Shown here: positions 1-64,000 of the stretch, one piece after another
How the letters are laid out: every line of letters starts with the position of its first letter
Numbering within the stretch: the first letter of the stretch is position 1
DNA from: Gemmatimonadales bacterium
GTDB taxonomy: Bacteria > Gemmatimonadota > Gemmatimonadetes > Gemmatimonadales > GWC2-71-9
Assembly: GCA_036555485.1 (NCBI GenBank)
Contig: DATBLG010000005.1
Span: forward strand, 902 to 64,901
DNA: 64,000 nt
Direction: 5' to 3'
Program-made: the position numbers and the translations under genes
The notes under the pieces: model-generated
What the model saw: the letters and a program-made list of their open reading frames with translations, nothing else
Told to the model about the DNA's origin: nothing
The model's database searches: none

Positions 1-795
1 GCCAGAGATGCGAATCTCACCGGCGCGGACGCCGTGCCCGTCGATCCGCGGCTGGACTGGGCGGTGGGACGGGATGCGGTCCCCTTCAAGGATTGGGGCC
101 TGCACGCGCCCGGCTGGATCCGGTCGCCGTCCTACGGCGGTCCGTACAGCGCGAAGAAGAACACCCATGAACGGGCGAGTGGCGCGCAGAGCAATGTCGG
201 TTGGGTGAACACGCAGTTGAATTCCGTGAACATCCATATTTACCGGTACGCGGACGCGCTGTTGCTTCTGGCCGAGGCGGAGGTCGAAGCCGGGGTGCTC
301 GAGAACGCCCGAGCGATCGTCAATCAGATTCGAGCGCGGGCCGGTCAGACCGCGCAGGGCTGTGGGTCTGGGTTCGATGCGGTCTCGGATAGTGTGTTGA
401 AGGCGACGTACCCCATTTGTGTGTCAGATTCTCGCATCGCCGTGCCGCTGGTCGCGGCCGGGACCCTCTACAGTTTGACGACTCCCTGGGCCGTGTACCG
501 CGTCGGGGAATACCCGGGCCCGTGGACCGATCAAGCCGCCGCGCGGGCGGCCGTACGGGAAGAGCGCAAGCTCGAGCTGGCGCTGGAAGGCCAGCGGTTC
601 TTCGATTTGCGGCGCTGGGCCATCGCCGATCAAGTGATCAACGCCTACCTCGCGGTCGAGAACACCCGGAGAACATATCTGGCGGCGGCGCAGGTCTTTG
701 CCGCTCGCCATGGTCTGTTTCCGATCCCGAACATCCAGATCGAGCTGAGCCGGGTGGGCAGCGAAGAACGGTTGGTGCAGAACCCCGGGTGGTAA
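1..795 (+). CDS. RagB/SusD-family outer-membrane nutrient-binding lipoprotein, C-terminal part (5-prime end lies outside the window)
   Basis: Frame 1 is open from nt 1. The translation ARDANLTGADAVPVDPRLDW...RLVQNPGW* is roughly 80 percent identical by eye to the C-terminus of the complete SusD-like ORF 904..2739. It carries SusD C-terminal hallmarks (YRYADxLLLLAEAE, EGQRFFDLRRW). Confidence 0.85.
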   Translation, partial: ARDANLTGADAVPVDPRLDWAVGRDAVPFKDWGLHAPGWIRSPSYGGPYSAKKNTHERASGAQSNVGWVNTQLNSVNIHIYRYADALLLLAEAEVEAGVLENARAIVNQIRARAGQTAQGCGSGFDAVSDSVLKATYPICVSDSRIAVPLVAAGTLYSLTTPWAVYRVGEYPGPWTDQAAARAAVREERKLELALEGQRFFDLRRWAIADQVINAYLAVENTRRTYLAAAQVFAARHGLFPIPNIQIELSRVGSEERLVQNPGW

Positions 796-823
796 GCCGG
801 GCGCCTAACGGTTGTTGATCGTA

Positions 824-861
824 AACGCCTGCAGGGAATCGCTCCCTGCAGGCGTTTTTTT
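824..861 (+). terminator. Rho-independent terminator after the partial SusD-like gene
   Basis: Perfect 13-bp inverted repeat acgcctgcaggga (825-837) / tccctgcaggcgt (843-855) with a 5-nt loop, running into a T7 tract (855-861). Confidence 0.8.
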
Positions 862-903
862 CAGCGGCAGGCCGTGAAAGGGTGCGACGGGCAAGAGAAA
901 ACG

Positions 904-2739
904 ATGCATACGCGGAATCGGTTCCGACCGCCGGGTGCGATGGTGCTCCTGGTCGTTGCCGCGGTGACCTTGTGCGGCTGCAGGGACTTTCTCAACGGCA
1001 ACCCCCAGGGGACGTTGAATGAACGGACGCTCACGAATCGGGCGGGCGTCGAAGGCACGCTCATTGCCGCGTATCGGATGCTCGACTGCACCAACGCCAC
1101 CAATGCTGACTGGGGATGCGCCGCCAGCAACTGGATATGGGGCAGTATCGCGAGCGATGACGCCTACACGGGGTCAGAAGCCTCGTCCCCGTCCTCCATC
1201 CAGGACATCGAGACCTACGCGTGGAGCTCCAGTCTCGTCGAGAGCACCCTGAACACGAAGTGGCGCGCCGCGTTCGAAGGGATCGTGCGAGCCAATGCCA
1301 CGATCCGGCTGCTCGACAAAGTCCTGGCGCAGCGGCCGGCTGAGATTTCCGCCGGTGACGCCAAGTCGATCCGGGGCGAAGCCCTGTTTCTCCGGGCGCA
1401 CTATCACTTCGAGGCGTGGCGCATGTGGGGGAATATTCCCTACTACCACGCCAACGACAGGGATTTCCGCCAGCGCAACGTCGGCGTCAATGTCGTGGCA
1501 AACTTGAAGATCGACCTCGACTCCGCGATCGCGCTGCTGCCGGTGACGCCCCGGAACGGACAGGCCGGCCGAGCGACATCGTGGGCGGCGAAAGCCTACA
1601 AGGGCCGCGTGCAGGTGTACGCGCGGGATTGGACCGGCGCGTTGACGACGTTGCGCGACGTCCAGCTGAACGGACCCCATGCGCTCGAGACGAGCTACGA
1701 TCGCGTGTGGACCGGCTTTGAGGCGTTCGCCAACGGGCCGGAGACGATCCTGGCCTACCAGGCCTCGGCGAATGACGGCGAGCCGAACGGGGACAACGCC
1801 AACTACGGCGAGCGCCTGAATTTCCCGCACTCCGGCAGTCCGTTCGGGTGTTGTGGTTTCCATCAACCCTCGCAGAACCTGGTCAATGCGTTTGGCGTGG
1901 ACGCCAATGGCCTGCCGCTGGCGGTCTCGAATCCAAACTGGAACGCGAGAGATACGAATCTCACCGGCGCGGATGCGGTCCCCGTCGATCCGCGGTTGGA
2001 CTGGACCGTGGGCCGGAACCTCGTCCCCTACAAGGATTGGGGTCTCCACGAGCCCGACTGGATCCGGTCGCCGTCCTACGGCGGGCCCTATAGCGCCAAG
2101 AAGAACGTCCATGAGAAGGCCAGTGGCGCGCAGAGCAACGTCGGCTGGACGAACACGCAGCTGAACTCCGTGAACATCCACATCTACCGGTATGCCGACA
2201 TGCTGTTGCTCCTGGCCGAGGCGGAAGTCGAAGCTGGGGTGCTCGAGAACGCCCGGGCGATCGTCAATCAGATCCGCGCGCGGGCCGGTCAGGTCGCTCA
2301 GGGCTGTGGGTCTGGGGATGATGCCGCCGCGGACAGTGTGTTGCAGGCGACGTATCCCATGTGTCAGTCAGATGATCGCATCGCCGTGCCGCTGCACCAG
2401 TCCGCGACCGTCGACTCGTTGACGACCCCCTGGGCGGTCTACCGGATTGGGCTCTACGCGACGCCGTGGATTGATCAGGTGTTTGCCCGAACGGCGGTGC
2501 GGTTTGAGCGCAGACTCGAGCTGGCGATGGAAGGCCAGCGCTTCTTCGACCTGCGGCGTTGGGCCGTCGCCGATCAAGTGATCAACGACTACTTGGTGGT
2601 GGAGAAAAACCGGAGGGCATACCTGACATCTGCACAGGTCTTCAGCGCTCGCCACAGTCTGTACCCGATCCCGGCGATCCAGATCGAGCTGAGCCGGGTG
2701 GGGACGGAAGAACGGTTGGTGCAGAATCCGGGGTGGTAA
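904..2739 (+). CDS. RagB/SusD-family nutrient-binding outer-membrane lipoprotein (complete paralog)
   Basis: ORF 874..2739. I prefer the ATG at 904, which gives MHTRNRF...LLVVAAVTLCGC with a lipobox. The 611-aa length and SusD-like motifs fit the family. The C-terminal 250 aa are a near copy of ORF 1..795. Confidence 0.85.
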   Translation: MHTRNRFRPPGAMVLLVVAAVTLCGCRDFLNGNPQGTLNERTLTNRAGVEGTLIAAYRMLDCTNATNADWGCAASNWIWGSIASDDAYTGSEASSPSSIQDIETYAWSSSLVESTLNTKWRAAFEGIVRANATIRLLDKVLAQRPAEISAGDAKSIRGEALFLRAHYHFEAWRMWGNIPYYHANDRDFRQRNVGVNVVANLKIDLDSAIALLPVTPRNGQAGRATSWAAKAYKGRVQVYARDWTGALTTLRDVQLNGPHALETSYDRVWTGFEAFANGPETILAYQASANDGEPNGDNANYGERLNFPHSGSPFGCCGFHQPSQNLVNAFGVDANGLPLAVSNPNWNARDTNLTGADAVPVDPRLDWTVGRNLVPYKDWGLHEPDWIRSPSYGGPYSAKKNVHEKASGAQSNVGWTNTQLNSVNIHIYRYADMLLLLAEAEVEAGVLENARAIVNQIRARAGQVAQGCGSGDDAAADSVLQATYPMCQSDDRIAVPLHQSATVDSLTTPWAVYRIGLYATPWIDQVFARTAVRFERRLELAMEGQRFFDLRRWAVADQVINDYLVVEKNRRAYLTSAQVFSARHSLYPIPAIQIELSRVGTEERLVQNPGW

Positions 2740-2748
2740 GCCGGGCGT

Positions 2749-5700
2749 CTAGCGTCTCCGGATTGTAAACGCCTGCAGCGAGTCGCCGTTGTTGGCTACG
2801 AGCACGGCATTCCCTGCAGGCGTGTTGATCAGGGCCAGGCCGGTGACGTCCAGCGGCGTGAGGAAGCCACTCTCGACTGGCGGCACCGGCGTGAAATGCC
2901 CGTGGCCGTCCCCCTTCAGCCAGAGGCCGTTCCCCGCATCGGCCCTGGGGGTGTTCGGCTCCGCGTCGTACAGGTTTCCCGCCACGATCAGATCGAGATT
3001 CCCGTCCGCGTCCACGTCATGCGCGATGATCCCTCTGATCGGGGAGAGTTGCGCCAGATTGGGCAACGGCGACGACGTGAAGGTCCCGTCGCCATTGTTT
3101 TGCAGATAGACACTGGCGAAGGTGTCCGCCTGATAGTGGACCGCCTGCCGCAATTGGGAGGCGCTGAACAGTTGGTGTATGGAAGCCGAGGCAAACGATG
3201 CGTAGGTCGGGAATCGCAACGGCAGCGTATAGATCGCCTTCCCCAGCCTCGCCAACCCGAACAAGGGATACTCGGTGCCGTCGATCTCCTGGGTGAGTAC
3301 GACATCCGTAGTCTGGTTGCCCGTGAAATCGAGCGCATAGACTCCGAATTTGCTGGCCGGTGACGTCGTGTACGTATGGTTCAGCCCCAGATTGCCGGCC
3401 ACCAGGTCCGGATGGCCATCGTGGTTGAAATCCCCCGCGGCGAGACTGAACCACCACCCCCGGGTCGCCGGCAGGCCCAACGATGCCGTCACGTCCCGCA
3501 GTCGCGTGCCCTCATTGCGATAGAACTGCAGCGGCATCCATTCCCCCGCCGTCACCAGATCCAGGCGCCCGTCGGCGTCAAAATCGATCCAGACCGCTGC
3601 CGTCACCATGCCCCCGGGGCGCATCAATTCCGGGGCGACCGCTTCGGTCACGTCCGTGAACCGGCCCCCATCATTCCGGAGCAGGTAGCTGCGGGTGGGA
3701 AAGGGATAGTTTCTGGGGACCAGTCGGCCACCGACGAACAGATCCAATCGGCCATCGCCGCTAAAGTCGCCAGCCGCGACACTCGCGGTGCTGGTGAGCA
3801 TGGGTGGCAGCGCCTGGGTGTCTCTCGCGAACCGGCCGCCTCCCTGATTGACATAGAGCCGGTCCTGCAACAAACGCGACACCGGTGAGTGGTGATACCC
3901 GCCGCTCGTCACATACAGGTCTTGTCGGCCGTCGCCGTCGGCATCGAAGAACAGGGCTCCCCAATCTTCGTACTCCTTGTCGGCCACCCAGGGTTGCCCG
4001 CGCGTGGATTCAACGAACCGGCCGTCCGCGCGCTGCTGAAACAGCCTTCCCGGCTCGCCTGCCCCCCCCCCGCCCCCAATGAACACGTCCCCGAGCCCAT
4101 CGCTGTCCACATCTCCCACCGCGAGCGGCGCGCCGTGGCTGGATGGCTCGTATGGCAGGAGGGGTTGCACGCTGTAGTCGATGTGCCCCGCTTGCCGGTG
4201 CTTGTACGGTAGCGCTCGGCGGGCATCCGACTGCTGGAACAAGAGGTGTCGGGTTCCAGGTGTCAGGTGCCAGGGACTACACCCTGACACCTGACACCCG
4301 ACACCTGACTCCTCACGAGCCGCATCTTCCTGTCGTACGGTCAACAATTGATCTACCGGCAAGTCAGTCAGTATCTGGGAGCGTCCATCCGGCCAGATCA
4401 CCTCCAGGGTGTCCACGCGCTTCGCGGGCCCCAATCCGAAGTGCGCCCGGTCATCCATGGTGGACAGGTACCCACGGTAGGGGGACTGGTAAAGGAATTG
4501 CCGTTGCCCCCCTGCCCGGAGGATCAGCGTCGCCCCGATCCCTCGTGGGTTGGTCGTGTTCCCCTGCAGCCGGATCTGCAGATAGTGATGCAGGTCGTCC
4601 GCGGGTTGAACGTTTTCATAGATCGAAGCGGGAGCATCGATGTTGTTGATGACGAGATCGAGCTTGCCGTCGTTATTGAGATCGGCGTAGGCGGCGCCGT
4701 AGCCAAACCCCGGTTGGTCCATTCCCCAGGATTTCGTTCTGTCCGTGAATGTCAGGTCCCCGTTGTTCTGGAACAGGTAGTTCGACAGGACGCGACCAGG
4801 CAATTGCTGCAGCAGCTCCAGTCCTCGGCGGTTCGCCGCGACCGTATCTCGCTCCCGGCGCAGCCCGAACATGGTCGTTTGGTAGTCGAACTCATTGACG
4901 GCTTTGGGATAGCCGTTGGTGATGAGAATATCCTTGAACCCATCGTTGTCGAGATCGCCGAACAGGGCGCTCCAGCTCCAGTCGGTGTAGGCGACGCCCG
5001 CCAGCCGGCTCACCTCACTGAAGAGGACATCGCCGTCAGGCGTAACGCCGTTGCTCAGCTGCAGCGTGTTCAAGTCAAAGTCCTGGCGAAACCCCCGAGT
5101 GCGGATATCCTCCACTCCGCCGAGGGAAGCGGCTCCACTCATCCGTTTTCGTCCGCTCAGGGCCTCCGGCATCATGTCGCTTTGCAGGATGTCGGGCCAG
5201 CCGTCATTGTTGAAATCGGCGATGTCAACGCCCATGCCGGCGAGACTCGTATGCTTGAGCCAGCGGGCCGCCTTGTCGGTGAACGTGCCGTTTCCGTTGT
5301 TGACATACAGGACGTCGTTGGGCGTGTCGTCGTTGGAGACGTAGATATCGGGCCACCCGTCCCCGTTGATGTCGCTGACGACGACGCCGAGTCCATACCC
5401 GACCTGCCGCAAGATCCCGGCTTCCCGGGAGACGTTGGTAAACGACCCGTCGCCGTTGTTGCGATAGAGCTGGTTGTAACTGCCGGAGCCCTGACTGCGG
5501 ATGCCCGCCGGGTGCATGGTCGCCACGCCACGCGCAAAATCCTCAGGCGAATTGCTGAGCAGATAGAGGTCGAGGTCGCCGTCCCGATCGTAGTCCAGAA
5601 ACGCGGCGTGCGTGGTGAAGCCGGTGTCCGCGATCCCGTATCGGGACGCGGCTTCGGTGAACGTGCGGTCCCGGTTATTGAGGAACAACAGGTTGGCCCG

Positions 5701-6117
5701 TTCATTGGGCTTGGACCATTCGGGTCCCGTGACGGACACGTAAATGTCGAGGTATCCGTCGCTGTTGATATCCACCATGGTTGCGCCGCTGGCACGCCCC
5801 CGCGTCATAACGCCCGCGGATTGCGTGACGTCCGTGAACCGCATGTCCCCGGTGTTCACATACAGGCGACTCGAGACCATGTTGCCGGTCAGGAACAGGT
5901 CGGGCAAACCGTCGTTGTCGATATCACCGACGGCCACGCCGCCGCCGTTGTACACGTAGACGTCGGTTTGCACGTTCAGCGAATCCGAGGTAGTGATGGT
6001 GTTGGCGAACGTGACGCCGGTTCGCGCCGGGCTCAGTCGCTTGAACAGTCCGGGTCCCTTTTCCCGGCCGCATCCGCCTAACCACAGAAGAGCGACGAGG
6101 AAACTGAGGCGCCGCAT
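2749..6117 (-). CDS. CRTAC1-family lipoprotein: FG-GAP/VCBS repeats, ASPIC/UnbV domain, second FG-GAP/VCBS block
   Basis: 1122-aa ORF with a lipoprotein signal (LLWLGGCG). It has many DxDxDGxxD FG-GAP repeats and a central UnbV_ASPIC-like segment (GIGATLILRAGGQRQ...FGLGPAKRVDTLEVIWPDG), followed by more FG-GAP repeats. Confidence 0.85.
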   Translation of the reverse strand: MRRLSFLVALLWLGGCGREKGPGLFKRLSPARTGVTFANTITTSDSLNVQTDVYVYNGGGVAVGDIDNDGLPDLFLTGNMVSSRLYVNTGDMRFTDVTQSAGVMTRGRASGATMVDINSDGYLDIYVSVTGPEWSKPNERANLLFLNNRDRTFTEAASRYGIADTGFTTHAAFLDYDRDGDLDLYLLSNSPEDFARGVATMHPAGIRSQGSGSYNQLYRNNGDGSFTNVSREAGILRQVGYGLGVVVSDINGDGWPDIYVSNDDTPNDVLYVNNGNGTFTDKAARWLKHTSLAGMGVDIADFNNDGWPDILQSDMMPEALSGRKRMSGAASLGGVEDIRTRGFRQDFDLNTLQLSNGVTPDGDVLFSEVSRLAGVAYTDWSWSALFGDLDNDGFKDILITNGYPKAVNEFDYQTTMFGLRRERDTVAANRRGLELLQQLPGRVLSNYLFQNNGDLTFTDRTKSWGMDQPGFGYGAAYADLNNDGKLDLVINNIDAPASIYENVQPADDLHHYLQIRLQGNTTNPRGIGATLILRAGGQRQFLYQSPYRGYLSTMDDRAHFGLGPAKRVDTLEVIWPDGRSQILTDLPVDQLLTVRQEDAAREESGVGCQVSGCSPWHLTPGTRHLLFQQSDARRALPYKHRQAGHIDYSVQPLLPYEPSSHGAPLAVGDVDSDGLGDVFIGGGGGAGEPGRLFQQRADGRFVESTRGQPWVADKEYEDWGALFFDADGDGRQDLYVTSGGYHHSPVSRLLQDRLYVNQGGGRFARDTQALPPMLTSTASVAAGDFSGDGRLDLFVGGRLVPRNYPFPTRSYLLRNDGGRFTDVTEAVAPELMRPGGMVTAAVWIDFDADGRLDLVTAGEWMPLQFYRNEGTRLRDVTASLGLPATRGWWFSLAAGDFNHDGHPDLVAGNLGLNHTYTTSPASKFGVYALDFTGNQTTDVVLTQEIDGTEYPLFGLARLGKAIYTLPLRFPTYASFASASIHQLFSASQLRQAVHYQADTFASVYLQNNGDGTFTSSPLPNLAQLSPIRGIIAHDVDADGNLDLIVAGNLYDAEPNTPRADAGNGLWLKGDGHGHFTPVPPVESGFLTPLDVTGLALINTPAGNAVLVANNGDSLQAFTIRRR
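4062..4071. repeat. C10/G10 homopolymer tract inside the CRTAC1 lipoprotein CDS
   Basis: Ten consecutive C on the plus strand, followed by gccccc. It encodes the GGGGG run of ...VFIGGGGGAGEPG... on the minus strand. Confidence 0.9.
4244..4312. repeat. Heptamer-armed inverted repeat (GGTGTCA / TGACACC units) lying in-frame in the CRTAC1 gene
   Basis: Left arm aggtgtcgggttccaggtgtcaggtg and right arm tgacacctgacacccgacacctgactcc. The arms are complementary, for example aggtgtcgggt pairs with acccgacacct. The element is 69 nt, i.e. 23 codons, translated as ESGVGCQVSGCSPWHLTPGTRHL. Confidence 0.75.
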
Positions 6118-6169
6118 GGGTTCTCCATCCGCCGAGTGAGACTGCTATATTGTGACAAAAGGGGGTCGC

Positions 6170-6625
6170 ATGAACTGGCATCCTACGCGCATCCTACTAC
6201 CCATCGGCATCGTCGCCGGACTCGCCCTTGGTTGCGCCCACGGGCGCGGCGCGGGCCAGATTGAGAATCCGGCTGCTTCCCCGCCCGCCTCCCCGACCGA
6301 CACGACCCCGTCCGTAGGCTGGCGGCCCGGCCTGTCGCTTGAGCAGCTGCTCGCGGGCCGGATCTCGGGGGTGACGGTAACGCGGGCGGCTCAGGGCGGC
6401 CTCTCGATACGCATCCGCGGCCCGTCGTCCTTCTATCTGAGCAGCGAGCCCCTCTACGTCATCGACGGCGCCCCGGTCGAGGCGGGTCCGGGCGGCACCC
6501 TGACCTGGCTCAATCCGCAAGACATCGCGTCCATCATGGTACTCAAGGATCCGGCCAGCACGGGGATGTACGGGGTGCGCGGCGCGAATGGCGTCGTCGT
6601 CATCAGGACGAAAGGGTCGCACTAG
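6170..6625 (+). CDS. Small lipoprotein consisting of the N-terminal segment of a TonB-dependent receptor (SusC-type) plug domain
   Basis: ORF 6152..6625. The ATG at 6170 is preceded by aaaaggggg. It has a lipobox (GLALGCA). The motifs GRISGVTV, IRIRG, PLYVIDGAP, LNPQDIASIMVLKD and YGVRGANGVVVIRTK match the conserved start of TonB-receptor plugs, but the protein ends at 151 aa. Confidence 0.75.
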   Translation: MNWHPTRILLPIGIVAGLALGCAHGRGAGQIENPAASPPASPTDTTPSVGWRPGLSLEQLLAGRISGVTVTRAAQGGLSIRIRGPSSFYLSSEPLYVIDGAPVEAGPGGTLTWLNPQDIASIMVLKDPASTGMYGVRGANGVVVIRTKGSH

Positions 6626-7440
6626 CCTCCACCTTTGAGGGCGTGGCGGTACGGCCCGGCGTGCGTCGTCGGATTCTGCTCGTACAGATCATCTGGACTG
6701 GCCGCAGCGAGCTCGACGAGGAAACGGCTCAAGCGCTCGACGACCGCGGCCGCATACCGTTCGCCCTTGTGTGGACTCGCCGCGGCAGGATCGCCGATCC
6801 CCGTATCGGTCGACACCTGAGTCCACCGGCGCGGCGCCCAGGCCCATCCCTCGCGGAACGCCGCGATACGAAAGCGCCGTTCCTTCCCCTCACCGGCCTC
6901 GGAGAGCGGTCGGACCAATGCCGGCGCCACGTGCTGCATGATGCTCGTCTCCATCTCCCCCGCATGATCCCCCAGGTCGTCGAAATACTCTGCCGCGTTC
7001 ACGACCTGGTACCAGTTCGTCACGCACAGGAAGAGCTTCAGGCCCGGCTGCAGCTCTCGGATCATCGTTCGGAAATCGTTGCCGCCATGCCCGTTGAGGA
7101 TCACCAGCTTGCGGATGCCCTGGCCATCGAGACTGCGCGCCAGGTCGCCCAGCACGGCGGCCTGCGTGCTCGGATTGAGGTTGAGGCAAAACGGGATGTC
7201 GAGCTGACCCGCTTGCACGCCGAAGGGGACGATCGGTAACACCACGACCCGCGCGCCGGCTTCCCAGGCGAGGCGCGCGGCCTCGGCGGCAATGTGCTCG
7301 GACTGGAAGTTGTCGGTGCCATACGGGAGATGGGTGTTGTGCGCTTCGGTGGCGCCCCAGGGAAGGACGGCCACTTCGCACTTCAGCTCACGTATGGCGT
7401 TCCACGTCGTCTCCGCGAGTATGTAGGGCCGGGCTGACAT
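6622..7440 (-). CDS. Creatininase-family amidohydrolase
   Basis: 272-aa ORF with family motifs (LPWGATEAHNTHLPYGTD, ILNGHGGN, GDHAGEMETS). Its stop overlaps the stop of the convergent gene 6170..6625 by 4 nt. Confidence 0.85.
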   Translation of the reverse strand: MSARPYILAETTWNAIRELKCEVAVLPWGATEAHNTHLPYGTDNFQSEHIAAEAARLAWEAGARVVVLPIVPFGVQAGQLDIPFCLNLNPSTQAAVLGDLARSLDGQGIRKLVILNGHGGNDFRTMIRELQPGLKLFLCVTNWYQVVNAAEYFDDLGDHAGEMETSIMQHVAPALVRPLSEAGEGKERRFRIAAFREGWAWAPRRWTQVSTDTGIGDPAAASPHKGERYAAAVVERLSRFLVELAAASPDDLYEQNPTTHAGPYRHALKGGG

Positions 7441-7453
7441 CGCGTTGCTTGAG

Positions 7454-7840
7454 TCAGCGGTTGCGTTTCGTCGTGACCACGATCACGCCATGGGCGCCAC
7501 GGGGACCGTAGATCGCTGTCTTGGCCGGATCCTTGATGATCTCGATGTTCGCGATCTGCTCGGGAGTGAGCCAATCGATCCCCCGTTGCGGATCCACCAT
7601 TGTGGGTGTGCCGTCGATGACAAACAGCGGCTGGTGACCGTCGAAGGCGACGTTACTGATCGGGCGAATCCGGACGCCCCCGCCAGGCATGCGGATGACG
7701 TCCACGCCCGGGAAGTGGATCTCTCGCGGGCCCAAGTCCTTTTCTTCTGGCGGCTCCGAGGGGTCAGACTGGCGGTGGTGACACCCGGACAGAGACACGA
7801 GCGCCAGCCCGCACAGGAGAACGGCAAGCCGCGCGTTCAT
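7454..7840 (-). CDS. Small lipoprotein, second TonB-receptor plug-fragment paralog
   Basis: 128 aa with a lipobox (LVSLSGC). The motifs PLFVIDGTP, LTPEQIANIEIIKD and YGPRGAHGVIVVTTK match the plug start. Its ATG overlaps the stop of the GH3 gene (ATGA at 7837-7840). Confidence 0.75.
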   Translation of the reverse strand: MNARLAVLLCGLALVSLSGCHHRQSDPSEPPEEKDLGPREIHFPGVDVIRMPGGGVRIRPISNVAFDGHQPLFVIDGTPTMVDPQRGIDWLTPEQIANIEIIKDPAKTAIYGPRGAHGVIVVTTKRNR

Positions 7841-10056
7841 CGCGCCACCACTTCGAACCCGGCGGCCAAATCGGCGGTCGAGTTGGGGCCCACAAACACC
7901 CGGAACGTCCCCGGCTCCACGGCGAACTTCATCGACAAGCCCCAGACGCCGAGATCCTGGACCGGGACACGAAACTCGACCGCGCGCGCCGCACCGGCTT
8001 CGAGATTGACGCGCCGGAACCCTTTCAGCTCGCGCAAGGGGCGGGTCACGGTCCCCACCTCGTCACGCACATACAGCTGCACCACCTCAGTGCCCGGACG
8101 GGTACCGGTATTGGCGACGGTCACGGTGACCACGAGCGTGTCCGCGGGGCCGAGCCGCGCGGCGCGGAGCTGCAAATCACGGTACGCGAAGCTGGTGTAG
8201 CTGAGACCGTAGCCGAACGGGTACAGGGGTGTGTTCGGGACGTCCAGGTATTTGGAGCTGTAGTGCTGCCCCTCAACCCCTGGTCGCCCGGTGTTCTTGG
8301 CGTTGTAGTAGATCGGGATTTGCCCGACCGTGCGCGGGAAGGTCACCGGCAACCGGCCGCTTGGGTTTACATCGCCGAACAGCACATCGGCAATCGCGTG
8401 GCCGGACTCGACGCCGAGAAACCACGCCTGGAGAATCGCTGGAACATGCTCAGCCGCCCACGACAGGACGAGCGGCCGGCCGCTCATCAGGACCAGCACC
8501 ACGGGCCGGCCGGAGGCCACCACAGCCTGCTGCAGCCGCTCCTGCGCGCCAGGGAGGTCGAGCCGGCTGCGGCTGCCGCCCTCGCCGCTCATCGTATCGG
8601 GTTCTCCCACGACGAGGACGGTCACGTCCGCCCGCCGCGCCAGCGCCACCGCCGCCGCGATGCCGCTGGTGTCGCCGTTCGTCAGTCCGGTCCCCTGAGC
8701 GTGCAGAACCGTCACTCCGGCGCCCGCCCGCTCCCGGATGGCAGCGAGCACCGACACGACGTCACCGGCCTGTCCGCGCGCGTGCCAGGGGCCGAGGGGA
8801 GCGGCCGTGTCGGAGGCGAGCGGTCCGATGACCGCGATCGTCCTGGCACGCGCCCCGAGGGGGAGGAGGCCGCCCTCGTTCTTGAGCAGCACGATCGATT
8901 CCCGCGCCACGCGTCTGGCAAGCTCGCGATCGAGTGGCGGAGCGGTGGTCGCGAGGCCGCGAATGGGATCCTCGAAAAGGCCGAGCCTGAGTTTCGCCCG
9001 CAAGACGCGTCGCACCGCCGAATCCACCTGCGCGACAGGCACCCGCCCCGCTTGCACCAGCGCGGCGAGACTGTCCACGTAGATCCCGCTCACCATGTCC
9101 ATGTCGTTGCCGGCCGCGAGCGCCAGCCGTCCGGCCTCGGCGCGCGAGGCGGCGATCCCGTGCGCCCGCAGCTCATCGATCGAGGTCCAGTCGCTCACCA
9201 CGAAGCCGTCGAATCCCCATTCCTGGCGCAGTACCGTGTCCGTTAGCCAGGGGTTCGCCGCGCTCGGTACGCCGGCGATCTCGTTGAACGCCGTCATGAT
9301 GGAGGCGACATCGGCGTCGACCGCTGCCCTAAAGGGAGGCAGGTAGATCTCGCGGAGCGCGCGCTCGGAGACGTCGACCGTGTTGTAGTCCCGGCCCGCC
9401 TCGGCCGCGCCGTAAGCGGCGAAGTGTTTCGCCGTGGCGAGTATCGTTTCCTGGAAGCCGCGCACCCGGGCGGTCGCCAGCACCGAGCCGAGATACGGAT
9501 CTTCCCCGGCGCCTTCGGCGATCCTGCCCCAGCGCGGGTCCCGCGCGATATCCACCATGGGAGCGAACGTCCAGTTGATTCCCGCTGCCCGCGCTTCCCG
9601 GCCGGCGGCGCGTGCCGTCGCTTCCACGACCTCCGGATTCCATGTGCTCGCTTCAGCGAGTGGAATCGGGAAGATCGTGCGGTAGCCGTGGATGACATCT
9701 AGGCCGAGGAGGAGGGGGATGCGCAGGCGCGACTGCTCCACTGTTCGTTGAACCTCGCGCACCGCTTCGGCGCCTTCGAGGTTCAGAAACCCGCCGACGA
9801 GCCCGCGGCGCACCAGCTCCACCTGCGCCGGCGTCACGCGGCCGAACACCGGGATCAGGTTCAGCTGGCCGAGCTTCTCCTCGAGGGACATGCGCGCGAG
9901 GAGGGAGTCGATGCGGCGCTCGGAAGTTGCCTGCGCGGCGACCGGCGCGGGAAATTGCAGGCCGCCGAGGACCGCGAGAACGAGGAGCGGGGCGCGCAAA
10001 GCGCTGACCATAGTGGCTGAAGATACACCTCCGGCGGACACTTCACGACCGCTCAT
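7837..10056 (-). CDS. bglX: Glycoside hydrolase family 3 beta-glucosidase (BglX-like, exported)
   Basis: ORF 7837..10065. It has GH3 motifs (KLGQL, GFVVSDW) and a C-terminal fibronectin-like domain. I chose the ATG at 10056 because it forms an ATGA overlap with the upstream stop at 10053-10055. An ATG at 10011 is an alternative start. Confidence 0.85.
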   Translation of the reverse strand: MSGREVSAGGVSSATMVSALRAPLLVLAVLGGLQFPAPVAAQATSERRIDSLLARMSLEEKLGQLNLIPVFGRVTPAQVELVRRGLVGGFLNLEGAEAVREVQRTVEQSRLRIPLLLGLDVIHGYRTIFPIPLAEASTWNPEVVEATARAAGREARAAGINWTFAPMVDIARDPRWGRIAEGAGEDPYLGSVLATARVRGFQETILATAKHFAAYGAAEAGRDYNTVDVSERALREIYLPPFRAAVDADVASIMTAFNEIAGVPSAANPWLTDTVLRQEWGFDGFVVSDWTSIDELRAHGIAASRAEAGRLALAAGNDMDMVSGIYVDSLAALVQAGRVPVAQVDSAVRRVLRAKLRLGLFEDPIRGLATTAPPLDRELARRVARESIVLLKNEGGLLPLGARARTIAVIGPLASDTAAPLGPWHARGQAGDVVSVLAAIRERAGAGVTVLHAQGTGLTNGDTSGIAAAVALARRADVTVLVVGEPDTMSGEGGSRSRLDLPGAQERLQQAVVASGRPVVLVLMSGRPLVLSWAAEHVPAILQAWFLGVESGHAIADVLFGDVNPSGRLPVTFPRTVGQIPIYYNAKNTGRPGVEGQHYSSKYLDVPNTPLYPFGYGLSYTSFAYRDLQLRAARLGPADTLVVTVTVANTGTRPGTEVVQLYVRDEVGTVTRPLRELKGFRRVNLEAGAARAVEFRVPVQDLGVWGLSMKFAVEPGTFRVFVGPNSTADLAAGFEVVAR

Positions 10057-13000
10057 GGACGCCACGTGCGCGTGTGGTATTGTGCGACGTAGCGGCGATG
10101 CGCCGGGTCGTCAGGGTACCGTTCGTCGGGGCCGTAGGGGTAGCGCGTCATCGCGTGGAACGGCAGCGGCTCCACGGTCTGCCCCGTCGCGGTATGCAGA
10201 TCGGCGTCCTTCATCCAGGCCACGTTGAAGAAGAGAAAGTCCCGCTTCCAGCCGGCCGGCAACGGCGGCGCGCCCGTCTCCGGAAACTCGAGCGTCAGCT
10301 CATCGCCCGAGGCGATGATCACCGTCTGGTCGTCCGCCTCGCTCAGCAGCGGGAGCACGTCGCCGTACCGGGTGAAGCGGCCCCCGACCCGCAGCCAGGG
10401 CGACTCCCGCGACACCTGCGAATAGTCGAACCACTGCGGCCCATAGCGGCCGCCCTTGCGGAACACCCGCGACCAGCCGCGGGCATGCAGATCGGCCGCG
10501 ACCGGCAGGAGGCGCGTGACCGTGAGCTGCGCGTCATTGCGGCCCACCGCAACAAAGGCGTGATCCCAGTAGATCTCCATGTTGGTGCGAATGCGGACGC
10601 GGGTGTCACTCGACAGGAACGCGCCCGTGAGGTCCACGATCATCGTCTTGTCTTTGCCGGCGGGAAACGTCAGCTCGCGGACCGTGCGCCATTGCCCTGC
10701 CGCGTCGCGCACCTGGACGACGGGGCGCATGATCGGGACGGCGGCCGACTGCGCCACCGCCGCGTTAATGCTGGCGTCCGTCGGGAACAGCCAGCCTTGC
10801 AGGAACAAGCGGATCTCGCCGGTTCGAGGCAATGGTCCAAAATCGAGCACGAGATCGTGCAACTGAGTGATTCCCTGATACGGCCCGGGAGCGAACCCGC
10901 CGACGTACGCATCGTCCTTCGCGCGCAGCAGCGGCAGGAGATCGCGGCCCCGTTCATCCGTGGCGGAGCGCGGAAGGTGCTTCTCGCGCACCTGATGAAT
11001 CGCCAGTTGCCCCGACGCCGGCGTGCCGGGTGGCACGAAGCTCTCGTCCACAAACACGTCCACCGACTCGGGATGGTCCACCGCGAGAAGCGCGAGCTGA
11101 TCCACGTAGGCGACTTCCCATAGCTCCTCGGTGAGCTGCATCCGATACCGGCCGGCCACGGGCTTCAGGGCCTCGCCGGGAATGCGGAAGTACTCGCGTG
11201 CCGCCTGGGGCGGTCCGTACACCGTCTGCTCGCCGGCCATGATGCCGAGCGGCATACCCAGAGCACTGGCCCACGTGACGTCAGTGAGAAAGCGGTACGC
11301 CTCGCCGTCCCACGTGTAGAGGAACGTGCACGACCCCTTGAGGACCTGATGCTCCAACACGCGGTCCGAGCCCGCCGCGGCGCCCCCGGGATAGTAGTAG
11401 CTCTGCGGCACGCCGTTGGTCCACACCACGCGCAGCACGTCGGCCTTGAGGCGGTTGCCCAATCCGAAATGGATGACCGGCTGGTCGACCACCCGCATCT
11501 GATACAGATCCTTGGCCCGCAGCTCGAGCCGTGAGCCGATGCCGAAGTGGTTGTTCTTCCCGCTCCCATCGCGCAGCGCGACCAGCCCGACGGTGACGAA
11601 CTCGTTGGCGTTGCCGCCGTCATTGCGCACCAGGCGCACGCCCCCATCGATCCTCACCACGAGCAGATCGAGATCGCCGTCGGCATCGAGGTCGAAGGGC
11701 AGCGCCTGCCGGCCTCCACTCCGTGCCAGGTCGAGGGGCAGGAGGTCGCTGCGGTCGGTGAACCGGCCCCGTTCATCGTTGTGCAACAGCACCAGCCCCT
11801 CGCGCCCCGCGGCCACCAGGTCGAGCCAGCCGTCGTTGTCGAAGTCGAAGAAGGCCGCGTCCAGGGCCTCGAGTCCAGCCCGTGGAGCGCGGGTGAAACG
11901 ACCAGCGCCATCGTTACGATAGAACGCACCCGCGAACAGATCGAGAAAGCCGTCGTTGTCGTAGTCGCCCACCGCGATCGCCTGCGCGGCCGGGAGCGTG
12001 CCGATCGCCTCGAACCGCCCCTCCTCTCGGCCCGCGTACAACGCCACGCCGCCCTCTCGCGCCACGAGGAGGTCGGTTCGCGCGTCTCCATCAAGATCCC
12101 CGAACGCCGCGTCGGTTGTTCGTGTAGACTGTGGCGAGGGACTCAGCCCGATGGCGCCTGCCTGCTCGAGGAACGTGCCGTCGCCGTTGTTGCGGTAGAA
12201 TCGGTCGCCGCCTGACGCGCCGACGAAGAGATCCAGGTCGCCGTCGTGATCGAGGTCGGCAAAGAACGCCGTCGTCGCGTCGGTGACGTCGACGCCGGCA
12301 GCTGCGCGCGTGAAGGTGCCGTCGCCCGTGTTGTGGAACAGCGCATTTGCCGCGTAGACGTCGAGGTGGCCGTCATTGTCGTAATCGCCGATGGCGATCG
12401 GCCCAGCGTGCTCGACCGAGACGCGCTGACCATTCACGATTTCAGTGAATCGGCCCGTGATGATCAGCTGCGAGTCGGCCATCCTCGAGGCCGTGACCTC
12501 GGTGAATCGCATGGCGTTCACCACGGCCTGCGGGTCTCCCTGCTGGAGCGCCAGCCGCGTGCTGAGCGTCAACACCGGGTATCCCGGCGGTGCGCCCGAC
12601 GGCCCCCGCAGCTCCGCCATTCCCGCTTGATAGACCGCCGTCGTTTCCAGAAACCCCTGTGCGCGAGCCAATGCCGCGCGCGCCTCAACCGGGCGATTGG
12701 CCTGGAGGTTCGTGACGGTCGCCGTGTAGAACCGCTCCGCTTGGCGCGGCAGCTCCGGCAGCCGCTGCTGGAGCTGTTCGAGCTGGTCGCGCGCCTCGAC
12801 GGTGGCGCCGGCATCGAGCAACGCGGCTGCGAGGGCGAGCCGCGCCGGCACGTTGGCCGGCGCGGCCTCGACCAGCCGGGCGAGGTACTCCCGCCGTCGT
12901 GGGCTGCTGTCGGCCTCCGCGAGCGCGAACAGTGTCTTCACGTGTGTCGGAGTGGTTGTGAGGGCCGTCTCGAGCGCGCGCTGCGCATCACTCGCTCTAT

Positions 13001-13355
13001 CGGTCAATCGCAACACGGTCGCCTGCAGGAGGCGAATGTCGGGATCCTCAGGGGCCAGGGCGACCGCGCGATCGATGGCACGCGCGGCATCCTGGTAGCG
13101 GCCGAGCCTGAGATAGACCACACCCAGGTTCGCATGCCCGGACGGTTCATCAGGCGCCAGTCGGATCAACGTGGCAAACTCGGCTTCCGCGTCGGCGAAC
13201 CGGTTCTCTTCCAGGTAGGCGAGCCCCAGCGTGCGAGCCGTGAGGATCGTCCCCGCATCGGCGGCGCTGCGGTCTCGCCCTTTGCAACCAAGCGCGAGTG
13301 ACGCTATCGACGCCAGCGCAGCGGTTCCGATCGCACGAATCCAGGGTCGGAGCAT
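10053..13355 (-). CDS. TPR plus FG-GAP/VCBS plus ASPIC/UnbV (CRTAC1-family) lipoprotein with a long C-terminal extension
   Basis: ORF 10053..13463. The ATG at 13355 gives MLRPWIRAIGTAALASIASLALGC (lipobox). N-terminal TPR repeats are followed by FG-GAP repeats (GDYDNDGHLD and similar), an UnbV-like segment (FGIGSRLELRA...VVWTNG) and about 470 further aa. Confidence 0.8.
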   Translation of the reverse strand: MLRPWIRAIGTAALASIASLALGCKGRDRSAADAGTILTARTLGLAYLEENRFADAEAEFATLIRLAPDEPSGHANLGVVYLRLGRYQDAARAIDRAVALAPEDPDIRLLQATVLRLTDRASDAQRALETALTTTPTHVKTLFALAEADSSPRRREYLARLVEAAPANVPARLALAAALLDAGATVEARDQLEQLQQRLPELPRQAERFYTATVTNLQANRPVEARAALARAQGFLETTAVYQAGMAELRGPSGAPPGYPVLTLSTRLALQQGDPQAVVNAMRFTEVTASRMADSQLIITGRFTEIVNGQRVSVEHAGPIAIGDYDNDGHLDVYAANALFHNTGDGTFTRAAAGVDVTDATTAFFADLDHDGDLDLFVGASGGDRFYRNNGDGTFLEQAGAIGLSPSPQSTRTTDAAFGDLDGDARTDLLVAREGGVALYAGREEGRFEAIGTLPAAQAIAVGDYDNDGFLDLFAGAFYRNDGAGRFTRAPRAGLEALDAAFFDFDNDGWLDLVAAGREGLVLLHNDERGRFTDRSDLLPLDLARSGGRQALPFDLDADGDLDLLVVRIDGGVRLVRNDGGNANEFVTVGLVALRDGSGKNNHFGIGSRLELRAKDLYQMRVVDQPVIHFGLGNRLKADVLRVVWTNGVPQSYYYPGGAAAGSDRVLEHQVLKGSCTFLYTWDGEAYRFLTDVTWASALGMPLGIMAGEQTVYGPPQAAREYFRIPGEALKPVAGRYRMQLTEELWEVAYVDQLALLAVDHPESVDVFVDESFVPPGTPASGQLAIHQVREKHLPRSATDERGRDLLPLLRAKDDAYVGGFAPGPYQGITQLHDLVLDFGPLPRTGEIRLFLQGWLFPTDASINAAVAQSAAVPIMRPVVQVRDAAGQWRTVRELTFPAGKDKTMIVDLTGAFLSSDTRVRIRTNMEIYWDHAFVAVGRNDAQLTVTRLLPVAADLHARGWSRVFRKGGRYGPQWFDYSQVSRESPWLRVGGRFTRYGDVLPLLSEADDQTVIIASGDELTLEFPETGAPPLPAGWKRDFLFFNVAWMKDADLHTATGQTVEPLPFHAMTRYPYGPDERYPDDPAHRRYVAQYHTRTWRP

Positions 13356-13390
13356 GGGCAAAGAAGCTAACTCGGGATAACGTTCACCGG

Positions 13391-15154
13391 ATGCCCCAAG
13401 TCTCGTGGCGCCGTTTCTTCGTGACGGCGGCTTTCGCCGCCGCGGTCGCTGGTGTCGTGGCACTCAATCGCCGTGCCGTCGGAAGCGTCGGCGACGCGCG
13501 CGAGGGAATCCGGTTGAGCGAGGTGGCTCACCAGAGCGGGATCGACTTCGTCCACCAGGCCCCCACGCTGGACCCGATGCTCGCACACATCGCTCCCCAT
13601 GTCGCCGCGCTCGGTGCCTGCGTATCGGTCACCGACGTGAACAACGACAACTGGCCGGACCTCTACTTCACCACCTCCCGCTTTGGTGCCGCGAATGCCC
13701 TGTACCTGAACCAGCGGGACGGCACATTCCGCGACGTGTCCGCCGAAGCCGGTGTGGCAGAGCTCAACCAGGCGGGCGAAGGGGTGTCGATGGGCGCGGT
13801 ATGGGGCGATTACGACAACGACGGTTTCGAAGACCTCCTCGTCACCAAGTGGGGCTATCCGCAGCTGCTGCGCAACCTGGGCAACGGCCGGTTCGAGGAT
13901 GTCACGGAGCGATCGGGCCTGCGCCGCTGGATGAACTCGAACGGTGCCGTATGGCTCGACTTCGACCGGGACGGGCTGCTCGATCTCTATCTCACCGGCT
14001 ATTTCCGCTCCGACATCGATTTCTGGAACCTGCGCACGACGCGCATCATGCAACACAGCTGGGAATTCGCCTCGAACGGCGGGAAAAATCTCCTGTTCAA
14101 GAATATCGGGGACGGCCGCTTCGAGGACGTGACCGACACGATGGGCGTGGGCAGCACGCGATGGACTCTGGCGGCCGCCGCGGCGGACTTCAATGACGAC
14201 GGCTGGCCGGACCTGTACCTGGCCAACGACTATGGCCCCGAGGAGCTGTTTCTGAATCGCGGGGGGCGACGCTTCGAGCTGGCCCGCGCGGGCCTCGAGG
14301 ACGATTCCAAGAGCGGGATGGCGGTGGCCCTGGGCGATGTCTACAACCGCGGGCGCCTCGATGTGTTCGTGACGAACATTTCGGTGCGCGGTTTTCTATT
14401 CCAGGGGAACAACCTGCGCATCAACTTCATGCGGGAGCTGGGCCGATTCGACGAGATCGCTTCCGGCGTCGTGGCGGACGCGGGGTGGGCGTGGGGCGCA
14501 CAGTTCGGCGACCTGAATAACGACGGGCTGCTCGATCTGGTGGTGGCCAACGGCTTCATTTCCGCGGATAGCGGGCGCGACTACTGGTACGCCATGTCGA
14601 AGATCGCCGGCGCGCAGGGCAATATTTTCGAGGACGCGAAGAACTGGCCGCCCATCGGGACCGCCAGTCTCTCCGGGTACGAGCGCTCCCGCGTGCTCCT
14701 GAACCGCGGCCGTGAAGGGTTCGTGGATGTGGCCCAGGAAGCCGGCGTCGCGGATCTCCTGGACGGACGTTCGGTGGCACTGGCCGATCTGTTCAATCGC
14801 GGGACGCTGGACGTGGTAATCGCGAACGAGAAGGGTAAGGCGCTGGTGTACCGCAGCACCGCTTATCCAGGTCACTGGATCGCCTTGAAGTTGATAGGGA
14901 CCCGGAGCAACCGCAGCGCGATCGGCGCCGAAGTGACGGTGGAGTTCGGTGCGGTGCGCCAGCGCCAGGTGGTGGCTGGCGGTATGGGGTTTTGCAGCCA
15001 GAACGATCGCCGATTGCACTTTGGCCTGGGTGATCAGCGACTGGGCCGGGTGACGATCCGGTGGCCGACCGGCACGGAGCAAGTGTTGAACGGCCTGGCG
15101 CCGGATCGGCTGCACGTGATCACCGAGCCCTCCCCCGGGGCACAGCAACGGTGA
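13391..15154 (+). CDS. CRTAC1-family protein (FG-GAP/VCBS repeats plus ASPIC/UnbV domain), membrane-anchored or exported
   Basis: ORF 13298..15154. The ATG at 13391 gives MPQVSWRRFFVTAAFAAAVAGVVAL. It has FG-GAP repeats and a C-terminal UnbV-like segment (SAIGAEVTVEF...FGLGDQRLGRVTIRWPTG). Confidence 0.8.
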   Translation: MPQVSWRRFFVTAAFAAAVAGVVALNRRAVGSVGDAREGIRLSEVAHQSGIDFVHQAPTLDPMLAHIAPHVAALGACVSVTDVNNDNWPDLYFTTSRFGAANALYLNQRDGTFRDVSAEAGVAELNQAGEGVSMGAVWGDYDNDGFEDLLVTKWGYPQLLRNLGNGRFEDVTERSGLRRWMNSNGAVWLDFDRDGLLDLYLTGYFRSDIDFWNLRTTRIMQHSWEFASNGGKNLLFKNIGDGRFEDVTDTMGVGSTRWTLAAAAADFNDDGWPDLYLANDYGPEELFLNRGGRRFELARAGLEDDSKSGMAVALGDVYNRGRLDVFVTNISVRGFLFQGNNLRINFMRELGRFDEIASGVVADAGWAWGAQFGDLNNDGLLDLVVANGFISADSGRDYWYAMSKIAGAQGNIFEDAKNWPPIGTASLSGYERSRVLLNRGREGFVDVAQEAGVADLLDGRSVALADLFNRGTLDVVIANEKGKALVYRSTAYPGHWIALKLIGTRSNRSAIGAEVTVEFGAVRQRQVVAGGMGFCSQNDRRLHFGLGDQRLGRVTIRWPTGTEQVLNGLAPDRLHVITEPSPGAQQR

Positions 15155-15999
15155 CCGCGGTTCAAGCGCCGGTCGGTACCCGCTGGTGGGCCGATCCGAA
15201 GTACCTCATCGTCTTGCTCATCACACTAGTGCTGGTGGCGGGCGAGGCTCGCTACAGCATTCTGGGTGGCTACGACCGGCTGGCGACGACGCTCGGCACC
15301 TGCATCGCCACCGAAGTGCTGTTGTCACGGCTGCTGCGCGGCCGCGTCGCGAATATCTCGAGTGCCTACATCACGGGGATCAGCCTGGCGCTCTTGATCA
15401 AGCCCCAGGCAAACATCCTGTGGCCGTTCGCCCTGGGCGGCTTCCTGGCGATCGGCTCGAAATACGTGCTCACCTACCGCGGTCGCCATCTCTGGAACCC
15501 GAGCAATTTCGCCATCGCCCTGTTCGTACTGGTGGCGGCCGACAGCGTCGCGATCCTCAGCCACCAGTGGGGCAACGATCTCCGCATCAACCTGGTGATC
15601 TGGGCATTCGGCCTGGCGGTGGCGTCGCGAGCCCGCGTACTGCACGTGACGCTGACATATGTGGTCTGCTTCGTAGTGCTCGCGGTCGCGCGTAATGTGA
15701 TCGTCGCGGGCCCGCTGCTCGCCGAGCTGGCGCCGATCACGGGTCCGATGTACCAGTTGTTCGTGTTCTTCATGGTCACCGATCCACGCACCACGGTGGG
15801 AACGCGTCGCGGCAGAATGGTCGTGGTCGCGATCGTGGCGGTGGTCGAGACCGTGATCCGTCTGGCGGGCGACTTCCAGGTGTCACTTTTGCGGCCGCTC
15901 TACCCCTCACCGCCGCTGCTCGCGCTGGCGATCGTGGGGCCGATCGCGATGTGGTGGGATCTGCACCGCCAGACAAGGAAGCAATCCGTTCGAGCGTAG
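15151..15999 (+). CDS. Polytopic integral membrane protein, unknown function
   Basis: A GTG at 15151 forms a GTGA overlap with the upstream stop. The 282-aa product has about 8 hydrophobic helices and a HLWNPSNF motif. Any resemblance to RnfD/NqrB-type proteins is my impression only. Confidence 0.65.
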   Translation: MTAVQAPVGTRWWADPKYLIVLLITLVLVAGEARYSILGGYDRLATTLGTCIATEVLLSRLLRGRVANISSAYITGISLALLIKPQANILWPFALGGFLAIGSKYVLTYRGRHLWNPSNFAIALFVLVAADSVAILSHQWGNDLRINLVIWAFGLAVASRARVLHVTLTYVVCFVVLAVARNVIVAGPLLAELAPITGPMYQLFVFFMVTDPRTTVGTRRGRMVVVAIVAVVETVIRLAGDFQVSLLRPLYPSPPLLALAIVGPIAMWWDLHRQTRKQSVRA

Positions 16000-16035
16000 G
16001 TTGACGTACTGACCGGGACTTCAAGGAGCACACCT

Positions 16036-17205
16036 GTGGCCAGCACCGTCGCCCCCACTCCCGCGGGGTCGGCCTTCACGAGCGCCGGCGCCATTCCCTG
16101 GCACCTGACCGCCGTTCTGTTCGCCGCTACCAGCGTCGTGGTCGGCGTCATCTGGGACATCTCGTGGCACCGTTCGATCGGACGGGACACGTTCTGGACC
16201 CCGGCCCATATGGCGATCTACCTGGGCGGTGTCGTGGCGGGGTTGGCGTGCGGCTGGTTGGTGCTGCGCACGACGTTCGCCGGATCGCCCGGGGAGAAGG
16301 CGGCGACCGTCCGGTTTTGGGGGTTCCGCGGGCCCCTCGGCGCCTGGGTGTGCATCTGGGGCGCGATCGCGATGATCACGTCCGCTCCGTTCGACAACTG
16401 GTGGCACAACGCCTACGGGCTCGACGTGAAGGTGCTGTCGCCGCCGCATGTCCTGCTCGCCCTCGGGTTCACGGGGATCCAGGTCGGTGCGTTGCTGCTG
16501 CTGGCGGCACGGCAGAACACCGTGACCGCCCACGATCCACACGCCCGGGCCTACCGCGTGATGTTTGCCTGCGCCGCGGGGCTGCTCGTCTCTACCATCG
16601 CGATCATGGGGTTCGAGTACATCGGCTTCCCAAACGAAGCTCACAACGGTCTCTATTACAAGATCTGCGGGGCGGCCTTCCCGATCTTGCTTTTGGCCGC
16701 CGCGCGCACGTCGACGCTACGCTGGCCCGCCACCACGACCGCCGCGACCTATGTCGCCGTGAACGTCCTGATGATTTGGACCCTGCAGCTGTTCCCGGCG
16801 ACGCCAAAACTCGCGCCGATCTACAATGCGCTGGACCACTTCGTCCCACCGCCGTTTCCGATCCTGCTCGTCGTCCCGGCGCTCGCGATCGACCTGGTGG
16901 TCCGTCGCGGGCCGGCAAGCGACTGGGGCCGCGCGGCACTCGCCGGGATCGGCTTTATCCTCGTGCTGCTCCTCGTGCAGTGGTTTGTGGCAGTGTTTCT
17001 CGTCAGTCCCAGTTCAGAGAATTTCTTGTTCGGCGCCCAGCGCTGGAACTACAACAGTCGACTGGGCCCCTGGCGCTACGAGTTCTGGAGGCTCCGAACC
17101 GATCCGTTGACGGCCGCCGACGTCGTCACGGCCGCAGGCCTGGCGGTCGCCTCCGCGCGGCTGGGTCTGTGGTGGGGCGCCTGGATGGCGCGCGTGAAAC
17201 GATGA
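16036..17205 (+). CDS. Polytopic integral membrane protein, unknown function
   Basis: 389-aa ORF with a GTG start and more than 10 predicted helices (WDISWHRSIGRDTFWTPAHMAIYLGG...). It has the same codon style as its neighbours. Confidence 0.7.
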   Translation: MASTVAPTPAGSAFTSAGAIPWHLTAVLFAATSVVVGVIWDISWHRSIGRDTFWTPAHMAIYLGGVVAGLACGWLVLRTTFAGSPGEKAATVRFWGFRGPLGAWVCIWGAIAMITSAPFDNWWHNAYGLDVKVLSPPHVLLALGFTGIQVGALLLLAARQNTVTAHDPHARAYRVMFACAAGLLVSTIAIMGFEYIGFPNEAHNGLYYKICGAAFPILLLAAARTSTLRWPATTTAATYVAVNVLMIWTLQLFPATPKLAPIYNALDHFVPPPFPILLVVPALAIDLVVRRGPASDWGRAALAGIGFILVLLLVQWFVAVFLVSPSSENFLFGAQRWNYNSRLGPWRYEFWRLRTDPLTAADVVTAAGLAVASARLGLWWGAWMARVKR

Positions 17206-18692
17206 GCCGCCGTCTCGCGCGCACGCTGCTCGTCGCGGCGGTCGCGCTGGTTTCGGCCGCGCATGTCGGCAGCCCCGACACCGTCTTTCAGGGCTCCGCC
17301 GGTCCCTACGACGTACGCGTAATTGTCCGGCCCCCCGGGATCGTGCCCGGACTCGCCGAGATCTCGGTGCGCGTCCTCTCCGGTGAGGGCGTGCGTTCGG
17401 TCGCGGTACTGCCACTACGCGGCGGCCGCCCCACCGCCCTCGAGCCGCCGCCCGACAGCGCGAAACCCGTGCCGGGTGATGCGCGGTTGTACAGCGCACA
17501 ACTGTGGCTGATGGAGAGCGGTGCCTACAGTATCCGCGTGGACGTCGCGGGCACGGCCGGCGCCGGGAGCGTCATCGTCCCGGTGAACTCGATCGCGACG
17601 CGGCGCCTCGGATTCGATACTCCCCTCGCCGCTGGGCTGCTCGGACTCGGGCTGTTGCTGTTCATCGGCGCCCTGACGATCGTCGGTGCCGCCGTGCGGG
17701 AGAGCGTACTGTCGCCCGGCGAGGAGCCGGATACGGCGCGCCGGCGCCGTTCATGGTGGGTACGGGTCGCGGCGGTTGGGCTGCTCGGCCTCGGCGTGTA
17801 CGGCGGCAAACTCTGGTGGGACGGCGCGGATGCCAGCCATGCGCAGAGCCTCTACCAACCGATGCAGGTGACGACGACCGTCGCCGAACAGAATAGCGCA
17901 TCAACCCTGCGCATCGCCATCACCGACTCCGAATGGCTCGGACGACAATACTCCCCGCTCATCCCGGATCACGGCAAGCTGATGCACCTGTTTCTGGTGC
18001 GACAGGACCTCGGGACGTTGGCCCACCTCCACCCTCTGATGCGCGATTCCAGCACGTTCGAGGCGGCGCTTCCCCCTCTCGCCCCGGGCAACTACCGCCT
18101 GTACGCCGACGTGGTGCACGAGAGCGGGTTCACGCAGACGCTGCTCGATTCGGTGACCATTCCAGCCGCGGTGACGAGGTGGCGACCGTCCGATCCCGAC
18201 GATTCGTGGTGGAGTAGTCCTCAGTCGTCAGCCGTCAGTAGTCAGCAGACTGTGCAGCTGGAAGATGGGGCAGCGATGGTCTGGGTACGGGATTCCACGA
18301 CGCTGTTCGCCGGACGCGATGTGGAGCTCAAGTTTGCGGTAACGGGGCGCGATGGCCGGCCGGCTGCGCTCGAGCCCTACATGGGCATGATGAGTCACGC
18401 CGTGGTCACGCGCGAAGACGGCAGCGTGTTCGTGCACCTGCATCCCGCCGGCACGATCGCGATGGCATCGCAGCTCGTCTATGCGTTGCGAGTGCCGGAA
18501 GACACCGTCCGCGGCCGGCTCGGCGCGAGAATCACCGCCGCCGAGGGTCAGGCAATGCAGATGGGACCGATGCCGGGGGGAGTCGTGTCATTCCCGTACG
18601 CGTTCCCCAAGCCAGGACTCTATCGAGTCTGGGTGCAGGTCAAGCGGGGAGGGCAGATCCTCACCGGACGGTTCGACGCGGATGTGCGATGA
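17202..18692 (+). CDS. Signal-peptide protein with central transmembrane helices and two C-terminal H-x-H-P repeat domains (possibly metal-binding), unknown function
   Basis: The ATG at 17202 forms an ATGA overlap with the upstream stop. The N-terminus is MSRRLARTLLVAAVALVSAAHV. Motifs HGKLMHLFLV...LAHLHP and MMSHAVVT...VFVHLHPAG occur in the C-terminal part. The track shows this gene only as the 3-prime part of the artefactual 842-aa ORF 16164..18692. Confidence 0.7.
   Translation: MSRRLARTLLVAAVALVSAAHVGSPDTVFQGSAGPYDVRVIVRPPGIVPGLAEISVRVLSGEGVRSVAVLPLRGGRPTALEPPPDSAKPVPGDARLYSAQLWLMESGAYSIRVDVAGTAGAGSVIVPVNSIATRRLGFDTPLAAGLLGLGLLLFIGALTIVGAAVRESVLSPGEEPDTARRRRSWWVRVAAVGLLGLGVYGGKLWWDGADASHAQSLYQPMQVTTTVAEQNSASTLRIAITDSEWLGRQYSPLIPDHGKLMHLFLVRQDLGTLAHLHPLMRDSSTFEAALPPLAPGNYRLYADVVHESGFTQTLLDSVTIPAAVTRWRPSDPDDSWWSSPQSSAVSSQQTVQLEDGAAMVWVRDSTTLFAGRDVELKFAVTGRDGRPAALEPYMGMMSHAVVTREDGSVFVHLHPAGTIAMASQLVYALRVPEDTVRGRLGARITAAEGQAMQMGPMPGGVVSFPYAFPKPGLYRVWVQVKRGGQILTGRFDADVR
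18216..18250. repeat. Single-arm heptamer array (5 x AGYNNTC, TCAG core) inside the 17202..18692 CDS
   Basis: agtcctc agtcgtc agccgtc agtagtc agcagac, translated as the Ser/Gln-rich stretch SSPQSSAVSSQQT. Confidence 0.6.
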
Positions 18693-18696
18693 GGAG

Positions 18697-18779
18697 CCGT
18701 CAGTCATCAGTCTTCAGACGTCAGTCTTGACACTCCCAGATCATCTGACAACGGATGACTGATGACTGATGACTGACGG
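18697..18779. repeat. Heptamer-armed long hairpin (TCAGTCA / TGACTGA units) just after the operon stop codon
   Basis: The left arm ccgtcagtcatcagtc (18697-18712) is the perfect complement of gactgatgactgacgg (18764-18779). Further imperfect heptamers continue inward. The element starts 5 nt after the TGA at 18690-18692. Confidence 0.8.
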
Positions 18780-18782
18780 TTC

Positions 18783-18819
18783 AGAAAAACCAAACCCGGC
18801 GCTAAAAGCTCGCCGGGTT
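18783..18819 (-). terminator. Hairpin with a U-tract on the minus strand (terminator-like; may act bidirectionally)
   Basis: 9-bp stem aacccggcg (18793-18801) / cgccgggtt (18811-18819). On the minus strand it is followed by tttggttttt. On the plus strand there is no T-tract. Confidence 0.45.
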
Positions 18820-19055
18820 GGCCGGTCGGGTGAGGTGGCCGTCACACCCCCTCCACGACCGTTACTGCATTGCGTTCAACCTGCCGCCGTCGCGCGGCGG
18901 CCTGTTGCATACCTCACACGGTCACGCGAGTTCCCGCTGGACGCCGCCAATCTGCCCGCGTTACGGGTTCGGCAGGTGAACACGGCGCAAGCGGCGTGTC
19001 AGGAAACCATGAAGCACTCACCGACCCCGCGCCGCGCGGTTACCATGAGAGGGCC

Positions 19056-20734
19056 ATGAGGTTCCCGCTGCCCAGCCGTCGGCGACCGCGTGCCGCGTAC
19101 ATCACGGCCCTGCTCGTGCTGGCGTTGGGGTTCGCGGTGGTCCTCGCAATGCAGGCGTTCGGCGCGTCGCAGTACCAAAAGGCGCAGGCCGAACGCGTGT
19201 TGCGTGACTATTCCGCCTACGCCGCCGCCCGCTTCGCCGGCCGATCGATCCAGGGGCTCTACTACTACGCCTTCATGCCCACGCTGAAGACCCTGGACTA
19301 CACGCGCGACCAACTCGGCCGCCTGCCCACGCCGGCGCAGCTCAAACCACCGGAAGACACGATGTCGCTCGCGTTCCGGCGGCGCGTGCGTTACGCCTTC
19401 GAACTCGATCTCCCCAAGCGCGGCATCACGTTCGCGGGTAAGTCCCCAGGACCCGAGTGGGGGCGCTGGCTCGCCGACACCGTTGCCGCGCAGGTGCGCC
19501 GCCTCCCGCCCAAGGAAGATCTGGCTGCCTTGATCGGCGGGCCGGGCGATGCGCGGGCCGTCGTGGTGTTCGGGCTGCCGCACGACCCGATCGCGGCACG
19601 CACGCGCGTGCTCGGCGTCGTCGCCGACATCGAGGCGCTGCAGCCGTACTTCGATTACGTGGCGGAAAGCTCGCCGTTGATCCCCGGCGTCCTGACCGGT
19701 GGCGTGGCGCTCGATTCCATCGGCTCCGTCGTCGTGCGCGACGCGCGTGGCGTGGCCGTCTATCGCACGCGTCAGCAATACGTCTCCAGCATCAACGGGC
19801 GCGATACGCTGGGGATCTACGTCGCCGGGCTCCAGGTGGAGGCGTCGCTGCGACCCGACCTTGCGGGACAGCTCGTGATCGGCGGGTTGCCGAAGTCCCG
19901 TCTCCCATTGTTGTTCACGCTGTTCGGCCTGACGGCTGGCCTCATCGTCATCGCGCTGTATCAGTTGCGCCGCGAGTCCGAGATCGCCGCGCTGCGGACC
20001 GATTTCGTCTCCGGCGTCTCGCACGAGCTGCGCACGCCGCTGGCGCAAATCCGCATGTTCGCCGAGACCCTGGTGCTGGGTCGCGTGCGCTCGGAAGAAG
20101 AGCGCCGCCGCTCGCTCGAGATCATCGACCAGGAGGCGCGCCGCCTCACCCACCTGGTCGAGAACCTGCTCCATTTCTCCCGCTCCGAGCGGCAGTCGTT
20201 GCGCGTGGCGCCCGCTCCGGCCGTGCTCGGTCCCTTGGTGCGCGCCGTGGTGGAGAGCTTCACGCCCTTGGCGGAAACGCGGAAGGTGCGGCTGCGCACG
20301 TCGCTGGCGGACGGAGTAGTGGGCTGTGTGGATGAGGGCGCGTTGCGCCAGATGCTGCTCAACCTGCTGGACAACGCCGTGAAATACGGACCGGACGGCC
20401 AGACGCTGACCGTCGGGATCGATCCGCCGGGAGGCGATCGCGCGCGCCTGTGGGTGCAGGACCAGGGCCCCGGCGTCCCGGCGGCGGACCGGGAACGCAT
20501 CTGGGATCAGTTCTGGCGTCTGGAGCGGGACCGCGGCTCGACGGTCGCGGGGACCGGGATCGGCTTGTCGGTGGTGCGCGAGCTCGCCACCCTGCATCGC
20601 GGGCGCGTCTGGGTGGAAGGTGCACCGGGCGGCGGTGCGCGGTTCGTGATCGAGGTCCCGGCCGCGAGCGCGCAGGCGCCCGATCCGGTCACTGCGCCCG
20701 GCCGCGTGGAACCCGTCGCCTCGCGGGCTGACGC

Positions 20735-20738
<4 letters not shown>
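19056..20738 (+). CDS. Sensor histidine kinase (periplasmic sensor domain, HisKA, HATPase_c)
   Basis: ORF 18870..20738. The ATG at 19056 gives MRFPLPSRRRPRAAYITALLVLALGFAVVL (TM1). It has an H-box (SGVSHELRTPL) plus N and G boxes (LLDNAVKYG, GTGIGLSVV). Confidence 0.85.
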
Positions 20739-21430
<692 letters not shown>

Positions 21431-21477
21431 GGGACGGGTCGGGCTGACGGAGGCGACCTCTGGATCGACGCGACTAC

Positions 21478-21891
21478 TTGCTGCGCCTGCTGGAGCAGAT
21501 GGGCCGTGCGGTGGCGCGGGTGCGCGAGCTGCTCACGGGCCAATTCGTGGCGGAGGCGGCGCGCGAGATCGAGGTCGTGGCCCAACAGGCCGGCGTTCCG
21601 TTGGCGCTCATCCGTGTGCTGAGCAACGACAGTCTCGCCCCGTTGTTGCTGACCGCCGGCGAGCCCGACCCCCTCAAGCGACTGCTGGCCGCAGAGTACC
21701 TCTACGTCGAGGCGCTCCGCGCGGAGCCGCATGACGCGATGGACCTGTTCGCGCGCGCTTTGGAATTGTACCGCGGCGTAGGCCCGCTCGCCGATGCGGC
21801 GCTCACCGCGGCCGCGGTCGATCGAATCACCGACCTCGAGCGACGTCTCGCGTCGCTCGATCCACTGCTTTCCCGGAGAGAACCATCGTGA
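21478..21891 (+). CDS. Hypothetical protein
   Basis: 137-aa ORF with a TTG start and no in-frame ATG or GTG upstream. Its codon bias is coherent, and its stop overlaps the next gene's start (GTGA). I recognise no family. Confidence 0.5.
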   Translation: MLRLLEQMGRAVARVRELLTGQFVAEAAREIEVVAQQAGVPLALIRVLSNDSLAPLLLTAGEPDPLKRLLAAEYLYVEALRAEPHDAMDLFARALELYRGVGPLADAALTAAAVDRITDLERRLASLDPLLSRREPS

Positions 21892-22622
21892 GACTCGACT
21901 TCATGTTGCTCGCCGCCCTGTTGGTCGGCGACGATCCGAAATCCGGCCAGGAAGTGGTCCGGGCCATGCATGACCGCTACGCCGGCAAGTGGTACCAGAC
22001 GCTGAGTTTTGTACAGCGCAACACCGCCTACCTGCCGGGCGACAGCCTGGAGCGTTCGACCTGGTTCGAGCGCGCGAAGATCCCCGGTACGCTGCGCATC
22101 GATTTTCGCGACGGCCCCGGATTCTCTCCGGACGGGGGGCTCCTGTTCACACGTGACTCGCAGTTCGTCTTCCAGGGTGACACGCTGTCCCAAGCCACTG
22201 CGTTCATTCACCCGCTCATGGTCCTCGGCTTCGATGTGTACGCGCAACCCGTCGATCGCACCATCGCGCAGCTTGGTCAGATCGGGTTCGATCTGTCGAC
22301 GGTGCATGAAGACACGTGGCAGGGTCGCCCCGTCTACGTCGTGGGGGCGAAATCGGGCGACCTGCGCACACGGCAATTCTGGGTCGACAAGGAACGGTTG
22401 GTATTCGTGCGGATGCTCGAGCCGGTGCGCCGCGACACGAGCCGCGTCAGCGAATCCCAGTTCAACCAGTACACCGCATTTGGCGGCGGATGGGTCGCCA
22501 TCGAAGTCCTGTTCCTCATCGATGGGCAGCGCCGCTGGCTGGAGGAGTATGCGGACGTGAAGGTCAACCCCGTTTTTCCGGACGCGGTGTTCGACGTGAG
22601 GCGATGGAAGGCAACGAAATAG
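21888..22622 (+). CDS. Hypothetical exported protein (possibly a LolA-like fold)
   Basis: 244-aa ORF, translationally coupled to 21478..21891. The fold suggestion is a weak impression only. Confidence 0.6.
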   Translation: MRLDFMLLAALLVGDDPKSGQEVVRAMHDRYAGKWYQTLSFVQRNTAYLPGDSLERSTWFERAKIPGTLRIDFRDGPGFSPDGGLLFTRDSQFVFQGDTLSQATAFIHPLMVLGFDVYAQPVDRTIAQLGQIGFDLSTVHEDTWQGRPVYVVGAKSGDLRTRQFWVDKERLVFVRMLEPVRRDTSRVSESQFNQYTAFGGGWVAIEVLFLIDGQRRWLEEYADVKVNPVFPDAVFDVRRWKATK

Positions 22623-23750
22623 TCAACGACGTGCCGCGCGATCGAACAGGGTCCGGATCTGCCTTCCCGCGCCGAGTGGGGCATCGCTCAGGTTGGAGGT
22701 GATCGCGATCACAACGCGTGAGTCGCGGTCGATCCCGAATGCGGTCGTGCCGCCGACCGAGCCGCCGCCATGGAATGCGAGCCGGTGGCCAAGGCTGTCA
22801 CTCGTGAGAAACCAGCCGATGCCGTAGCCGACCGGCATTCCATCGCGAGTCCGTTGCGAAGTAAACAGCAGGTCTAGTGTCGTCGCTTGCACGAAACCCG
22901 GGCGCAGCATGGCCGAGCCGAATTGCACCAGGTCCTCGGCGGTCGACAGGAACCCGCCTCCGGCCCATTTGTAGCTGTTATCTACCGGCCGCGATAGCAC
23001 GAAGCCGGCCGAGCTGTCCTGATCGTAGAAACGCGTCCGGTCGGGAATCAGGCTGTCGGCGCGGTCCGGCGCGGTGTGGGTGAGCCCCAACGGACCGATC
23101 ACGTGAGTGCTCATGTAGCGCAAGAAGTCCTCCCCCGACGCCCCTTCCACCACGGCTGAGATCAGATTCCAGCCGTAGCTCGAGTAGGAGAAACGGGTCC
23201 CAGGCTCGAACAACAGCGTGTCATCCGCAAAAATACCGAGGCCCTCGGTGACGGACGCGAAGCGCCGGTTCAGCATGAACTCGCCGCCGCGGTAATGACG
23301 GATCCCGGCCAGATGACCGGCGAGCGCGCGGGTGGTGACGGGCCACGGTTTCTGGGGGAATGAGGGGACGTACCGCTGTACCGGAGCGTCGAGGTCGAGC
23401 TTGCCCGCTTCCACCAGTCGCGCCACGGCCGCGGCGGTGAGCGGCTTCGACACGCTGCCGATGCGGAACAGCGTCGTCCGGGTGACGGGCACGCGACGCT
23501 CGACATCCGAGTAGCCGAAGGTCTCGGACCACACCAGTCGACCATCCACCGCCACCGCGACCTGCAAGCCGGGAATCCGCGGGACGAGGCTGTCACACAC
23601 CAAACGTCGCGCCGCCGCGATCGTCGCCTGGTAGTGGCTGTCCGCCCGGGCAACGACAGCCGGGCAGGCCGCGGCCTGTGACGCACTCGCGATCGGGACA
23701 GCCACGAGCAACGGTGCGCAGCAGGTGACGAGACGACGGACAATCCGCAT
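22623..23750 (-). CDS. Serine hydrolase, beta-lactamase/transpeptidase-like (class C family)
   Basis: ORF 22623..23942. The ATG at 23750 gives a signal peptide (MRIVRRLVTCCAPLLVAVPIASA). It has the SxxK motif (GSVSKPLTA). Confidence 0.8.
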   Translation of the reverse strand: MRIVRRLVTCCAPLLVAVPIASASQAAACPAVVARADSHYQATIAAARRLVCDSLVPRIPGLQVAVAVDGRLVWSETFGYSDVERRVPVTRTTLFRIGSVSKPLTAAAVARLVEAGKLDLDAPVQRYVPSFPQKPWPVTTRALAGHLAGIRHYRGGEFMLNRRFASVTEGLGIFADDTLLFEPGTRFSYSSYGWNLISAVVEGASGEDFLRYMSTHVIGPLGLTHTAPDRADSLIPDRTRFYDQDSSAGFVLSRPVDNSYKWAGGGFLSTAEDLVQFGSAMLRPGFVQATTLDLLFTSQRTRDGMPVGYGIGWFLTSDSLGHRLAFHGGGSVGGTTAFGIDRDSRVVIAITSNLSDAPLGAGRQIRTLFDRAARR

Positions 23751-23779
23751 GGCTTTCAAGGTGAGAGGTTGACGACCGG

Positions 23780-25198
23780 TTACAGCAGAATCCCGGCTAG
23801 CGTCGCCGAGAGAAAGTTCGCCAGCGTCCCGGCGAGCATGGCCTTGAAGCCGAGACGGGCGAGGTCGCCCTTGCGCTCGGGGGCGAGCGCGCCAATGCCA
23901 CCAATCTGGATGCCTACGGATCCGATGTTGGCAAAGCCGCACAGCGCGAAGGTCGCGATCGTGAACGACACCGGGCTGAGTGTGTCCTTGAGCGGCCCCA
24001 GCTGCGCGTACGCAATGAATTCGTTCAGCACCATGCGCGTCCCGAGCAGGCTGCCGACGGTCCCGCTGTCATTCCACGGCACGCCCATCACCCAGGCGAT
24101 CGGGCTGAACAGCCAGCCCAGCACGGTCTGGATGTTCTCCGGGAACCAGGGGAGGTAGCCGTGCACCCAGCCGAACGCGCCGTTGGCGAGGGCGACGAGC
24201 GCGATAAAGGAAACCAGCATCGCGATCACGTTCAGCATCAACTGCAAACCCTCGGTGGTACCGCGCGCGGCCGCATCCACCACGTTCACGTCGGTGCGCG
24301 GGATGTCGACTTTCACGCCCCCCAGCGTTTCCGGCGTGCCGGTCTCCGGCTCGAGGATCTTCGCCATCATGATGGTGCCAGGGGCGGTCATGATGACCGC
24401 GGTGAGCAGGTGGCGGGCCTCGATGCCGAAGGCAATGTAGGCGGCCATAATCGAGCCGGACACGTGCGCCATTCCGGCGGTCATGACCGTCATCAGCTCT
24501 GAGCGCGTCATACGCGGCAGGAAGGGCCGAATCGTGAGCGGCGCCTCCGTCTGCCCCATGAAAATGGATGCCGCGACGTTGAGGCTCTCGGCGCCGCTCG
24601 CGCCCATCACCTTGTTCATCACCACCGCGAAGGCTTTCACGACCAGCTGCATGACGCCGAGGTAGTACATGACCGCGAACAGCGCCGAGACGAAAATGAT
24701 CGCGGGAAGCACCTGGAACGCGAAGATCACCCCCAGGCTCGAGTGTTGCTTGCCGATCTCGCCGAACACGAACTCGGAGCCGACGTAGGAGAAGCTCAGG
24801 ATCGCGGTGACAAAGCGCCCCAGCGCCTGGAAGATCTGCTGGCCGACCGGGACGCGCAGCACGAATATGGCGAACGCTGCCTGCAGCCCGACTCCCCAGG
24901 CCACCACGCGCCAACTGATCGCCCGGCGGTTGCTCGACAGCAGGTATCCGATCCCGAGAATCGCCACGATGCCGAACAGTCCCACCAACCGCGCACCCAG
25001 GGGTCGAGGCGCGGCGGGCGGGGCCACAGGCACGGTGTCCATGATGGTCGTCGGGGGAGGCTGGACGAGCACGGTGGTATCGGGCTGTTGTCCCATCGCC
25101 GCGTGGACGGTGTTCCAGGCCAGACGCGGCACCGTGAACACGATGAGCGCGCACACGAACGTGGCGGCAAACGCGAAGGCGGTGCGACGCAGCGCCAT
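23780..25198 (-). CDS. nupC: NupC/CNT-family nucleoside:cation symporter
   Basis: 472-aa polytopic protein with typical CNT segments (GIVAILGIGYLLSSNRR, FMGQTEAPL, GFANIGSVGI). Confidence 0.85.
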   Translation of the reverse strand: MALRRTAFAFAATFVCALIVFTVPRLAWNTVHAAMGQQPDTTVLVQPPPTTIMDTVPVAPPAAPRPLGARLVGLFGIVAILGIGYLLSSNRRAISWRVVAWGVGLQAAFAIFVLRVPVGQQIFQALGRFVTAILSFSYVGSEFVFGEIGKQHSSLGVIFAFQVLPAIIFVSALFAVMYYLGVMQLVVKAFAVVMNKVMGASGAESLNVAASIFMGQTEAPLTIRPFLPRMTRSELMTVMTAGMAHVSGSIMAAYIAFGIEARHLLTAVIMTAPGTIMMAKILEPETGTPETLGGVKVDIPRTDVNVVDAAARGTTEGLQLMLNVIAMLVSFIALVALANGAFGWVHGYLPWFPENIQTVLGWLFSPIAWVMGVPWNDSGTVGSLLGTRMVLNEFIAYAQLGPLKDTLSPVSFTIATFALCGFANIGSVGIQIGGIGALAPERKGDLARLGFKAMLAGTLANFLSATLAGILL

Positions 25199-25263
25199 GC
25201 TGTCATGTCTCCGGAAGTGAGGAAGGGAAAGTGGCGCGCCTTCGGGGAAAGCGCAAAGCGGGC

Positions 25264-26487
25264 TCAGCCCTGCGTCCGTGCCCGGCCCAACGCGTCGGGG
25301 CCGAAACGCTCCCGCACCGCGTCGATGGCGCGCGCCAGGGTGCGGTCCCGCTCAGTCTCGGGCCCGGTACTGCGTTCGGTCTCGAGCAGCGCGAGCTGGG
25401 CCTCGGCCCCGGGGCGCTCGAGCTGCGACAGCGCCACGCCGATCAGCCGAGCAGGGACGTGCCGCGCATTCCTGAGCTTCGCGAGGAGCGTGCGCGCCAC
25501 GGCGTACACGGCGGCGTCGGTAAGCACCGGGGCCGGGAGCGTGCGACTCGCCTGCCGCGTGGTGAAGTCGGCGTCGCGCAACCGGACGGTGATGGTGTGG
25601 GCGACCAGACCATCCGCGCGCAGGTCGGTGGTGGCCCGGTCGACGAGCGCGAGCAGCTCGCGCAGCAGGTCGTCGTCGGCATCGAGGTCAGTCGGGAAGG
25701 TGTTGTCGCGACTGATGGACTTGGGATCGGCCCACGCCGCGACCGGGGACGAGTCGATCCCGCGCACCCGTTCCCACAGCCACACCCCTTCCCGCTCGCC
25801 CAGCCGGGTGATGAGCTCGGCGCGGTCGAGACGGGTGACGTCGTCCACCGTTCTCCAGCCGATCTGGGCGAGCCGCTGCTGCGATTTCGGTCCGATCATG
25901 GGAATGTCAGCGAGCGTAAACCGCCGCATGAACGTGGCCTCTTCCCCGGGCGCCACTACGTGCACACCGGGTCCCGGCGCTTCGGGAGTGGGCTTGGCCA
26001 CCCCGGCGGCGAGCTTGGCCACGAGCTTCGACGTGCCCCCGCCGACTGACACCCACAGCGTGGTGCCTTCGTGCACCGCTGCCCGGATGCGGCGCGCCGT
26101 GTCGGCGAGCGACTCTTCGTGGTACAGCTTCTCGGTGCCGGTGAGGTCGAGATAGGACTCGTCGCTCGACGCCTGCTCGACCACGGGAGCGAACCGCTCC
26201 AGGACCTCACGGATTTCGTGGGCTTTCGCCGCGCACGCCTCCCACGGGACGGGGACGACCAGCGCCTGGGGACAAAGGCGCATCGCGCGGGCCATCGGCA
26301 TGGCCGAGTGCACACCGAAGCGCCTGGCCTCGTAGGAGGCCGACGTGACGACGCCCCGGTGCTCGGCGGAGCCGCCGACGATCAGCAGGGGGGTGCGCCC
26401 GGCGCCGCCCGGATCGACCAGGCGCGCCACGGCGACGTAGAACGCATCGGCGTCGGCGAGGAGGATACGGCGCGGGGAGGCGCTCAT
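25264..26487 (-). CDS. dinB: DNA polymerase IV (Y-family translesion polymerase)
   Basis: ORF 25264..26496. It has the Y-family N-terminus (ILLADADAFYVAVA) and the SDESYLDLTG motif. The start is either 26487 or 26496. Confidence 0.85.
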   Translation of the reverse strand: MSASPRRILLADADAFYVAVARLVDPGGAGRTPLLIVGGSAEHRGVVTSASYEARRFGVHSAMPMARAMRLCPQALVVPVPWEACAAKAHEIREVLERFAPVVEQASSDESYLDLTGTEKLYHEESLADTARRIRAAVHEGTTLWVSVGGGTSKLVAKLAAGVAKPTPEAPGPGVHVVAPGEEATFMRRFTLADIPMIGPKSQQRLAQIGWRTVDDVTRLDRAELITRLGEREGVWLWERVRGIDSSPVAAWADPKSISRDNTFPTDLDADDDLLRELLALVDRATTDLRADGLVAHTITVRLRDADFTTRQASRTLPAPVLTDAAVYAVARTLLAKLRNARHVPARLIGVALSQLERPGAEAQLALLETERSTGPETERDRTLARAIDAVRERFGPDALGRARTQG

Positions 26488-26514
26488 GGCCTTCATATGT
26501 TAGCCTTCGCCGCC

Positions 26515-27282
26515 ATGACCACGCACTGGGTCCGCCTGCTCCTCGTCGCCAATATCCTGGCGTACTTCTGGCAGCAACAGCTCCCCCAGCAAGCCAGCGC
26601 GTTTGTACTTGTCCCGGCCCTGCTACCGGTGCGGCCGTGGACCGCGTTCACATACATGTTCCTGCACGCCGACTTCGGGCACATCCTCTTCAATATGTTG
26701 AGCCTGTTCTTTTTCGGGCCCCAGGTGGAAGACCGCTTGGGGGGGCGTCGGTTCCTCATCCTGTATTTCATCAGCGGACTCACGGGCGCCGCGGCGTCCG
26801 CCGTATTCACGCCCTACGTGAGGATCGTCGGCGCGTCGGCGGCGATCTTTGGCGTGATGCTCGCGTTCGCGCAATTCTGGCCGCACGCCCAAGTCTTGAT
26901 CTGGGGCATCATCCCGGTCCGGGCGCGCGTCCTCGTCGTCATCATGACAGTGCTGGCGCTGCTGGGCGGCGCCCGCCTGTTGGAGCCGAATGTGGCCCAC
27001 TTCGCGCACCTGGGCGGATTCCTGGGCGGGTGGCTGGTTCTGCGGGTGTTCGCGGCGCGGCAACTCGCGGCCCGGGCGCGATCCGGATTCCCCGTGCCCG
27101 CGGCGGCAGGCCCCGCGCCGAACGCCGAGACGACCGAAAAGTGGAAGCGGATTGCGCTCGACCAGCTGCACCCGGTGAACCGCGAGGAGGTCGAGCGCGT
27201 GCTCGCCAAGCTCACCACGCTCGGTGCCGCCGGCCTCACGGCCGACGAGCGCGCGTTGCTCGACCGTTTCAGCGCGATCTAG
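26515..27282 (+). CDS. Rhomboid-family intramembrane serine protease
   Basis: This is the 3-prime part of track ORF 26071..27282. It has the motifs HADFGHILFNM, GASAAIFG (catalytic Ser) and HLGGFLGG (catalytic His). The start is 26515, or 26497, which would abut the dinB start. Confidence 0.8.
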   Translation: MTTHWVRLLLVANILAYFWQQQLPQQASAFVLVPALLPVRPWTAFTYMFLHADFGHILFNMLSLFFFGPQVEDRLGGRRFLILYFISGLTGAAASAVFTPYVRIVGASAAIFGVMLAFAQFWPHAQVLIWGIIPVRARVLVVIMTVLALLGGARLLEPNVAHFAHLGGFLGGWLVLRVFAARQLAARARSGFPVPAAAGPAPNAETTEKWKRIALDQLHPVNREEVERVLAKLTTLGAAGLTADERALLDRFSAI

Positions 27283-27692
27283 CCCGCCTCCCCCAGTTTC
27301 AAGAGCCGCTTCCACTGGGCAGCCGTCGCCGGGACAACCGAGAGTCGCGGCATGCGGACGAGCGCCAACGCGGCAAACGCCGGATCGCCCTTGATGGTGG
27401 CGAGCGTCACGGGTGTGTCCAGGCGCGGTCCTGCCTTGAGGTGCACCACGACCAGCTTCGGGTCCGTCTTCTTCGGATCGGGATACGCCGCCCTGGTCAC
27501 GCGGGCGCGTCCCACCACGCATTTGTCGCCGCCGGTATGGTAGATCATTACCTCGTCGCCCGGCCGCATGGCGCGAAGGTGCTTCAGCGCGAGCGGGTTC
27601 TTGACCCCATCCCAGACCGCTGACCCTTCGCGGACGAGGTCGTCGAAGCTGTAGGTGGAGGGCTCGGTCTTGAGAATCCAGAAGCTGGTCAT
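27279..27692 (-). CDS. EVE (PUA-like) domain protein
   Basis: The ATG at 27692 gives MTSFWILKTEPSTYSFDDL...WDGVKNPLALKHLRAMRPGDEVMIYHTG, which is typical of EVE domains. The product is 137 aa. Confidence 0.8.
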   Translation of the reverse strand: MTSFWILKTEPSTYSFDDLVREGSAVWDGVKNPLALKHLRAMRPGDEVMIYHTGGDKCVVGRARVTRAAYPDPKKTDPKLVVVHLKAGPRLDTPVTLATIKGDPAFAALALVRMPRLSVVPATAAQWKRLLKLGEAG

Positions 27693-27702
27693 CGCAATCT
27701 CC

Positions 27703-28380
27703 TCACTGGTCCAGACTGGTCGCCCACGCGACGATACCGTCGGCCAGCTCCGCCCGCACGTCCTCCGCGGTCCGCCCCGAGCTTTTCCGAACGTTGAATG
27801 AGTGGTCCCCACCCTTCACGACGTGCAACAGCGCGAGCTTGCCGAGCGGCTGGAGGACCTGCCGGAGCAGGATCAGCTCGGCAAACTCGTCCCGATCCCC
27901 CTGGAGGAACAGCATCGGAATCCGCACCCCCGCGAGATGGTCGGCCCGAGTGACGCCGGGTTTTCCTGGTGGATGGAGCGGAAACCCGAGGAACGCGAGG
28001 CCAACGACTCCCGGCAGGGGCTCCTGGGACTGCGCTGTGGATGTCATGCGCCCGCCAAAAGATTTCCCACCAGCGATGAGGGGCAGCCCCGGTGCAGCGC
28101 GGGCGGCGGCCGTTACGGCCGCGCGCACACCGGCGCATGCGATCGCCGGTGGGTCTGGACGGCGCTGCTGCTTCTCCATGTAGAGGAACTGATAGCGCAG
28201 GGTCGCCACACCCCGCTCGGCGAGTCCCACGCTAATCTGCTCGAGAAACGGGTGCCGCATGCCCGCGCCAGCGCCGTGCGCGAGGACGTACAGCACCCGG
28301 GCGTCGGCGGGCAACACGAGCAACCCCGACACGTCGCCGATGTCACCCACGGGGAATCGGAGCTCCTTCGACTGCGACAT
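27703..28380 (-). CDS. Alpha/beta-fold hydrolase (COG3571 / KANL3-Tex30-like)
   Basis: 225 aa with a nucleophile elbow (GGKSFGG) and a dienelactone-hydrolase-like layout. Confidence 0.75.
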   Translation of the reverse strand: MSQSKELRFPVGDIGDVSGLLVLPADARVLYVLAHGAGAGMRHPFLEQISVGLAERGVATLRYQFLYMEKQQRRPDPPAIACAGVRAAVTAAARAAPGLPLIAGGKSFGGRMTSTAQSQEPLPGVVGLAFLGFPLHPPGKPGVTRADHLAGVRIPMLFLQGDRDEFAELILLRQVLQPLGKLALLHVVKGGDHSFNVRKSSGRTAEDVRAELADGIVAWATSLDQ

Positions 28381-28413
28381 CAGTCGTCAGTCATCAGTCG
28401 CCAGCCGTCAGCA
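28379..28413. repeat. Single-arm heptamer array (5 x RYCAGYM) filling the ligD-to-hydrolase spacer
   Basis: atcagtc gtcagtc atcagtc gccagcc gtcagca. It occupies essentially the whole gap between the ligD stop (28416-28418) and the hydrolase ATG (28378-28380). Confidence 0.7.
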
Positions 28414-28415
28414 TC

Positions 28416-30953
28416 TCAAAGACGGGCATGGAGACGCTCCAGCGCACTCATCAAGTCCGGCTTCTCGTCCATGATCCCGATCAACGGGTCCTGCTTCAGT
28501 TTTTTCATGCGCTCGGGGACGTTGCGAATCGTGAACGCGCGAATGTCGAGCTTGGGCGTCACTTCCCGCCAGGTGATGGGTGTCGACACGGGGGCCCCCG
28601 GCAAGGGACGCACGCTGAACGGTGCCACGAGCAGGCGTCCGTGGCCGTTCTGGACGTAGTCGAGGTAGACCTTGCCGCCCCGCTTCTGCACCTGCCGCGT
28701 GACGGTAGCGATCTCCGGCAGCTCGGCCGCGACGACGCGCGCCAGGAGGCCGCCCAGCGTACGGGATTGCTCGTAGGTGATTTGGCGTCCCAACGGGATC
28801 AGCAAGTGCAGGCCCGTAGAGCCGCTCGTCTTGATACCGGCGGGCAACCCGATGTCGTCGCACAACGCCTTCGCCGTGTTGGCCACGGTCACCACGTCGG
28901 TGAACGGCGCCCCCTTCGGGTCGAGGTCGAGAATGCACCAGTCCGGCGTTTCGAGGGTCGCGACGCGGGAGGACCACACGTGCAACAGGATCGCCGCCAT
29001 GTTCGCGATGTAGAGCAGCGAGGATTGGTTGTCGCAGACGAAGTAGTCCAGCTCGCGCTGGGAGTCCTCGCTCCAGATCGTGACGGTCCTGACGAAGGCC
29101 TGCGCGTATTCGGGGGCGTCCTTCTGGAAGAACGATTTGCCGTTGATCCCGTCGGGATAGCGCGTGAGCACCAGCGGGCGGTCGGTGAGGTAGGGCAGCA
29201 TCCAGGCCGACACGGCGCGGTAGTATTCGATCAGATCGCCCTTAGTGTAGCGCTCCTCAGGCCAGAAGATCTTGTCGAGGTTTGAGAACTTGATGTCGGT
29301 CGCAGCGGGGAGTGGCTCGCTCCAGCGCGACGGTAAATCGGGCTCGGGGGCGTCGCGGCCCCCTTCCCCCTTCCCTTTGCCCTCGATTACGCACTCTTCC
29401 GGCTTTTTGTCGTCTCGAAACCGGAGAAACACCGGTTGACGCAGCAACCCGTCTCCGGTGATTTCCTTGTACCGCACCTCCGCAACGAGCTCCGGAGCCA
29501 CCCAGCGGCTGTCGGCTTCGGCCGGCACCGGGCCGGCGAACGGCGGCTTCGCCACCGCGAGGCGCTCGAGCTCCGCTGAGATTTCCGTCAGCTGCTTTGC
29601 ATTGAACCCGCTCCCCGCCCGACCGATGTACACGAGCGATCCGTCCTGGTACGCCGCCAGGTGCAGGGCGCCGAACCCGCCGCGCGATCCCTTGGGCGCG
29701 GTGTAGCCCGCCACCACGAAGTCACCCGTCTTGTCGGCGCGGACCTTGAGCCAGAGCTCGGAGCGCCCGGTCTTGTAGGGGCTGTCCGCTTTCTTGGCGA
29801 CGATTCCCTCGAGGCCGAGTCCCACCGCCCGGTCATAGAGCATCTCGCCGTCTTTCTCGAAGTGCTCGGAGTACCGCAGCGGGCCCGCTTCCGGCAGGAC
29901 CTTCCTCAGGATTGCTTTGCGTTTCACGAGCGGCAGCGGCCGCAGGTCGAACCCTTCGAGCGCCACGAGATCGAACAGATACATGGTGCCGGGGTTCTCG
30001 ACCGCGGCGTGGCGGATGTCCGGCGCGCGGGAGACCCGCGCCCGGTTCTGCAGCCGCTGGAAGCTCGGGCGCCCCTGCTCGTCCAGGATCACGAGCTCAC
30101 CGTCCATCACGAGTCCGTCGTAGGGCAGCGCCTTCACCGCGCGGGCCAGCTCCGGGAACGCCGCGGTGTAGTCGTTCCCATTGCGCGTGATGAGCCGTGC
30201 GGCTCCGGCTTCGCGCGCCACGCGCATGCGGTACCCGTCGAGCTTCACCTCGAACACCCAACCGGCGCGCGAGAACGGCTGCTCGCGCGTCTCCGCGAGC
30301 ATCGGCGGCACGTCCTCGGCGCGGAGCGGGCGCCGCGGCGCGCCAAGTTTCTTGAGTTCGGACCGGAGCTTCGCTGCCTTGTCGGCCCCGTCGCGCAGCT
30401 CTTCGACCGTGAGCCCCGAGAGCACGGACCCCGGCGGGAACTCGGCGCCGTTGGTCGAGACGTAGCCGTCGCGCTCCTTGATCAGGAGCCACTCCTTCAC
30501 GCCCTTCTTGAGCTTCACGAGGGTCCAAACGCCGCGCACCTTGTAGCCCCGCAGCTCGAACAGGAGCTTGCCTTTCCGCATGCCCTCCACCGGGTCCTCG
30601 AGGGGCACCCACAAGCCGCGGTCCCAGACAATGACCGCCCCGGCGCCGTAGTTCCCCTCTGGAATGATCCCCTCGAAATCGCCGTATTCGATCGGGTGGT
30701 CCTCGACATGGACGGCCAGCCGCTTGTCGGCAGGGTTGCGTGACGGGCCCTTGGGCACCGCCCACGACTTCAGCACGCCGTCCATTTCCAGGCGCAGGTC
30801 GAAGTGGAGGCGGGTCGCGGCGTGCTGGTGTATGATGAAGCGACGCCCTGGCGCCGCCGCGACGCTGCCCGATGGCTCGGGAGTGCGATCGGCGGAGCGC
30901 TTGGCGCGGTAAGTACTTAGCGCATCGTTGGTTGGATTACGATTTGCGCTCAC
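28416..30953 (-). CDS. ligD: Multidomain NHEJ DNA ligase D (phosphoesterase, ATP-dependent ligase, polymerase/primase)
   Basis: 845 aa. It has the PE domain (FIIHQHAATRLHFDLRLE), the ligase KxDG motif (EVKLDGYR) and the Pol domain (LDLDP, IKTSGSTGLHLLIPL). Confidence 0.9.
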   Translation of the reverse strand: MSANRNPTNDALSTYRAKRSADRTPEPSGSVAAAPGRRFIIHQHAATRLHFDLRLEMDGVLKSWAVPKGPSRNPADKRLAVHVEDHPIEYGDFEGIIPEGNYGAGAVIVWDRGLWVPLEDPVEGMRKGKLLFELRGYKVRGVWTLVKLKKGVKEWLLIKERDGYVSTNGAEFPPGSVLSGLTVEELRDGADKAAKLRSELKKLGAPRRPLRAEDVPPMLAETREQPFSRAGWVFEVKLDGYRMRVAREAGAARLITRNGNDYTAAFPELARAVKALPYDGLVMDGELVILDEQGRPSFQRLQNRARVSRAPDIRHAAVENPGTMYLFDLVALEGFDLRPLPLVKRKAILRKVLPEAGPLRYSEHFEKDGEMLYDRAVGLGLEGIVAKKADSPYKTGRSELWLKVRADKTGDFVVAGYTAPKGSRGGFGALHLAAYQDGSLVYIGRAGSGFNAKQLTEISAELERLAVAKPPFAGPVPAEADSRWVAPELVAEVRYKEITGDGLLRQPVFLRFRDDKKPEECVIEGKGKGEGGRDAPEPDLPSRWSEPLPAATDIKFSNLDKIFWPEERYTKGDLIEYYRAVSAWMLPYLTDRPLVLTRYPDGINGKSFFQKDAPEYAQAFVRTVTIWSEDSQRELDYFVCDNQSSLLYIANMAAILLHVWSSRVATLETPDWCILDLDPKGAPFTDVVTVANTAKALCDDIGLPAGIKTSGSTGLHLLIPLGRQITYEQSRTLGGLLARVVAAELPEIATVTRQVQKRGGKVYLDYVQNGHGRLLVAPFSVRPLPGAPVSTPITWREVTPKLDIRAFTIRNVPERMKKLKQDPLIGIMDEKPDLMSALERLHARL

Positions 30954-30981
30954 ATGTCACCATTCGTATAGTAGGTCCCCC

Positions 30982-31866
30982 ATGGCCGCTCATGCAATTG
31001 GCTCCGCCACGATCTCCTTCGGGCTCGTCTCCGTCCCGATCAAGATGTACTCGGCCGGCGAATCGTCGGCCGCGATCTCGTTCAACTGGCTCCACAAGAA
31101 GGACGGCGCCCGGTTGAAACAGCAGTACATCTGCTCCAAGGACGGCGAGAAAGTCGAAAACGACGACCGGATCAAGGGCTACGAGTTTTCCAAGGGCTCG
31201 TACGTGCTGTTTACCGTGGACGAGCTGAAAAAGCTGCAGATGGACGACAAGTCCAGTAACTCGATGAACATCACCGAGTTCGTGGACGCGGACACGGTGG
31301 ACCGGATGTACATGGACCGGGCGTATTTCCTCGGGCCGGACAAAGGCGGCGAGCGCGCGTTTGGGCTGCTGGGCGAGGCGCTGAAGAAGACCGGCAAAGT
31401 GGCGATCGGCCAGTGGGCGGCGCGCGGCAAACAGTATCTCATCATGATTCGGCCGCTCAGTCATGGCCTCGTGATGGAGCAGCTGCGATACGCGGATGAG
31501 GTCCGCTCCATTGACGACGTGCCGATCGACAAGATGGATTTGAAGAAGACCGAGATCGATCTGGCGGTGCAGCTCATTCAACAGCAGGCGGGGGGACAGT
31601 TCGAGCCGGAGAAGTACGAAGACGAAGTCAAGAAGCGGATCCTGGAGCAGATCGAGCGCAAGGTGCAGGGCAAGGAGATCACCGAAGAACCGACCGAGGC
31701 GCCCAAGACGCAGATCATCGACCTGATGGAGGCGCTCAAGGCGAGCCTCGCCAAGGGCAAAGGATCGGCCGGCGCTGAGCGCAAGCCCGCCAAACGGGCC
31801 GATCGCGACGCCGAGCCGAAGGCCGCGAAGGTCAAGCCGATGAAGCGGAAGGCCGCCAGCGCCTAA
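30982..31866 (+). CDS. ku: Ku protein (NHEJ DNA end-binding)
   Basis: The ATG at 30982 gives MAAHAIGSATISFGLVSVPIKMYSA, with a basic Lys-rich tail. It is divergent from ligD. Confidence 0.9.
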   Translation: MAAHAIGSATISFGLVSVPIKMYSAGESSAAISFNWLHKKDGARLKQQYICSKDGEKVENDDRIKGYEFSKGSYVLFTVDELKKLQMDDKSSNSMNITEFVDADTVDRMYMDRAYFLGPDKGGERAFGLLGEALKKTGKVAIGQWAARGKQYLIMIRPLSHGLVMEQLRYADEVRSIDDVPIDKMDLKKTEIDLAVQLIQQQAGGQFEPEKYEDEVKKRILEQIERKVQGKEITEEPTEAPKTQIIDLMEALKASLAKGKGSAGAERKPAKRADRDAEPKAAKVKPMKRKAASA

Positions 31867-31870
31867 CGCG

Positions 31871-32704
31871 ATGACGGGCTACACCACCGAGGAGGTGTCG
31901 CGGCTCCTCGGCCTCTCGCCCGCGCAGATCCGTTCCTACACACGAGCCGGATTCCTATCCCCCGCGCGCAGCCGCCGCGGGGACTTGCGTTTTACGTTCC
32001 AGGACCTCGTGCTGTTGCGGGCGGCGAAGGGATTGATGGCCGCGCGCATTCCCGCGGCGAAGATCCGTGGCTCACTGCGACGGTTGAAGCAGCAGCTGCC
32101 GCGGGGACGCGCTCTCTCCGAGCTGCGGATCACGGCGGAGGGCCACCGCATCGTGGCGCGAGACGGCGCCGTCACGTGGCATCCCGACTCAGGACAGCTG
32201 GTGCTGGATTTCAACGTAGCGTCGCTGGCTCAGCGGGCGGCCCCGCTCGCCCGGCGCCAGGCCGCCGCGGCCCGGCAGGTCGAGGACGAGCTCGACGCGG
32301 AACAATGGTTCGAGCTCGGGTTGGAGCTGGAGGTGAGCGCGCCCGATGAAGCGCGCGATGCCTATCGCCGGGCGCTCGAGCTCGACCCACACCACGCGGA
32401 CGCGCACGTCAATCTCGGCCGGCTGCTGCTCGAGACGGGCCGCGCAGGCGACGCGGAGGCGCACTATCGCGCGGTGCTCGGCGACGACCCTGGACACCCC
32501 ACGGCCTGGTTCAACCTGGGCATCGCCCTGGAAGACCAGCGCCGGCCCCAGGACGCGATCAAAGCGTACGAGCAGGCGATCGTCGCCGACCGGCGACTGG
32601 CGGATGCCTATTTCAACCTGGCGCGACTGTACGAGCAGGCGGGTAAGCGGGCCGCCGCGCTGCGCAATCTCTCCAAGTATCGATTGCTGACCGAAGGGCG
32701 CTAA
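31871..32704 (+). CDS. MerR-type HTH protein fused to TPR repeats
   Basis: 277 aa. The N-terminus YTTEEVSRLLGLSPAQIRSYTRAGFL...FTFQDLVLL is MerR-like, and the C-terminus has at least 3 TPR units. It starts 4 nt after the ku stop. Confidence 0.75.
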   Translation: MTGYTTEEVSRLLGLSPAQIRSYTRAGFLSPARSRRGDLRFTFQDLVLLRAAKGLMAARIPAAKIRGSLRRLKQQLPRGRALSELRITAEGHRIVARDGAVTWHPDSGQLVLDFNVASLAQRAAPLARRQAAAARQVEDELDAEQWFELGLELEVSAPDEARDAYRRALELDPHHADAHVNLGRLLLETGRAGDAEAHYRAVLGDDPGHPTAWFNLGIALEDQRRPQDAIKAYEQAIVADRRLADAYFNLARLYEQAGKRAAALRNLSKYRLLTEGR

Positions 32705-32761
32705 CTCAATCTGAGGCTCAGTCCCAGAAGATGTGACATGGTGCGCGAATCGGCGTCCGCC

Positions 32762-33472
32762 CTAGAACAGCGCGCGGAACTCTTCTGCGAGCTTCGGGCC
32801 CTCTCCCGACTCCTCGTGTTTGAAGAACACGAAGGCGTCCTTCCACTCCTTGCCGAGCGTGTTCACCGACTCCGCCCACTGTTCGAGCTGCGGCTTCGCA
32901 TAGCCCTCATCACGCAGCCGGAAGTACCCGAAATCCGCCGTGGCGACGAGCGGCGTGTGCCCGGCGTCGGTATCAGCCACGCACAGCGCCGCATTGCCAG
33001 TGCGCAACGCGTCGTAGACGTCGTCGGCGAACCAGGAGTCGTGGCGAAATTCCCATGCACAGCGCAGATCGGCGGGAAACAACGTGAGCACATCCTTCAG
33101 CCGGGCCAGGTCCTTCTTGAAATTGGGCGGTAGCTGAAACAGGATGGGCCCGAGCTTGTCGCCCAGCGGTCGAACGGTCTCGGTGAAATAGCGCAGCGGG
33201 TCGTCCACGTCTCGCAGCCGGCCGATGTGGGTGATGCGCTGCGACGCCTTGAGGACGAACGTGAACCCCGCGGGGACGGCCTGGCTCCAGCCGGACACCG
33301 TCTTGGCGTTGGGCATGCGATAGAACGTGTAGTTGATTTCCACCGCGGAGAAGTGTTCGGCGTAGTACGGCAGCATCTTGGCGGCAGGGAGTTTCACAGG
33401 ATAAAACGTGCCCTTCCACTCCGGGAAGTTGTAGCCCGACGTGCCGACGTGAAGCCGCATCGGGAGGAGCAT
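32762..33472 (-). CDS. DUF72 (UPF0759) family protein
   Basis: Matches the DUF72 pattern (LHVGTSGYNFPEWKGTFYP, EINYTFYRMP). The start is 33472 or 33460. The longer track ORF to 33634 has an implausible N-terminus. Confidence 0.8.
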   Translation of the reverse strand: MLLPMRLHVGTSGYNFPEWKGTFYPVKLPAAKMLPYYAEHFSAVEINYTFYRMPNAKTVSGWSQAVPAGFTFVLKASQRITHIGRLRDVDDPLRYFTETVRPLGDKLGPILFQLPPNFKKDLARLKDVLTLFPADLRCAWEFRHDSWFADDVYDALRTGNAALCVADTDAGHTPLVATADFGYFRLRDEGYAKPQLEQWAESVNTLGKEWKDAFVFFKHEESGEGPKLAEEFRALF

Positions 33473-33575
33473 CGCGCGACCGACCGGCGACCGCAACCCC
33501 TCACCGGTTCGCCGTGGAGCCGCTATGTTCGGGTCGCGTCGGTCCGGTTCCACCTCTCGTACTCGGAGTCCGTCC

Positions 33576-33953
33576 ATGTTGAAGCCGTTGGGCATCATTC
33601 TCGTAATCGTTACGGCGCTCGCCGCTCCCGTCACGCTTCCGGCTCAGAACCTCCCCGCCGGCACGTGGACCGGCACCATGAGCCCGCCGACAGACGCCGC
33701 GGTGCCGGTGACGTTCGAAGTCTCCGGCAGTGGCGATTCGCTGGCCATATCAATGGTGCTCCCCACCGGCCAACGCGCGCCGTTCAACGAACTCCGGTTG
33801 GCCGACGGCAAGCTGCTGTTCCAATGGGCCGCCGGTCCCACGATCGTCAAATGCGATCTGGCCAAGCAGGAGAGCGGCGGGTTCAAGGGCCCGTGCACCG
33901 ACTCGGAAGGAATGACGGGCCAAATCGAGATGGTGCCCCCAACCAAGCCGTAG
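33576..33953 (+). CDS. Small exported hypothetical protein
   Basis: The ATG at 33576 gives a signal peptide (MLKPLGIILVIVTALAAPVTLPAQ). The product is 125 aa with two Cys. It ends 28 nt upstream of the peroxiredoxin gene. Confidence 0.6.
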   Translation: MLKPLGIILVIVTALAAPVTLPAQNLPAGTWTGTMSPPTDAAVPVTFEVSGSGDSLAISMVLPTGQRAPFNELRLADGKLLFQWAAGPTIVKCDLAKQESGGFKGPCTDSEGMTGQIEMVPPTKP

Positions 33954-33981
33954 CGCGGCATATATTGCGGAACAACCCCAG

Positions 33982-34584
33982 ATGAGGCTCGCATCGATGC
34001 GCCCTTCTGAACTGATTCCCCTCGGCCTCCTCCTGCTCGCCGCCCCGGTCGCGGCGCAGCAACCGACGGCCACACCCGCCCCTGCCCCGGAGCCGCTGCA
34101 GGTCGGGACCGTCGCGCCGGATTTCACCCTCACGGGCGCCACCCGGTACGGCGTCATTCGGGACCCGATCCACCTGAGCGATTTCAAGGGGAAAACCGTC
34201 GTGCTCGCCTTCTTCTTCAAGGCGCGAACACGAGGGTGAACGGTTCAAATGAACGCGTACCGTGATCAGTACGCGCAGCTCTTCAAGAACGGCCGCAACA
34301 TCGTGCTCGTCGCCATCAGTGCCGACCCCGACACCGCGCTGTACTCCTGGGCGCGGGATGCCGAGTTCCCGTTCCTGTTTGCCAGCGACACCGGGTCGGT
34401 AGTGGGCCGGATGTACGGGGCATTCTCGAGTCGCGCCTCACTGAACAACCGCAACCTGTTCGTGGTGGGACCCGACGGGAAGATCGCGTATCGCGCGACG
34501 CCGTTTCGGGAGATTGATCCCACAGCGTACGAAGAACTGGGGCAAGCGATCCAACGGCTCGCCCCCATAGAGCCGGGGAATTGA
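33982..34584 (+). CDS. Exported Bcp/PrxQ-type peroxiredoxin with an in-frame TGA at the peroxidatic Cys position (candidate selenoprotein; alternatively a pseudogene)
   Basis: Track ORFs 33982..34239 and 34249..34584 are in the same frame and separated only by the TGA at 34237-34239 plus 3 sense codons. The joined sequence reads ...GKTVVLAFFFKARTRG[TGA]TVQMNAYRD.... This aligns with the E. coli Bcp active site (as I recall it) FYPKAMTPGCTVQACGLRD. The downstream part also keeps Prx features (ISAD, NRNLFVVGPDGKI). Confidence 0.6.
34254..34275 (+). promoter_or_regulatory. Candidate bacterial SECIS hairpin
   Basis: cgcgtac (34254-34260) pairs with gtacgcg (34269-34275) around the loop cgtgatca, which contains GU. 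The stem starts 15 nt after the UGA. It can be extended by tgaa (34250-34253) pairing with ttca (34282-34285). Confidence 0.35.
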
Positions 34585-34591
34585 CCGAATA

Positions 34592-34617
34592 GGTGCGTGG
34601 TGGGTGGTGCGTGGTCC
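34592..34617. repeat. Heptamer array GGTGNGT x3-4 in the convergent intergenic spacer
   Basis: ggtgcgt ggtgggt ggtgcgt ggtcc lies between the peroxiredoxin stop (34582-34584) and the tlpA stop (34618-34620). It has partial complementarity to gccacccgccgcacc at 34625-34639. Confidence 0.5.
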
Positions 34618-35133
34618 TTATCGCGCCACCCGCCGCACCGCCGCCTCGATATCCTGATCCGCACCGAGGCCGGTATAGGCGACTTTCCCGGCGCTATCCA
34701 GCACCACCACGTAGCTCGTCGATGGAGCCTGGAAGGCGCGTACCGCCCGACCATTGCCATCCCACAGGATCCGAAACGGCATTGGGTGCCGCGCCAGGTG
34801 ACGCTTGATGCCTGCCTGACTCTGGTTCACCGCCACGGCGACCACGACGAACTCCACCTGGTCCCCAAAGCGCGCGTGCGCGGCTGCCATGCGAGGGAAC
34901 AACGCCGCGCACAGCGGGCACCACGTGGCCCAGAACTCGATCAGCACCGGCTTCTTCCCGATGATCTGACCGAGGGCCACCGGGCGACCGTCCAGGTCCT
35001 CGATCGTCACCGCCTCAGGTCTTGTGCCGATGGCGATGCCGATCGCATCGTCCTGCGCGACCACATGACCCGGTGTACCGAGCGCGACCGCCAGTACGAA
35101 GCACACCACGCACGCCACACCCCGCACCATCAT
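34618..35133 (-). CDS. TlpA/ResA-like periplasmic thiol:disulfide oxidoreductase
   Basis: The ATG at 35133 forms an ATGA overlap with the ccdA stop. It has a signal/anchor (MMVRGVACVVCFVLAVAL) and the thioredoxin motif FWATWCPLC. The product is 171 aa. Confidence 0.85.
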   Translation of the reverse strand: MMVRGVACVVCFVLAVALGTPGHVVAQDDAIGIAIGTRPEAVTIEDLDGRPVALGQIIGKKPVLIEFWATWCPLCAALFPRMAAAHARFGDQVEFVVVAVAVNQSQAGIKRHLARHPMPFRILWDGNGRAVRAFQAPSTSYVVVLDSAGKVAYTGLGADQDIEAAVRRVAR

Positions 35134-35852
35134 CACAACACCCTTCCCATTTGCACGAAGTAGTACTCGGCCATGAAGAGAAGTACCACGCCGGCCAGCC
35201 GTCTGATCCACGTCATCCACGGGCCAGGCCGGGGCAGCGCGGCCAGGGCTCCCGAAAACAACCCCACCGCGGCCAGCACGACGCTCATGCCGAGTGAGAA
35301 CATGAAGAGGTAGGTGAAGCCGAGCACCGCGCTGTGCGTGGTGGCGACCCAGGTGAGCACCGCCCCGAACGCCGGCGCCCCGCAGGGCGCCGCGACGATC
35401 CCCGACGTGGCGCCCAGCAGGAACACCGCCGGATACGATCCGCCCGACAGACCGGCGGCCCACCCGGCGAGCCGCTGGGGCGCGGCGACGGGGAACACGT
35501 CAAGCATCGCCAGCGCGAATACGAGCAGCAGGTTCCCGATCGCGAACCGCGTCCAGGGGTTCGAGGCCACCGTCCCGAACAGCGTCCCCGTCAGCCCCGC
35601 GAGGAGGCCCATCAAGGCGTAGAACGAGGCGAGCCCCAGGATGTACACGACCGTGCGCACGACCACGCGGCGGCGCGGAGCGTCTGGGCGCGCGCCACCC
35701 CCCAGCACTCCCGCCGTGATGGGGATCATCGGGTAAATGCAGGGATTGAGACTCGTGGCCACCCCCGCAAGGAACAGCAACGCGGCCGCGACGGGTGGGC
35801 TGTGCCGTAAGGCGTCGGTCAGGCCGGCGGCGAGCGCTGGCAAAAGCGGCAT
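35133..35852 (-). CDS. ccdA: CcdA/DsbD-family transmembrane thiol-disulfide electron transporter
   Basis: 239 aa with 6 or more TM helices. The motifs LNPCIYPMIP and APCGAP carry the two conserved Cys of the family. Confidence 0.85.
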   Translation of the reverse strand: MPLLPALAAGLTDALRHSPPVAAALLFLAGVATSLNPCIYPMIPITAGVLGGGARPDAPRRRVVVRTVVYILGLASFYALMGLLAGLTGTLFGTVASNPWTRFAIGNLLLVFALAMLDVFPVAAPQRLAGWAAGLSGGSYPAVFLLGATSGIVAAPCGAPAFGAVLTWVATTHSAVLGFTYLFMFSLGMSVVLAAVGLFSGALAALPRPGPWMTWIRRLAGVVLLFMAEYYFVQMGRVL

Positions 35853-35871
35853 GGTCGTGACAATCTACACC

Positions 35872-36468
35872 ATGGCCGACGGCAAACAGATCCACGACGA
35901 CCGACGAAGCCGCTGCGGATGGCTGGGCGACAATCCCCTGATGCTCGCGTATCACGACAAGGAGTGGGGGGTCCCCATTCGCAACGATGCGCGGCTCTTC
36001 GGCAAGCTGGTGCTGGATGGATTCCAGGCCGGCCTGTCGTGGGCCATCATCCTGCGCAAGCGCGCCGATTTTCTGCGTGCGTTCGACGGCTTCGATCCCG
36101 AGCGCATGGCCCGCTACGATAGCCGCAAGCGCCGCGCGCTCCTCGCGGATCCCGGCATCGTGCGCAACCGGCAGAAGATCGATTCGGCCATTGGCAACGC
36201 CCGAGCGTTTCTCGAGCTGCGAGACGCCGGAGTGCGATTCGGTCCGTTCTTGTGGGGATTCGTGGACGGGCGCACCAAGCACAACGCATGGAAATCGCTA
36301 CGGCGGCTCCCGGCCAAGTCGCGAGAATCTGAGCGCATGAGCAAGGCGTTGGTCGAGCGCGGATTCCACTTCGTAGGCCCGACAATCTGCTACGCGTTCA
36401 TGCAGGCGGTGGGGATGGTGAACGACCATATCGTGACCTGTTACCGCCACGACGAGCTGAAGCGGTAG
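35872..36468 (+). CDS. tag: DNA-3-methyladenine glycosylase I
   Basis: Matches Tag (CGWLGDNPLMLAYHDKEWGVP, LVLDGFQAGLSW). I prefer the ATG at 35872. An ATG at 35851 would overlap the ccdA start. Confidence 0.85.
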   Translation: MADGKQIHDDRRSRCGWLGDNPLMLAYHDKEWGVPIRNDARLFGKLVLDGFQAGLSWAIILRKRADFLRAFDGFDPERMARYDSRKRRALLADPGIVRNRQKIDSAIGNARAFLELRDAGVRFGPFLWGFVDGRTKHNAWKSLRRLPAKSRESERMSKALVERGFHFVGPTICYAFMQAVGMVNDHIVTCYRHDELKR

Positions 36469-39315
36469 CTAGGGCAGCTCGACGCCAATCTCCTCGAGAA
36501 ACATGGTCCCCCCACTATCTTTGCCGAACCGTTGCACCGCGCGTGTCAGCACCAGCCGATCGCGCGCCCGCGTCATCCCCACGTAGAGGAGCCGGCGTCC
36601 CTCTTCGATCTCTTCGCGCCGCGCTTCCTTCGTCGCCCAGTAGCCCGGCAACTCGTAGTCCTCCACCCCCACGATGTACACGCGCGAGAATTCCAGTCCC
36701 TTGGTGGAATGGAGGGTGAGCAGGTTCACACGGTCCGGATCGGCTTCCACTCCCTCGGACGATGACAAGGCCACCCGCTCGAGCAGCCGTTGGATCCCCG
36801 CGTCCAGGCCGTCCCCGGCATCGGGCTCGCTGGCGGCCACGAGTGCTTCGAGCCGCGCCACCGCCGACGGGTAGCGTTCGGCCGCGGTGCGATCGGCGCG
36901 CAGACGCTCCAGCAGGGCGTGGCCGCCGAGGCGCTCGATAACCTCTGCTTCGTCCGGCGCGTCGACGGCTGGTGTGCGCGACCGTTCCGCGCCGTAGAAC
37001 TCGAGGCAGTCACTGTAACGACCCAGCGCATAGGTGCGCGCCAGCTGGCGCAGCAAGCGCCGCTCGTCGGTCGGTGCCCGATCATCAGCCAGGGCAAGAC
37101 CGAGCCCGACATGGTCGAGCAGATTCACGAGGGCCGCCTTGCGCGCCCGGACGAGCTTGTGAGCTACGAGATGACGCAACACCCGAGCGAGCGTCAGCGC
37201 GTCGTCCAGGGCGTGGTGCGCGCGACCCTTGTCCACACCGAATCGTTCCGCCAGGTGCTCGAGCTTCGCGCTCTCGGAAAACAGCGCGCGCGCCAGCGGC
37301 AAGGTGTCGAAGCAGGTGAGCCCGTCGCCGCCATCGAGCCCGGCGGCGAGCCGCCGCAGTACCGGCACGTCGAACCCTTGCCCGTTGTGAGCGACGAGCA
37401 CCCGGTCACCCACGAACGCCCGGAACCGCGGCCACACCTCCGAGAACGACGGCTGGCCGACGAGGTCCGCATCCGCATACCCGTGCACCGCGGTCGCGGC
37501 GGCGGCCACGGATTGCTGCCGCGGCCGCACCAGCGAGTGGAACCGGTCCACCACCTCGCCGTCCTGTACCCGCACCGCGCCGATCTCGATCACCTCACAA
37601 GTCGCGATGTCGTTGCCAGTCGTCTCGAGGTCGAAGGTGACGCACTCCCGGAACATCTCGCCGAAGCCGCGCCCGTTGGCCAACTGCAGCGCCTTGAACA
37701 ATCGCACCACGATTTCCCCCGGCTCCTGCGGGTCGGCGCCGAGCAACAAATCCTCGGGCGCCGGACCGTCGTCCGGTCCGAGGTAGGTCACGACGCGAAC
37801 GAGCCCCGAGCGCACCAGCATCCCGCGCAGGGCGATTTCCAGACCGTGGTGCGGGACGATCCACACCCGCGCGCCCGTCACGAGCCGGTCCGCCAGATGC
37901 GCCGCTCCGGGATAGACAGCTGGGTCGGTCAATTCGTCGGCATGCTCCTCGAGCGGGTTCTTGTACGCCCCCATCCGCTGGGTGAGCAACTCCGCCACGA
38001 GACCGCGCAGCGACTCATGGCTCTGGCGCAGGGCACGCAGGTTTTCGACGTGAAACACGAAGCGCCACGCCTTCTTCGTATCGGGGTCGCTCGCATGGCT
38101 GTCGCGCGCGATTCGGCGCACGACCGCCAGCAAATCGTGGCCGGCGGCCGCGCCGACCGCGCGGATGCGCTCGAGCAGCTCAGCGGGGAGCAGCCGTTCC
38201 GCCAGCGCCTCGAGGGCCAGCGCGTCGTCCGGGTCGCGGATCACGCGCAGCGAGGCGATCACCTGGCCGATGACGTCGTCGTCCACGAGTGCGCGGCCGC
38301 GTGCCAGCCGACACGGTATGCCGGCTCGCAGGAGGTGGTTCTCCAGCTCCTCACCCAGGCGGTGATGCCGGTACAGCATCGCGACCTCGCCCCACCCGAG
38401 CCCGTGCTCCGCGCGGTCGCGCACCACGTCCTCGATCAGCCACGCCGCTTCCGCCGCTTCATCCGGGAAGCGGCGCACCAGGACGGGAAACGGGGAGTCG
38501 CGCACCGCCTCGATGCGCTTCTCGAACAGTTTCGGGTTGCACTCCACCAAGCGGCGCGCCGCCGCAAAGATCTGGCGCGACGAGCGTCGATTCTGGTCCA
38601 GCACGATCGGGTCGTCGATCCCGAACTCCTCGCGAAAGCGGCGCAATACGTCCGGGTCGGCCCCCGTCCACGAGAAGATCGACTGCTCGTCGTCGCCAAC
38701 CGCGAAGAAGCTGCCGTGCGGCTCCGCGAGGCGTACCAGCGTGTCGTACTGCGCGGGGTTCAGGTCCTGGAACTCGTCCACCAGCAGGTGGTCCCAGCGC
38801 GCGGCCACCGCGGCCGCGACGTCCGAATGTTCGGCAAAGAGGTCGCGCGTGAGTGCGACGAGGTCGTCGAAATCGACGACGTTGCGCGCACGGAGCGTCG
38901 CGAGGTAGCGGTCCAGCAAGTCCTGGTCCCCGCCACTCAGGTGAAACCCCTGGAGCCGGCGCCTGCCGAACTGCGTCAGCAGCGTGCTCATGCGCTTGCG
39001 GGCCACCCCGAGGCGGCGCAGCACGAGCCGCTGATACTCTTCGTCGGCCACGCCGAACCCGCGACGCAGCCCGAGCCGCTCACCGTGTACGCGCAGGATC
39101 TCGAGACAGAGGGCGTGCAGCGTACCGCGGGTGAGCAGCTCGCCCGCCGGGCCCACCTCGCGGCGCAACCGCGCGACGATTTCCTCGGCGGCCTTGTTGG
39201 TGAAGGTGACGGCGCAGATACGCGCCGGATCGGCGCGGTGACGATCGATCAGCTGGCGCACTCGCTCGATCAGGCAGAACGTCTTCCCTGCCCCTGGACC
39301 GGCGAGGACCAGCAC
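36469..39315 (-). CDS. UvrD/PcrA-like superfamily-1 helicase with an internal DnaQ-like DEDDh 3-prime to 5-prime exonuclease domain
   Basis: Helicase motifs: I (AGPGAGKT), II (VDEFQD), III (GDDEQSIF), V and VI (TLHSTKGLEF, YVGMTRARD). Exonuclease motifs lie between them at about 37168-37644 (FDLETTG, HNGQGFDV, HHALDDA). The coding signal continues upstream of the GTG at 39315 (see findings). Confidence 0.85.
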   Translation of the reverse strand: MLVLAGPGAGKTFCLIERVRQLIDRHRADPARICAVTFTNKAAEEIVARLRREVGPAGELLTRGTLHALCLEILRVHGERLGLRRGFGVADEEYQRLVLRRLGVARKRMSTLLTQFGRRRLQGFHLSGGDQDLLDRYLATLRARNVVDFDDLVALTRDLFAEHSDVAAAVAARWDHLLVDEFQDLNPAQYDTLVRLAEPHGSFFAVGDDEQSIFSWTGADPDVLRRFREEFGIDDPIVLDQNRRSSRQIFAAARRLVECNPKLFEKRIEAVRDSPFPVLVRRFPDEAAEAAWLIEDVVRDRAEHGLGWGEVAMLYRHHRLGEELENHLLRAGIPCRLARGRALVDDDVIGQVIASLRVIRDPDDALALEALAERLLPAELLERIRAVGAAAGHDLLAVVRRIARDSHASDPDTKKAWRFVFHVENLRALRQSHESLRGLVAELLTQRMGAYKNPLEEHADELTDPAVYPGAAHLADRLVTGARVWIVPHHGLEIALRGMLVRSGLVRVVTYLGPDDGPAPEDLLLGADPQEPGEIVVRLFKALQLANGRGFGEMFRECVTFDLETTGNDIATCEVIEIGAVRVQDGEVVDRFHSLVRPRQQSVAAAATAVHGYADADLVGQPSFSEVWPRFRAFVGDRVLVAHNGQGFDVPVLRRLAAGLDGGDGLTCFDTLPLARALFSESAKLEHLAERFGVDKGRAHHALDDALTLARVLRHLVAHKLVRARKAALVNLLDHVGLGLALADDRAPTDERRLLRQLARTYALGRYSDCLEFYGAERSRTPAVDAPDEAEVIERLGGHALLERLRADRTAAERYPSAVARLEALVAASEPDAGDGLDAGIQRLLERVALSSSEGVEADPDRVNLLTLHSTKGLEFSRVYIVGVEDYELPGYWATKEARREEIEEGRRLLYVGMTRARDRLVLTRAVQRFGKDSGGTMFLEEIGVELP

Positions 39316-39421
39316 GGGTCCGAGGGGTGCCTCGATCGCGCGACGCTGCTGATCGGACGGCGCCGCGGGTGTTTCAGGTACGACGTGGGTCGTTTCGATA
39401 CTCGGAAGTTAAGTTCTCAGC

Positions 39422-40531
39422 GTGCCATATGACATCATCCTCGCCGGCCTGGGCGCGATGGGAAGCGCTGCGGCCCTGCACCTCGCGGGACGGGGGCTGC
39501 GAGTGCTCGGCTTGGACCGCTTCCACCCTCCGCACAACCTGGGATCGACGCACGGAGGCTCGCGCGTGATCCGCGAGACCGCGTTCGAGCATCCGCGTTA
39601 CGTCCCCCTCGCGCGTCGGGCCTTCGAGGGCTGGCGGCGGATCGAAGCGCTCACCGGCGAGAGTCTGCTGCACATCACCGGGACGCTGTTCGTCGGTGCA
39701 CCGGCCAGCCCTGTCATCTCCGGCACGCTCGCGAGCGCCACCGAGCACGGCATCGTGCATGAGCGGATGACCGCAAGACAGCTCGCCGACCGGTATCCCC
39801 TCTTCGATGGTCTCGACGGGGCGGTCGGCGTGCTCGAGCCCGGCGGTGGATGGCTGGATCCCGAGCGCTGCGTGGCCGCGTGCTTAGGGCATGCCGCGAA
39901 ACACGGCGTCGACCTACGGTTTGACGAGCCGATCGAGCGCTGGGAGCCCGAGGGCGACGGCGTCGCGGTGACGACGGCGCGCGGGCGCTACTTGGCCGAG
40001 CGCTTGCTCCTGTCCGCCGGCCCTTGGATGCCGGGGCTCTTGGGAACGGTCGGAACGACGCTGTGGGTCGAGCGTCAGGTGCAGCATTGGTTCGCGCCGG
40101 CACGCGCAGCCGCGGCGTTCGCGCGCATGCCGATCTTCATCTGGCAGAGCCCGACGGGAGTGTTCTATGCCTTCCCGCCGGCCGGGGGCACCATCAAGGT
40201 GGCCGTGCACCACGACGGCGAGCCTACCACCCCCGAGACCGTGCGTCGCGCTGTTTCCGACGATGAGATCGAGGAGACGCGGGTGTTGCTTCGACGCCAC
40301 GTCCCGGACTTGGTGGGCGAGCACCGCGACGCGGCCGTCTGCCTCTATACCAACTCCGCAGACGGGAATTTCGTGATCGACTGGCACCCGTCGCACCGAA
40401 CGGTCCTGGTCGCAAGCCCGTGCTCGGGGTTCGGGTTCAAGTTCGCCAGCGCCATCGGGGAGATCCTGGCCGACCTGTTGACGGGCGGCACCAGCTGGTA
40501 CGACCTGGCTCCATTCCGAATCGGACGCTAG
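39422..40531 (+). CDS. solA: Monomeric sarcosine oxidase / N-methyltryptophan oxidase family FAD enzyme
   Basis: GTG start. It has a dinucleotide fold (YDIILAGLGAMGSAAA) and a C-terminal PCSGFGFKF motif carrying the flavinylation Cys typical of MSOX/SolA. Confidence 0.75.
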   Translation: MPYDIILAGLGAMGSAAALHLAGRGLRVLGLDRFHPPHNLGSTHGGSRVIRETAFEHPRYVPLARRAFEGWRRIEALTGESLLHITGTLFVGAPASPVISGTLASATEHGIVHERMTARQLADRYPLFDGLDGAVGVLEPGGGWLDPERCVAACLGHAAKHGVDLRFDEPIERWEPEGDGVAVTTARGRYLAERLLLSAGPWMPGLLGTVGTTLWVERQVQHWFAPARAAAAFARMPIFIWQSPTGVFYAFPPAGGTIKVAVHHDGEPTTPETVRRAVSDDEIEETRVLLRRHVPDLVGEHRDAAVCLYTNSADGNFVIDWHPSHRTVLVASPCSGFGFKFASAIGEILADLLTGGTSWYDLAPFRIGR

Positions 40532-40698
40532 CGCGGCCGGGCGATTCCGCTGGTATATTCCACTCCCTTGACCCCCTTCGAAGCGGTTTACCGGGGTCAG
40601 ACACTGATGAGAGGTCTCACCGAGACTATCGGGCTGCGGGCGCGGGGCGCCGCTCGCCCGGCCGCTGTGTGGTGCCCCGGCAGGGAAAGGACGTGCAC

Positions 40699-41577
40699 AT
40701 GAATATTCGGACCGCAATCACGGCGGGACTCGCGCTGTCGCTCGCGCTCGCGTGCTCGGGAAAACCATCGCCGGAGATGCAGGCACGGCTCGACTCACTG
40801 TCGGCCGCCGCGAGTGAGCGCGACCGTCTGGTGCAGGAGATGGCCCAGAACGCCCGCATGCTCTCGGAGATCTCCATGGACCTCTCGAAGGTGCAGGTGC
40901 GAGGGCAGTTGAACGTCTCCGGCGAATCGCCGGGCCAGGCCGCGCGAGACAGCGTGGTCCAAAAGGTCCGCTACATCACGACGCGCCTCAACCAGACCGA
41001 GAGCCAGCTGCGCCAGAGCGAGCGGCGCTTGCGCTCTTTGACGACCGTGTCGGACAGCCTGCGCACCACGCTGCTGGCCACGATCGCCAACTACGACACC
41101 ATCGTCGCTTCGCAGCGCGACCAGATCACGTCGTTTACCGCGCAGATCGACACGTTGCGGGGCCAGAATACGGCGCTCGCGACGGCGAATCTGGCGCTGA
41201 CGGACACCGTGAACGATCTGTCGCTGCGCGAGAACACGGTGTATTACGTCATCGGCTCGAAGGACGAGCTGTCGCGCCGCGGCATTGTTCAGGAGACGGG
41301 CGGCAGCCGCTTCCTGTTCATCTTCTGGAAGTCCGGCAAGTCGTTGCAGCCGGCGCGCTCGCTGGATCCGAGCGCGTTCACCGCGATCGACAAGCGACAG
41401 GTGACGACGATCCAGCTGCCGGACTCGAGCAAGACGTACCGCATCGCCTCGCGGCAGGATCTCACCTCGCTCGCGATGCCCCCCGACACAGACGGCAGAA
41501 TCCACGGGAGCGTGCAGATCGCGGCCCCAGACCGATTCTGGGCGGCATCGAAGTTCCTGATCATCGTCGAAAGCTGA
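40699..41577 (+). CDS. Coiled-coil lipoprotein, unknown function
   Basis: The ATG at 40699 follows ggaaagga. It has a lipobox (LALSLALACSG). A long heptad-like region is rich in L, Q, R and S. Confidence 0.65.
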   Translation: MNIRTAITAGLALSLALACSGKPSPEMQARLDSLSAAASERDRLVQEMAQNARMLSEISMDLSKVQVRGQLNVSGESPGQAARDSVVQKVRYITTRLNQTESQLRQSERRLRSLTTVSDSLRTTLLATIANYDTIVASQRDQITSFTAQIDTLRGQNTALATANLALTDTVNDLSLRENTVYYVIGSKDELSRRGIVQETGGSRFLFIFWKSGKSLQPARSLDPSAFTAIDKRQVTTIQLPDSSKTYRIASRQDLTSLAMPPDTDGRIHGSVQIAAPDRFWAASKFLIIVES

Positions 41578-41654
41578 AGCCGGCCGGGTGAACGGGAGGG
41601 AGTGGGCAACCACCTCTCCCGTCGCCGCCGGTCGTCCGTCGCGCTTCCACGCAC

Positions 41655-42575
41655 ATGTCAATCGCTCGCTCCCTGCTGCTTCGCGCCTCGCGCAGCGAAT
41701 GGCTCGCCGACCAGTTTCGCCGGCGGCGCTTCGCCCGCCGGGCGGTGCGTCGCTTCATGCCGGGGGAGAATCTCGACGCCGCGCTCGGGGCCAGTGGGGA
41801 TTTGGCGGCCGCGGGGCTGGGCACGGTGCTCACCCAGCTGGGAGAGCAAGTGCGCAGCGCCACCGAGGCCCAGGCGGTGCGCGATCATTACCTCGAGGTG
41901 TTCGACCAGGTCCGCGAGCGATTTCTCCCCGCCCACGTCTCGGTGAAGCTCACCCACCTCGGTCTCGAAGTCGGACACGACGCCTGCGTGCAGCACGTCA
42001 TGACGCTGGCCGCGAAGGCGCGGGAAGAGGGTGCCTTCCTGTGGATCGACATGGAAGAGTCCCGCTACGTCGACGCGACGCTCGAGATCTACCGCCGCGC
42101 GCGGGCCGCGGGAGCCGGTGTCGGCGTGTGTCTCCAGGCGTATCTGCGGCGGACGCCGCAAGACCTCACCGCCCTGCTGCCACTCGCCCCGGCGATCCGG
42201 CTCGTAAAGGGAGCCTACAACGAGCCCGCCGAGATCGCGTTGGGCCGCAAGAAGGACGTCGACGCGCAGTACTTCACCCTGGCCGTGCGGCTACTCGATG
42301 CCGCCGCCATCGGCCGGGCGACGCCCGTATTCGGCACCCACGACCTGCGGCTGCTCGAGCGGATAGGTGAGCAAAGCGTGGCTCGGGGCGCCGCCGGCCG
42401 CTACGAGGTGCACATGCTGTACGGCATCCGCGACGCCGAGCAGCGTGCGCTCGTGGCCGCCGGGGTGAAAGTGCGGGTGCTGATCAGCTACGGCAGTCAC
42501 TGGTTCGCCTGGTACATGCGGCGCCTCGCCGAGCGGCCGGCGAACGTGTGGTTCGTCGTCCGGAGCCTCTTCTAG
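41655..42575 (+). CDS. Proline dehydrogenase (stand-alone PRODH)
   Basis: 306 aa matching the PRODH TIM-barrel pattern (VSVKLTHLGL, IDMEESRYVD, CLQAYLRR, RLVKGAY, GTHD, MLYGIR). Confidence 0.8.
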   Translation: MSIARSLLLRASRSEWLADQFRRRRFARRAVRRFMPGENLDAALGASGDLAAAGLGTVLTQLGEQVRSATEAQAVRDHYLEVFDQVRERFLPAHVSVKLTHLGLEVGHDACVQHVMTLAAKAREEGAFLWIDMEESRYVDATLEIYRRARAAGAGVGVCLQAYLRRTPQDLTALLPLAPAIRLVKGAYNEPAEIALGRKKDVDAQYFTLAVRLLDAAAIGRATPVFGTHDLRLLERIGEQSVARGAAGRYEVHMLYGIRDAEQRALVAAGVKVRVLISYGSHWFAWYMRRLAERPANVWFVVRSLF

Positions 42576-42581
42576 GGTCGG

Positions 42582-44309
42582 TTACCCGAAAAACTTGCGC
42601 TTCACCGCCCTCCCGATGAAGCGCAGCCGCTCCGGCCACGAGAAGCGCAACAGATTGGTCTTCACGACCCCAGACGTGAAATAGGTCTTCTCCGAGTAGT
42701 CGATCGCCACATCCACCAGCACCGGCCGGCCCGAGGCGCAGATGTCGCGCGCCCTCGTCAGGACCGGCCCGATGTCGGCGTCACGCGCGAGCCGTACACC
42801 TTCCACTCCCAATCCCGCGGCGAGTCCGCAGGCGTCGTAGTCCGGCAGCACGCTGGCGGTCTTGCGGTTCAAGGCGGTGCCCTGAAACTGCGCGATCTGG
42901 GCGAGCTCGCGGTCGCGCAGCACCAGCACCACGATCGGGACTCCCTGGTTTACGGCGGTGAGGAGCTCGAGTCCCGTCATGAGAAACGCCCCATCGCCTG
43001 CCAGGGCGACGACCGGACACTCCGGCCGCGCGAGCTTGGCACCGAGGGCGGCGGGCACGGCGTACCCCATGCACGAATAGTCGACCGGCGCGAGAAACTT
43101 CCCCGGCGACTCGAGCCGCAGGCACTCCATGGCCAGGAACGTGCCGTTGCCGCTGTCCGTCGTGTAGATCGTGTCCGCGCCGAACGTCTCCTGCGCGGAC
43201 CGCAGTAGCAGGGCCGGGGTGACCTGCCCGCGGCTCGCGCGCGAGCGCCAGTCGCGCCACACGCCCTCGTGGCCGGCGCGGATGCCGGCCCGTAGCTCGG
43301 CGTCCGGCAGCCGGCCGGTGATCCTCGGCAGGAGGGCTCGCACGAACGCCCCGCCGTCGGCGGCGACCGCGATGGCGGTTGGGTAGTTCCGTCCGGGCAC
43401 TGTGGGATCGATGTCCACGTGAATGAGCGGTTGCGGCGGCGTGAGCCCGTAGCTCCCGGTGCCGACTTCGCTGAACCGGCAGCCGATCGCCAGCGTCACG
43501 GCGCGCCTACGCGCTACCGCGCGCGCGAACGGCGGCGCCGCGTCCCCGAACCCATTCCACACGAACAGCGGATGCGATTCGGGGAACACGCCCTTTCCCT
43601 GGAACGTCGTCGCTACTGGCGCGTCGAGACGCTCAGCGAGCGCCACGAGATCGCCGCCCGCGCCGGCGGCACCCAGGCCAACGTAGAGAAACGGCCGGGC
43701 GGCCGGGTCGTTCAGCGCCGCCGCGACCCGGTCGAGCTGCTCGGGCGTTGCGACAGGCGGAGGCATCGGCGCCGGGTCCCCCCACGAGGAAGGATCCACA
43801 TCGTGCCGCGTGAGGTAGAGATTCACCGGCACCTCCACCATCACGGGTCCGGGTGTCCCCGCCCGCGCGAACGTGCAGGCGCGCCGGATCTCGGGATACA
43901 AGTCCGCACCGCGCTCGATGCGGAATGCGTCTTTGGTGATCGGTCGCACCACCGCGAGCTGGTCGATGTCGTGCAGCTGATACGCTTTCTTGAAGTCCTG
44001 GCGGATGCCGCAGCCCAGGACCAGCAGCGGGACGTTGTCCATGAACGCTTCGGCGATCCCGGACAGCGTATGGGTCAGCCCGGCGCCGGGGACGACGTTG
44101 ACGCAGGCGAGTCGCCCCGAGGCACGCCAATACCCATCGGCCATGAACGAGGCGCTTTGCTCGTCGGTCACGAGCACCGGGCGAACGCGGTCCGACTCCG
44201 CCAGGGCGTCGTACAGCTCGATGTTGTGGGTGCCCGGGATGCCGAACGTGTACCGAATCCCTTCGTCCGCCAGGGCTCGGGCGACGATCTCGCCACCGGT
44301 GAGTTTCAT
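42582..44309 (-). CDS. Thiamine-diphosphate-dependent enzyme (acetolactate synthase-like large subunit family)
   Basis: 575 aa with N-terminal Pyr, central and C-terminal PP domains (GDGAFLMTGLEL). The substrate cannot be assigned. Confidence 0.8.
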   Translation of the reverse strand: MKLTGGEIVARALADEGIRYTFGIPGTHNIELYDALAESDRVRPVLVTDEQSASFMADGYWRASGRLACVNVVPGAGLTHTLSGIAEAFMDNVPLLVLGCGIRQDFKKAYQLHDIDQLAVVRPITKDAFRIERGADLYPEIRRACTFARAGTPGPVMVEVPVNLYLTRHDVDPSSWGDPAPMPPPVATPEQLDRVAAALNDPAARPFLYVGLGAAGAGGDLVALAERLDAPVATTFQGKGVFPESHPLFVWNGFGDAAPPFARAVARRRAVTLAIGCRFSEVGTGSYGLTPPQPLIHVDIDPTVPGRNYPTAIAVAADGGAFVRALLPRITGRLPDAELRAGIRAGHEGVWRDWRSRASRGQVTPALLLRSAQETFGADTIYTTDSGNGTFLAMECLRLESPGKFLAPVDYSCMGYAVPAALGAKLARPECPVVALAGDGAFLMTGLELLTAVNQGVPIVVLVLRDRELAQIAQFQGTALNRKTASVLPDYDACGLAAGLGVEGVRLARDADIGPVLTRARDICASGRPVLVDVAIDYSEKTYFTSGVVKTNLLRFSWPERLRFIGRAVKRKFFG

Positions 44310-44341
44310 GGTGGCAAGATGTACTCTCGGGCTGTTGTCAG

Positions 44342-45799
44342 CTATCGGCTCGTCACCATCTCCCGTACCATCTCGTTCACCGGTCGCATCAACGGCGGGT
44401 CGTAATTCGTGAGGACCACCGCGACGTAACCGAGGTCCGGGACGATGATGAGGTTGGTCCCCATCCCCGGGGCCCCACCCGAGTGGCCGAAGGTGCGGTG
44501 CCCATGATGGGTCTCGGTCACGAACCCCAAACCGTAGCCGTTCCGATTGTCGCTCGGCGCGGTGAACTGCTTCAGCGTCTCGGCGCGGATCAACCGCCCA
44601 CCGGTAAGAGCCTCGGCAAAGCGCCGCAGGTCTTCCACCGTCGAATAGCCGCCGCCCGCCGCGCCGCCCCTGATCTCGCGGACCCCCAGGTTGTCGCTCA
44701 ACGCGCCCGCAGGGCCATCTCGCGAGTACCCCACCGCGCCGCCTGCCACCTCCCCGTCCAACCCGTAATAGCCGGTGTTCGTCATGCCAACGGGGGCGAA
44801 TATGTGATCACGGACAAAGTCGTAGTAGCTCTGACCGCTCACGCGCTCCACGATGAGGCCGAGTACCTGAAAACCGGCGTTGGAGTAGCGGAACCGCGCG
44901 CCGGGAGCGAAGGGAAGTGGATCGTTCACGAACAACGGCAGGTGTGAGGCAAGAGTCGTCAGCGTGGTGCGCCGCTCCTCGTACAGCCGGTTCCAGAAGC
45001 TGCCGAGCCCGGAGGTGTGCGAGAGCAGGTGCCGCACCGTCGCGTGACGGGCAAAATCGGCGTTGGGATAGTCGGGCAGGTATCGCACGATGGGCGAGTC
45101 GAGCGCCACCTGCCCCTGTTCCACGAGCCGGGCGATCGCCACAGCGGTGAACATTTTCCCCATCGACGCGAGCGTGAACTTCGTGTCGAGGGTGTTGCGG
45201 GCTCCGGTGCGCCGATCGGCAATGCCATACGCCGCTCGAAACACGGGCCGGCCGTCGTGGGCCACGAGCAGCGCGCCCGAGAAGCGGTCTCCGGCGGCGC
45301 GCGCATCCAGCCGCTCGCCGAGCAATCGTGCCATGGCCTCGTCGGAGAGCCGGGGCGGGACCGATTCGGGACGCTCTTCCGGTTCATCGGGGCGCAGGCC
45401 TACAGTGGACGCGCGATATCCGCCGCTGTCGCCCGTCTGGCCCACGCCGTAGCGCAACCGTAGCGCACGCCCTTGGACCGTCTGTAGCAGCAGGACGATC
45501 TCTTCGGGCTGGTCCTGGAGAATCTGCTTGACCGTGAACCCTCCGGATCGTTCCCTGAACCCGAGGATTTGTCCGGCAATGTCGCGGACCTCGTTTGAAT
45601 CGGTGGGATTCTGCGCTTCGTAGCGGCGGACGTAATCCAGCACCAGGGCGGTATCGCCGGAGGCAGCGGCGCGCAGCCATTCGCGGACCAGGCGACCCGC
45701 CGGTGTGTCGGGGATGACAGGCTCCTGGGCCGCGGTCTGCGCCCGGGCGGTCGCGGCAAGCAGGAGGAGCGCAAAGCACGTGGTGACGTGGCGGTTCAT
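44342..45799 (-). CDS. Serine hydrolase, beta-lactamase-like, exported
   Basis: 485 aa with a signal peptide (LLLLAATARAQ), the SxxK motif (LASMGKMFTA) and an N-terminal extra domain. Confidence 0.8.
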   Translation of the reverse strand: MNRHVTTCFALLLLAATARAQTAAQEPVIPDTPAGRLVREWLRAAASGDTALVLDYVRRYEAQNPTDSNEVRDIAGQILGFRERSGGFTVKQILQDQPEEIVLLLQTVQGRALRLRYGVGQTGDSGGYRASTVGLRPDEPEERPESVPPRLSDEAMARLLGERLDARAAGDRFSGALLVAHDGRPVFRAAYGIADRRTGARNTLDTKFTLASMGKMFTAVAIARLVEQGQVALDSPIVRYLPDYPNADFARHATVRHLLSHTSGLGSFWNRLYEERRTTLTTLASHLPLFVNDPLPFAPGARFRYSNAGFQVLGLIVERVSGQSYYDFVRDHIFAPVGMTNTGYYGLDGEVAGGAVGYSRDGPAGALSDNLGVREIRGGAAGGGYSTVEDLRRFAEALTGGRLIRAETLKQFTAPSDNRNGYGLGFVTETHHGHRTFGHSGGAPGMGTNLIIVPDLGYVAVVLTNYDPPLMRPVNEMVREMVTSR

Positions 45800-45900
45800 T
45801 CGGATCCCTCACCCGAGAGGAAGGAGGCTCGACCCTCGAATGATGCGCCGTGCGACGGAATCGTTGCACCGAGCCCGACCGATCGATATCGTGACTGCCC

Positions 45901-47256
45901 ATGGCCCTGCCGGATCTCGTTCTCACGAGCGAACGCGTCGTAACCCCCCGGGGCGAAGTCCCCGGGGCAGTCGTGGTAGAGAACGGGATCATTACCGCCG
46001 TCGAGCCCCTGAGCCACGTGCCGCCGGCCGCGAGCCGCGTGGATACGGGTGACGCGGCAGTCCTACCCGGCGTCGTGGACACGCACGTCCATGTCAACGA
46101 GCCGGGCCGCACCGAGTGGGAGGGGTTCGAGACCGCGACCCGCGCGGCCGCGGCCGGCGGGGTCACCACCATCGTCGACATGCCGCTGAACAGCATCCCC
46201 GTCACGACCACGGTCGCGGCCCTGGCGGCCAAAACAACTGCCGCCACGGGTCGCGCCCTGATCGATTTTGGTTGTTGGGGAGGCGTCGTACCCGGGAACC
46301 TCGACGAACTCGGCCCTCTCGTGAATGCCGGGGTCCTCGGGTTCAAGTGCTTCCTCGTGCCTTCGGGGATCGACGAGTTTCCGGCAATCACCGAGCGCGA
46401 CCTCGCACCGGCGATGCGGCGGCTCGCCGGGCTGGGCGTCGTCCTGCTGGTGCACGCCGAGCTTCCGGGGCCGATCGAGCGTGTTGCTAACGTCGCGGGC
46501 GATCCGCGCCACTACGCGACCTGGCTCGCCTCGCGACCCGCGGAGGCCGAGCTCGAGGCCATCGATCTCGTGTTGCGGCTGTCACGGGAAACGGGGTGCC
46601 GGGTGCACATCGTGCATCTGGCGTGCGCCGACGCGCTCGATCGGATCGACGCCGCGAAGCGTCGCGGCGTGCCCGTGACGGTCGAAACCTGCCCGCACTA
46701 CCTATCCTTCGCCGCCGAGGATATCCCCGACGGCGCGACGGCGTTCAAGTGCGCGCCGCCGGTGCGGAAGGCGGAACATCGGGAGCGGTTGTGGGACGGG
46801 CTGGAACGGGGCATCATCGATCTCGTGGCGAGCGACCATTCTCCCGCGCCAAGGGCTTTGAAGCAGCTCGAGAGCGGGAGCTTCCTCGAGGCATGGGGCG
46901 GCATCGCGTCGGTCGAGCTGGCACTCGCGGCGCTGTGGACCCGCGCGCGCGCGCGCGGCCGCACCCTCGGCGACCTGGCCCGTTGGATGAGCTCTGGGCC
47001 GGCCCGGCTTGCCGGGCTAGGCCGGAAAGGAGCGATCACCCCGGGGTACGATGCCGATTTCGTGGTGTTCCATCCGGACACGACCTGGACCGTGGATCAG
47101 AGCCGGTTGCGCCAGCGTCATCCGATTACGCCCTACGAGGGTTTGGTGCTCACGGGTGAGGTTCGGCAAACGTTTCTGCGGGGCAACTCCGTTTACGACA
47201 ACGGCCGCTTTCCAGAGAAAGCGGCCGGGCGGTGGATACAGCGGGAGGGTGTGTGA
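45901..47256 (+). CDS. allB: Allantoinase
   Basis: 451 aa matching cyclic amidohydrolase motifs (VDTHVHVNEPGRTEWEGFETATRAAAAGGVTTIVDMP). It sits within a ureide-pathway cluster. Confidence 0.85.
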   Translation: MALPDLVLTSERVVTPRGEVPGAVVVENGIITAVEPLSHVPPAASRVDTGDAAVLPGVVDTHVHVNEPGRTEWEGFETATRAAAAGGVTTIVDMPLNSIPVTTTVAALAAKTTAATGRALIDFGCWGGVVPGNLDELGPLVNAGVLGFKCFLVPSGIDEFPAITERDLAPAMRRLAGLGVVLLVHAELPGPIERVANVAGDPRHYATWLASRPAEAELEAIDLVLRLSRETGCRVHIVHLACADALDRIDAAKRRGVPVTVETCPHYLSFAAEDIPDGATAFKCAPPVRKAEHRERLWDGLERGIIDLVASDHSPAPRALKQLESGSFLEAWGGIASVELALAALWTRARARGRTLGDLARWMSSGPARLAGLGRKGAITPGYDADFVVFHPDTTWTVDQSRLRQRHPITPYEGLVLTGEVRQTFLRGNSVYDNGRFPEKAAGRWIQREGV

Positions 47257-47275
47257 CGTCTACGCTTGTGGTTGC

Positions 47276-47497
47276 TCAGGCCGACGCCGAGGATCGCCGA
47301 TCGCTTTCTACGCGGCGCTCGTCTCCCGCTCGTCGTGGACGGAGCATGCGGCGGTCTTTCACCTGGCGCTTATCGCTCGAGGTTCGGCCCCACACGTGGC
47401 GCCGTTCCACCCACGCGCGTCGGTCCGCCACGATGCGTCGGGTCGCGGCGCGCCGTTTGGTCTTCCGTCGTTCTGGCCCTGTGTGGCGTTTTGCCAT
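47276..47497 (-). CDS. Possible small, very basic protein with repeated (D/E)RR motifs (speculative)
   Basis: 73 codons from ATG 47497 to TGA 47276, preceded by gaggtcgc. The translation is MAKRHTGPERRKTKRR...ADRRAWVERR...KDRRMLRPRR...DERRVESDRR. It lies antisense in an otherwise unexplained 340-nt gap. It could equally be a GC-bias artefact. Confidence 0.25.
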   Translation of the reverse strand: MAKRHTGPERRKTKRRAATRRIVADRRAWVERRHVWGRTSSDKRQVKDRRMLRPRRAGDERRVESDRRSSASA

Positions 47498-47596
47498 GCG
47501 ACCTCGTCCGCTTGCTTCAGTCACAAGATGCCAAGGGAGGGTGCCCGTGCGCCAGGCGTCTGGTCCGGTATCGTTTGCGTTGCTTGGGAGCGCCTT

Positions 47597-48589
47597 GTGC
47601 GATCCGGCTTGATCGACCTCGCCGCTGCCCGCATGGGCGGCCGGGCCGTTCTCGCAAACGACGAGTTCTTCGCCCCCAAGGCAAATCTCCTCAAGCCGGG
47701 GCGTGGCGTGTTTGTCGAAGGGAAGTACACGAGCCGCGGCAAGTGGATGGACGGATGGGAAACGCGGCGGCGTCGGACGCCGGGCCACGACTGGTGTATC
47801 GTCCGCCTCGGTGTTCCCGGCGTGATCCGCGCCGTCACGGTGGATACGCACCATTTCCGCGGCAACCATCCGGAAGCGTGTTCGATCGAGGCCGCGGCAT
47901 TGCCGGGCACCCCGACGCCCGCTCGACTCCGTGCGCTGGGCACCGCATGGGCCGAAGTGCTGACCCGGAGCCCGCTCCAGGGGGATTCCGAGAACAACTT
48001 CCCGATCGCGAGCGACGCGCGGTACTCCCACGTCCGGTTGAACATCTACCCCGACGGCGGCGTGGCCCGGCTGCGCATCTGGGGCGAGGCCCGGCCGGAC
48101 TGGGCGCGCATCCGGACCGCGCGTACGCGAGTGGATCTCGTCGCCGTGCAGCACGGTGGTGTGCCGCTGGCCGCGAGCGATCAGTTCTTCAGTGAGCCGC
48201 TCAATCTGCTCTTGCCGGGACGGCCGGTCGACATGGGCGACGGCTGGGAGACCCGGCGCCGGCGCGGCCCGGGGCACGATTGGGTCGTGCTGCGCCTCGG
48301 CCACCGCGGCACGATCGACGAGGTCGTGGTGGACACCACGCATTTCAAGGGCAATTTCCCCGACAGTTGCCGCCTCGAGGGCTTGGACGCGCCCGAGCTC
48401 GACCCCACCGTGGCCCCCGACGACCGCGCGGCGTGGCGCGAGCTCGTGGCACGCACGCCGCTCAAGGCCGACACGCCGCACCGCTTTCGGGCGGTCGGTC
48501 GTTCAGGACCCGTGACGCACGTCCGGTTCAGCATGTTCCCGGACGGCGGAGTGGCCCGGCTGCGGCTGCTCGGGAAGCCGGTGGTGTGA
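47597..48589 (+). CDS. alc: Allantoicase
   Basis: This is the 3-prime part of track ORF 47051..48589. A GTG at 47597 gives 330 aa, a typical length. It has two allantoicase repeats, each with the DGWETRRRR motif. Confidence 0.8.
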   Translation: MRSGLIDLAAARMGGRAVLANDEFFAPKANLLKPGRGVFVEGKYTSRGKWMDGWETRRRRTPGHDWCIVRLGVPGVIRAVTVDTHHFRGNHPEACSIEAAALPGTPTPARLRALGTAWAEVLTRSPLQGDSENNFPIASDARYSHVRLNIYPDGGVARLRIWGEARPDWARIRTARTRVDLVAVQHGGVPLAASDQFFSEPLNLLLPGRPVDMGDGWETRRRRGPGHDWVVLRLGHRGTIDEVVVDTTHFKGNFPDSCRLEGLDAPELDPTVAPDDRAAWRELVARTPLKADTPHRFRAVGRSGPVTHVRFSMFPDGGVARLRLLGKPVV

Positions 48590-49092
48590 GCGCGGGAGTC
48601 CGGGCCGACGGCATTGCCCGCCATCTGAACGCGCTCGCCGAGCCCGCGGCTCGGGCGGCGCTGCTGCGCTGCTGCGGCTCGCGGAGCTGGGTCGAGCAGA
48701 TGCTCGCCGGGCGCCCGTTCGCCGATGACTCGGGTGTGTTCGCCACAGCGGAGCGCTGCTGGTGGTCGCTCGGGACGAACGACCGCCTCGAGGCGTTCGC
48801 CGCGCATCCGCGGATCGGCGAGCGCGCGGACGACACCTGGGCGCGGGCTGAGCAATCCGGCATGGCGGGCGCGGACATTGCCATGCGCCGAGCATTCAGC
48901 GATGGCAACCGCGCGTACGAGGAGCGCTTCGGACATGTGTTTCTCATCTGCGCCACGGGTCGGGGTGCGGATGACCTGGCCGCCGAGCTGCAGCGCCGGC
49001 TCGGCAACGATCCGGCGAGCGAGCTCCGGATCGCGGCCGGGGAGCAGGCGAAGATCACCCGACTACGACTCGAGAAACTGGTGACGACATGA
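48586..49092 (+). CDS. uraD: 2-oxo-4-hydroxy-4-carboxy-5-ureidoimidazoline (OHCU) decarboxylase
   Basis: The GTG at 48586 forms a GTGA overlap with the alc stop. It carries the motifs FAAHPRIGE and HVFLICATG. Confidence 0.8.
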   Translation: MSAGVRADGIARHLNALAEPAARAALLRCCGSRSWVEQMLAGRPFADDSGVFATAERCWWSLGTNDRLEAFAAHPRIGERADDTWARAEQSGMAGADIAMRRAFSDGNRAYEERFGHVFLICATGRGADDLAAELQRRLGNDPASELRIAAGEQAKITRLRLEKLVTT

Positions 49093-49424
49093 GCGGCATC
49101 ACGACGCACGTGCTGGACACCGCGCACGGCCGGCCCGCCGCCGGAGTCGCGGTTACCCTGTCAGTGATGGTGGGCGAAAGCTGGACAGAGGTCGGTCGCG
49201 CCGCGACGGGTGCGGACGGTCGCGTGCCGAACCTGCTCCCGTCACCAAGCGCCCGGGGTACCACCTATCGGCTACGATTCGAAATCGGTGCGTACTACGC
49301 GGCCCAGGGCATTGCCAGTTTTTATCCCGCGATCGAGGTGGTGTTCACCCAGCAGGACGATCGCCACCATCACGTGCCGTTGCTCGTGAGTCCGTTCGGC
49401 TACTCGACCTACCGCGGTACCTAG
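49089..49424 (+). CDS. uraH: 5-hydroxyisourate hydrolase (transthyretin-like)
   Basis: 111 aa starting at an ATGA overlap. It has the motifs THVLDTAHGRPAAGV and HHHVPLLVSPFGYSTYRGT. Confidence 0.85.
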   Translation: MSGITTHVLDTAHGRPAAGVAVTLSVMVGESWTEVGRAATGADGRVPNLLPSPSARGTTYRLRFEIGAYYAAQGIASFYPAIEVVFTQQDDRHHHVPLLVSPFGYSTYRGT

Positions 49425-49428
49425 CGCC

Positions 49429-50619
49429 GTGAGCGCGCACCTCGCGGAATGGCTCAGCCTCGCGCTGCGCTGGATCCACATCATCACCGGCGTGTCGTGG
49501 ATCGGCACATCATTCTATTTCAACTGGCTGAATGGACGGATTCGACCGCCGGACGCCCCCGAGCCCGGCGTCACCGGCGAGCTCTGGTCGGTGCATGGCG
49601 GCGGGTTTTACCGCGTCGTGAAATACAGCGTCGCGCCCGAGCGCCTGCCGCGCACGCTGCACTGGTTCAAGTGGGAGGCGTACGCCACCTGGCTTTCCGG
49701 CGCGTCGCTGCTCGTGCTCCTGTACTATTTCGGCGCGCGGGTGAACCTGCTCGATCCCGGCGTCTCCTCGATCGCCCCCGGCGCGGCGGTCGCCGTCAGC
49801 ATCGGCACGATCCTCGTCGCCTGGCTCGTCTACGATGTGCTGTGTCGCTCGCCGGCGGGGTATCGGCCCGTTGTGCTGGCGACGCTAGGCCTGGTACTCG
49901 TCACGGCGCTTGGCTATGGCCTGGCGCGCGTATTCAGTGCTCGCGCCGCCTATTTGCACGTCGGTGTCGCCCTCGGCACGATCATGGCGGCGAACGTGTT
50001 CCGGGTGATCATCCCGGCGCAACGGGAAATGGTGGATGCGTTGGCGGCGGGGGGCGAGCCGGACGCGGCACGCGGCCGTCAGGCGGCGCTGCGTTCGTTG
50101 CACAACAACTATCTGACCCTACCCGTGCTGTTCGTGATGGTGAGCGGCCACTACCCCGCGACGTACGGCAGCGCCTGGGGCTGGGCCATCCTCGCGGGAT
50201 TGTTCGTCGTCGGCGTCCTGACGCGCCACTGGTTCAATCTGCGCAACGCCGGGATTCGCAACGCCTGGCTGCTCCCCGCGGCTGTGGTGGGACTCATCGC
50301 GTTGGCGCTCGTGACGGCGCCGCGCTCCAGCGGTATGGCCTCACCGGACGGCGCCGTGTCGTCGTTCGCCGACGTGCGTATCATCATCGCGCGGCGCTGC
50401 GCTCCGTGTCACTCCGCAGCGCCCACCTTCCCGGGCGTCACTGCGCCACCGGCCGGGGTGGCGTTTGACACGCCGGAGCAGATTCGCGTCCGCGCCTCGC
50501 GCATCGCCGAGCGGGTGGTCGCCCGGCAGACGATGCCACTCGGCAACGTCACGGGGATCACTCCGGAGGAGCGGGATCTTCTCGGGCGGTGGATTCAAGC
50601 GGGGGCTCCGCTCCGGTGA
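49429..50619 (+). CDS. puuD: Membrane-bound urate hydroxylase PuuD (cytochrome c-containing)
   Basis: 396 aa. The N-terminus WIHIITGVSWIGTSFYFNWL is typical of PuuD. It has several TM helices and a C-terminal CAPCH heme c motif. Confidence 0.8.
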   Translation: MSAHLAEWLSLALRWIHIITGVSWIGTSFYFNWLNGRIRPPDAPEPGVTGELWSVHGGGFYRVVKYSVAPERLPRTLHWFKWEAYATWLSGASLLVLLYYFGARVNLLDPGVSSIAPGAAVAVSIGTILVAWLVYDVLCRSPAGYRPVVLATLGLVLVTALGYGLARVFSARAAYLHVGVALGTIMAANVFRVIIPAQREMVDALAAGGEPDAARGRQAALRSLHNNYLTLPVLFVMVSGHYPATYGSAWGWAILAGLFVVGVLTRHWFNLRNAGIRNAWLLPAAVVGLIALALVTAPRSSGMASPDGAVSSFADVRIIIARRCAPCHSAAPTFPGVTAPPAGVAFDTPEQIRVRASRIAERVVARQTMPLGNVTGITPEERDLLGRWIQAGAPLR

Positions 50620-50640
50620 CCTGCAGCAACAGACTCCCAG

Positions 50641-50942
50641 GGGTGGGCTAACCCCGGGGCCATGCCCCGGGGTTCAGGGATTGGCACACGTATGCCAGGT
50701 CGTGAATTGCCTAGGGTGGGTTAACCCCGGGGCCGTGCCACGGGGTTCAGGGCAAGCACACGTATACCCTGGCCGTGAATTGCCACAGGTGGGTTAAGCC
50801 CGGGGCGTTGCCCCTGGGTTCAGGGAATGTCACACGTGACCCCAGGACGTGAATTGCTGTGGGTGGGTAACCACGGGCTAAGCCCCGGTGTGGGAATGGC
50901 ACACATTGAACCCCGGGCCGTGGGCCCGGGGTTAACCCACCC
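50641..50942. repeat. Tandem array of four units of about 73 bp, each with a GC-rich hairpin; the last unit ends in an inverted copy of the unit start
   Basis: Unit starts (gggtggg, with aggtggg at the third) are at 50641, 50714, 50787 and 50861. Each unit contains a hairpin such as aaccccgggg-ccatg-ccccggggtt (50650-50674), followed by cacacgt...gtgaattgc. The array closes with gttaacccaccc (50931-50942), the reverse complement of the unit start. Confidence 0.85.
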
Positions 50943-50959
50943 GGACAACGTCGACGAGC

Positions 50960-51350
50960 TCAGCCACCGCCGCGGCCACCTCCTTCCCGAATGCCGATCC
51001 GAATCGCCAGTGCACCGACGGGTCCCATTATGGCTGCGCCCACTATCGGGGTCCATGGCAACTGGGTCCCCCATTCGGCGGGCGGAAAGAGTGTTAAGAC
51101 AGTGAGGAAAGCGTATGGGAGTATTGCGACGAATCCCACCAGCATCGCCCCGGCAGCGTGCCGGCACAGTGGCAACAGGAGCCCCACGATTCCGCCTGCA
51201 ACAATTCCACCCTAGGTAGCCACCGATTAGGGCGATATAGGAAGTGTTGTACTCCTGCAGTAGTTCTGGCCCTCTGACGAGAACGAGCAGCGTCGCCAAT
51301 ACCGAAATGACTAGTGCGAACCAGAGACCCCAAGTGAGTCCCGTTTTCAT
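50960..51350 (-). pseudogene. Small 4-TM membrane protein gene interrupted by a 1-nt frameshift (or assembly error), in a low-GC patch
   Basis: From ATG 51350 the translation is MKTGLTWGLWFALVISVLATLLVL...YIALIGGYL. It continues sensibly only after a frame change near 51209-51216, as GGIVAGGIVGLLLPL...AIMGPVGALAIRIGIREGGGRGGG*, with the stop at 50960. The total length of 391 nt is not a multiple of 3. Confidence 0.55.
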
Positions 51351-51408
51351 GTTTGATCCGAGTGAGCCCATTGGACCCAAGCCCCTCTTTTCCTCCAAAC
51401 GGACTAGT

Positions 51409-52368
51409 TCACACCTCAGCCACGTCGAACAACACCTTCATCGTCCCCGGCCGCTGCGCATGGTCGAACGCATCGAGCGCTCGCTCCAGTGGGTAATGCG
51501 CCTGCACCAGCGGTAGCACGTCCACCTTCTGTTCAGCAAGCACGGCGAGTGCCTTTGGAAACGGGCCGCAGCGCGACCCGATGATCGTGAGCTCGTGCAC
51601 CACGATCGCGGATGCGTCGAGCGTCAACTGGTCGGCGTACGTGCTCTTCATCACGAGCGTGCCGCGGGGACGCAGCGCCCGCTGGGCGAGGCCGAAGCCG
51701 AGGTGATTGCCGGTGCATTCGACCGCGATGTCGAATGAGCCCGCGGGGATCGTCTCAGCCGCGGTTGACGCAATCCCGCGCTCGGTGAGCAGGGTGAGCT
51801 TTGGTCCGTGGCGGCCGACCACCAGGAGGTCGCAGTCGGTGAGCGCCAGCGTTTGCGCCACGAGCTGCCCCAGCTTTCCATCCCCGACGACGAGCACCCG
51901 GTCCCCGGGCGCGATGTGGACCTGCTCCTGGATCTCGAGTGCCGCGGCGAGCGGCTCGGTAAAAACCGCCGCGTCCTCGGATACACCGTCCGGAACCAGA
52001 TGGAGGTTTTGGAGCGGCAGCGTGAGATACTCGGCGAACGCGCCGTGCCGGTTCACGATGCCAAGTACCGTGCGACGCTCGCAGTGCGTGCGTCGGCCGG
52101 CTCGGCAGGGACCGCATGCGCCGCACGTCGCGTTGATCTCACCCACCACGCGCCGGCCCATCAGCGCGTCCGGACCGCGCTCCACCACGCCGACGAACTC
52201 GTGGCCCAGCACCCCGGCGTAGGGATAGTAGCCGCGCGCCAACTCGACGTCGGTGTTGCAGATGCCGGCACGGAGCACGCGCACCAGCGCTTCGTCCGCC
52301 GGTGGCTCCGGCACCGGCACGCTATGGCGGAGCCGGAGCTGGCCTCCCTCGAGCCAGACGGCCTTCAC
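51409..52368 (-). CDS. Zinc-dependent medium-chain alcohol dehydrogenase family protein
   Basis: 319 aa matching MDR motifs (GICNTDVE, GHEFVG, CGACGPC structural-zinc loop, VVGDGKLG). Confidence 0.85.
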   Translation of the reverse strand: MKAVWLEGGQLRLRHSVPVPEPPADEALVRVLRAGICNTDVELARGYYPYAGVLGHEFVGVVERGPDALMGRRVVGEINATCGACGPCRAGRRTHCERRTVLGIVNRHGAFAEYLTLPLQNLHLVPDGVSEDAAVFTEPLAAALEIQEQVHIAPGDRVLVVGDGKLGQLVAQTLALTDCDLLVVGRHGPKLTLLTERGIASTAAETIPAGSFDIAVECTGNHLGFGLAQRALRPRGTLVMKSTYADQLTLDASAIVVHELTIIGSRCGPFPKALAVLAEQKVDVLPLVQAHYPLERALDAFDHAQRPGTMKVLFDVAEV

Positions 52369-53186
52369 GCCTGGAGTTCGGGCAAGGCGAAGAAGAGCAC
52401 GCGCGCCATCACGCGCTTGCGGTATTCAGCCGTGGAGCGGATGTCGTCGATCGGCGTGACGTCCTGCTCGATCGCCGGCAACAGGTCTTCCGGCGCGCGG
52501 GGCGCCGGCCCGTCGGCGAGCCGGCGTTCGAGTGCGGGACAGCGGCGAATCGTCGGCGCCATGCTCGCCGCGACGACGCGCCACCCGGCCGACGAGCGGG
52601 TGACGGCGAGACCGATCTTGGCGATGGCCTGAGCGCGTCGCGGGCCGATTTTCTCGAACACCTGAGCGGCATAGGGCCGGCGGGGCACACGGATCGCGAC
52701 CACGAGCTGGTCCGCGGCCCGTCGCATCTGCTTGTAGCCCGTGTAGAAATCGGCGAGCGGCACCTCTTCGCGGCCGCGGCGGGATTCGAGCACGACTACC
52801 GCATCGTAGGCCATCAGCACCGGCACGCCGTCGGCCGCGGGCGAGGCGTTCACGATGTTGCCGGCCCACGTGCCGCGCGTCTGGATCTGGACCGCGCCCA
52901 CCTGCCGCGCCGCGCGGACGAGCAGCGGCAGCTCGCGCGCCGCGCGACGGTCCGTGACCACGTCCCAATAGGTCGCGAGTCCTCCCAGGACGAGCTCCGC
53001 GTCGGTCCATTGCAAGCCCTTCAACTCGGCGACGCGGGAGATGTCGACATACGTCCGGTCGTGTTCCGCGGACCGTACAGGCCAGTGTACCAGCAGGTCG
53101 GTCCCACCGGCGATCGGGATGGCCTCCGGATGGTCGGCCAGCATGGCCAGAGCCTCCGCCTTGCCCTGAGGCTGGAGCAGGTTCAC
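52365..53186 (-). CDS. Molybdenum hydroxylase FAD-binding (medium, CoxM/XdhB-like) subunit
   Basis: ORF 52365..53249. A GTG at 53186 forms a GTGA overlap with the small-subunit stop. It has the FAD-binding motif PIAGGTDLLV and a CO-dehydrogenase-flavoprotein C-terminal pattern. Confidence 0.8.
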   Translation of the reverse strand: MNLLQPQGKAEALAMLADHPEAIPIAGGTDLLVHWPVRSAEHDRTYVDISRVAELKGLQWTDAELVLGGLATYWDVVTDRRAARELPLLVRAARQVGAVQIQTRGTWAGNIVNASPAADGVPVLMAYDAVVVLESRRGREEVPLADFYTGYKQMRRAADQLVVAIRVPRRPYAAQVFEKIGPRRAQAIAKIGLAVTRSSAGWRVVAASMAPTIRRCPALERRLADGPAPRAPEDLLPAIEQDVTPIDDIRSTAEYRKRVMARVLFFALPELQA

Positions 53187-53629
53187 GATCGCGCCTCGAG
53201 CGCCGCCGTGATCCCGTCCACGATGCCGTCGTAGCCCGTACAGCGGCACAGGTTACCGGCCATGAGCTCCCGGATCGTATGAGTGGTGAGCAGGTCGCGG
53301 TGCGACTGGATCCAGCAGGCCGTCATGGCGACGCCGGGAGTGCAAGCGCCGCACTGCGTCGCTCCGTGGACGAGCAGCGACTCGAGCGCGGCCGGATCGA
53401 GCGATTCGACCGTTTCCACGCGTGCTTCGCGCACCTGGTACGCCGGCACGAGACAGGAGTTGACCGGCAGCCCGTCCAGGTACACGGTGCACGCGCCGCA
53501 CTCCCCTTCCCCGCACCCTTCTTTCGTTCCCGTAAGGCCGAGCCGGTAGCGCAAAGTGTCGAGCAAGCGTTCGGTGGGGTCGACAGAGACCGTGACTGGT
53601 GCCCCGTTTAGAGTAAAAGTGAACGTCAA
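53183..53629 (-). CDS. Molybdenum hydroxylase 2x[2Fe-2S] small subunit
   Basis: It has the cluster motifs CGEGECGACTV and CGACTPG...CRCTGY. A TTG at 53629 gives (M)TFTFTLNGAPVTVSVDP, the usual N-terminus of this family. The ATGs further upstream (53710, 53731) lie inside the repeat element. Confidence 0.75.
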   Translation of the reverse strand: MTFTFTLNGAPVTVSVDPTERLLDTLRYRLGLTGTKEGCGEGECGACTVYLDGLPVNSCLVPAYQVREARVETVESLDPAALESLLVHGATQCGACTPGVAMTACWIQSHRDLLTTHTIRELMAGNLCRCTGYDGIVDGITAALEARS

Positions 53630-53733
53630 TGCGGAGTGCGGAATGCGGAATGCGGAATTGGCCGTTCCGGGCGTCGCATCGCGCTTCGACTCTCCCTTGT
53701 CATTCCGCATTCCGCATTCCCCATTCCGCATTC
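53628..53733. repeat. Heptamer-armed hairpin (GCGGAAT / CATTCCG units) between the large and small subunit genes
   Basis: The left arm gcggagt gcggaat gcggaat gcggaat and the right arm cattccg cattccg cattccc cattccg form a 19-bp perfect stem (53640-53658 with 53702-53720) around a 43-nt loop. The large-subunit stop codon (53700-53702) lies at the start of the right arm. Confidence 0.85.
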
Positions 53734-55913
53734 TCGATAAGCTCCATCAGCCGCTCCGGCGTCAACGGAATCACGCACGGGTCCGCCCCCGTCGCGGCGG
53801 CGACGGCGTTGAGCACGGCAGGAGCCGGGCCGTCCATCGGCAGTTCACCCAGTCCCTTGGCTCCCTGCGCCCCGAACGCGTACGGGTTCTCGAGAAACGC
53901 CACGCGGATTGATGGCAGGTCGTCGCTCGTGGGAATGATGTAGTTGGTGAGCTGGGCGTTGGCCATCGCGCCGTCTTTCCAGCGGCATTCTTCGAGCAAG
54001 GCCCAGCCGATCGCCTGCGCCACGCCGCCCTGCACCTGCCCGCGTGCCAGCAGCTCGTTCAGCACCTTGCCGATTTCCTGCACGGCGACGATGTCGAGTA
54101 CCCGGACGTCGTAGGTGCGGAGATCGACCTCGACCTCGGCGACGTACGCCGCCCAGGCGTACGTGCCGTAAGCATCGCCCCGATAGGCAACGTCGTCCCA
54201 GACGATCCCCGGTGGCCGCTCGTACAGCGCCTCGCCGAGCAGCGTTTCGCCCGGGTGCTTCTTGTACCAGCGGACCAGCGCCGCCCGCACCGCGTCACCC
54301 TTGATGCTGCGGTCGAACCCGAGCTGCTTGCGGAGGTCGTCGCACGCGCGCTCCACCAGGCCCCCCACCACCATCGACGTCCGCGACGCGACGGTGGGTC
54401 CGCTGTTGGGAACCCGCGCCGTGTCGGCGGTGGCGATAATCACGTCCGACGGGCGCAGGCCGAGGCGCGCGGCCGCGAGCTCCGTGAACACCGTGAGCGT
54501 GCCCTGTCCCATCTCGATGTTGGCGCTGCGCACCTCGATCCGTCCGTCCGGCAGTCCCGCCACGTGCACCCGGGACGCGAGCATCACTTCCCCGCTCCCG
54601 GTGAATCCGGCGCCGTGATGGAACGTGGCGAGGCCCATGCCACGGCGTTTCGTGGCGTTGGTCGCGTTGAAACCGGCGTGGGCGGTTCGCTTCGCGTCGT
54701 AGTCCGCCAGCGTGAGCGCCTGGTCGAGAATCGCGAGGCGGTCTGTCCCGTCGGCGATCACCTGGCCGGTGGCGGTGGACTGGCCATCGGCGAGCAAGTT
54801 GCGGCGTCGCAGCTCGGCCGGATCCAACCCGAGACAGGCCGCGATCCGGTGCATGTGGCGTTCGTTCGCGAAGTGGGTCTGCGGCGCGCCGAAGCCGCGG
54901 AACGCGCCGAACGGCACGGCGTTGGTGAACATCGCCCGGCCGTCGATGCGTACGTGCTCGCAATGGTACGGTCCGGCGGCGTGGATGATCCCGCGCGATA
55001 GCACCACAGGAGAGAGCGTTACATAGGCCCCGCCATCCATCACGACTTCGATGTCCTGCGCGAGGAGCCGGCCGTCGCGCGTGACACCGGTCCGGTGACG
55101 CACGAGGGACGGGTGCCGCTTCGTAGTCGCGGCCATATCCTCGCCCCGATCGTACACCACCTTGACGGGCTTGCCGCTCTGCAGCGTGAGCAGCGCGGCA
55201 TGGAGCGCGATCGTCGACGGGTACTCCTCCTTCCCGCCGAACCCGCCGCCCGTGGGCGTCTGGATGACGCGCACCTGCTGCGCGTCGCGGCCGAGGGCGT
55301 GCAGCAACGCCTTCAGGACGTAGTACGGACACTGCATCGAGCCGCGCAGCACCAGGACGCCACCGTCCAGCTCGGCGATCATCCCCTGCGGCTCGAGGTA
55401 CACATGCTCCTGGGCGCCGGTCTCGTAGGTGCCCTCGACCACCAGCGGTGCCTTTGCGAGCGCGCGTTCGACGTTGCCTTTAGAGATAACCAGGTGCTTC
55501 AGTACGTTGTCCGCGCCGTATTGGATCTGATCGGGACGGGGGGCGATGCGGAAATCGAGCACCGCGGGCTCGGGGGCGATCTCGATCGTCACCGCTCGTA
55601 CGGCCCGCCGCAGTGCAGCCCGGTCCGGGTGGGCCAACAGCAGCACCGGTTCGTGGACGTGCCGCACGATGTTCGCGGCGAGCACCGGCTGGTCGGGCTC
55701 GATCAGCGCGATCTCGTTCGGCCCCGGCAGATCGCGATGGTCCACGATGGTGTACTGGGACCAGTCGATCCCCGCCCCGAACCGCACGGCGGTAATCCGC
55801 CCCCGTGGGGCCGGGCTGCGGACCGTCATCCCCCAGAGGAACGAGTCGAGCGGGAGGTCGTCGACGTAGCGCTCGCGGCCGGTGAGCTTGGCGAGGCCCT
55901 CGAGTCGGTGCAT
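53700..55913 (-). CDS. Molybdopterin-binding large subunit of a xanthine dehydrogenase / aldehyde oxidase-family hydroxylase
   Basis: ORF 53700..55952. The ATG at 55913 gives MHRLEGLAKLTGRERYVDD. It has typical Mo-cofactor domains (GGGFGGKE, AQIEMGQGT-like NIEMGQGT). The last 10 aa (NAEWGMRNAE) are encoded by the repeat element. Confidence 0.85.
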   Translation of the reverse strand: MHRLEGLAKLTGRERYVDDLPLDSFLWGMTVRSPAPRGRITAVRFGAGIDWSQYTIVDHRDLPGPNEIALIEPDQPVLAANIVRHVHEPVLLLAHPDRAALRRAVRAVTIEIAPEPAVLDFRIAPRPDQIQYGADNVLKHLVISKGNVERALAKAPLVVEGTYETGAQEHVYLEPQGMIAELDGGVLVLRGSMQCPYYVLKALLHALGRDAQQVRVIQTPTGGGFGGKEEYPSTIALHAALLTLQSGKPVKVVYDRGEDMAATTKRHPSLVRHRTGVTRDGRLLAQDIEVVMDGGAYVTLSPVVLSRGIIHAAGPYHCEHVRIDGRAMFTNAVPFGAFRGFGAPQTHFANERHMHRIAACLGLDPAELRRRNLLADGQSTATGQVIADGTDRLAILDQALTLADYDAKRTAHAGFNATNATKRRGMGLATFHHGAGFTGSGEVMLASRVHVAGLPDGRIEVRSANIEMGQGTLTVFTELAAARLGLRPSDVIIATADTARVPNSGPTVASRTSMVVGGLVERACDDLRKQLGFDRSIKGDAVRAALVRWYKKHPGETLLGEALYERPPGIVWDDVAYRGDAYGTYAWAAYVAEVEVDLRTYDVRVLDIVAVQEIGKVLNELLARGQVQGGVAQAIGWALLEECRWKDGAMANAQLTNYIIPTSDDLPSIRVAFLENPYAFGAQGAKGLGELPMDGPAPAVLNAVAAATGADPCVIPLTPERLMELIENAEWGMRNAE

Positions 55914-55993
55914 AGTGAGGCAATAGTGGGGGAGCGAAGGGGAGGTCCGCAACTGGATATCTTTCCGCCAGCGCCAACTTCGAGGAGCCGATC

Positions 55994-57424
55994 ATGACAC
56001 GCGCCAGGACCGCATCTCGCCCCGCGCGCAGGCCGACCGCTTCGCGCGCCGCCACCATCCGCTCGATCAACCCGACCACCGGTGACGTGCTGGAAACGTT
56101 CACTGAGATCGGGAAGACGGCGCTCGAGGGCCTGCTGGCGGGCGTTGAGCGGGCCTTCCAGGATTGGCGTCGCCGCCCGCTCGCGGACCGCGTCGCGCTG
56201 CTGCGCGGCGCGGCAAAGATCCTGCGAGACGGCAAGACAAAATACGGACGGGTGATGGCGCTCGAGATGGGCAAGCCGCTGCCGCAGGGCGAGGCGGAGG
56301 CGGAGAAGTGCGCGCTGGCGTGCGAATACTACGCCGATCATGCCGAGAGCTTTCTCGCGCGACAACCGCGTGACGTGGAGGGTACGCAGAGCTACGTCCG
56401 CTTCGATCCCTTGGGCCCGGTGCTTGCGGTGATGCCGTGGAATTTCCCGTTTTGGCAGGTGTTCCGGTTCGCCGCCCCGGCGCTGGTGTCAGGCAACGTC
56501 GGCCTCCTGAAACATGCGTCCAACGTGACGCGCTGCGCGTTGTTGATCGAGGGCGTGTTTCGCGAGGCCGGGTTTCCCGAGGACGTGTTCCGCACCCTCG
56601 TGCTGCGCAGTGCAGGGGTGGCCGCCGTAATCGCAGACCCCAGGGTCCGCGCCGTGACGCTCACGGGATCCGAGTCGGCCGGCAGCCAAGTGGCCGAAAC
56701 AGCAGGACGGCACCTTAAGAAGACAGTGCTCGAGCTGGGCGGCAGCGACGCGTTCATCGTGCTCGAGGACGCCGACCTTCCCCGGGCTGCCAAGACCGCG
56801 GCCGACGCCCGACTGATCAACAGTGGACAGAGCTGCATCGCGGCTAAACGGTTCATCGTGGTGCAGGCCGTGGCCAACCGGTTCGAGTCGCTGTTCGTGG
56901 AGGAAATGCGCTCGCGCCGCATGGGAGATCCGCTCGTCCCCGGATCGCAGGTTGGTCCGCAGGCCCGGACCGAGCTGCGTGACGAGCTGCACCACCAGGT
57001 GCAGGTGTCCGTGCGGCGTGGCGCGAAGCTCGCATTGGGCGGCGTCAAGCCAGCGGGGCCCGGCGCCTTCTACCCGCCGACCGTGCTCAGCGCCGTGAAG
57101 CCCGGCATGCCGGCGTTCGATGAAGAAGTGTTCGGACCGGTTGCCGCGGTGATTCGGGCGCGCGATGCGGCCGACGCGGTGCGCCTCGCCAACGCCTCGC
57201 CGTACGGACTCGGCGCCGCCGTGTGGACCGAGGACCAGGCACGCGGCGATCGCATTGCCGGGGAGCTCGACGTGGGGTGCGTGTTCGTGAACGGGATGGT
57301 CAAATCCGATCCACGCCTGCCGTTTGGCGGCGTCAAGCGCTCGGGCTACGGACGCGAGCTGTCCGAGTACGGCCTGCGGGAGTTCCTGAACGTCAAAAGC
57401 GTTTGCGTGGCTGCCTCGTCATGA
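55994..57424 (+). CDS. NAD(P)-dependent aldehyde dehydrogenase, succinate-semialdehyde dehydrogenase-like
   Basis: 476 aa matching ALDH motifs (SINPTTGD, ELGGSDAFIV, GQSCIAAKR, the catalytic Cys, and PFGGVKRSGYGRE). Confidence 0.85.
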   Translation: MTRARTASRPARRPTASRAATIRSINPTTGDVLETFTEIGKTALEGLLAGVERAFQDWRRRPLADRVALLRGAAKILRDGKTKYGRVMALEMGKPLPQGEAEAEKCALACEYYADHAESFLARQPRDVEGTQSYVRFDPLGPVLAVMPWNFPFWQVFRFAAPALVSGNVGLLKHASNVTRCALLIEGVFREAGFPEDVFRTLVLRSAGVAAVIADPRVRAVTLTGSESAGSQVAETAGRHLKKTVLELGGSDAFIVLEDADLPRAAKTAADARLINSGQSCIAAKRFIVVQAVANRFESLFVEEMRSRRMGDPLVPGSQVGPQARTELRDELHHQVQVSVRRGAKLALGGVKPAGPGAFYPPTVLSAVKPGMPAFDEEVFGPVAAVIRARDAADAVRLANASPYGLGAAVWTEDQARGDRIAGELDVGCVFVNGMVKSDPRLPFGGVKRSGYGRELSEYGLREFLNVKSVCVAASS

Positions 57425-59292
57425 CGGACGGTCCCACCCCCGAGTTCGTGGCGCTCAACGCGGCCGTCGCCGGCCGCTACGTGCTGGAGCGTGAGTTGGG
57501 CCGCGGCGGGATGGGCATCGTCTTCCTGGCGCGCGAGGTGGCGCTCGAGCGGCCGGTGGCGATCAAACTGCTACCGCCGCAGCTCGCGACGCCGGAGCTG
57601 GTTGCCGGATTCCTCCAGGAAGCCCGAACGGCAGCCCGGCTCGCCCACCCGCACATCGTCCCGATTCACGCGGTGGAGCAAATCGGTGACCTCGTCTTCT
57701 TCGTGATGGGATATATCCCGGGAATGACGCTCGCCGAGCGCGTGCGCGACCACGGTCAGCTCGCAGCCCCGGAAGTCGCCCGACTCTTGCAAGAGGTGGC
57801 CTGGGCGCTGGCCCACGCGCACCAGCACGGCGTCGTGCACCGTGACGTCAAACCAGAGAACATCCTGCTCGAGCGCGGCACCGGACGGGCCCTGGTCACG
57901 GATTTCGGCATCGCCCGGCTGCAGGGGAGCACCCCTGGGTCGGGATCGGATCGCATCATGGGGACGGCGCGGGTCGTGTCGCCGGAACAGGCCGCGGGAG
58001 AGCCGAGCGATGGTCGCAGCGATCTCTACTCGCTCGGCGTCACCGCGTACTATGCGCTCACCGGCCGCTATCCGTTCGACGCTCTGGATCCGCGTGCGGT
58101 CCTGACGCAGCACATCATGCTGCCCGCCCCCCCGGTGCTGTCTGCCCGTCCGGGTATCCCTCCGGCGCTGGCGGCGGCCATCGACCGCTGTCTCGCCAAG
58201 TCGCCCGAAGGCCGTTTTGCGACCGCCGCCGACTTGGCCGACGCCGTCGCCCCGGTGCGCGAAGGATCGGCCACCCCCTCCACGCTGCAGCGCATCACAC
58301 GGGAAATCTCGGCGTTCGCGATCGATCTCTCGGGGTACGGATCGCTCGCGTTCGTGGCAATCATGACCCAACTGCTCAGGGGCAACGACTTCCTCGGCAT
58401 GGGATTCGTTTACACGTTCGCCGTCGCCCTCGTGCTGCTCTCGCTGACCGCGTTGCGCGGCATGTCGCTGTCCAGGTTGGTGCGGGAAGCCGTGAACGAA
58501 GGATGGACCGAGCAGGACTTGGCGGCCGCCATCGAGCGCGAGGCTCGCATAGCGACGGCCACAACCGCTCCCCCGAGGCCTGGGAGGGCGGCCAGCACTG
58601 CGGTGTTCGCAGCCGGGCTCGCGGCACTGGTGGCGTTCTGGCTGGGACCGAAGGAGCTCGGACAGGTCTCGCTCGAGGGACCGCTCGCCTGGTTGATCGA
58701 GCTTGTCAGCCTGATCGCGCCGGTGGCGCTGGGGCGGTGGATTGGAACGCGTATTGAGGCGCCGCGCGATGGTCGCCCGGGACTGTTCAGCCGCCTGGTC
58801 GCCAGGTTCAAGCTGAAGGGCCTCTTCTGGGCAGCACGACTCGCCTCCCGGCGGTCGGTGCAATCAATACCCACCGGGACCGATCGACACACCGAGGTCC
58901 TGATCGCCGACGCGGCACGTGATCTCCTGCGTGCGCTGCCGGATCCCGAGGGTCGCTTGGGCGGTGTCGAGCAATTGCTGTCGCGGCTCGAAGCCGACGC
59001 CGCCGGCCTACGCGCCCGCCTGGCCGAGCTCGACACGATCGTCGCGCAAGTCGGCGGCGCGGCGTCGACACAACGCGAGGAACTGGTGGGCGATCTCGAG
59101 GCGGCGCGACGCGCGGCCACCGAGCGGCTCGGCACGACCGTGAGTGCTATGGAGACGCTTCGACTCGAGCTGTTGCGCAAACGTGCCGGCCTCGAGACCG
59201 CCGGTGGGTTGACCGGGGACCTCGTCGCGCTCAACGACTTCACCGCCCAAGTTGATGCCGAGATGGAGCTGCGCAAGGAACGGTTGCGTTGA
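57421..59292 (+). CDS. Hanks-type Ser/Thr protein kinase with transmembrane segments and a C-terminal coiled coil
   Basis: The ATG at 57421 forms an ATGA overlap with the ALDH stop. It has the kinase motifs GRGGMGIVFLA, VAIK, HRDVKPENILL and DFGIA, followed by hydrophobic helices and a Leu/Arg/Glu-rich tail. Confidence 0.85.
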   Translation: MTDGPTPEFVALNAAVAGRYVLERELGRGGMGIVFLAREVALERPVAIKLLPPQLATPELVAGFLQEARTAARLAHPHIVPIHAVEQIGDLVFFVMGYIPGMTLAERVRDHGQLAAPEVARLLQEVAWALAHAHQHGVVHRDVKPENILLERGTGRALVTDFGIARLQGSTPGSGSDRIMGTARVVSPEQAAGEPSDGRSDLYSLGVTAYYALTGRYPFDALDPRAVLTQHIMLPAPPVLSARPGIPPALAAAIDRCLAKSPEGRFATAADLADAVAPVREGSATPSTLQRITREISAFAIDLSGYGSLAFVAIMTQLLRGNDFLGMGFVYTFAVALVLLSLTALRGMSLSRLVREAVNEGWTEQDLAAAIEREARIATATTAPPRPGRAASTAVFAAGLAALVAFWLGPKELGQVSLEGPLAWLIELVSLIAPVALGRWIGTRIEAPRDGRPGLFSRLVARFKLKGLFWAARLASRRSVQSIPTGTDRHTEVLIADAARDLLRALPDPEGRLGGVEQLLSRLEADAAGLRARLAELDTIVAQVGGAASTQREELVGDLEAARRAATERLGTTVSAMETLRLELLRKRAGLETAGGLTGDLVALNDFTAQVDAEMELRKERLR

Positions 59293-59351
59293 AAGCGAAA
59301 CGAGCGGCCCGTTACAACCGGACCGCCCGCTCCCGATAGAGATCGCTCAGT

Positions 59352-60272
59352 TCAGTTTTCTTGCGTCGCCCACGCCGCGATCTGGGCGTTGAACCCTTGA
59401 GACAGGACCTTCAGATCGATGGCCCCGATGTTCGGATCTTCCTTCAGCCCGGACACCCGGTCCAGGTTGACCTGCGCCTTCGTGAAATTCGAGTCAGCGG
59501 CCAGCGCCGCGCGATAGGCGTCGGCAGCCGCGACGAAGTGTCCGGTCCGCTCGAGCGCGATACCCAGGTTGTTTTGGAACGTCCCGACCTCGGGCGACAG
59601 CTCCACCGCCCGTGCCAGCGGCCGCAGCGCGTCGTCGAACGCGCCCTGGTTGATCAACACCAGCCCGAGGTTGTTCATCGACCACACATCGGTCGAATCG
59701 AGCAGCAGCGCCTCATGGTAGGCAGTGACTGCCTCATCCAGCTCGCCTTTGGCATCGTGCACGCGGCCGATCAGCCGGTACGCCTCGCCGAGAGTCTCGT
59801 CGATACCCAGCACGATGTTGAGGTAGCCCATCGCCGAATCCGGCTGGCCCGACTCGATCAGGACGCGGCTCAAATTCAAGTAGCTCCTGACGTGCGTGGA
59901 ATCGAGCGCCAGCGCCTGCTTGAACGCGTCCTCGGCGCCCGGGAGGTCGCCGGCCTTCCAGGACGACAGGCCGAGCATGTAGAAGCCCCACGGATTCGAC
60001 GGACGACGGATGGTATACGCGGCGAAGCCAGCCACGGCTTCGTCGTACCGCTTTTCGCGGAAGGCCGTATCGGCTTCCTCGAACGACACAGGAACGATGG
60101 GAGCCGGCGTCACGCTCGAGCCGGTCGTCGATTCCGGCTCCACACTGACGACGACACTCGTGGAATCGGCTTCCCGTGCAATCGCTTGCCTGGGGGTCTT
60201 GTCGCCGCAACCGGCGAGGACCATCAAACCGGTCATCAACCAGGCAGGTGTGTAACGGAACGTGGTACGCAT
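59352..60272 (-). CDS. TPR-repeat lipoprotein
   Basis: 306 aa with a lipobox (MVLAGCG) and at least 5 TPR units. Confidence 0.8.
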   Translation of the reverse strand: MRTTFRYTPAWLMTGLMVLAGCGDKTPRQAIAREADSTSVVVSVEPESTTGSSVTPAPIVPVSFEEADTAFREKRYDEAVAGFAAYTIRRPSNPWGFYMLGLSSWKAGDLPGAEDAFKQALALDSTHVRSYLNLSRVLIESGQPDSAMGYLNIVLGIDETLGEAYRLIGRVHDAKGELDEAVTAYHEALLLDSTDVWSMNNLGLVLINQGAFDDALRPLARAVELSPEVGTFQNNLGIALERTGHFVAAADAYRAALAADSNFTKAQVNLDRVSGLKEDPNIGAIDLKVLSQGFNAQIAAWATQEN

Positions 60273-60306
60273 ACGGCTCTCCTCAGAAGGGGTCGCTCCC
60301 CTCTAA

Positions 60307-60322
60307 GGCAGGCCGGAGACCA
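60307..60322 (-). promoter_or_regulatory. Possible sigma-54 (-24/-12) promoter for the TPR lipoprotein gene
   Basis: The minus strand reads TGGTCTCCGGCCTGCC. The GG and GC cores have canonical spacing (TGG-N9-TGC). The GC lies 36 nt upstream of the ATG at 60272, with gaggagag in between. Only the core dinucleotides match the consensus. Confidence 0.25.
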
Positions 60323-60402
60323 GAAGACGAGACCAGCAGGAGCCTGTCGCAACCCATTGATCGGCAGGGAGTTCGCGGTAGGGCAGAATTCCAACGTGGA
60401 TG

Positions 60403-60456
60403 GTCCGTGTCGCGACGGACACGTAACAGAGGGAGGGACTGTGTCCGGTTGGACAC
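60403..60456. promoter_or_regulatory. Two inverted repeats upstream of the putative sigma-54 promoter (enhancer-like sites)
   Basis: GTCCGT-gtcgcg-ACGGAC (60403-60420) and GTGTCC-ggtt-GGACAC (60441-60456). They lie about 85-135 nt upstream of the -24/-12 candidate and directly after the NtrC-type regulator stop. Confidence 0.3.
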
Positions 60457-61818
60457 TTACTCGCGACTGATCCCGTGCCGCCGCATGATCTTGAGCAGGC
60501 TCGCGTGATCGGCCAGGCCGAGGGCTTCCGCCGTGCGAGTGATATGCCAGTCATGCCGCTCCAGCGCCGCGATGACGATCTGGCGCTCGGCTTCCGCCTT
60601 CAATTCGTGAAACGTTTGCGGCGTGGCACCGGTGCCGACGCGATGGGCGGCGCTGTCGTCCCGGATCTCCGGCGGCACACCGGCAATCCCGATTTCGTCG
60701 GCGTCCGATGCGATCAGCATCCGTTCGAGAATGTTGCGCAGCTCGCGCACGTTGTTGCGGCGCCAGTCGTAGGTCATCAGACATTCGACGGCGGCGCTGG
60801 CCAGCGTCCGAGGGCGCATGCCGAAGCGGGCGCACGTCGCTGCCAGCAGGTGCCGAATCAGCTCCGGGACATCGGACAGCCGCTCGCGCAACGGCGGCAC
60901 CGCCAGCACGTGCACGTTGATCCGGTACAGCAGATCCTCACGAAACCGGCCGGCAGCGACCTCGGCCGCGAGGTCGCGGTTGGTCGCGGCGACCACACGG
61001 GCGTCCACTGCGATCGCCCGTGTCCCGCCGACGCGCGTCACCTGCCGCTGTTCGAGCACGCGTAGCAACTTCGCCTGCGCCGGCGCCGGCAGCTCGCCGA
61101 TCTCGTCGAGAAACAACGTCCCGTGCGCCGCCGCCTCGAACGCCCCTTTGCGCAGCGTCACGGCGCCGGTGAAGGCACCGCGCTCGTGTCCGAACAGCTC
61201 GCTCTCGACCAGCTCGTGGGGAAGCGCCGCGCTGTTGATGGCGACGAGCGGGCCGCGCACGCCGCTCAGCCGGTGTACTTCGCGCGCCACGATCTCTTTC
61301 CCGGATCCGCTCTCCCCGACAATCAGCAGCGGAGACGGGATCCGGGCCACGCGCGCGATCGCGTCCGCGAGCTTCTGCATCGCCGGGCTCGAGCCGACCA
61401 GGGGAGCGTCGCTGTCGAGGTCGCGGCGCAGCGCGGCGACCTCCCGAACGAGGCGCTGGCGTTCGACGGCGTTGGCAATCTCCTGCACCACCCGCTCCAT
61501 CGGCTCGGCCTTGTCGATGAAACTCACGGCGCCGAGTCGGATCGCCTGCGCGCAGCGGTCGTAGTTGCCGGTCCCGGTGTAGACGATCACGGGAACCTTG
61601 ATGCCGCGGTGCTCGACCTGCCGCAGCACCTCGAACCCATCCATCCCCGGCATCTCGAGGTCGAGCAGCACGCAGTCGACCGCTTCCCGGGCCAGCAGGT
61701 CCAACGCCTCGCGGCCGTCGGCCGCGGCCAGCGTCTCGTGTTCCCCGAGCCGCTTCAAGTCGTACGCGTACTGCTCGGCCAGAACCGGGGCGTCGTCCAC
61801 GATCAGTACCAGGCTCAC
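60457..61818 (-). CDS. Sigma-54-dependent response regulator (NtrC family: receiver, AAA+, Fis-type HTH)
   Basis: 453 aa with Walker A (GESGSGKE), the GAFTGA motif (ERGAFTGA) and a C-terminal HTH (ITRTAEALGL). Confidence 0.9.
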   Translation of the reverse strand: MSLVLIVDDAPVLAEQYAYDLKRLGEHETLAAADGREALDLLAREAVDCVLLDLEMPGMDGFEVLRQVEHRGIKVPVIVYTGTGNYDRCAQAIRLGAVSFIDKAEPMERVVQEIANAVERQRLVREVAALRRDLDSDAPLVGSSPAMQKLADAIARVARIPSPLLIVGESGSGKEIVAREVHRLSGVRGPLVAINSAALPHELVESELFGHERGAFTGAVTLRKGAFEAAAHGTLFLDEIGELPAPAQAKLLRVLEQRQVTRVGGTRAIAVDARVVAATNRDLAAEVAAGRFREDLLYRINVHVLAVPPLRERLSDVPELIRHLLAATCARFGMRPRTLASAAVECLMTYDWRRNNVRELRNILERMLIASDADEIGIAGVPPEIRDDSAAHRVGTGATPQTFHELKAEAERQIVIAALERHDWHITRTAEALGLADHASLLKIMRRHGISRE

Positions 61819-63521
61819 TCGGGCGCTCCGGCCGCGGGCACCTCCACAATGAACCGTGAGCCGGCACCGGGCGACGTTTCGACGCGCAGCCGTCCGCTCG
61901 CGTCGGTGACAAGCCGGCGCACGATCGACAGGCCGAGACCGGTACCGCCCGGCTTGGTGGAATAGAAATCCTGGAACGCGCGCTCCAGCTCCGCCTCGGT
62001 CATTCCCTTCCCCGTATCCTCGATCACCACCCGCACGGTCGGCGGTTGACCCTCCTCACCGGCTGGAGCCGTGGACACCGTGACCAGGCCGGGCTGGGAC
62101 GCAAGACTCTCCACCGCATTGCTCACGAGGTTCTGGAGGATGCGGCGCAACGCGAGGGGGTCGATGCGCGCTTCGGGCAGAGCGTCCGCCAGGTGCAGCG
62201 TGAGCTCCGCCGAACCCGCCGGCACTTGCTGCACGGCTTCTCGGGTCACGGCGTTCACGTCGCACCCTGCCGTCTCGGTCGTGGGTGAGAGTTTCGCGTA
62301 GTGAGCCGCGAGGCCTTCGAGGTAGCTGAGGCTCGAGGCCAGCGTGTGCCGGCGCTCGGCGAACACCTTGGGCAGCTCCGTCGGTCGGTCGCGCGCGATC
62401 TGCGCGAGGTGGCGCAGCACGTTGCGCAGCGGGGCGAGACCGTTTTTCATGTCGTGGTTCACCTGTTGCGCCAACTCACCCGTCGCCGCCTTGCGCTCGG
62501 CTTCGCGCAGGCGGGCGGCGCCACTGCGCAGCCGCTCCGTCATCTCGCCGAGCAGGCGCTCGAGCGCGCCGATCTCGTCGTTCCGGTCGCTCGCGAACAC
62601 GACGTCGAGGCGGTCCACGTCGATCTCGGTGGTCTTCCCCGCCAATTCGGCAAGCGGCAGGCTGACCCGAGAAGCCAACCACCCGGCCAGAACGAGCGTG
62701 ACGAGCAGCGTCGTGAGCACCGCGGCCGCGAACCAGAAATCCACGCTGCGCTGGATCTCACGCAACCCGGTGAGCGGAGCCGCGATCACGAGACGCGCCG
62801 GTACCAGTCGGGCGCTATCCGGACGTGACTGGTCCACGAACGGGATGGGAAGCTCGCTCACCACTTCGTCGGGCCGCACCGTTGTGTCCCGCAAGCGGGA
62901 GTACAGGGTATCGCCGGGCATGATGAGCGAGACGGTGAGCGTGCTGTCTCTGGCCAGTCGGGCGAGGAATCCCGAGTCCACCGCGACTCCGCCCACGACA
63001 GTGAACCGCCGGTCGGCGAGGGGCAGCGAGTCGAGTCGCGCCAGCGCGGTGAATGGCCCTTCCGCGGTACGCGCGTCGACCAGGGCGAGCCCGTTGGGGG
63101 CCGTGGGAAGCAGCATGGGGAGCGCGGGCTCGGCACGGTCGAATTCGTTGCGGAAATGGCCGGAGCTCACGATCCGCCCCGAGTCATCCTGGATCTGGAG
63201 CAAGTCGAGCCCCGCCAGTCGCATCGCCGTGCCGGTGTAGTCAAGGAGATACGGCCGCAGCGCAGAGTCACGTTGCACCGCGGCGAGTCGCAAGCGATTG
63301 TCCGCCACCGCCGCGCCACGCAGCCGGGCCAGTCGCGTGGCGAGCACCGTTCCCTGCCGCTCCAGGTCCCGCCCGATCAGATCGACGAGCGCGGCCACGC
63401 GCACGCGATACTGCTCGGCGATCCGCTGCCGCACGGCGCGCCGCACCCCGAGCCCGAAGATGATGAGCGGGATCAGCACGACCGGCGCCGTAGCCAGAAG
63501 GATGCGGGTGCGAAAGGTCAT
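61815..63521 (-). CDS. Sensor histidine kinase (two TM helices, periplasmic domain, HAMP, HisKA, HATPase_c)
   Basis: ORF 61815..63797. The ATG at 63521 gives MTFRTRILLATAPVVLIPLIIFGL. It has an H-box (QVNHDMKNGLAPL) and a G-box (GTGLGLSIV). Its stop overlaps the regulator start. Confidence 0.85.
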   Translation of the reverse strand: MTFRTRILLATAPVVLIPLIIFGLGVRRAVRQRIAEQYRVRVAALVDLIGRDLERQGTVLATRLARLRGAAVADNRLRLAAVQRDSALRPYLLDYTGTAMRLAGLDLLQIQDDSGRIVSSGHFRNEFDRAEPALPMLLPTAPNGLALVDARTAEGPFTALARLDSLPLADRRFTVVGGVAVDSGFLARLARDSTLTVSLIMPGDTLYSRLRDTTVRPDEVVSELPIPFVDQSRPDSARLVPARLVIAAPLTGLREIQRSVDFWFAAAVLTTLLVTLVLAGWLASRVSLPLAELAGKTTEIDVDRLDVVFASDRNDEIGALERLLGEMTERLRSGAARLREAERKAATGELAQQVNHDMKNGLAPLRNVLRHLAQIARDRPTELPKVFAERRHTLASSLSYLEGLAAHYAKLSPTTETAGCDVNAVTREAVQQVPAGSAELTLHLADALPEARIDPLALRRILQNLVSNAVESLASQPGLVTVSTAPAGEEGQPPTVRVVIEDTGKGMTEAELERAFQDFYSTKPGGTGLGLSIVRRLVTDASGRLRVETSPGAGSRFIVEVPAAGAPE

Positions 63522-63525
63522 AGGA

Positions 63526-63999
63526 TCATCGGACGCGAAGGATCCCGTCCCAGTCCACGGTAAACGCCGCCGCGCCCCGGCGCACGATGACGTGGCGGCG
63601 TGTGTCCACGAGGGGTTCGAGGCCGGCACCCGCCGCGGCGAGCCAGGGGGCCCGCAAGAGGAGCCTCCGGACTTCGGCACAGGGATCGAGCGCGGCGCGC
63701 GGCAACGACACCACGTAGTGCGACAACCCACCTGCGGCCAGTGCCACCGCGAAGTCCGACGCCGGCACCCCGAGCGCGCGTGTCGACACCAGCCCAACGG
63801 TCCCGAGGGCGACGAGCCGTTCCGCCAGATCGCGCGCGGGCCGATCGTCGTCGGCGTACGCCAGAGACCCGCGCGAAGACCCCGATAGTGAAGACCCTGC
63901 GAACGGTGGCGGGGCGCCCCGACAAGACTCGAACGCGAACCACCAGAACTGTGGGGCCGCCGTCGCTGGTCGAGCGGCGACGCGCACCGCGTCGCGAGC
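63526..63999 (-). CDS. Hypothetical protein, C-terminal part (gene continues beyond the window); possibly a periplasmic solute-binding-like protein
   Basis: The frame is open to the window edge and the stop lies 4 nt upstream of the kinase start. The product assignment is weak. Confidence 0.4.
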   Translation of the reverse strand, partial: ARDAVRVAARPATAAPQFWWFAFESCRGAPPPFAGSSLSGSSRGSLAYADDDRPARDLAERLVALGTVGLVSTRALGVPASDFAVALAAGGLSHYVVSLPRAALDPCAEVRRLLLRAPWLAAAGAGLEPLVDTRRHVIVRRGAAAFTVDWDGILRVR

Positions 64000-64000
64000 G

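Follow-up and report, generated by a model that had tools for sequence, protein, structure and literature searches.

Heptanucleotide tandem arrays, often forming hairpins, that persist at gene boundaries and linkers in a Gemmatimonadales lineage

Tandem arrays of seven-nucleotide units have been described in several groups of bacteria, and the closest known to those reported here are the GGGAATC repeats of Xanthomonas, the STRR repeats of cyanobacteria, and the TAACTGA repeats of Beggiatoaceae. GGGAATC heptamers occur in Xanthomonas campestris and X. axonopodis, with GGGGA(C/T)T in Nostoc; the arrays in these GC-rich Xanthomonas genomes commonly hold about 4 copies, are over-represented in noncoding DNA, mostly between codirectional genes and no more than 50 bp from a start or stop codon, and include 70 to 75 convergent inverted pairs per genome that are potential stem-loops (Rehm et al. 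2015, PMC4692102). Between the two species, location and type (a single array or an inverted pair) are usually kept and length varies (PMC4692102). TAACTGA direct repeats are found in marine Beggiatoaceae, some Cyanobacteria, and Bacteroidetes as sets of 2 to 6 copies, mostly intergenic, with a fixed orientation; in the largest class the repeats finish 1 nt short of a start codon, and the unit places stops in all three frames (MacGregor 2015, PMC4679880). As these two papers summarize the work of Mrazek et al. 2007, heptanucleotides are the commonest class of long simple sequence repeats in large, GC-rich genomes of nonpathogens, several unit families may co-occur in one genome, and polymerase slippage has been proposed as the source (PMC4679880, PMC4692102); STRR heptamers are mentioned from the cyanobacterium Calothrix PCC 7601 (PMC4692102). 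REP, BIME, and REPIN elements are short intergenic hairpins, sometimes within operons, with one genome-wide consensus of 20 to 40 nt, often a GTAG or CGTC tag, and an associated RAYT gene (PMC3333891, PMC3116915, PMC3733652). We found no description of heptamer repeats in Gemmatimonadota in the literature searched.

The window analyzed here is a 64,000-nt stretch of DNA from a soil bacterium of the order Gemmatimonadales. An initial reading of the sequence had proposed period-7 arrays at six sites, and Tandem Repeats Finder (TRF) detected all six. The features are as follows.

4243..4275, minus strand: site 1, first hairpin arm, GGTGTCA/TGACACC units, from calculated pairing and fold (TRF 4244-4274, 4.4 copies)
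4282..4314, minus strand: site 1, second arm; the 33-nt arms are 82% complementary and flank a loop of 6 nt (TRF 4283-4313, 4.4 copies)
18216..18250, plus strand: site 2, single in-frame array of GTCAGYC units, encoding SSPQSSAVSSQQ (TRF 18216-18245, 4.3 copies)
18694..18725, plus strand: site 3, left hairpin arm, beginning 2 nt past the stop codon at 18692 (TRF 18700-18726, 3.9 copies)
18751..18782, plus strand: site 3, right arm, (GATGACT)n, with TGA and ATG in all three frames (TRF 18754-18776, 3.3 copies)
28380..28412, minus strand: site 4, single array, (GCTGAYR)n on the minus strand, ending ...GACTGATG (TRF 28380-28411, 4.6 copies)
29359..29375, minus strand: seventh site, short in-frame (AAGGGGG) array, unlisted in the original prediction
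34592..34615, strand unassigned: site 5, (GGTGCGT)n array between convergent genes (TRF 34592-34615, 3.4 copies)
35101..35128, minus strand: degenerate GGTGCGT-like array at the 5' end of the TlpA-like gene
53628..53658, minus strand: site 6, arm adjoining the start of the 2Fe-2S small-subunit (coxS-like) gene, GCGGAAT/ATTCCGC units (TRF 53628-53658, 4.4 copies)
53701..53733, minus strand: site 6, arm encoding the C-terminal tail of the coxL-like gene (..IENAEWGMRNAE*) (TRF 53701-53733, 4.7 copies)

The period-7 arrays of the window are real. When the same scoring rule was applied to each period from 4 to 15, the window held 8 period-7 arrays, whereas 100 third-order Markov simulations averaged 0.39 and never gave more than 2. 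Periods 4, 5, 8 to 13, and 15 gave 0 or 1 array each, period 6 gave 3 (simulated mean 0.45, maximum 4), and the counts at period 14 are an echo of period 7. Close relatives (725 kb) carry 71 period-7 arrays, with 3 and 4 for periods 5 and 8, metagenome loci (596 kb) carry 37, with 6 for each of those two periods, and distant relatives (483 kb) carry 2 of period 7. Two-copy duplications of period 7 lie just ~1.6-fold above the trend; the excess is made up of arrays with at least three perfect copies, of which there are 19 for period 7 and 0 to 3 for periods 5 and 8. Heptamer arrays of 3 to 8 units are strongly over-represented in this Gemmatimonadales lineage. The one other contig of the same species that was found (L161, 99.7% identical) has a site 4 array identical to that of the window, and one hairpin is common to L162 and L163, which come from two different samples; because the same arrays appear in independent assemblies, an assembly artifact was rejected.

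Sites 1, 3, and 6 are long hairpins, with RNA folds of -44 to -65 kcal/mol and z-scores of -4.5 to -7.7 against shuffled sequences. The three full inverted repeats that had been proposed therefore stand, although their arms, at 33, 32, and 31 nt, are longer than the stems of 11 to 19 bp first given. The remaining sites had been taken for single arms; this holds for sites 2 and 4, which are without local structure (fold z of 0.08 and -2.1), but not for site 5, whose pairing partner is the final codons of the neighboring TlpA-like gene. In all, hairpins account for about half of the sites, and 3 of the 7 window sites lie in frame inside genes. Five or more unit families, unrelated to one another, are present in the window; they lack runs of G-tracts and have no shared consensus. 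The view of a class of tandem-heptamer elements whose unit differs by site under a constant architecture, and which are not copies of one REP consensus, was upheld. It had also been suggested that the units place stops or starts in all three frames. This is correct only for units of the TCAG and GAATGCG types, and then for a single strand. At sites 2, 3, and 4, one strand has stops in every frame; ATG appears in every frame of the site 3 right arm (plus strand) and of the site 6 arm at 53701-53733 (minus strand). At sites 1 and 5 neither is seen.

Placement at gene boundaries or in in-frame linkers, likewise part of the original prediction, was supported. With arrays at targeted loci left out and genes called by a crude purpose-written caller, 71% of 41 arrays lay within 30 nt of a start or stop, compared with 10% of random positions, and 59% lay outside genes, compared with 9%; some are in frame within inter-domain linkers.

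The arrays are locus-bound: in related species with just 55 to 90% protein identity, an array is met again at the orthologous gene position. The array positions are long-lived in evolution, and the idea of six copies of one dispersed family, or of any single mobile element, is rejected. From species to species the copy number shifts, the units drift in sequence, and a locus may have a single arm or both; the two arms of a hairpin share the same unit variant, that is, they change unit together. Site 1 lies in frame in the linker between the two halves of a 1,122-aa FG-GAP/UnbV_ASPIC gene (2749-6117, minus strand) and folds at -51 kcal/mol on the plus strand and -56 kcal/mol on the minus strand. 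Orthologs with 74 to 90% identity keep a hairpin at the same linker position, whose units are GGTGTCA in one clade and GGGATGC in a second, and the peptides encoded there are wholly different between the clades. As to whether the arrays are low-complexity segments conserved as protein, the outcome was unexpected: they are conserved at orthologous positions, but the conservation lies in the 7-nt periodicity of the DNA and in the hairpin rather than in the peptide. Site 2, in a 495-aa gene (17205-18692, plus strand), has the orientation of the site 3 left arm and is inverted relative to the right arm ~500 nt away. Its orthologs show a 7-residue SRQPSAV period equal to 21 nt, or three units, and expansions of 7 residues (+21 nt) in L081 and 14 residues (+42 nt) in L119. 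The site 3 arms (32 nt, 84% complementary) occur in orthologs as right arm only, left arm only, both, or none, and the right arm adjoins a conserved terminator-like element on the minus strand.

The coxL-like gene at site 6 encodes a molybdopterin dehydrogenase large subunit (53700-55952, minus strand), and the arms there are 31 nt long, 94% complementary, and separated by a 43-nt loop, with a fold of -62 to -65 kcal/mol. A hairpin occupies the same coxL/coxS junction in about 19 other Gemmatimonadales species, and in 13 of 19 the coxL TGA overlaps the in-frame coxS start within the loop, so that both arms are translated. Consensus units across species are GCGGAAT, GCGGATT, GCAGAAT, GCGGAAC, and GCGGAGT; the consensus is identical in both arms at 16 of 21 loci compared and differs by one base at 4. 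In a CoxL tree, hairpin-bearing species all fall in one clade, intermixed with hairpin-less species. The closest relative, L001 (~90% DNA identity), has no site 6 hairpin and just a GGAATGA remnant.

At site 4 the array fills the spacer that separates the stop codon of LigD (28416-28418) from the start codon, ATG, of an alpha/beta-hydrolase gene (28378-28380). The window has 5 units there, L166 has 8, L167 has 4, and L168 has 3, with a length difference of exactly 28 nt between L166 and L167. The seventh site lies in the LigD linker between the ligase and primase-polymerase domains; the orthologous place holds an array in L167 and a hairpin in L168. Site 5 sits between the end of a peroxiredoxin-like (Prx-like) gene (34584, plus strand) and that of a TlpA-like thioredoxin-fold gene (34618, minus strand). 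It pairs with 34622-34634 (-35.8 kcal/mol, z -4.8), which puts the TlpA-like stop codon in the loop; at this locus, a remnant together with a hairpin is seen in L166 and an array of another unit in L168, while L167 is empty.

Taken together, we give a probability of about 0.6 to the reading that the arrays are heptanucleotide microsatellites of the STRR or long simple sequence repeat type, grown by slippage, evolving in concert, and surviving at tolerant sites; the class of bacterial repeats to which they belong is poorly understood. Replication slippage would lengthen and shorten the arrays in 7-nt steps, and the original suggestion of a slippage-like mechanism fits both the unit counts at site 4 and the increments at site 2. 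Slippage together with template switching or conversion within the hairpin could spread new unit variants along an array and between arms, which would amount to concerted evolution. Selection would act only as a filter on where arrays survive, the tolerant sites being intergenic spacers, inter-domain linkers, the N-regions of signal peptides, and protein tails where stop and start codons overlap; within genes, presumably just frame-keeping changes, such as 21-nt steps, would survive. The units seem to be seeded from local sequence, as with G-rich Shine-Dalgarno-like units before starts and TGA- or ATG-containing units at stop/start junctions. More speculatively, the stems of 25 to 33 bp, once present, may act on mRNA, perhaps as intergenic barriers or processing sites or as terminators without U-tracts between convergent genes, and the coxL/coxS stem could enforce translational coupling, since the stop/start overlap lies in its loop. 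Slippage alone leaves unexplained why the period is 7 rather than 5 or 8 and where inverted partner arrays come from. Near-perfect stems of 25 to 33 bp also persist across species with 70 to 80% protein identity, and the TCAG/GCTGA, GGAAT/GGATT, and GGGGAAG unit types recur at unrelated loci; this persistence and recurrence may point instead to selection, whether for a function or for a factor that binds.

The likeness to Xanthomonas extends to tandem 7-nt units, boundary placement, inverted pairs, location kept with varying length, and the GGAAT core, which resembles the GCGGAAT unit here. Xanthomonas, however, has one G-rich, G-quadruplex-forming family, whereas the arrays here are of many families without G-tract runs, partly in frame inside genes, with a gene junction within a hairpin loop, and were compared over more divergent species (55 to 80% protein identity) in which arms change together. 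The (GCTGAYR)n-ATG arrays at site 4 and in L006 and L010 share a CTGA core and position with TAACTGA, but Beggiatoaceae have one dominant unit and one inverted pair in 170 sets, and MacGregor 2015 (PMC4679880) makes no long-distance comparison of orthologous loci. Hairpin pairing, orthologous persistence, and concerted arm change do not figure in those accounts of long repeats and STRR.

It is possible, if rather doubtful, that the arrays are instead selected mRNA regulatory elements whose 7-nt period would be read by a lineage-specific RNA- or DNA-binding factor or by the ribosome. Arrays before starts would then tune or couple translation, and hairpins would set the expression of neighboring genes via RNase III, a block to 3' exonucleases, or termination-reinitiation. 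The long-held positions and the coxL/coxS overlap within the loop are consistent with this, as is the finding that the (GCTGAYR)n array of site 4 runs exactly up to the ATG in each of the four species, and that such arrays do so in L006 and L010, much as TAACTGA repeats end 1 nt before start codons (PMC4679880). G-rich, ribosome-binding-site-like units precede the coxM start in five species, and L023, L026, and L032 have a nonperiodic palindrome in the coxL/coxS slot, a hint that this slot may call for a hairpin of whatever kind. On the other hand, a plain ATGA/GTGA overlap suffices in L001 and about a dozen other species, hairpins in coding linkers are hard to explain as regulators, and single-unit mismatches are mostly uncompensated on the opposite arm (43 variants in one arm only versus 13 in both). 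The units are also unrelated from site to site, and a single sequence-specific reader is therefore unlikely.

We consider it very improbable that the arrays are small nonautonomous mobile elements (REP/REPIN- or MITE-like) or products of a dedicated nuclease or transposase encoded elsewhere. The hairpin architecture, the intergenic placement, the similar unit families at several loci per genome (sites 2, 3, and 4), the TCAGCTG hairpins in L006 and L010, and the difference between the window and L001 at site 6 would suit such an origin. Yet we found no common consensus, no conserved or shared ends, no conserved loops, and no target-site duplications at arrays or at boundaries between array-bearing and array-less genomes; a locus keeps its array across many species with copy number changing by whole units, and L001 resembles a decayed remnant rather than an empty site. 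Among the ~50 window genes there is no transposase, including the RAYT type, and the proposal of a dedicated enzyme was not sustained. REP-type hairpins in E. coli affect mRNA stability. Testing for the defining features of REP elements led us to reject that identity: the arrays lack a shared consensus, have periodic arms, and are locus-bound, and the window has no RAYT gene. A search for Rfam families and tRNAs likewise found none.

An origin of the arrays as low-complexity sequence arisen by chance, as repeats at the protein level, or as artifacts of assembly is scarcely credible: the arrays at 29359-29375 and 34592-34615 are weak and short, and some GC-rich period-7 matches in relatives resemble plain compositional bias, but this reading is refuted by the simulations, by the counts in relatives, with enrichment of period 7 alone, a period of which codon structure cannot be the source, by the peptides that differ between clades under a persisting hairpin, and by the 99.7% identical contig.

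The degenerate array at 35101..35128 directly follows a GTGA overlap with the upstream DsbD-like gene and is possibly a distant inverted partner of site 5; L166, L167, and L168 have clear arrays at the equivalent position.

All six sites of the original prediction were borne out as tandem arrays of 7-nt units, both on direct reading and by Tandem Repeats Finder (3.3 to 4.7 copies), and a scan of the window added a further short array in the LigD gene, which makes a seventh site.

Tandem heptamer arrays in the window
Site 1, 4244-4312: in frame in a 1122-aa FG-GAP/UnbV_ASPIC protein, between its two halves
Site 2, 18216-18250: in frame in a 495-aa protein without a Pfam match, where it encodes SSPQSSAVSSQQ
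Site 3, arms 18694-18725 and 18751-18782: begins 2 nt past the stop codon of the 495-aa gene
Site 4, 28379-28413: exactly occupies the 35-nt spacer from the LigD stop to the ATG of an alpha/beta-hydrolase gene
Site 5, 34592-34617: between two convergent thioredoxin-fold genes
Site 6, arms 53628-53658 and 53701-53733: intra-operon, between the genes for a coxL-like large subunit and a 2Fe-2S coxS-like small subunit of a molybdopterin dehydrogenase; one arm encodes the tail of the large subunit
Seventh site, 29359-29375: in frame in the LigD linker, from the ligase domain to the primase-polymerase domain

An identical scoring rule was used for every period from 4 to 15. Heptamer arrays proved to be in excess of controls, with 8 arrays of period 7 in the window, whereas 100 third-order Markov simulations averaged 0.39 and did not exceed 2; periods 4, 5, 8 to 13, and 15 gave 0 or 1 array each, period 6 gave 3 (simulated mean, 0.45; maximum, 4), and the count at period 14 is a mere echo of period 7. 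The excess is lineage wide, as judged from about 1.9 Mb of fragments and not from a complete genome: arrays of periods 7, 5, and 8 numbered 71, 3, and 4 in 725 kb of close Gemmatimonadales relatives, 37, 6, and 6 in 596 kb of metagenome loci around a second gene, and 2, 2, and 4 in 483 kb of distant Gemmatimonadota and outgroups. These comparative data are metagenome-assembly fragments centered on three genes, and the orthologous arrays among them are not independent observations. Arrays with at least three perfect copies numbered 19 for period 7 versus 0 to 3 for periods 5 and 8. Two-copy 7-nt duplications stood at only about 1.6 times the trend; the period-7 bias therefore lies in the expansion or retention of arrays and not in their birth, and an excess of newborn 7-nt duplications was rejected as its source.

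Positions were analyzed with our own simple codon-usage gene caller, whose calls are approximate, and with targeted loci excluded, which left 41 period-7 arrays. Fifty-nine percent of these lay mostly outside genes, compared with 9% of random positions, and 71% lay no more than 30 nt from a called start or stop, compared with 10%. Co-directional gene pairs flank most period-7 arrays; arrays of periods 6, 9, and 12 fall inside genes, as expected of codon repeats. G-rich units resembling ribosome-binding sites (GGGGAAG, GACGGGG, and CGGGAAA) occur just 5' of start codons (among other places, at the coxS/coxM junction in five species), and (GCTGAYR)n arrays are directly continued by ATG; many arrays look as if they had been seeded from local signals of this kind.

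Heptamer repeats have been described before but are poorly understood. In many large bacterial genomes they are the most frequent type of long simple repeat; more than 30 years on, the length of the unit, the origin of the inverted pairs, and any effect of the repeats still await an explanation. Work by Mrazek and colleagues, as cited in PMC4679880 and PMC4692102, found heptanucleotides to be the commonest of long simple sequence repeats and proposed polymerase slippage. The closest known case is that of the Xanthomonas GGGAATC repeats, which have about four units, lie near starts and stops and mostly between co-directional genes, and form 70 to 75 convergent inverted pairs per genome; between two Xanthomonas species, array type and location are kept and length varies (PMC4692102). 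Like them, the arrays of this lineage favor noncoding DNA near starts and stops, and sites 1, 3, and 6 are inverted pairs; site 5 pairs with the end of its neighbor gene. Unlike the G-quadruplex units of Xanthomonas, the window units GGTGTCA, GTCAGYC, GGTGCGT, and GCGGAAT have no GGG tracts, and only some arrays in relatives are rich in G tracts (GGGGAAG and GGGAGCG). The TAACTGA repeats of Beggiatoaceae have a CTGA core in common with arrays here; they usually stop 1 nt short of a start codon and introduce stop codons in every frame, but only 1 of 170 sets is inverted (PMC4679880). No prior description of heptamer repeats in Gemmatimonadota was found in the literature searched. Besides the phylum, what is different here is that at least five unrelated unit families, none of them capable of forming a G-quadruplex, occur in 64 kb, that the share of hairpins is high, that hairpins run in frame through coding linkers, and that the depth of ortholog comparison exposes concerted change of both arms.

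The long inverted pairs at sites 1, 3, and 6 have arms of 31 to 33 nt that are 82 to 94% complementary; their RNA folding energies, -44 to -65 kcal/mol, are 4.5 to 7.7 SD below those of shuffled sequence. At site 5 the array forms its hairpin with the final codons of the adjoining gene (-35.8 kcal/mol; z, -4.8), and sites 2 and 4 are single arms that showed no structure when their folds were compared with shuffles. No T run follows any hairpin in the window sequence, site 1 is inside a gene, and site 6 is inside an operon; an intrinsic (Rho-independent) terminator was rejected on these grounds. Since sites 3 and 5 lie between convergent transcripts, they may nevertheless act as terminators that lack a U tract. 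The expectation that the units place stops or starts in all three frames holds as arithmetic for some units on one strand, with stops in every frame at sites 2, 3, and 4 and ATG in every frame in two arms, the right one at site 3 and one of the pair at site 6, but sites 1 and 5 have neither.

All orthologs of the site 1 protein are single proteins of about 1100 to 1130 aa, and most encode a hairpin at the matching linker position (verified on the DNA of three contigs), with one arm missing in ortholog P0003. One clade has GGTGTCA units and the peptide ..SGVGCQVSGC..TPDTRHL.., and another has GGGATGC units and the peptide ..MRDARCGMR..IPHPASR..; what is conserved is therefore the periodicity of the DNA and the stem, not the peptide. 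Orthologs of site 2 show a 7-residue SRQPSAV period, equal to 21 nt or three GTCAGCC units, and this stretch is longer by 7 residues (21 nt) in the related locus L081, longer by 14 (42 nt) in L119, and absent from distant orthologs. Downstream of the stop codon at site 3, species vary: some have a single arm, either the right or the left, others have both, and still others have neither. More distant orthologs of the 495-aa gene have periodic hairpins of other kinds immediately downstream of this stop; the units are unrelated, and the period is occasionally 8 or about 10. Tandem-repeat arms with a period of 8 nt (ACGCAAGG) or about 10 nt, or with a double unit of 14 nt, were seen in L148 (downstream of the stop in its ortholog of the 495-aa gene), in L160, and in L118 at 10283-10387, and their presence in more distant Gemmatimonadota means that periodic-arm hairpins are not strictly limited to heptamers.

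Adjoining site 3 is a noncoding block of about 80 nt (18786-18870, minus strand, possibly extending to about 18990) that hardly varies among 10 related metagenome contigs. Its minus strand forms two hairpins, the second of which (CCCGGCG..CGCCGGG) is followed by TTTGGTTTTT and resembles an intrinsic terminator; all stem positions are invariant, so covariation lends the structure no support. The block has no Rfam match and may be a conserved small RNA, in convergent orientation to the 495-aa gene. A permissive Rfam scan of the surroundings of site 3 returned only chance matches to microRNA precursors (E, 0.2 to 0.85); in the whole window, no Rfam family reached its gathering threshold and ARAGORN found no tRNA or tmRNA.

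Site 4 has 5 units in the window versus 8, 4, and 3 in three species with the same gene order, and the array always ends in ..GCTGATG, the ATG of which is the start codon. Its array is identical in the sole other contig of the same species that was found (lookup by the adjacent hydrolase gene), which is 99.7% identical to the window; this match, the simulations, and the lineage enrichment exclude chance or artifact. At the orthologous position of the LigD linker, locus L167 has an array and L168 has a hairpin. Site 5 is partly conserved: in three relatives an array of its family occupies the 5' end of the TlpA-like gene, where the window has a degenerate form. Two pairs of inverted arrays of the same family are also spaced about 500 nt apart, 18216-18250 with 18751-18782 around a C-terminal domain and 35101-35128 with 34592-34615 around a whole small gene; the pattern recurs in L081, L087, L119, and L166 and not in L168, and such arrays could pair over long range in mRNA.

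Near site 5, a peroxiredoxin-like (AhpC/TSA) gene at 33997-34584 (plus strand) is split by an in-frame TGA (34237-34239) at the expected catalytic cysteine (..VVLAFFFKARTRG-TGA-TVQMNAYRDQY..). The TGA and near-identical flanks are kept in three other species (L166, L167, and L168), and a small hairpin (GCGTAC..GTACGC) lies about 20 nt downstream; the gene probably encodes a selenocysteine-containing peroxiredoxin-like protein that gene callers cut in two.

At the coxL/coxS junction, a heptamer hairpin equivalent to site 6 is present in about 19 other species whose large subunit is 70 to 82% identical to that of the window. Other states of the junction are one arm only (two species), remnants with one unit per arm (a few), a nonperiodic palindrome (three), and a plain ATGA or GTGA stop/start overlap (about a dozen). 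The large-subunit protein, searched against reference genomes, places the window in Gemmatimonadales. The best match, L001, a metagenome-assembled genome assigned to Gemmatimonadaceae, shares the window's gene order at 89 to 93% DNA identity; this closest relative is without the site 6 hairpin and retains ..CAGGAATGACCACC.., apparently the decayed remains of a last unit fused to the start of the small subunit as seen in the loop of the related locus L041. A perfect 28-nt palindrome, GTAGGGGCGCAGCATGCTGCGCCCCTAC, replaces the heptamer hairpin in L023 (6217-6244), L026 (12197-12224), and L032 (11928-11955).

The consensus unit of site 6 is GCGGAAT, GCGGATT, GCAGAAT, GCGGAAC, or GCGGAGT, depending on the species, and stems are 79 to 100% complementary. 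Both arms have the identical consensus at 16 of 21 loci and differ by one base at four more. Single-unit variants, in contrast, occurred 43 times in one arm only versus 13 times in both, several of the 13 being in flanks outside the arrays. Because most variants are unmatched on the other arm, point-by-point compensatory selection was rejected as the main signal; unmirrored variants together with a shared consensus indicate that the arms stay alike by the spread of whole-unit variants through both. A neighbor-joining tree of the large subunit places every hairpin bearer in one clade, among species without a hairpin, and does not cleanly group the unit types. This fits a single old origin of the hairpin followed by many losses and repeated turnover of units, and a tree of one protein would also be compatible with repeated gains. 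In 13 of 19 hairpin-bearing orthologs, the TGA of the large subunit shares bases with an in-frame small-subunit start codon (ATG or GTG) in the loop, so both arms are translated as protein tails.

Our preferred explanation, to which we assign a probability of roughly 60%, is that the arrays are heptanucleotide microsatellites that grow and shrink by slippage, are homogenized along arrays and between paired arms, and survive only where they are tolerated. Copy number differs at the same locus between related genomes (3 to 8 units at site 4, 21 or 42 nt more at site 2, and arms of 1 to 5 units at site 6), consistent with arrays that would expand and contract by slippage. Concerted evolution would then homogenize each array and its paired arm, and survival would be restricted to places that the genome tolerates; we infer the steps from slippage to concerted evolution from the comparison between species.

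A serious rival, which we nevertheless regard as less likely, is a selected role of the arrays on mRNA. Such a role would suit near-perfect stems that persist for long, a stop/start overlap sitting in the loop, array ends that coincide exactly with start codons, and a different palindrome filling the same coxL/coxS slot in three species, but it is at odds with unit sequences that are unrelated between sites, mismatches that are uncompensated, and the loss of the hairpin in L001, the nearest relative. More doubtful still is that paired arrays are a selected, self-renewing regulatory device. Here a long mRNA (or DNA) hairpin would be retained at particular gene junctions and domain boundaries, with slippage and conversion between arms continually rebuilding the stem. 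At coxL/coxS, for example, the stop/start overlap in the loop would tie translation of the second gene strictly to that of the first, and the 7-nt step would be set by a replication or repair feature specific to the lineage; if so, structure would have been preserved for very long periods while sequence turned over freely. A mobile element or, as originally suggested alongside slippage, a dedicated enzyme is unlikely, given that the arrays have no common consensus, conserved ends, or target-site duplication and that Pfam identified no RAYT (TnpA-REP, Y1 transposase), transposase, or HUH/Y1 nuclease among the approximately 50 genes of the window, which is part of the genome only.

Known repeat classes were also considered. 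The arrays had been judged not to be copies of one REP consensus, and the window and its relatives agree: units differ by site and no single palindrome consensus recurs at many loci, which speaks against REP, BIME, and REPIN elements. The GTAG...CTAC palindrome of the coxL/coxS junction occurs once per locus in its three loci, nowhere else in 168 loci, and not in the window with up to 3 mismatches allowed, and so gives no evidence of a dispersed REP family. MITEs were rejected since the boundaries between the window and L001 (site 6) and between the window and L088 (site 3) are replaced or decayed sequence with no target-site duplication, and a CRISPR array was rejected since the 7-nt units are adjacent and have no spacers, whereas CRISPR arrays have repeats of 23 to 50 nt and unique spacers. 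Genes for LigD, Ku, and a DinB-type (IMS family) polymerase lie near site 4 (28416-32704 and 25264-26496), and a UvrD-RNase T fusion (UvrD-exonuclease) is encoded at 36469-39315; these are ordinary repair genes, and no evidence ties them to the arrays.

The lineage is a natural experiment: dozens of species allow the same arrays to be traced at constant gene positions, with units that change in step in the two arms, copy numbers that vary, and some arrays in frame in coding sequence. It makes two ideas testable, concerted evolution by slippage plus template switching and selection for an RNA hairpin. The arrays also give proteins unusual tails and linkers and make start and stop codons harder to call, which matters for the annotation of metagenome-assembled Gemmatimonadota genomes.

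The region of site 6 has two further features. A stretch of about 870 nt (50552-51420) is missing from L001, a genome otherwise collinear with the window and about 90% identical to it; the stretch carries a 192-aa open reading frame without a Pfam match and, at 50637-50888, 3.5 tandem copies of a 73-nt unit (77% matches). Every unit has the palindrome AACCCCGGGGC-CAT-GCCCCGGGGTT plus another small hairpin, and the array is not a CRISPR because the whole unit repeats. A purine-breakdown cluster spans 47609-55952 and comprises allantoicase, OHCU decarboxylase, HIU hydrolase, urate oxidase, and the molybdopterin dehydrogenase.

Follow-up and report, generated by a model that had tools for sequence, protein, structure and literature searches.

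A selenocysteine peroxiredoxin gene linked to tlpA and ccdA in Gemmatimonadota probably encodes the end of an extracytoplasmic peroxide-reduction chain

The window analysed here is a 64,000-nucleotide stretch from a soil Gemmatimonadales bacterium (GCA_036555485.1, DATBLG010000005.1:902-64901). Within it, two plus-strand genes face two genes on the minus strand. The plus-strand genes are an open frame for a small, exported-looking protein with two cysteines and a signal-peptide-like N-terminus (33576..33953), and a 200-aa peroxiredoxin (Prx) of the PrxQ/AhpE-like, 1-Sec type (33982..34584), recognised by the AhpC-TSA profile and a kept TGA, with selenocysteine (Sec) at residue 86 (U86). The minus-strand genes are ccdA (35133..35852), which matches the DsbD_TM profile and encodes a CcdA-type (DsbD-beta-like) thiol-disulfide electron transporter, and tlpA (34618..35136, or starting at 35133), which matches the Redoxin profile and encodes a TlpA-like thioredoxin (WCPLC) predicted to be exported or membrane-anchored. 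The Prx gene and tlpA are convergent, with 33 nt between their stop codons (34585..34617), and therefore the Prx gene is not co-transcribed with tlpA-ccdA. This gap contains the heptamer-like series GGTGCGT GGTGGGT GGTGCGT. Positions 33300-36100 were scanned for promoters and terminators, and no sigma-70-like promoter was found, nor a terminator in the convergent gap. The four genes lie where the initial annotation had placed them, and the convergence of an exported peroxiredoxin with a ccdA-tlpA pair recurs in dozens of species-level genomes, far above chance.

The minus-strand sequence across the ccdA-tlpA junction is TTG-TGA-TGATG, in which TGA (35135-35133), the stop of ccdA, overlaps either a GTG start at 35136 (4-nt GTGA) or an ATG start at 35133 (1 nt). 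Judged by this overlap the two genes are translationally coupled, as had been proposed, but the ATGA overlap described for them is not there: the junction reads GTGA or TGATG. The small two-cysteine protein had also been counted as a member of the module. It matches no Pfam or NCBIfam family, and among ~125 related loci compared its homologues occur in two other genomes, at three loci (L008 and L056 on one contig, and L054). Because its recurrence is limited to these two genomes, we place it outside the module.

The Prx matches Pfam AhpC-TSA (PF00578) with E=3.8e-25 and 88.7 bits against a cut-off of 26, over profile positions 1-123 of 124. It is not a PrxU equivalog (NF040737: 59.4 bits, cut-off 270). 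Its N-terminus, MRLASMRPSELIPLGLLLLAAPVAAQQ, looks like a Sec-type (secretory) signal peptide; all signal peptides of the locus proteins were judged by eye and their export is a prediction. The closest solved sequences are Mycobacterium tuberculosis AhpE and archaeal BCPs (1xvw, 2ywn, 2cx3; E ~1e-11 to 1e-12), and in the nearest structures, BCP 2ywn and AhpE 1xvw, the peroxidatic Cys is aligned to U. The in-frame TGA falls in FFFKARTRG-U-TVQ, at the place of the PxxxTxxC motif. This motif is not literally matched: F-KAR-T-RG-U keeps Thr, but has Sec for Cys and Phe for Pro. Across the orthologous group the Pro position is F, Y or I in Sec forms and P in Cys forms, which carry the motif FFPxxRTxGC and, by eye, signal peptides as well. 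The catalytic Arg is conserved (NNRNLFVV R in the Prx, aligned with the R of LAKRAVFVI in 2ywn). The catalytic chemistry is plausibly kept despite the altered motif, although with Phe in place of the motif Pro peroxidase chemistry is not guaranteed. There are zero cysteines over all 200 codons, so that the Prx lacks a resolving Cys, as the initial annotation had it, and therefore requires an external reductant.

Reading of the UGA (34237..34239, plus strand) as Sec is supported by coding conservation on both sides and by the TGA itself, which is kept in 46/46 Gemmatimonadota orthologues; "1 TGA" was recorded for the Prx homologues of most of 173 sampled genomes. A SECIS-like hairpin (34254..34275, plus strand) begins 14 nt past the UGA and has a 7-bp stem (CGCGUAC/GUACGCG) and an 8-nt loop, CGUGAUCA, with G at the second position. 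In the alignment six of its pairs never vary and the seventh shows covariation (CG 25, UA 16, GC 1), and 99% of the hairpin cells are paired in register, versus at most 56% when slid. T-ending codons are kept in the loop despite a GC3 of ~85%. Folding of the single sequence after the UGA recovers the hairpin with a z-score of 0.59, which is not significant, and the case for the hairpin therefore rests on the alignment. An Rfam scan of the window gave no family match and no SECIS model match. The same genome encodes tRNA-Sec (contig C33) and SelB (contig C128; 340 bits, cut-off 242). No selA was found in the 74%-complete MAG searched, and selA and selD do not adjoin selB or tRNA-Sec.

The tlpA product matches Pfam Redoxin (E=9e-17, 61.7 bits) and AhpC-TSA (54.6 bits). 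Its hydrophobic N-terminus suggests that it is exported or membrane-anchored. With a predicted thioredoxin fold and WCxxC it fits the TlpA/ResA/DsbE family (cd02966), yet it stays below the cut-offs of the named subfamilies: rhizobial TlpA (NF047696, 34.9 vs 230), ResA (PRK03147, 61.7 vs 170) and DsbE (TIGR00385, 29.3 vs 123). By these scores it is TlpA-like and not an orthologue of any characterised protein. Among solved structures it is nearest to ResA and the pneumococcal Etrx proteins, and it shares only 28% identity with the CcmG candidate of the same genome. A third TlpA-like gene (WCDPC) is found on contig C51.

The window CcdA (239 aa) matches Pfam DsbD_TM (PF02683) with E=7.9e-40 and 136.9 bits against a cut-off of 27.1. 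It has both conserved cysteines, in NPCIYPMIP and AAPCGAPAF, has no alpha or gamma domains, and aligns with the central part of DsbD (PRK00293, positions 169-378), being nearer to the DsbD central domain than to the genome's classical CcdA (28% identity to the latter). That second, classical CcdA is encoded on contig C112 and has the motifs SPCVLPLIP and TPCIGPILG. A 303-aa open frame beside it matches no family, is of low complexity and is probably not a gene. A complete relative (G001) has only two DsbD_TM genes, so that a shared role for the window-type CcdA is possible.

Linkage of these genes was followed across Gemmatimonadota from both sides. Among the best 80 TlpA-orthologue loci, each from a different species, 49 have a convergent Sec-Prx right after tlpA, 11 have a different, Cys-type exported PrxQ in the same position on the same strand, 17 have no adjoining Prx and 3 are incomplete. 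Thus tlpA adjoins a Prx in 60 of the 77 informative loci, and ccdA is directly upstream of tlpA in 69 of the 80. The co-occurrence that had been put forward as a check on other genomes is therefore found. In loci without Prx, the small convergent open frames after tlpA were considered as hidden peroxiredoxins and rejected; they encode unrelated proteins. Nine of the 11 co-directional Cys-type proteins are canonical exported 1-Cys PrxQ (FYPKDFTSGC), and in some loci (for example, L071) the gene overlaps tlpA by 4 nt. Viewed from the Prx side, tlpA-ccdA lies convergently right after the gene in 32 of 45 informative loci, and 12 of the 45 Sec-Prx loci, which we count against the module, have no adjoining tlpA-ccdA.

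Throughout the class the linkage of Prx, tlpA and ccdA is maintained as their flanking genes change; around the Prx, at least five flank contexts recur and many others are unique. The linkage survives inversion of the trio into a single co-directional string (L032) and reordering to tlpA-prx-ccdA (L130), and it has been re-formed, as an operon on one strand, with the different exported PrxQ of Cys type. Much of it is shared ancestry. In the commonest context the conserved flanking genes, identified by eye, encode a methyltransferase, two DinB-like proteins, an NAD(P)-binding protein and a deaminase, which look cytoplasmic and unrelated. In an even sample across distant families, tlpA-ccdA was found within 0.5 kb for 14 of 20 Prx genes of the Sec type and adjoined none of the 20 Cys-variant orthologues (FFPxxRTxGC). 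A phylogenetic test of Sec state against adjacency gave only three supported independent contrasts (sign test p~0.5), too few for the raw 14-16/20 vs 0/20 to be claimed as an evolutionary correlation.

Presence and absence of the genes was compared in a phylum sample of 201 genomes. The window-type CcdA is present in 151 in-class genomes, and none of these is among the nine in-class genomes that lack a Prx homologue. Twelve genomes lack the window-type CcdA, and all of them retain CcmF/CcmC and a classical CcdA. Among these twelve, TlpA orthologues are found in 5/5 genomes with Sec-Prx (in four of the five as tlpA followed by the Cys-type PrxQ) and in 0/7 without any Prx. TlpA thus tracks the presence of the peroxiredoxin in 12 of 12 discriminating genomes, and it is this co-occurrence, together with the linkage in 60/77 loci, that suggests an interdependence of TlpA and Prx. 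The five genomes with Sec-Prx and TlpA are of high quality, and since they have no window-type CcdA, that transporter is not obligatory and must be either dispensable or replaceable.

We consider it likely that the three genes specify a chain for peroxide reduction outside the cytoplasm, running from CcdA through TlpA to the Sec-Prx. The case is one of comparative genomics: gene content, motifs, recoding signals, conserved linkage and phylogenetic co-occurrence are observed directly, and from them we infer export, localisation, peroxidase activity and each electron-transfer step. In the proposed chain, the Cys-free Prx, exported by the Sec (secretory) route, would attack H2O2 or an organic hydroperoxide through the selenolate of U86, giving a selenenic acid. 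As the Prx has no resolving Cys, the N-terminal Cys of the TlpA WCPLC motif would attack the selenenic acid to form a Se-S mixed intermediate, which the second TlpA Cys would resolve. The CcdA-type transporter would then re-reduce TlpA with electrons from cytoplasmic thioredoxin and NADPH. Cytochrome c maturation would be left to separate genes, namely the ccm operons, which include a CcmG of their own, and probably the second, classical CcdA. TlpA may have further clients, and the Cys-type exported PrxQ of sister lineages is apparently one of them.

The alternative that survives best is that TlpA does reduce the selenoprotein, but that the latter is no peroxide scavenger and has some other substrate or acts as a peroxide-driven oxidant or sensor. 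Substrates of this kind might be lipid hydroperoxides only, sulfenylated envelope proteins, or selenium and tellurium oxyanions; oxidising equivalents might also be passed to TlpA clients. The Sec forms have Phe, Tyr or Ile for the "absolutely conserved" Pro of PxxxTxxC, and the Cys forms keep it. In Caulobacter the Prx-like PrxL has no detectable peroxidase activity and deletion of pprX gave no peroxide phenotype (PMC3322552), and plant lumenal PRXQ reportedly does not reduce H2O2 (PMC3813922). However, the catalytic Thr, the Sec in place of Cys and the Arg are all present and aligned with the solved BCP and AhpE enzymes, tlpA of the sister lineages is operonic with a fully canonical PrxQ, and a link to a CcdA that works reductively speaks for a reductive cycle. 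We therefore regard this alternative, with all its variants taken together, as unlikely.

It was also considered that the Prx is recycled by another donor, for instance a small thiol or a different exported thioredoxin that receives its electrons from the classical CcdA, with adjacency reflecting common regulation or genomic inertia. The Cys-variant orthologues have signal peptides and need a donor, yet are never adjacent (0/20); Sec-Prx is present in genomes without the window-type CcdA; and the WCDPC protein encoded on C51 is a further TlpA-like candidate. Against this stand the match between TlpA and Prx presence in all discriminating genomes, the retention of tlpA beside a Prx gene where ccdA is gone, and the experimental precedent of TlpA as direct donor of PprX (PMC3322552). 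Recycling by a different donor is accordingly quite improbable.

The initial annotation had set its path from CcdA to TlpA to Prx against the usual role of such a pair, and had named a sole ccdA/tlpA pair with cytochrome genes adjoining as the finding that would speak against it. The 65-kb window contig contains no ccm or res genes and the genome no ResB. Loci for ccm are found on three other contigs (C91, C52 and C1), the C91 operon includes a DsbE/CcmG-like gene (TIGR00385: 100.8 bits vs 29 for the window TlpA), and the second CcdA is the classical one on C112. The separate maturation genes that had been looked for thus exist. It is highly improbable that ccdA-tlpA provides reductant in the usual way for cytochrome c maturation or cytochrome oxidase assembly, in the manner of ResA/CcmG or of Bradyrhizobium TlpA acting on ScoI/CoxB, with the Prx an inherited, functionally unrelated neighbour. 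In favour of such a role, it is the classical one of CcdA and of TlpA/ResA/CcmG-family proteins (PMC8945050; PMC3322552), the best NCBIfam match of TlpA is ResA, although far under its cut-off, and CcmG too needs a DsbD-family donor where complete relatives have only two DsbD_TM genes. Against it stand a CcmG of its own in the genome, the twelve genomes without the window-type CcdA but with Ccm and a classical CcdA, the absence of TlpA from exactly the seven of these that have no Prx, and a Prx linkage that has outlasted flank turnover, inversion and the exchange of one Prx subfamily for another. Together these argue that cytochrome c maturation does not take its reductant from the pair. Linkage, the separate ccm genes and the discriminating genomes support the originally suggested path from CcdA through TlpA to Prx.

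The closest known system to the proposed chain is the envelope peroxide-reduction pathway of Caulobacter crescentus, ScsB to TlpA to PprX (Cho et al. 2012, mBio, PMC3322552), of which the present genes appear to encode a selenium and CcdA variant. Both have a DsbD-superfamily transporter, an exported TlpA-like thioredoxin and a PrxQ-type Prx with a signal peptide, and TlpA as direct donor was tested there and is proposed here. They differ in that the transporter here is a bare CcdA with the transmembrane domain only, whereas ScsB has alpha and gamma domains; that the Prx has Sec for Cys, no resolving Cys and no motif Pro; and that the genes are physically linked across a whole class. In Streptococcus pneumoniae and S. 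gordonii (CcdA to Etrx, or SdbB, to MsrAB, with MsrAB2 in S. pneumoniae; PMC3914529, PMC7034828), extracellular antioxidant pathways likewise use a CcdA-type transporter to feed a TlpA/ResA-like surface thioredoxin that serves an antioxidant enzyme and not cytochrome maturation. There, unlike here, the terminal enzyme is a methionine sulfoxide reductase, the hosts are Gram-positive and the proteins are lipoproteins.

Selenocysteine peroxiredoxins (PF00578, TxxU) are represented by PrxU of Eubacterium acidaminophilum (Söhling et al. 2001, as listed in PMC13188914). The Prx shares with this group the Sec for the peroxidatic Cys in TxxU and a SECIS hairpin directly downstream. It differs in being predicted to be exported, Cys-free and Pro-less, and in its linkage to an envelope reductant module, PrxU being thioredoxin-dependent according to NCBIfam NF040737. 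AhpE is a one-cysteine Prx that, like the present protein, needs an external reductant, but AhpE and the BCPs are cytoplasmic, Cys-based and have the canonical Pro. In chloroplasts, according to a review (PMC3813922, citing Motohashi & Hisabori), a thylakoid-lumen reducing pathway runs from CcdA to HCF164, and there too the thioredoxin fed by CcdA is membrane-anchored and TlpA/CcmG-like, and it lies in an oxidising compartment in which a PrxQ is likewise found. The HCF164 clients given in that account are cytochrome b6f components and PsaN, and a link to lumenal PRXQ is not established in it.

The Caulobacter pathway is the only experimentally shown envelope peroxide-reduction pathway that we found in the literature, and the same logic apparently recurs as a fixed gene module throughout a whole class of bacteria abundant in soil. 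Its novel features would be the minimal CcdA transporter and a selenium enzyme without any cysteine, and the Sec-Prx gains a concrete, testable reductant candidate. The two CcdA paralogues would divide the work, with antioxidant defence served by one and maturation of cytochromes by the other. In annotation, the Prx is broken at the UGA by gene callers, and tlpA-ccdA would tend to be named cytochrome c biogenesis genes because the Pfam description of DsbD_TM reads so. With Cys variants of this orthologous group available in sister genomes, the family is a natural system in which to ask what Sec gives a peroxiredoxin.

A wider reading, whose parts are offered only jointly and which as a whole is possible rather than probable, is that the class Gemmatimonadetes has a near-universal, unannotated, selenium-dependent envelope peroxidase system. 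A Cys-free 1-Sec Prx would be recycled in it through an intermolecular selenenylsulfide with a dedicated TlpA, found only where an exported Prx exists. The DsbD-beta-like CcdA would feed this TlpA, separately from the classical CcdA, which would serve the maturation of c-type cytochromes, and the switch from Cys to Sec would have come with loss of the "invariant" Pro and fixation beside the reductant genes. If this tentative reading were true throughout, soil selenium supply would set the envelope oxidative-stress tolerance of an abundant phylum.

The region 33576-35852, on contig C73 of a Gemmatimonadales MAG (2.79 Mb, 74% complete, 67% G+C), holds four genes. On the plus strand, a 125 aa protein with two cysteines and a signal-peptide-like N-terminus (33576-33953; no family matched in Pfam or NCBIfam) precedes a peroxiredoxin gene of 200 codons (33982-34584; Pfam AhpC-TSA, E=3.8e-25) with an in-frame TGA at 34237-34239. 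The minus strand carries a TlpA/ResA-like thioredoxin with a hydrophobic N-terminus and a WCPLC motif (34618-35136) and a 239 aa CcdA with both of its membrane Cys motifs present (35133-35852). Reading of the sequence confirmed that the peroxiredoxin faces tlpA-ccdA convergently, as stated in the initial annotation, with 33 nt between the stops of the peroxiredoxin and tlpA. The coupling of ccdA and tlpA by an overlap also holds, but not as a literal ATGA: where the ccdA stop meets the tlpA start, the shared sequence is GTGA or TGATG. The small two-Cys protein, previously proposed as a partner, is not a module member. All 33 nt of the gap (34585-34617) form a heptamer-like array, GGTGCGT GGTGGGT GGTGCGT GGTCC.

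The UGA is a selenocysteine codon. TGA is found at the same codon in 46/46 fetched Gemmatimonadota orthologues, and the coding sequence is conserved on either side. Downstream (3') of it is a hairpin whose CGCGUAC/GUACGCG stem encloses the loop CGUGAUCA; six of its pairs never vary and the seventh covaries (CG 25, UA 16, GC 1). Paired cells in the hairpin alignment reach 99%, whereas sliding the partners gives 56% at best. T-ending codons are retained in the loop although the genome GC3 is ~85%. The genome possesses tRNA-Sec and a SelB scoring over the curated cut-off; a search of this 74% complete assembly did not find selA.

After readthrough the peroxiredoxin motif is AFFFKARTRG-U-TVQMNAYRD, with the UGA at the peroxidatic Cys position of PxxxTxxC. 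Among solved proteins its sequence is nearest to archaeal BCPs and to M. tuberculosis AhpE, a one-cysteine enzyme; the U aligns with the peroxidatic Cys of these proteins, the catalytic Arg is kept, and the whole window protein contains zero cysteine. Its N-terminus (MRLASMRPSELIPLGLLLLAAPVAAQQ) looks, by eye, like a Sec-type signal peptide. Peroxiredoxins containing Sec (TxxU) appear as a family in a published selenoprotein list (PMC13188914); in the NCBIfam comparison the window protein fails as a PrxU equivalog.

Sec orthologues have Phe, Tyr or Ile in place of the PxxxTxxC Pro (FF[F/Y/I]xxRTxGU; window 34210-34239 and the fetched loci L007-L052 and L136-L175), the exceptions being L050 and L052, where Pro and Sec occur together. 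Cys variants of the orthologous group retained Pro in 20/20 examined (FFPxxRTxGC). Some genomes have two neighbouring copies of the Sec gene: L052:5001-5600 is a tandem pair, and in genome G169 (G169:C2:15531-20808) two copies with one TGA each lie 4 kb apart. The own genome also has a second peroxiredoxin outside the window (C34:2400-2870), reading ALVFYPGNNTPG-U-NRQLSAVRD, with a TGA at C34:2535 in the peroxidatic position. It begins MSDVLQVGSKAPLF and lacks a signal peptide, and is therefore a candidate cytoplasmic Sec-BCP.

Linkage of the peroxiredoxin to tlpA-ccdA is widespread. The pair is convergent and directly after the peroxiredoxin in 32/45 informative peroxiredoxin-centred loci, while the flanking genes vary (DUF72 before the trio and Tag-UvrD after it; methyltransferase-DinB-DinB before and three other genes after; many unique), and in L032 the trio is inverted to ccdA>tlpA>prx on a single strand. 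Among the best 80 TlpA-centred loci, each from a different species, a Sec peroxiredoxin is convergent at 9-372 bp in 49, a peroxiredoxin-like gene immediately follows tlpA co-directionally in 11, and 17 have none; the remaining 3 loci are truncated. Of the 11 co-directional genes, nine belong to another subfamily (~38% identity to the window protein) that carries a signal peptide, only one Cys and a motif of canonical form, AFYPKDFTSGC; some of these overlap tlpA by 4 nt, and the order in L130 is tlpA-prx-ccdA. An unlinked Sec peroxiredoxin was found elsewhere in 6/9 checked genomes with the Cys-type operon. Across two enzyme subfamilies and three arrangements, the same reductant pair, tlpA-ccdA, has thus been retained beside an exported one-Cys or one-Sec peroxiredoxin.

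In two genomes (L100:941-1972, L108:4486-5046) the peroxiredoxin-like gene after tlpA lacks the catalytic Cys, and the L100 copy forms one continuous frame with TlpA (343 aa). These are either degenerate domains or assembly frameshifts.

In an even draw from distant families, 14/20 Sec-type genes lie within 0.5 kb of tlpA-ccdA and 16/20 within 1.5 kb, compared with 0/20 adjoining Cys-variant orthologues, which also bear a signal peptide and one Cys in the mature part. The tree contains at least seven Sec/Cys changes, of which only three are supported independent contrasts; a correlation of the Sec state with adjacency was therefore dropped.

Several tests indicate that the window pair is not the cytochrome c maturation pair. 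As the initial annotation had asked, maturation genes do exist elsewhere: CcmC/CcmF genes are on C91, C52 and C1 and none on C73, and ResB is absent from the own genome. The C91 locus (ccmABCEFGH) has its own DsbE-like thioredoxin, scoring 100.8 bits on the DsbE model versus 29 for the window TlpA (28% identity between them). Contig C112 carries a second DsbD_TM gene, with classical CcdA motifs (SPCVLPLIP, TPCIGPILG) and 28% identity to the window CcdA; the latter is more like the DsbD central domain. The C112 paralogue (C112:881-1618, on a 2.6 kb contig) adjoins an arginase-family gene, and all Gemmatimonadetes genomes examined have an equivalent weak-scoring paralogue, even where window-type CcdA is missing. 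System I loci number two or three (C91:5500-12100, C52:25700-29460, C1:61000-63100); the C91 CcmE is His-type (VMVKHSNEY), and a CcmE-like gene on C52 ends LAKCGSRYES, a Cys-type CxxxY variant, and adjoins a second CcmF and CcmH.

Co-occurrence points the same way. Across 201 genomes of the phylum the peroxiredoxin homologue is present in 173 and window-type CcdA in 156; all 151 in-class CcdA-positive genomes are peroxiredoxin-positive, and twenty-two peroxiredoxin-positive genomes lack window-type CcdA. The discriminating set is 12 high-quality genomes without window-type CcdA, all of which retain CcmF/CcmC and one classical-type CcdA. Seven have no peroxiredoxin homologue and also lack a TlpA orthologue (one weak match, 30% identity); the five with a Sec peroxiredoxin all possess one (36-52% identity), and in four of these a Cys-type exported PrxQ comes directly after tlpA in the same orientation, with no ccdA adjoining. 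TlpA thus tracks peroxiredoxins rather than cytochromes. TlpA-peroxiredoxin is the tightest link of the module, and window-type CcdA its likely usual, though replaceable, donor.

Comparative genomics thus supports the originally suggested chain CcdA->TlpA->peroxiredoxin over cytochrome c maturation, although we infer every biochemical step. Peroxide would be reduced by the U86 selenolate, giving selenenic acid, which would form a Se-S bond with the first Cys of the TlpA WCPLC; the second Cys would resolve it, and CcdA would re-reduce TlpA with electrons drawn from cytoplasmic thioredoxin. The literature search found no description of a CcdA-TlpA-peroxiredoxin module or of Gemmatimonadota selenoproteins, an absence that is not proof. 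The closest system is ScsB->TlpA->PprX of Caulobacter, where experiments established TlpA as the step that joins the membrane transporter to an exported PrxQ-type enzyme, and where the DsbD thioredoxin-like domain could take its place (PMC3322552). Pneumococcal CcdA->Etrx->MsrAB2 is an analogous chain that also starts from CcdA but ends in another enzyme. Judged from sequence, the window module would be a variant of this known type of system.

What the first reader, a model, noticed from the sequence alone, without database searches (positions are those of the whole stretch)
33982..34584. In-frame UGA at the peroxidatic cysteine position of an exported Bcp/PrxQ peroxiredoxin: candidate selenoprotein
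The two track ORFs (33982-34239 and 34249-34584) share one frame and together form a complete peroxiredoxin. The interrupting TGA (34237-34239) falls exactly where Bcp-type enzymes have the catalytic Cys. This gene reads KARTRG-[TGA]-TVQMNAYRD; E. coli Bcp, as I recall it, reads KAMTPG-C-TVQACGLRD. The sequence after the TGA keeps family features (ISADP, NRNLFVVGPDGKI), so the reading frame has not decayed. A 7-bp hairpin with a GU-containing loop begins 15 nt downstream (34254-34275), within the usual distance range for bacterial SECIS elements. Sec-containing Prx-like proteins are known in some anaerobes. This one differs in having an N-terminal signal peptide (LIPLGLLLLAAPVAAQQ), and an exported bacterial selenoprotein would be unusual. 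There is no resolving Cys (UTVQMN rather than CTVQAC), so it would be a 1-Sec enzyme that needs an external reductant.
Basis: partly seen in the sequence, partly recalled or inferred. Interest (0 to 1): 0.75.

Follow-up and report, generated by a model that had tools for sequence, protein, structure and literature searches.

The report
Exported selenocysteine peroxiredoxin of Gemmatimonadota
The stop codon inside this peroxiredoxin gene is almost certainly read as selenocysteine, because it and a hairpin just after it are kept in about 130 related soil-bacterium genes that public annotation splits or truncates.

Summary
ORF 33982/33997-34584(+) is one AhpC/TSA peroxiredoxin gene. An in-frame TGA (34237-34239) sits exactly at the peroxidatic-Cys position, and a 7-bp hairpin lies at 34254-34275.

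The selenoprotein reading is strongly supported by comparison:
- 129 homologous sites carry TGA at this codon. They come from 80 metagenome contigs and 45 Gemmatimonadota MAGs, and protein identity falls to about 50%.
- Both halves of the gene are under purifying selection (dN/dS 0.19 and 0.23).
- The 20 nt GCGTACCGTGATCAGTACGC after the TGA are essentially invariant, including non-preferred codons. The closing base pair covaries (C-G, U-A, G-C).
- Natural Cys (TGC) relatives use free codons at these positions and lose most or all of the hairpin.
- The hairpin meets every criterion of the published bacterial SECIS model.
- TGA is also the commonest ordinary stop in the window, so the recoding is local.

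The protein has an N-terminal signal peptide or anchor and no other Cys. In 73 of 91 loci it is followed by convergent TlpA-like and CcdA genes, a likely periplasmic reductant chain.

I could not test for selA/selB/selC/selD; the genome is not available here. Sec-peroxiredoxins are known. This one is a new, misannotated, phylum-wide subfamily in which Phe/Tyr usually replaces the canonical active-site Pro.

The parts
33997..34584 (+). Complete coding sequence of the selenocysteine peroxiredoxin (195 codons plus the stop codon; an alternative upstream ATG lies at 33982).
   Evidence: Single frame through one TGA. Pfam AhpC-TSA E 3.7e-25. Start chosen from the GAGG 9 nt upstream and from the L003 ortholog, which is called at the equivalent ATG. 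dN/dS is 0.19 before the TGA and 0.23 after it.
33997..34056 (+). Signal peptide or N-terminal membrane anchor, MRPSELIPLGLLLLAAPVAA, with a likely cleavage site before QQ. There is no twin-arginine motif.
   Evidence: Sequence. 101 of 104 distinct family N-termini have a hydrophobic 12-mer with mean Kyte-Doolittle above 1.8, followed by QQP and a Pro/Ala-rich linker. No SignalP-type predictor was available, so cleavage is inferred.
34057..34095 (+). Pro/Ala-rich linker QQPTATPAPAPEP between the export signal and the catalytic domain.
   Evidence: The linker is present across the family with variable length. The AlphaFold model of relative P0025 has low pLDDT (50-56) over the first 30 residues.
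34096..34581 (+). Peroxiredoxin (thioredoxin-fold) catalytic domain.
   Evidence: Pfam match over residues 41-170. PDB sequence hits to Bcp and AhpE. The model of the natural Cys relative P0025 (pLDDT 87) matches AhpE with target-normalised TM 0.86-0.88 and also matches Bcp.
34216..34218 (+). Phe codon at the position of the canonical Pro of the PxxxTxxC motif.
   Evidence: The soil clade reads FF[F/Y/I]KARTxG-TGA. Two freshwater MAGs keep Pro together with the TGA (L131, L133). 98 Cys homologs have Pro.
34228..34230 (+). Active-site Thr of the TxxU motif.
   Evidence: Nearly invariant (Ser in two of the MAG loci) across the family. Aligned to the Thr of Bcp.
34237..34239 (+). In-frame TGA, proposed selenocysteine codon at the peroxidatic position.
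   Evidence: TGA at 129 homologous sites. TGC in relatives L086/L087, L135 and L142. Aligned to Cp of E. coli Bcp, archaeal Bcp and AhpE.
34254..34275 (+). SECIS-type hairpin: 7-bp stem (34254-34260 with 34269-34275) and 8-nt apical loop CGUGAUCA (34261-34268). 21 nt separate the TGA from the loop.
   Evidence: RNAalifold on -30..+62 of 54 sequences predicts only this helix. 98.9% of cells are paired. The closing pair reads UA:32, CG:30, GC:1. Six codons have zero synonymous entropy in 75 genes. The core 20-mer is unique in the window, with 0 expected by chance. Energy is -9.4 kcal/mol. The hairpin is reduced or lost in the TGC forms.
34250..34285 (+). Possible 4-bp lower helix (34250-34253 with 34282-34285) enclosing the hairpin. 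Support is weak.
   Evidence: It is part of the single-sequence minimum-free-energy fold. 97% of cells are paired but there is no covariation. RNAalifold does not predict it.
34450..34452 (+). Conserved active-site Arg (NNRNLFVV).
   Evidence: Invariant in the family. Aligned with the Arg of HRISFLID in E. coli Bcp.
34582..34584 (+). Ordinary TGA stop codon of the same gene.
   Evidence: TGA ends 20 of 38 high-GC3 ORFs in the window, so TGA is not reassigned genome-wide.
34618..35136 (-). TlpA/ResA-like exported thioredoxin (WCPLC active site, N-terminal anchor). Proposed direct reductant.
   Evidence: Pfam Redoxin, AhpC-TSA and Thioredoxin. NCBIfam ResA subfamily 7.7e-17, below its cutoff. 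Sequence. Convergent downstream neighbour in 73 of 91 loci with enough flank.
35133..35852 (-). CcdA/DsbD-type transmembrane electron transporter with two conserved Cys (NPCIYP, AAPCGAP).
   Evidence: Pfam DsbD_TM 7.9e-40. Sequence. Co-conserved with the TlpA-like gene in 73 of 91 loci.

Best explanation
The gene encodes a cell-envelope (periplasmic or membrane-tethered) 1-Sec peroxiredoxin of a Gemmatimonadales bacterium. During translation, the UGA at 34237-34239 is decoded as selenocysteine. The mRNA hairpin at 34254-34275, with apical loop CGUGAUCA 21 nt after the UGA, acts as a bacterial SECIS. It recruits SelB-GTP-Sec-tRNA(Sec) to the approaching ribosome, so the codon escapes RF2. The same gene then terminates at an ordinary UGA that has no hairpin. 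The N-terminal signal or anchor sends the unfolded chain through the Sec translocon. In the envelope, the selenolate at the Cp position (supported by the conserved Thr and Arg) reduces peroxides and becomes a selenenic acid. No resolving Cys exists, so the enzyme is recycled by an external dithiol. The most likely reductant is the neighbouring exported TlpA-like thioredoxin, which would be kept reduced by the CcdA membrane transporter using cytoplasmic thioredoxin electrons. Shown here: conservation of the UGA, coding constraint on both sides of it, RNA-level constraint and covariation in the hairpin, loss of that constraint in Cys forms, the Prx fold and active-site alignment, and the conserved gene neighbourhood. 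Inferred: the identity of the inserted residue, the involvement of SelB, export, peroxidase activity, and the electron path.
For: (1) TGA sits at the Cp codon at 129 sites. Sources are 80 soil-type metagenome contigs, 45 GTDB species-representative MAGs (all labelled Gemmatimonadota except one 'Acidobacteria' bin) and L003; the count includes the window itself. Identity to the window protein falls to 48-53%.
(2) Both halves are under purifying selection: dN/dS 0.19 before and 0.23 after the TGA, with synonymous divergence pS 0.53 and 0.57.
(3) Codons +5 to +10 (GCG TAC CGT GAT CAG TAC) have zero synonymous entropy in 75 distinct genes, although CGT and GAT are not the codons preferred elsewhere in the same genes. 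pS there is only 0.17.
(4) The closing base pair switches C-G, U-A and G-C, separately within the Asn (AAC/AAT), His (CAC/CAT) and Glu (GAG) subclades.
(5) Natural controls. Relatives with TGC encode the same AYRDQY peptide with CGG/CGC and GAC, and the hairpin weakens to -4.9 or -2.3 kcal/mol (L135, L142). In L086 the hairpin is lost altogether, while the TlpA/CcdA synteny is kept.
(6) All four criteria of the published bSECIS model (PMC13188914, Fig. 2 legend) are met: 8-nt loop, 7-bp stem, G followed by U at loop positions 2-3 (the only variant seen at position 3 is G, also allowed), 21-nt spacing, and -9.4 kcal/mol.
(7) TGA is the commonest ordinary stop in the window and ends this gene, so decoding must be site-specific.
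(8) Prx identity: Pfam, PDB and E. coli Bcp alignments with the TGA on Cp, and a structural match of the modelled Cys relative to AhpE and Bcp.
(9) Export signal in 101 of 104 N-termini and no Cys in 103 of 104 mature sequences.
(10) TlpA-like and CcdA genes lie convergent downstream in 73 of 91 loci. There is an experimental precedent for a DsbD-family transporter -> TlpA -> periplasmic peroxiredoxin chain in Caulobacter (PMC3322552).
Against: No selA, selB, selD or tRNA-Sec was found in the window or in 1.33 Mb of related loci. The rest of these genomes could not be read, so the decoding machinery is unverified. No paper in the held library links Gemmatimonadota with selenocysteine. The hairpin's folding energy in a single sequence is not better than that of shuffles (z -0.20). 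Six of the seven stem pairs never vary, so covariation rests on one pair. The universal Prx Pro is replaced by Phe/Tyr/Ile in most members, which could mean altered or lost peroxidase chemistry. The TlpA/CcdA genes are convergent with the Prx gene rather than co-transcribed, and a subclade lacks them (18 of 91 loci). Export is inferred from hydrophobicity and sequence pattern only. In the '...ALMQQP' subgroup the signal may be an uncleaved anchor.
Confidence: 0.85

Rival explanations
1. The protein is a genuine selenoprotein but not a peroxide-scavenging enzyme. Having lost the canonical Pro, the exported Sec protein would work as a thiol/selenol oxidoreductase, a sulfenic-acid reductase or a redox sensor in the TlpA/CcdA pathway.
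For: Phe/Tyr/Ile replaces the Pro of PxxxTxxC in nearly all soil-clade members. The protein fails the equivalog cutoffs for BCP and PrxU. In Caulobacter the peroxiredoxin-like PrxL, which belongs to the same kind of pathway, had no detectable peroxidase activity (PMC3322552 outline).
Against: Thr, Sec/Cys and Arg of the Prx active site are all conserved and align with Bcp. Deeper-branching members keep Pro together with the TGA (L131, L133), so the family began as PxxxTxxU. The fold is closest to 1-Cys AhpE and to Bcp.
Confidence: 0.12
2. The UGA is recoded, but not as selenocysteine. The hairpin would stimulate read-through by a near-cognate or suppressor tRNA (Trp, Cys, Gly or Arg) without SelA/SelB/SelC.
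For: The Sec machinery was not observed. There is no literature record of Sec use in this phylum in the held library.
Against: The recoded codon is exactly the catalytic Cys position, and relatives have Cys there. Trp, Gly or Arg would kill a Prx, and Cys could simply be encoded by TGC, as in L086. The hairpin matches the SelB-type bSECIS model in loop content and spacing. The machinery was not shown to be absent; it was only unsearchable.
Confidence: 0.04
3. The gene is a pseudogene, or the TGA is a sequencing or assembly error in a normal Cys peroxiredoxin.
For: Public annotation treats the locus as fragments (a 111-aa ORF, HEY7684572.1). One contig at 1.6x coverage has TTA at the site (L002).
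Against: Independent assemblies from many samples show TGA at 129 sites with no other disabling mutation. dN/dS is about 0.2 on both sides of the TGA. An error cannot be reproduced across genes that differ at half of their synonymous sites.
Confidence: 0.01
4. The gene is split on purpose. Translation stops at the TGA and re-initiates at ATG 34249, giving an exported 80-aa N-fragment and a separate 111-aa C-fragment. The hairpin would serve re-initiation or mRNA stability.
For: An invariant ATG lies 4 codons after the TGA. Gene callers start the 111-aa ORF there.
Against: The Met belongs to the family motif T[IV]QM and is equally conserved in uninterrupted Cys homologs. The C-fragment would lack an export signal and would sit in a different compartment from the N-fragment. 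The split would cut the Prx fold at its active site and remove the catalytic residue. TGC relatives encode one chain.
Confidence: 0.02

Closest known systems
Selenocysteine-containing peroxiredoxin PrxU (Eubacterium acidaminophilum type; NCBIfam NF040737; 'Peroxiredoxin (Prx) PF00578 TxxU' in the selenoprotein table of PMC13188914)
   Same: It is an AhpC/TSA-fold protein with Sec encoded by UGA at the peroxidatic position in a TxxU motif, and a SECIS hairpin lies directly downstream.
   Different: The score is only 59.4 bits against the PrxU cutoff of 270. This protein has an N-terminal export signal and linker. Most members have Phe/Tyr instead of the Pro of the 'highly conserved PxxxTxxU' motif quoted in PMC13188914. 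The host is a phylum whose cultured members are aerobes (my own knowledge), not a strict anaerobe. The neighbours are TlpA and CcdA.
E. coli Bcp / PrxQ-class peroxiredoxins
   Same: This is the best-characterised sequence relative (30% identity, E 7e-19), with Cp, Thr and Arg aligned. Archaeal Bcp structures are the top PDB sequence hits.
   Different: Below the NCBIfam BCP cutoff (55.8 against 140 bits). Sec replaces Cys. There is no resolving Cys 5 residues downstream (Asn instead). The protein is exported rather than cytoplasmic.
Mycobacterium tuberculosis AhpE (1-Cys peroxiredoxin; PDB 1xvw, 1xxu, 4x0x)
   Same: It gives the highest structural similarity to the model of the Cys relative (target-normalised TM 0.84-0.88, 31-33% identity). 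It also has a single catalytic chalcogen with no resolving Cys, so it needs an external reductant.
   Different: AhpE is cytoplasmic, uses Cys and keeps the canonical Pro.
Caulobacter crescentus ScsB -> TlpA -> PprX envelope peroxide-reduction pathway (PMC3322552)
   Same: Both have a periplasmic peroxiredoxin, a TlpA-type exported thioredoxin and a DsbD-family membrane electron transporter. Here the three genes are adjacent in 73 of 91 loci.
   Different: PprX uses Cys. The transporter here is the minimal CcdA type (DsbD_TM only, 239 aa) rather than ScsB. The functional link here is inferred from synteny only.
E. coli fdhF/fdnG SECIS elements and the consensus bSECIS model (Zhang and Gladyshev; summarised in PMC13188914)
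   Same: The hairpin lies inside the coding sequence just after the UGA. It has a small apical loop with G followed by U in its first positions, and 16-37 nt separate the UGA from the loop. All listed criteria are met.
   Different: The sequence is unrelated to the E. coli elements. No bulged U is evident. The 20-nt core is unusually invariant across a whole phylum, partly because it overlaps the conserved peptide AYRDQYA.

Membership tests
Peroxiredoxin (AhpC/TSA, Pfam PF00578) | Significant match to the family profile above the gathering score | tested here: met
   88.7 bits against a cutoff of 26, E 3.7e-25, covering profile positions 1-123 of 124.
Peroxiredoxin (AhpC/TSA, Pfam PF00578) | Peroxidatic Cys/Sec preceded by Thr/Ser three residues upstream (TxxC/U) | tested here: met
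   T-R-G-[TGA] aligns to T-P-G-C of E. coli Bcp and to the Cp of 2ywn and 1xvw.
Peroxiredoxin (AhpC/TSA, Pfam PF00578) | Pro of the PxxxTxxC motif | tested here: not met
   Phe in the window. F/Y/I in nearly all soil-clade members. Pro is kept only in L131 and L133 and in 98 Cys homologs.
Peroxiredoxin (AhpC/TSA, Pfam PF00578) | Conserved active-site Arg and thioredoxin-type fold | tested here: met
   The Arg of NNRNLFVV is invariant and aligns to the Arg of HRISFLID in Bcp. The model of Cys relative P0025 (pLDDT 87) matches AhpE and Bcp with probability 1.00. The window protein itself was not modelled.
Peroxiredoxin (AhpC/TSA, Pfam PF00578) | Thiol/selenol-dependent peroxidase activity | not testable with these tools
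   Requires an enzyme assay.
BCP/PrxQ subfamily (NCBIfam NF006960) | Score above the curated equivalog cutoff | tested here: not met
   55.8 bits against 140.
BCP/PrxQ subfamily (NCBIfam NF006960) | Resolving Cys five residues after Cp (CxxxxC; typical of the subfamily but not universal) | tested here: not met
   Asn at that position. There is no Cys anywhere in the mature protein.
PrxU selenoprotein equivalog (NCBIfam NF040737) | Score above the curated cutoff | tested here: not met
   59.4 bits against 270.
Bacterial selenoprotein gene | In-frame UGA conserved among orthologs, with the coding sequence under constraint on both sides | tested here: met
   129 TGA sites. dN/dS 0.19 and 0.23.
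Bacterial selenoprotein gene | Cys-containing homologs aligned at the UGA | tested here: met
   98 of the top 120 database homologs have Cys there. TGC was verified in the DNA of L086, L135 and L142.
Bacterial selenoprotein gene | bSECIS: 3-9 nt apical loop, 4-16 bp upper stem, G in the first two loop positions, 16-37 nt from the UGA to the loop, MFE <= -7.5 kcal/mol (criteria quoted from PMC13188914) | tested here: met
   8-nt loop CGUGAUCA, 7-bp stem, 21-nt spacing, -9.4 kcal/mol. Supported by covariation, by synonymous-site invariance and by loss in the Cys forms.
Bacterial selenoprotein gene | selA, selB, selC (tRNA-Sec) and selD present in the same genome | not testable with these tools
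   None in the 64-kb window or in 1.33 Mb of related loci.
Bacterial selenoprotein gene | Selenium actually incorporated | not testable with these tools
   Needs 75Se labelling or mass spectrometry.
Sec-translocon exported / envelope protein | N-terminal positively charged n-region, hydrophobic h-region and an AxA-type cleavage site; no twin-arginine motif | tested here: inconclusive
   MRPSE-LIPLGLLLLAAPVAA|QQ in the window. 101 of 104 family N-termini have a strongly hydrophobic 12-mer. No dedicated signal-peptide predictor was available, and one subgroup (…ALMQQP) may be anchored rather than cleaved.

The most novel reading that the evidence does not exclude
Site-specific, hairpin-directed UGA recoding at a catalytic Cys position in a phylum that turns out to lack the canonical SelA/SelB/tRNA-Sec/SelD system. 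That would mean a new decoding route, either for selenocysteine or for another residue, maintained across Gemmatimonadota by an invariant 20-nt element. The evidence here does not exclude this, because the machinery genes could not be searched. The conventional reading is far more likely. Even under that reading, the gene would be a phylum-wide cell-envelope 1-Sec peroxidase of mostly aerobic soil bacteria with a non-canonical F/YxxxTxxU active site.
Probability: 0.04. Interest if true: 0.9.

Novelty: new member of a known kind. Interest (0 to 1): 0.5.

Why it matters
Selenocysteine peroxiredoxins and the bacterial SECIS mechanism are already known, so no new principle is involved. Three things make this case useful.

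1. Distribution. The gene is conserved across Gemmatimonadota, an abundant soil phylum whose cultured members are aerobes (my own knowledge). A recent review states that aerobic bacteria rarely retain selenoproteins (PMC13188914). A selenoenzyme kept under strong selection in these organisms, and placed in the oxidising cell envelope, bears on why Sec is kept in preference to Cys. It also suggests that this phylum depends on soil selenium.

2. Natural controls. The family contains Sec forms with Pro, Sec forms with Phe or Tyr at that site, and one Cys revertant. These variants could be used to test what the canonical Prx Pro contributes when the nucleophile is a selenolate.

3. Annotation. Public records split or truncate the gene: a 111-aa 'redoxin domain-containing protein', an 80 + 111 aa ORF pair, or a code-4 style read-through with Trp. 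The family is therefore invisible in proteome and metaproteome searches. The invariant 20-mer GCGTACCGTGATCAGTACGC placed 15 nt after the TGA is a simple marker for correcting the annotation.

Tried and rejected
- Sec machinery. tRNA scans (ARAGORN) and Rfam on the window found nothing. tblastn with E. coli SelA, SelB and SelD (read from NC_000913.3) against the window and all loci (1.33 Mb), plus ARAGORN on all loci, gave no sel gene and no tRNA-Sec. The one SelB-like hit (L129) is a CysN/CysC sulfate adenylyltransferase next to CysD.
- Reaching the rest of the carrier genomes. I found no way to do this. Collection scans are capped and return only +/-10 kb. A protein search with an E. coli Sel query would list only enterobacterial relatives, so I did not spend one on it.
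- A second selenoprotein gene. I scanned 1.33 Mb for in-frame TGAs flanked by high-GC3 coding sequence on both sides. Only adjacent same-frame genes turned up.
- Literature. Searches for Gemmatimonadetes, Gemmatimonadota or Gemmatimonas together with selenocysteine found nothing relevant. The BSepDB paper holds no text supplement.
- Single-sequence folding energy as evidence for the hairpin. Rejected as uninformative (z -0.20).
- A 4-bp lower helix. No covariation, and RNAalifold does not predict it.
- Trp and Leu at the Sec position in the database proteins P0001-P0003, which could have meant a decayed active site. P0001's Trp is a TGA translated with a Mycoplasma-type code. P0002's Leu is a TTA on a contig with 1.6x coverage. 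P0003 has no DNA on record.
- Genome-wide TGA reassignment. Rejected, because TGA ends 20 of 38 confident ORFs and this gene itself.
Full report
**1. What is in the sequence**

On the + strand, one reading frame runs from ATG 33982 (or, more likely, ATG 33997) to a TGA stop at 34582-34584. It is interrupted only by TGA 34237-34239. With Cys substituted at the TGA, the product matches Pfam AhpC-TSA end to end (E 3.7e-25, 88.7 bits against a cutoff of 26) and Redoxin.

I read E. coli bcp from NC_000913.3 instead of relying on memory. BLASTP aligns AFFFKARTRG-[TGA]-TVQMNAYRD with VYFYPKAMTPG-C-TVQACGLRD at 30% identity and E 7e-19. The TGA lies on Cys45 (Cp) and Asn lies on the resolving Cys50. 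PDB sequence searches give archaeal Bcp (2ywn, 3.8e-12) and the 1-Cys peroxiredoxin AhpE (1xvw) as the closest solved relatives, again with the TGA on Cp.

On its own the folding energy is unremarkable (z -0.20 against shuffles). The window holds no tRNA gene and no Rfam match.

**2. The TGA is conserved, not accidental**

A protein search returned full-length Cys homologs at 78% identity or less. It also returned eighteen 111-aa proteins at 86-100% identity. These are the ORF that gene callers start at the ATG four codons after the TGA, which is the signature of the same interruption in relatives.

- The closest 'full-length' hits carry W or L at the site. P0001's W is a TGA in the DNA, called with a Mycoplasma-type code that also reads through the true TGA stop. 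P0002's L is a TTA on an 864-bp contig with 1.6x coverage.
- A scan of JGI metagenome contigs gave 80 loci, and all of them carry TGA at this codon.
- A scan of GTDB species-representative genomes gave 46 loci from 45 MAGs, and again all carry TGA. Nearly all are labelled Gemmatimonadales, Gemmatimonadota or Gemmatimonadetes. There is one Longimicrobiales, one Gemmatimonas sp. and one 'Acidobacteria gp6' bin. One locus comes from a closed 2.87-Mb chromosome (CP070716.1). Protein identity to the window falls to 48-53%.
- In total there are 129 TGA sites.
- Over 600 random pairs of 122 distinct genes, dN/dS is 0.19 for the 46 codons before the TGA and 0.23 for the part after it. Synonymous differences are near saturation (pS 0.53 and 0.57).

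A pseudogene or a sequencing error is therefore excluded. TGA also ends 20 of 38 confident ORFs in the window and ends this gene itself. The codon is not reassigned genome-wide, so it must be recoded locally.

**3. The hairpin behaves as a SECIS**

- In 75 distinct genes, the six codons GCG TAC CGT GAT CAG TAC have zero synonymous entropy. The same amino acids elsewhere in the gene show 0.6-1.7 bits and prefer CGC/CGG and GAC. pS in this stretch is 0.17, and nearly all of it comes from the two flanking positions.
- Those two positions form the closing base pair and change together: AAC...GCG (C-G), AAT...GCA (U-A) and GAG...GCC (G-C). The counts are UA:32, CG:30, GC:1 and one mismatch in 64 sequences. 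98.9% of all cells are paired, against 19-55% when the partner column is slid.
- The switches occur separately in the Asn, His (CAC/CAT) and Glu subclades, so there were at least three independent events.
- RNAalifold on -30..+62 of 54 sequences predicts this helix and nothing else.
- The only loop variants are CGGGAUCA and CGUGACCA.
- Natural controls settle what the constraint is for. TGC relatives that encode the same AYRDQY peptide use CGG/CGC and GAC, and the hairpin weakens to -4.9 or -2.3 kcal/mol (L135, L142). L086/L087 is a TGC form inside the Phe/Tyr clade with the same neighbours, and it has lost the hairpin altogether.
- Against the published bSECIS model (3-9 nt loop, 4-16 bp stem, G in the first two loop positions followed by G or U, 16-37 nt between UGA and loop, MFE <= -7.5; PMC13188914), the element has an 8-nt loop, a 7-bp stem, G-U at loop positions 2-3, 21-nt spacing and -9.4 kcal/mol.

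**4. What the protein is and where it works**

The family N-termini look like Sec-type signals or anchors: MRxxxL, then a hydrophobic stretch, then AAQQP or ALMQQP, then a Pro/Ala-rich linker. 101 of 104 distinct N-termini have a strongly hydrophobic 12-mer, and none has a twin-arginine motif. 103 of 104 mature sequences have no Cys.

An AlphaFold model of the natural Cys relative P0025 (pLDDT 87) is a peroxiredoxin fold. It is closest to AhpE (target-normalised TM up to 0.88) and to Bcp. The active-site Thr is conserved (Ser in two loci) and the Arg is invariant.

The canonical Pro of PxxxTxxC/U is Phe in the window and F/Y/I in nearly all soil-clade members. Two freshwater MAGs (L131, and L133 with two tandem copies) keep Pro together with the TGA. 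The family therefore probably began as PxxxTxxU and lost the Pro later.

The protein fails the NCBIfam equivalog cutoffs for BCP (55.8 against 140 bits) and for the known Sec-peroxiredoxin PrxU (59.4 against 270 bits). It is a distinct subfamily.

**5. Likely reductant**

Immediately downstream and convergent lie two genes:
- a 172-aa TlpA/ResA-like exported thioredoxin with a WCPLC active site (34618-35136, minus strand);
- a 239-aa CcdA/DsbD_TM transporter with its two Cys (35133-35852, minus strand).

This pair follows the Prx gene in 73 of 91 loci that have enough flank, including the Cys revertant. A DsbD-family transporter -> TlpA -> periplasmic peroxiredoxin chain has been shown experimentally in Caulobacter (PMC3322552). 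I infer the same electron path here. It would supply the external reductant that a 1-Sec enzyme needs.

**6. What could not be shown**

None of these genes lies in the window or in 1.33 Mb of related loci (the L129 hit is CysN/C). Only +/-10 kb around each hit can be fetched. A scan for other in-frame TGA genes in the same DNA found none. The held literature has nothing on Sec in this phylum. Selenium incorporation, export and peroxidase activity all remain inferences.

**7. Comparison with what is known, and verdict**

Sec-containing peroxiredoxins (PF00578, TxxU) are an established selenoprotein family (PMC13188914). Periplasmic selenoproteins exist, for example E. coli FdnG (established knowledge), and a multihaem cytochrome c selenoprotein has been reported (PMC13510729). 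The mechanism proposed here is canonical. The finding is therefore a new member of a known kind.

It does have notable features. It is conserved across the sampled members of a phylum of mostly aerobic soil bacteria. It has an envelope location and a 1-Sec active site that usually lacks the canonical Pro. Its SECIS core is invariant over 20 nt. It has a conserved CcdA/TlpA neighbourhood. Public annotation consistently gets it wrong: HEY7684572.1 is the 111-aa fragment, and L003 is called as 80 + 111 aa.

My confidence that this is a genuine Sec-decoded gene is about 0.85-0.9. My confidence in the peroxidase and TlpA/CcdA details is lower. Interest is moderate (0.5).

Noticed in passing
window 34249-34584; L003 9749-10336; L001 548-1120: Public gene calls mishandle the gene in three ways. 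NCBI HEY7684572.1 is only the 111-aa C-terminal fragment, named 'redoxin domain-containing protein'. L003 is annotated as separate 80-aa and 111-aa ORFs. A JGI call translates both TGAs as Trp and runs past the true stop.
   Followed up: yes
L086 5001-5576 and L087 3671-4246: A natural TGC (Cys) form sits inside the Phe/Tyr clade (FFYKARTRGC) with the same TlpA/CcdA neighbours. The downstream hairpin is completely dissolved and the peptide has changed (QMDTYRDRYPT). It looks like a Sec-to-Cys reversion.
   Followed up: partly
L133 9596 and 10199; L131 3820: Two freshwater MAGs keep the canonical Pro together with the TGA (FFPKARTSG-TGA-TAQM). L133 has two tandem TGA-containing copies. These loci lack the TlpA/CcdA neighbours.
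   Followed up: partly
L002 332-334: One 864-bp contig with 1.6x coverage has TTA (Leu) instead of TGA, with the hairpin intact. This is probably a read error. P0003 also shows Leu at the site, but no DNA is on record for it.
   Followed up: partly
window 34225-34248: Rare codons are also nearly fixed immediately around the TGA across the family: CGA at -4 (64 of 75), CGT at -2, GGC at -1 (71 of 75), ACG at +1 and CAA at +3 (70 of 75). No pairing partner was predicted for them. This may be a context effect on recoding versus termination.
   Followed up: no
window 33525-33953 (+): The upstream ORF encodes a small protein with a signal-peptide-like N-terminus and no Pfam or NCBIfam match. It is found next to the Prx gene only in close relatives (L003, L089), so it is probably not part of the system.
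   Followed up: partly
window 28416-33634 and 35737-39315: The surrounding genes are DNA-repair genes: LigD (28416-30953, minus), Ku (30928-31866, plus), a MerR-TPR regulator (31871-32704, plus), DUF72 (32762-33634, minus), a 3-methyladenine glycosylase (35737-36468, plus) and a UvrD-helicase/RNase_T-exonuclease fusion (36469-39315, minus). The same order is seen in L003.
   Followed up: partly
window 35133-35852 (-): The best NCBIfam hit of the CcdA-like protein is the DsbD-like part of the selenoprotein TsoB (NF045694; 163 bits against a cutoff of 805). This reflects only the shared DsbD transmembrane domain. The window gene has no in-frame TGA.
   Followed up: no
L103 (QHWJ01000199.1): One carrier contig is binned as 'Acidobacteria bacterium gp6', but its gene and TlpA/CcdA neighbours look like those of the Gemmatimonadales loci. 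This is either a mis-binned contig or a horizontal transfer.
   Followed up: no
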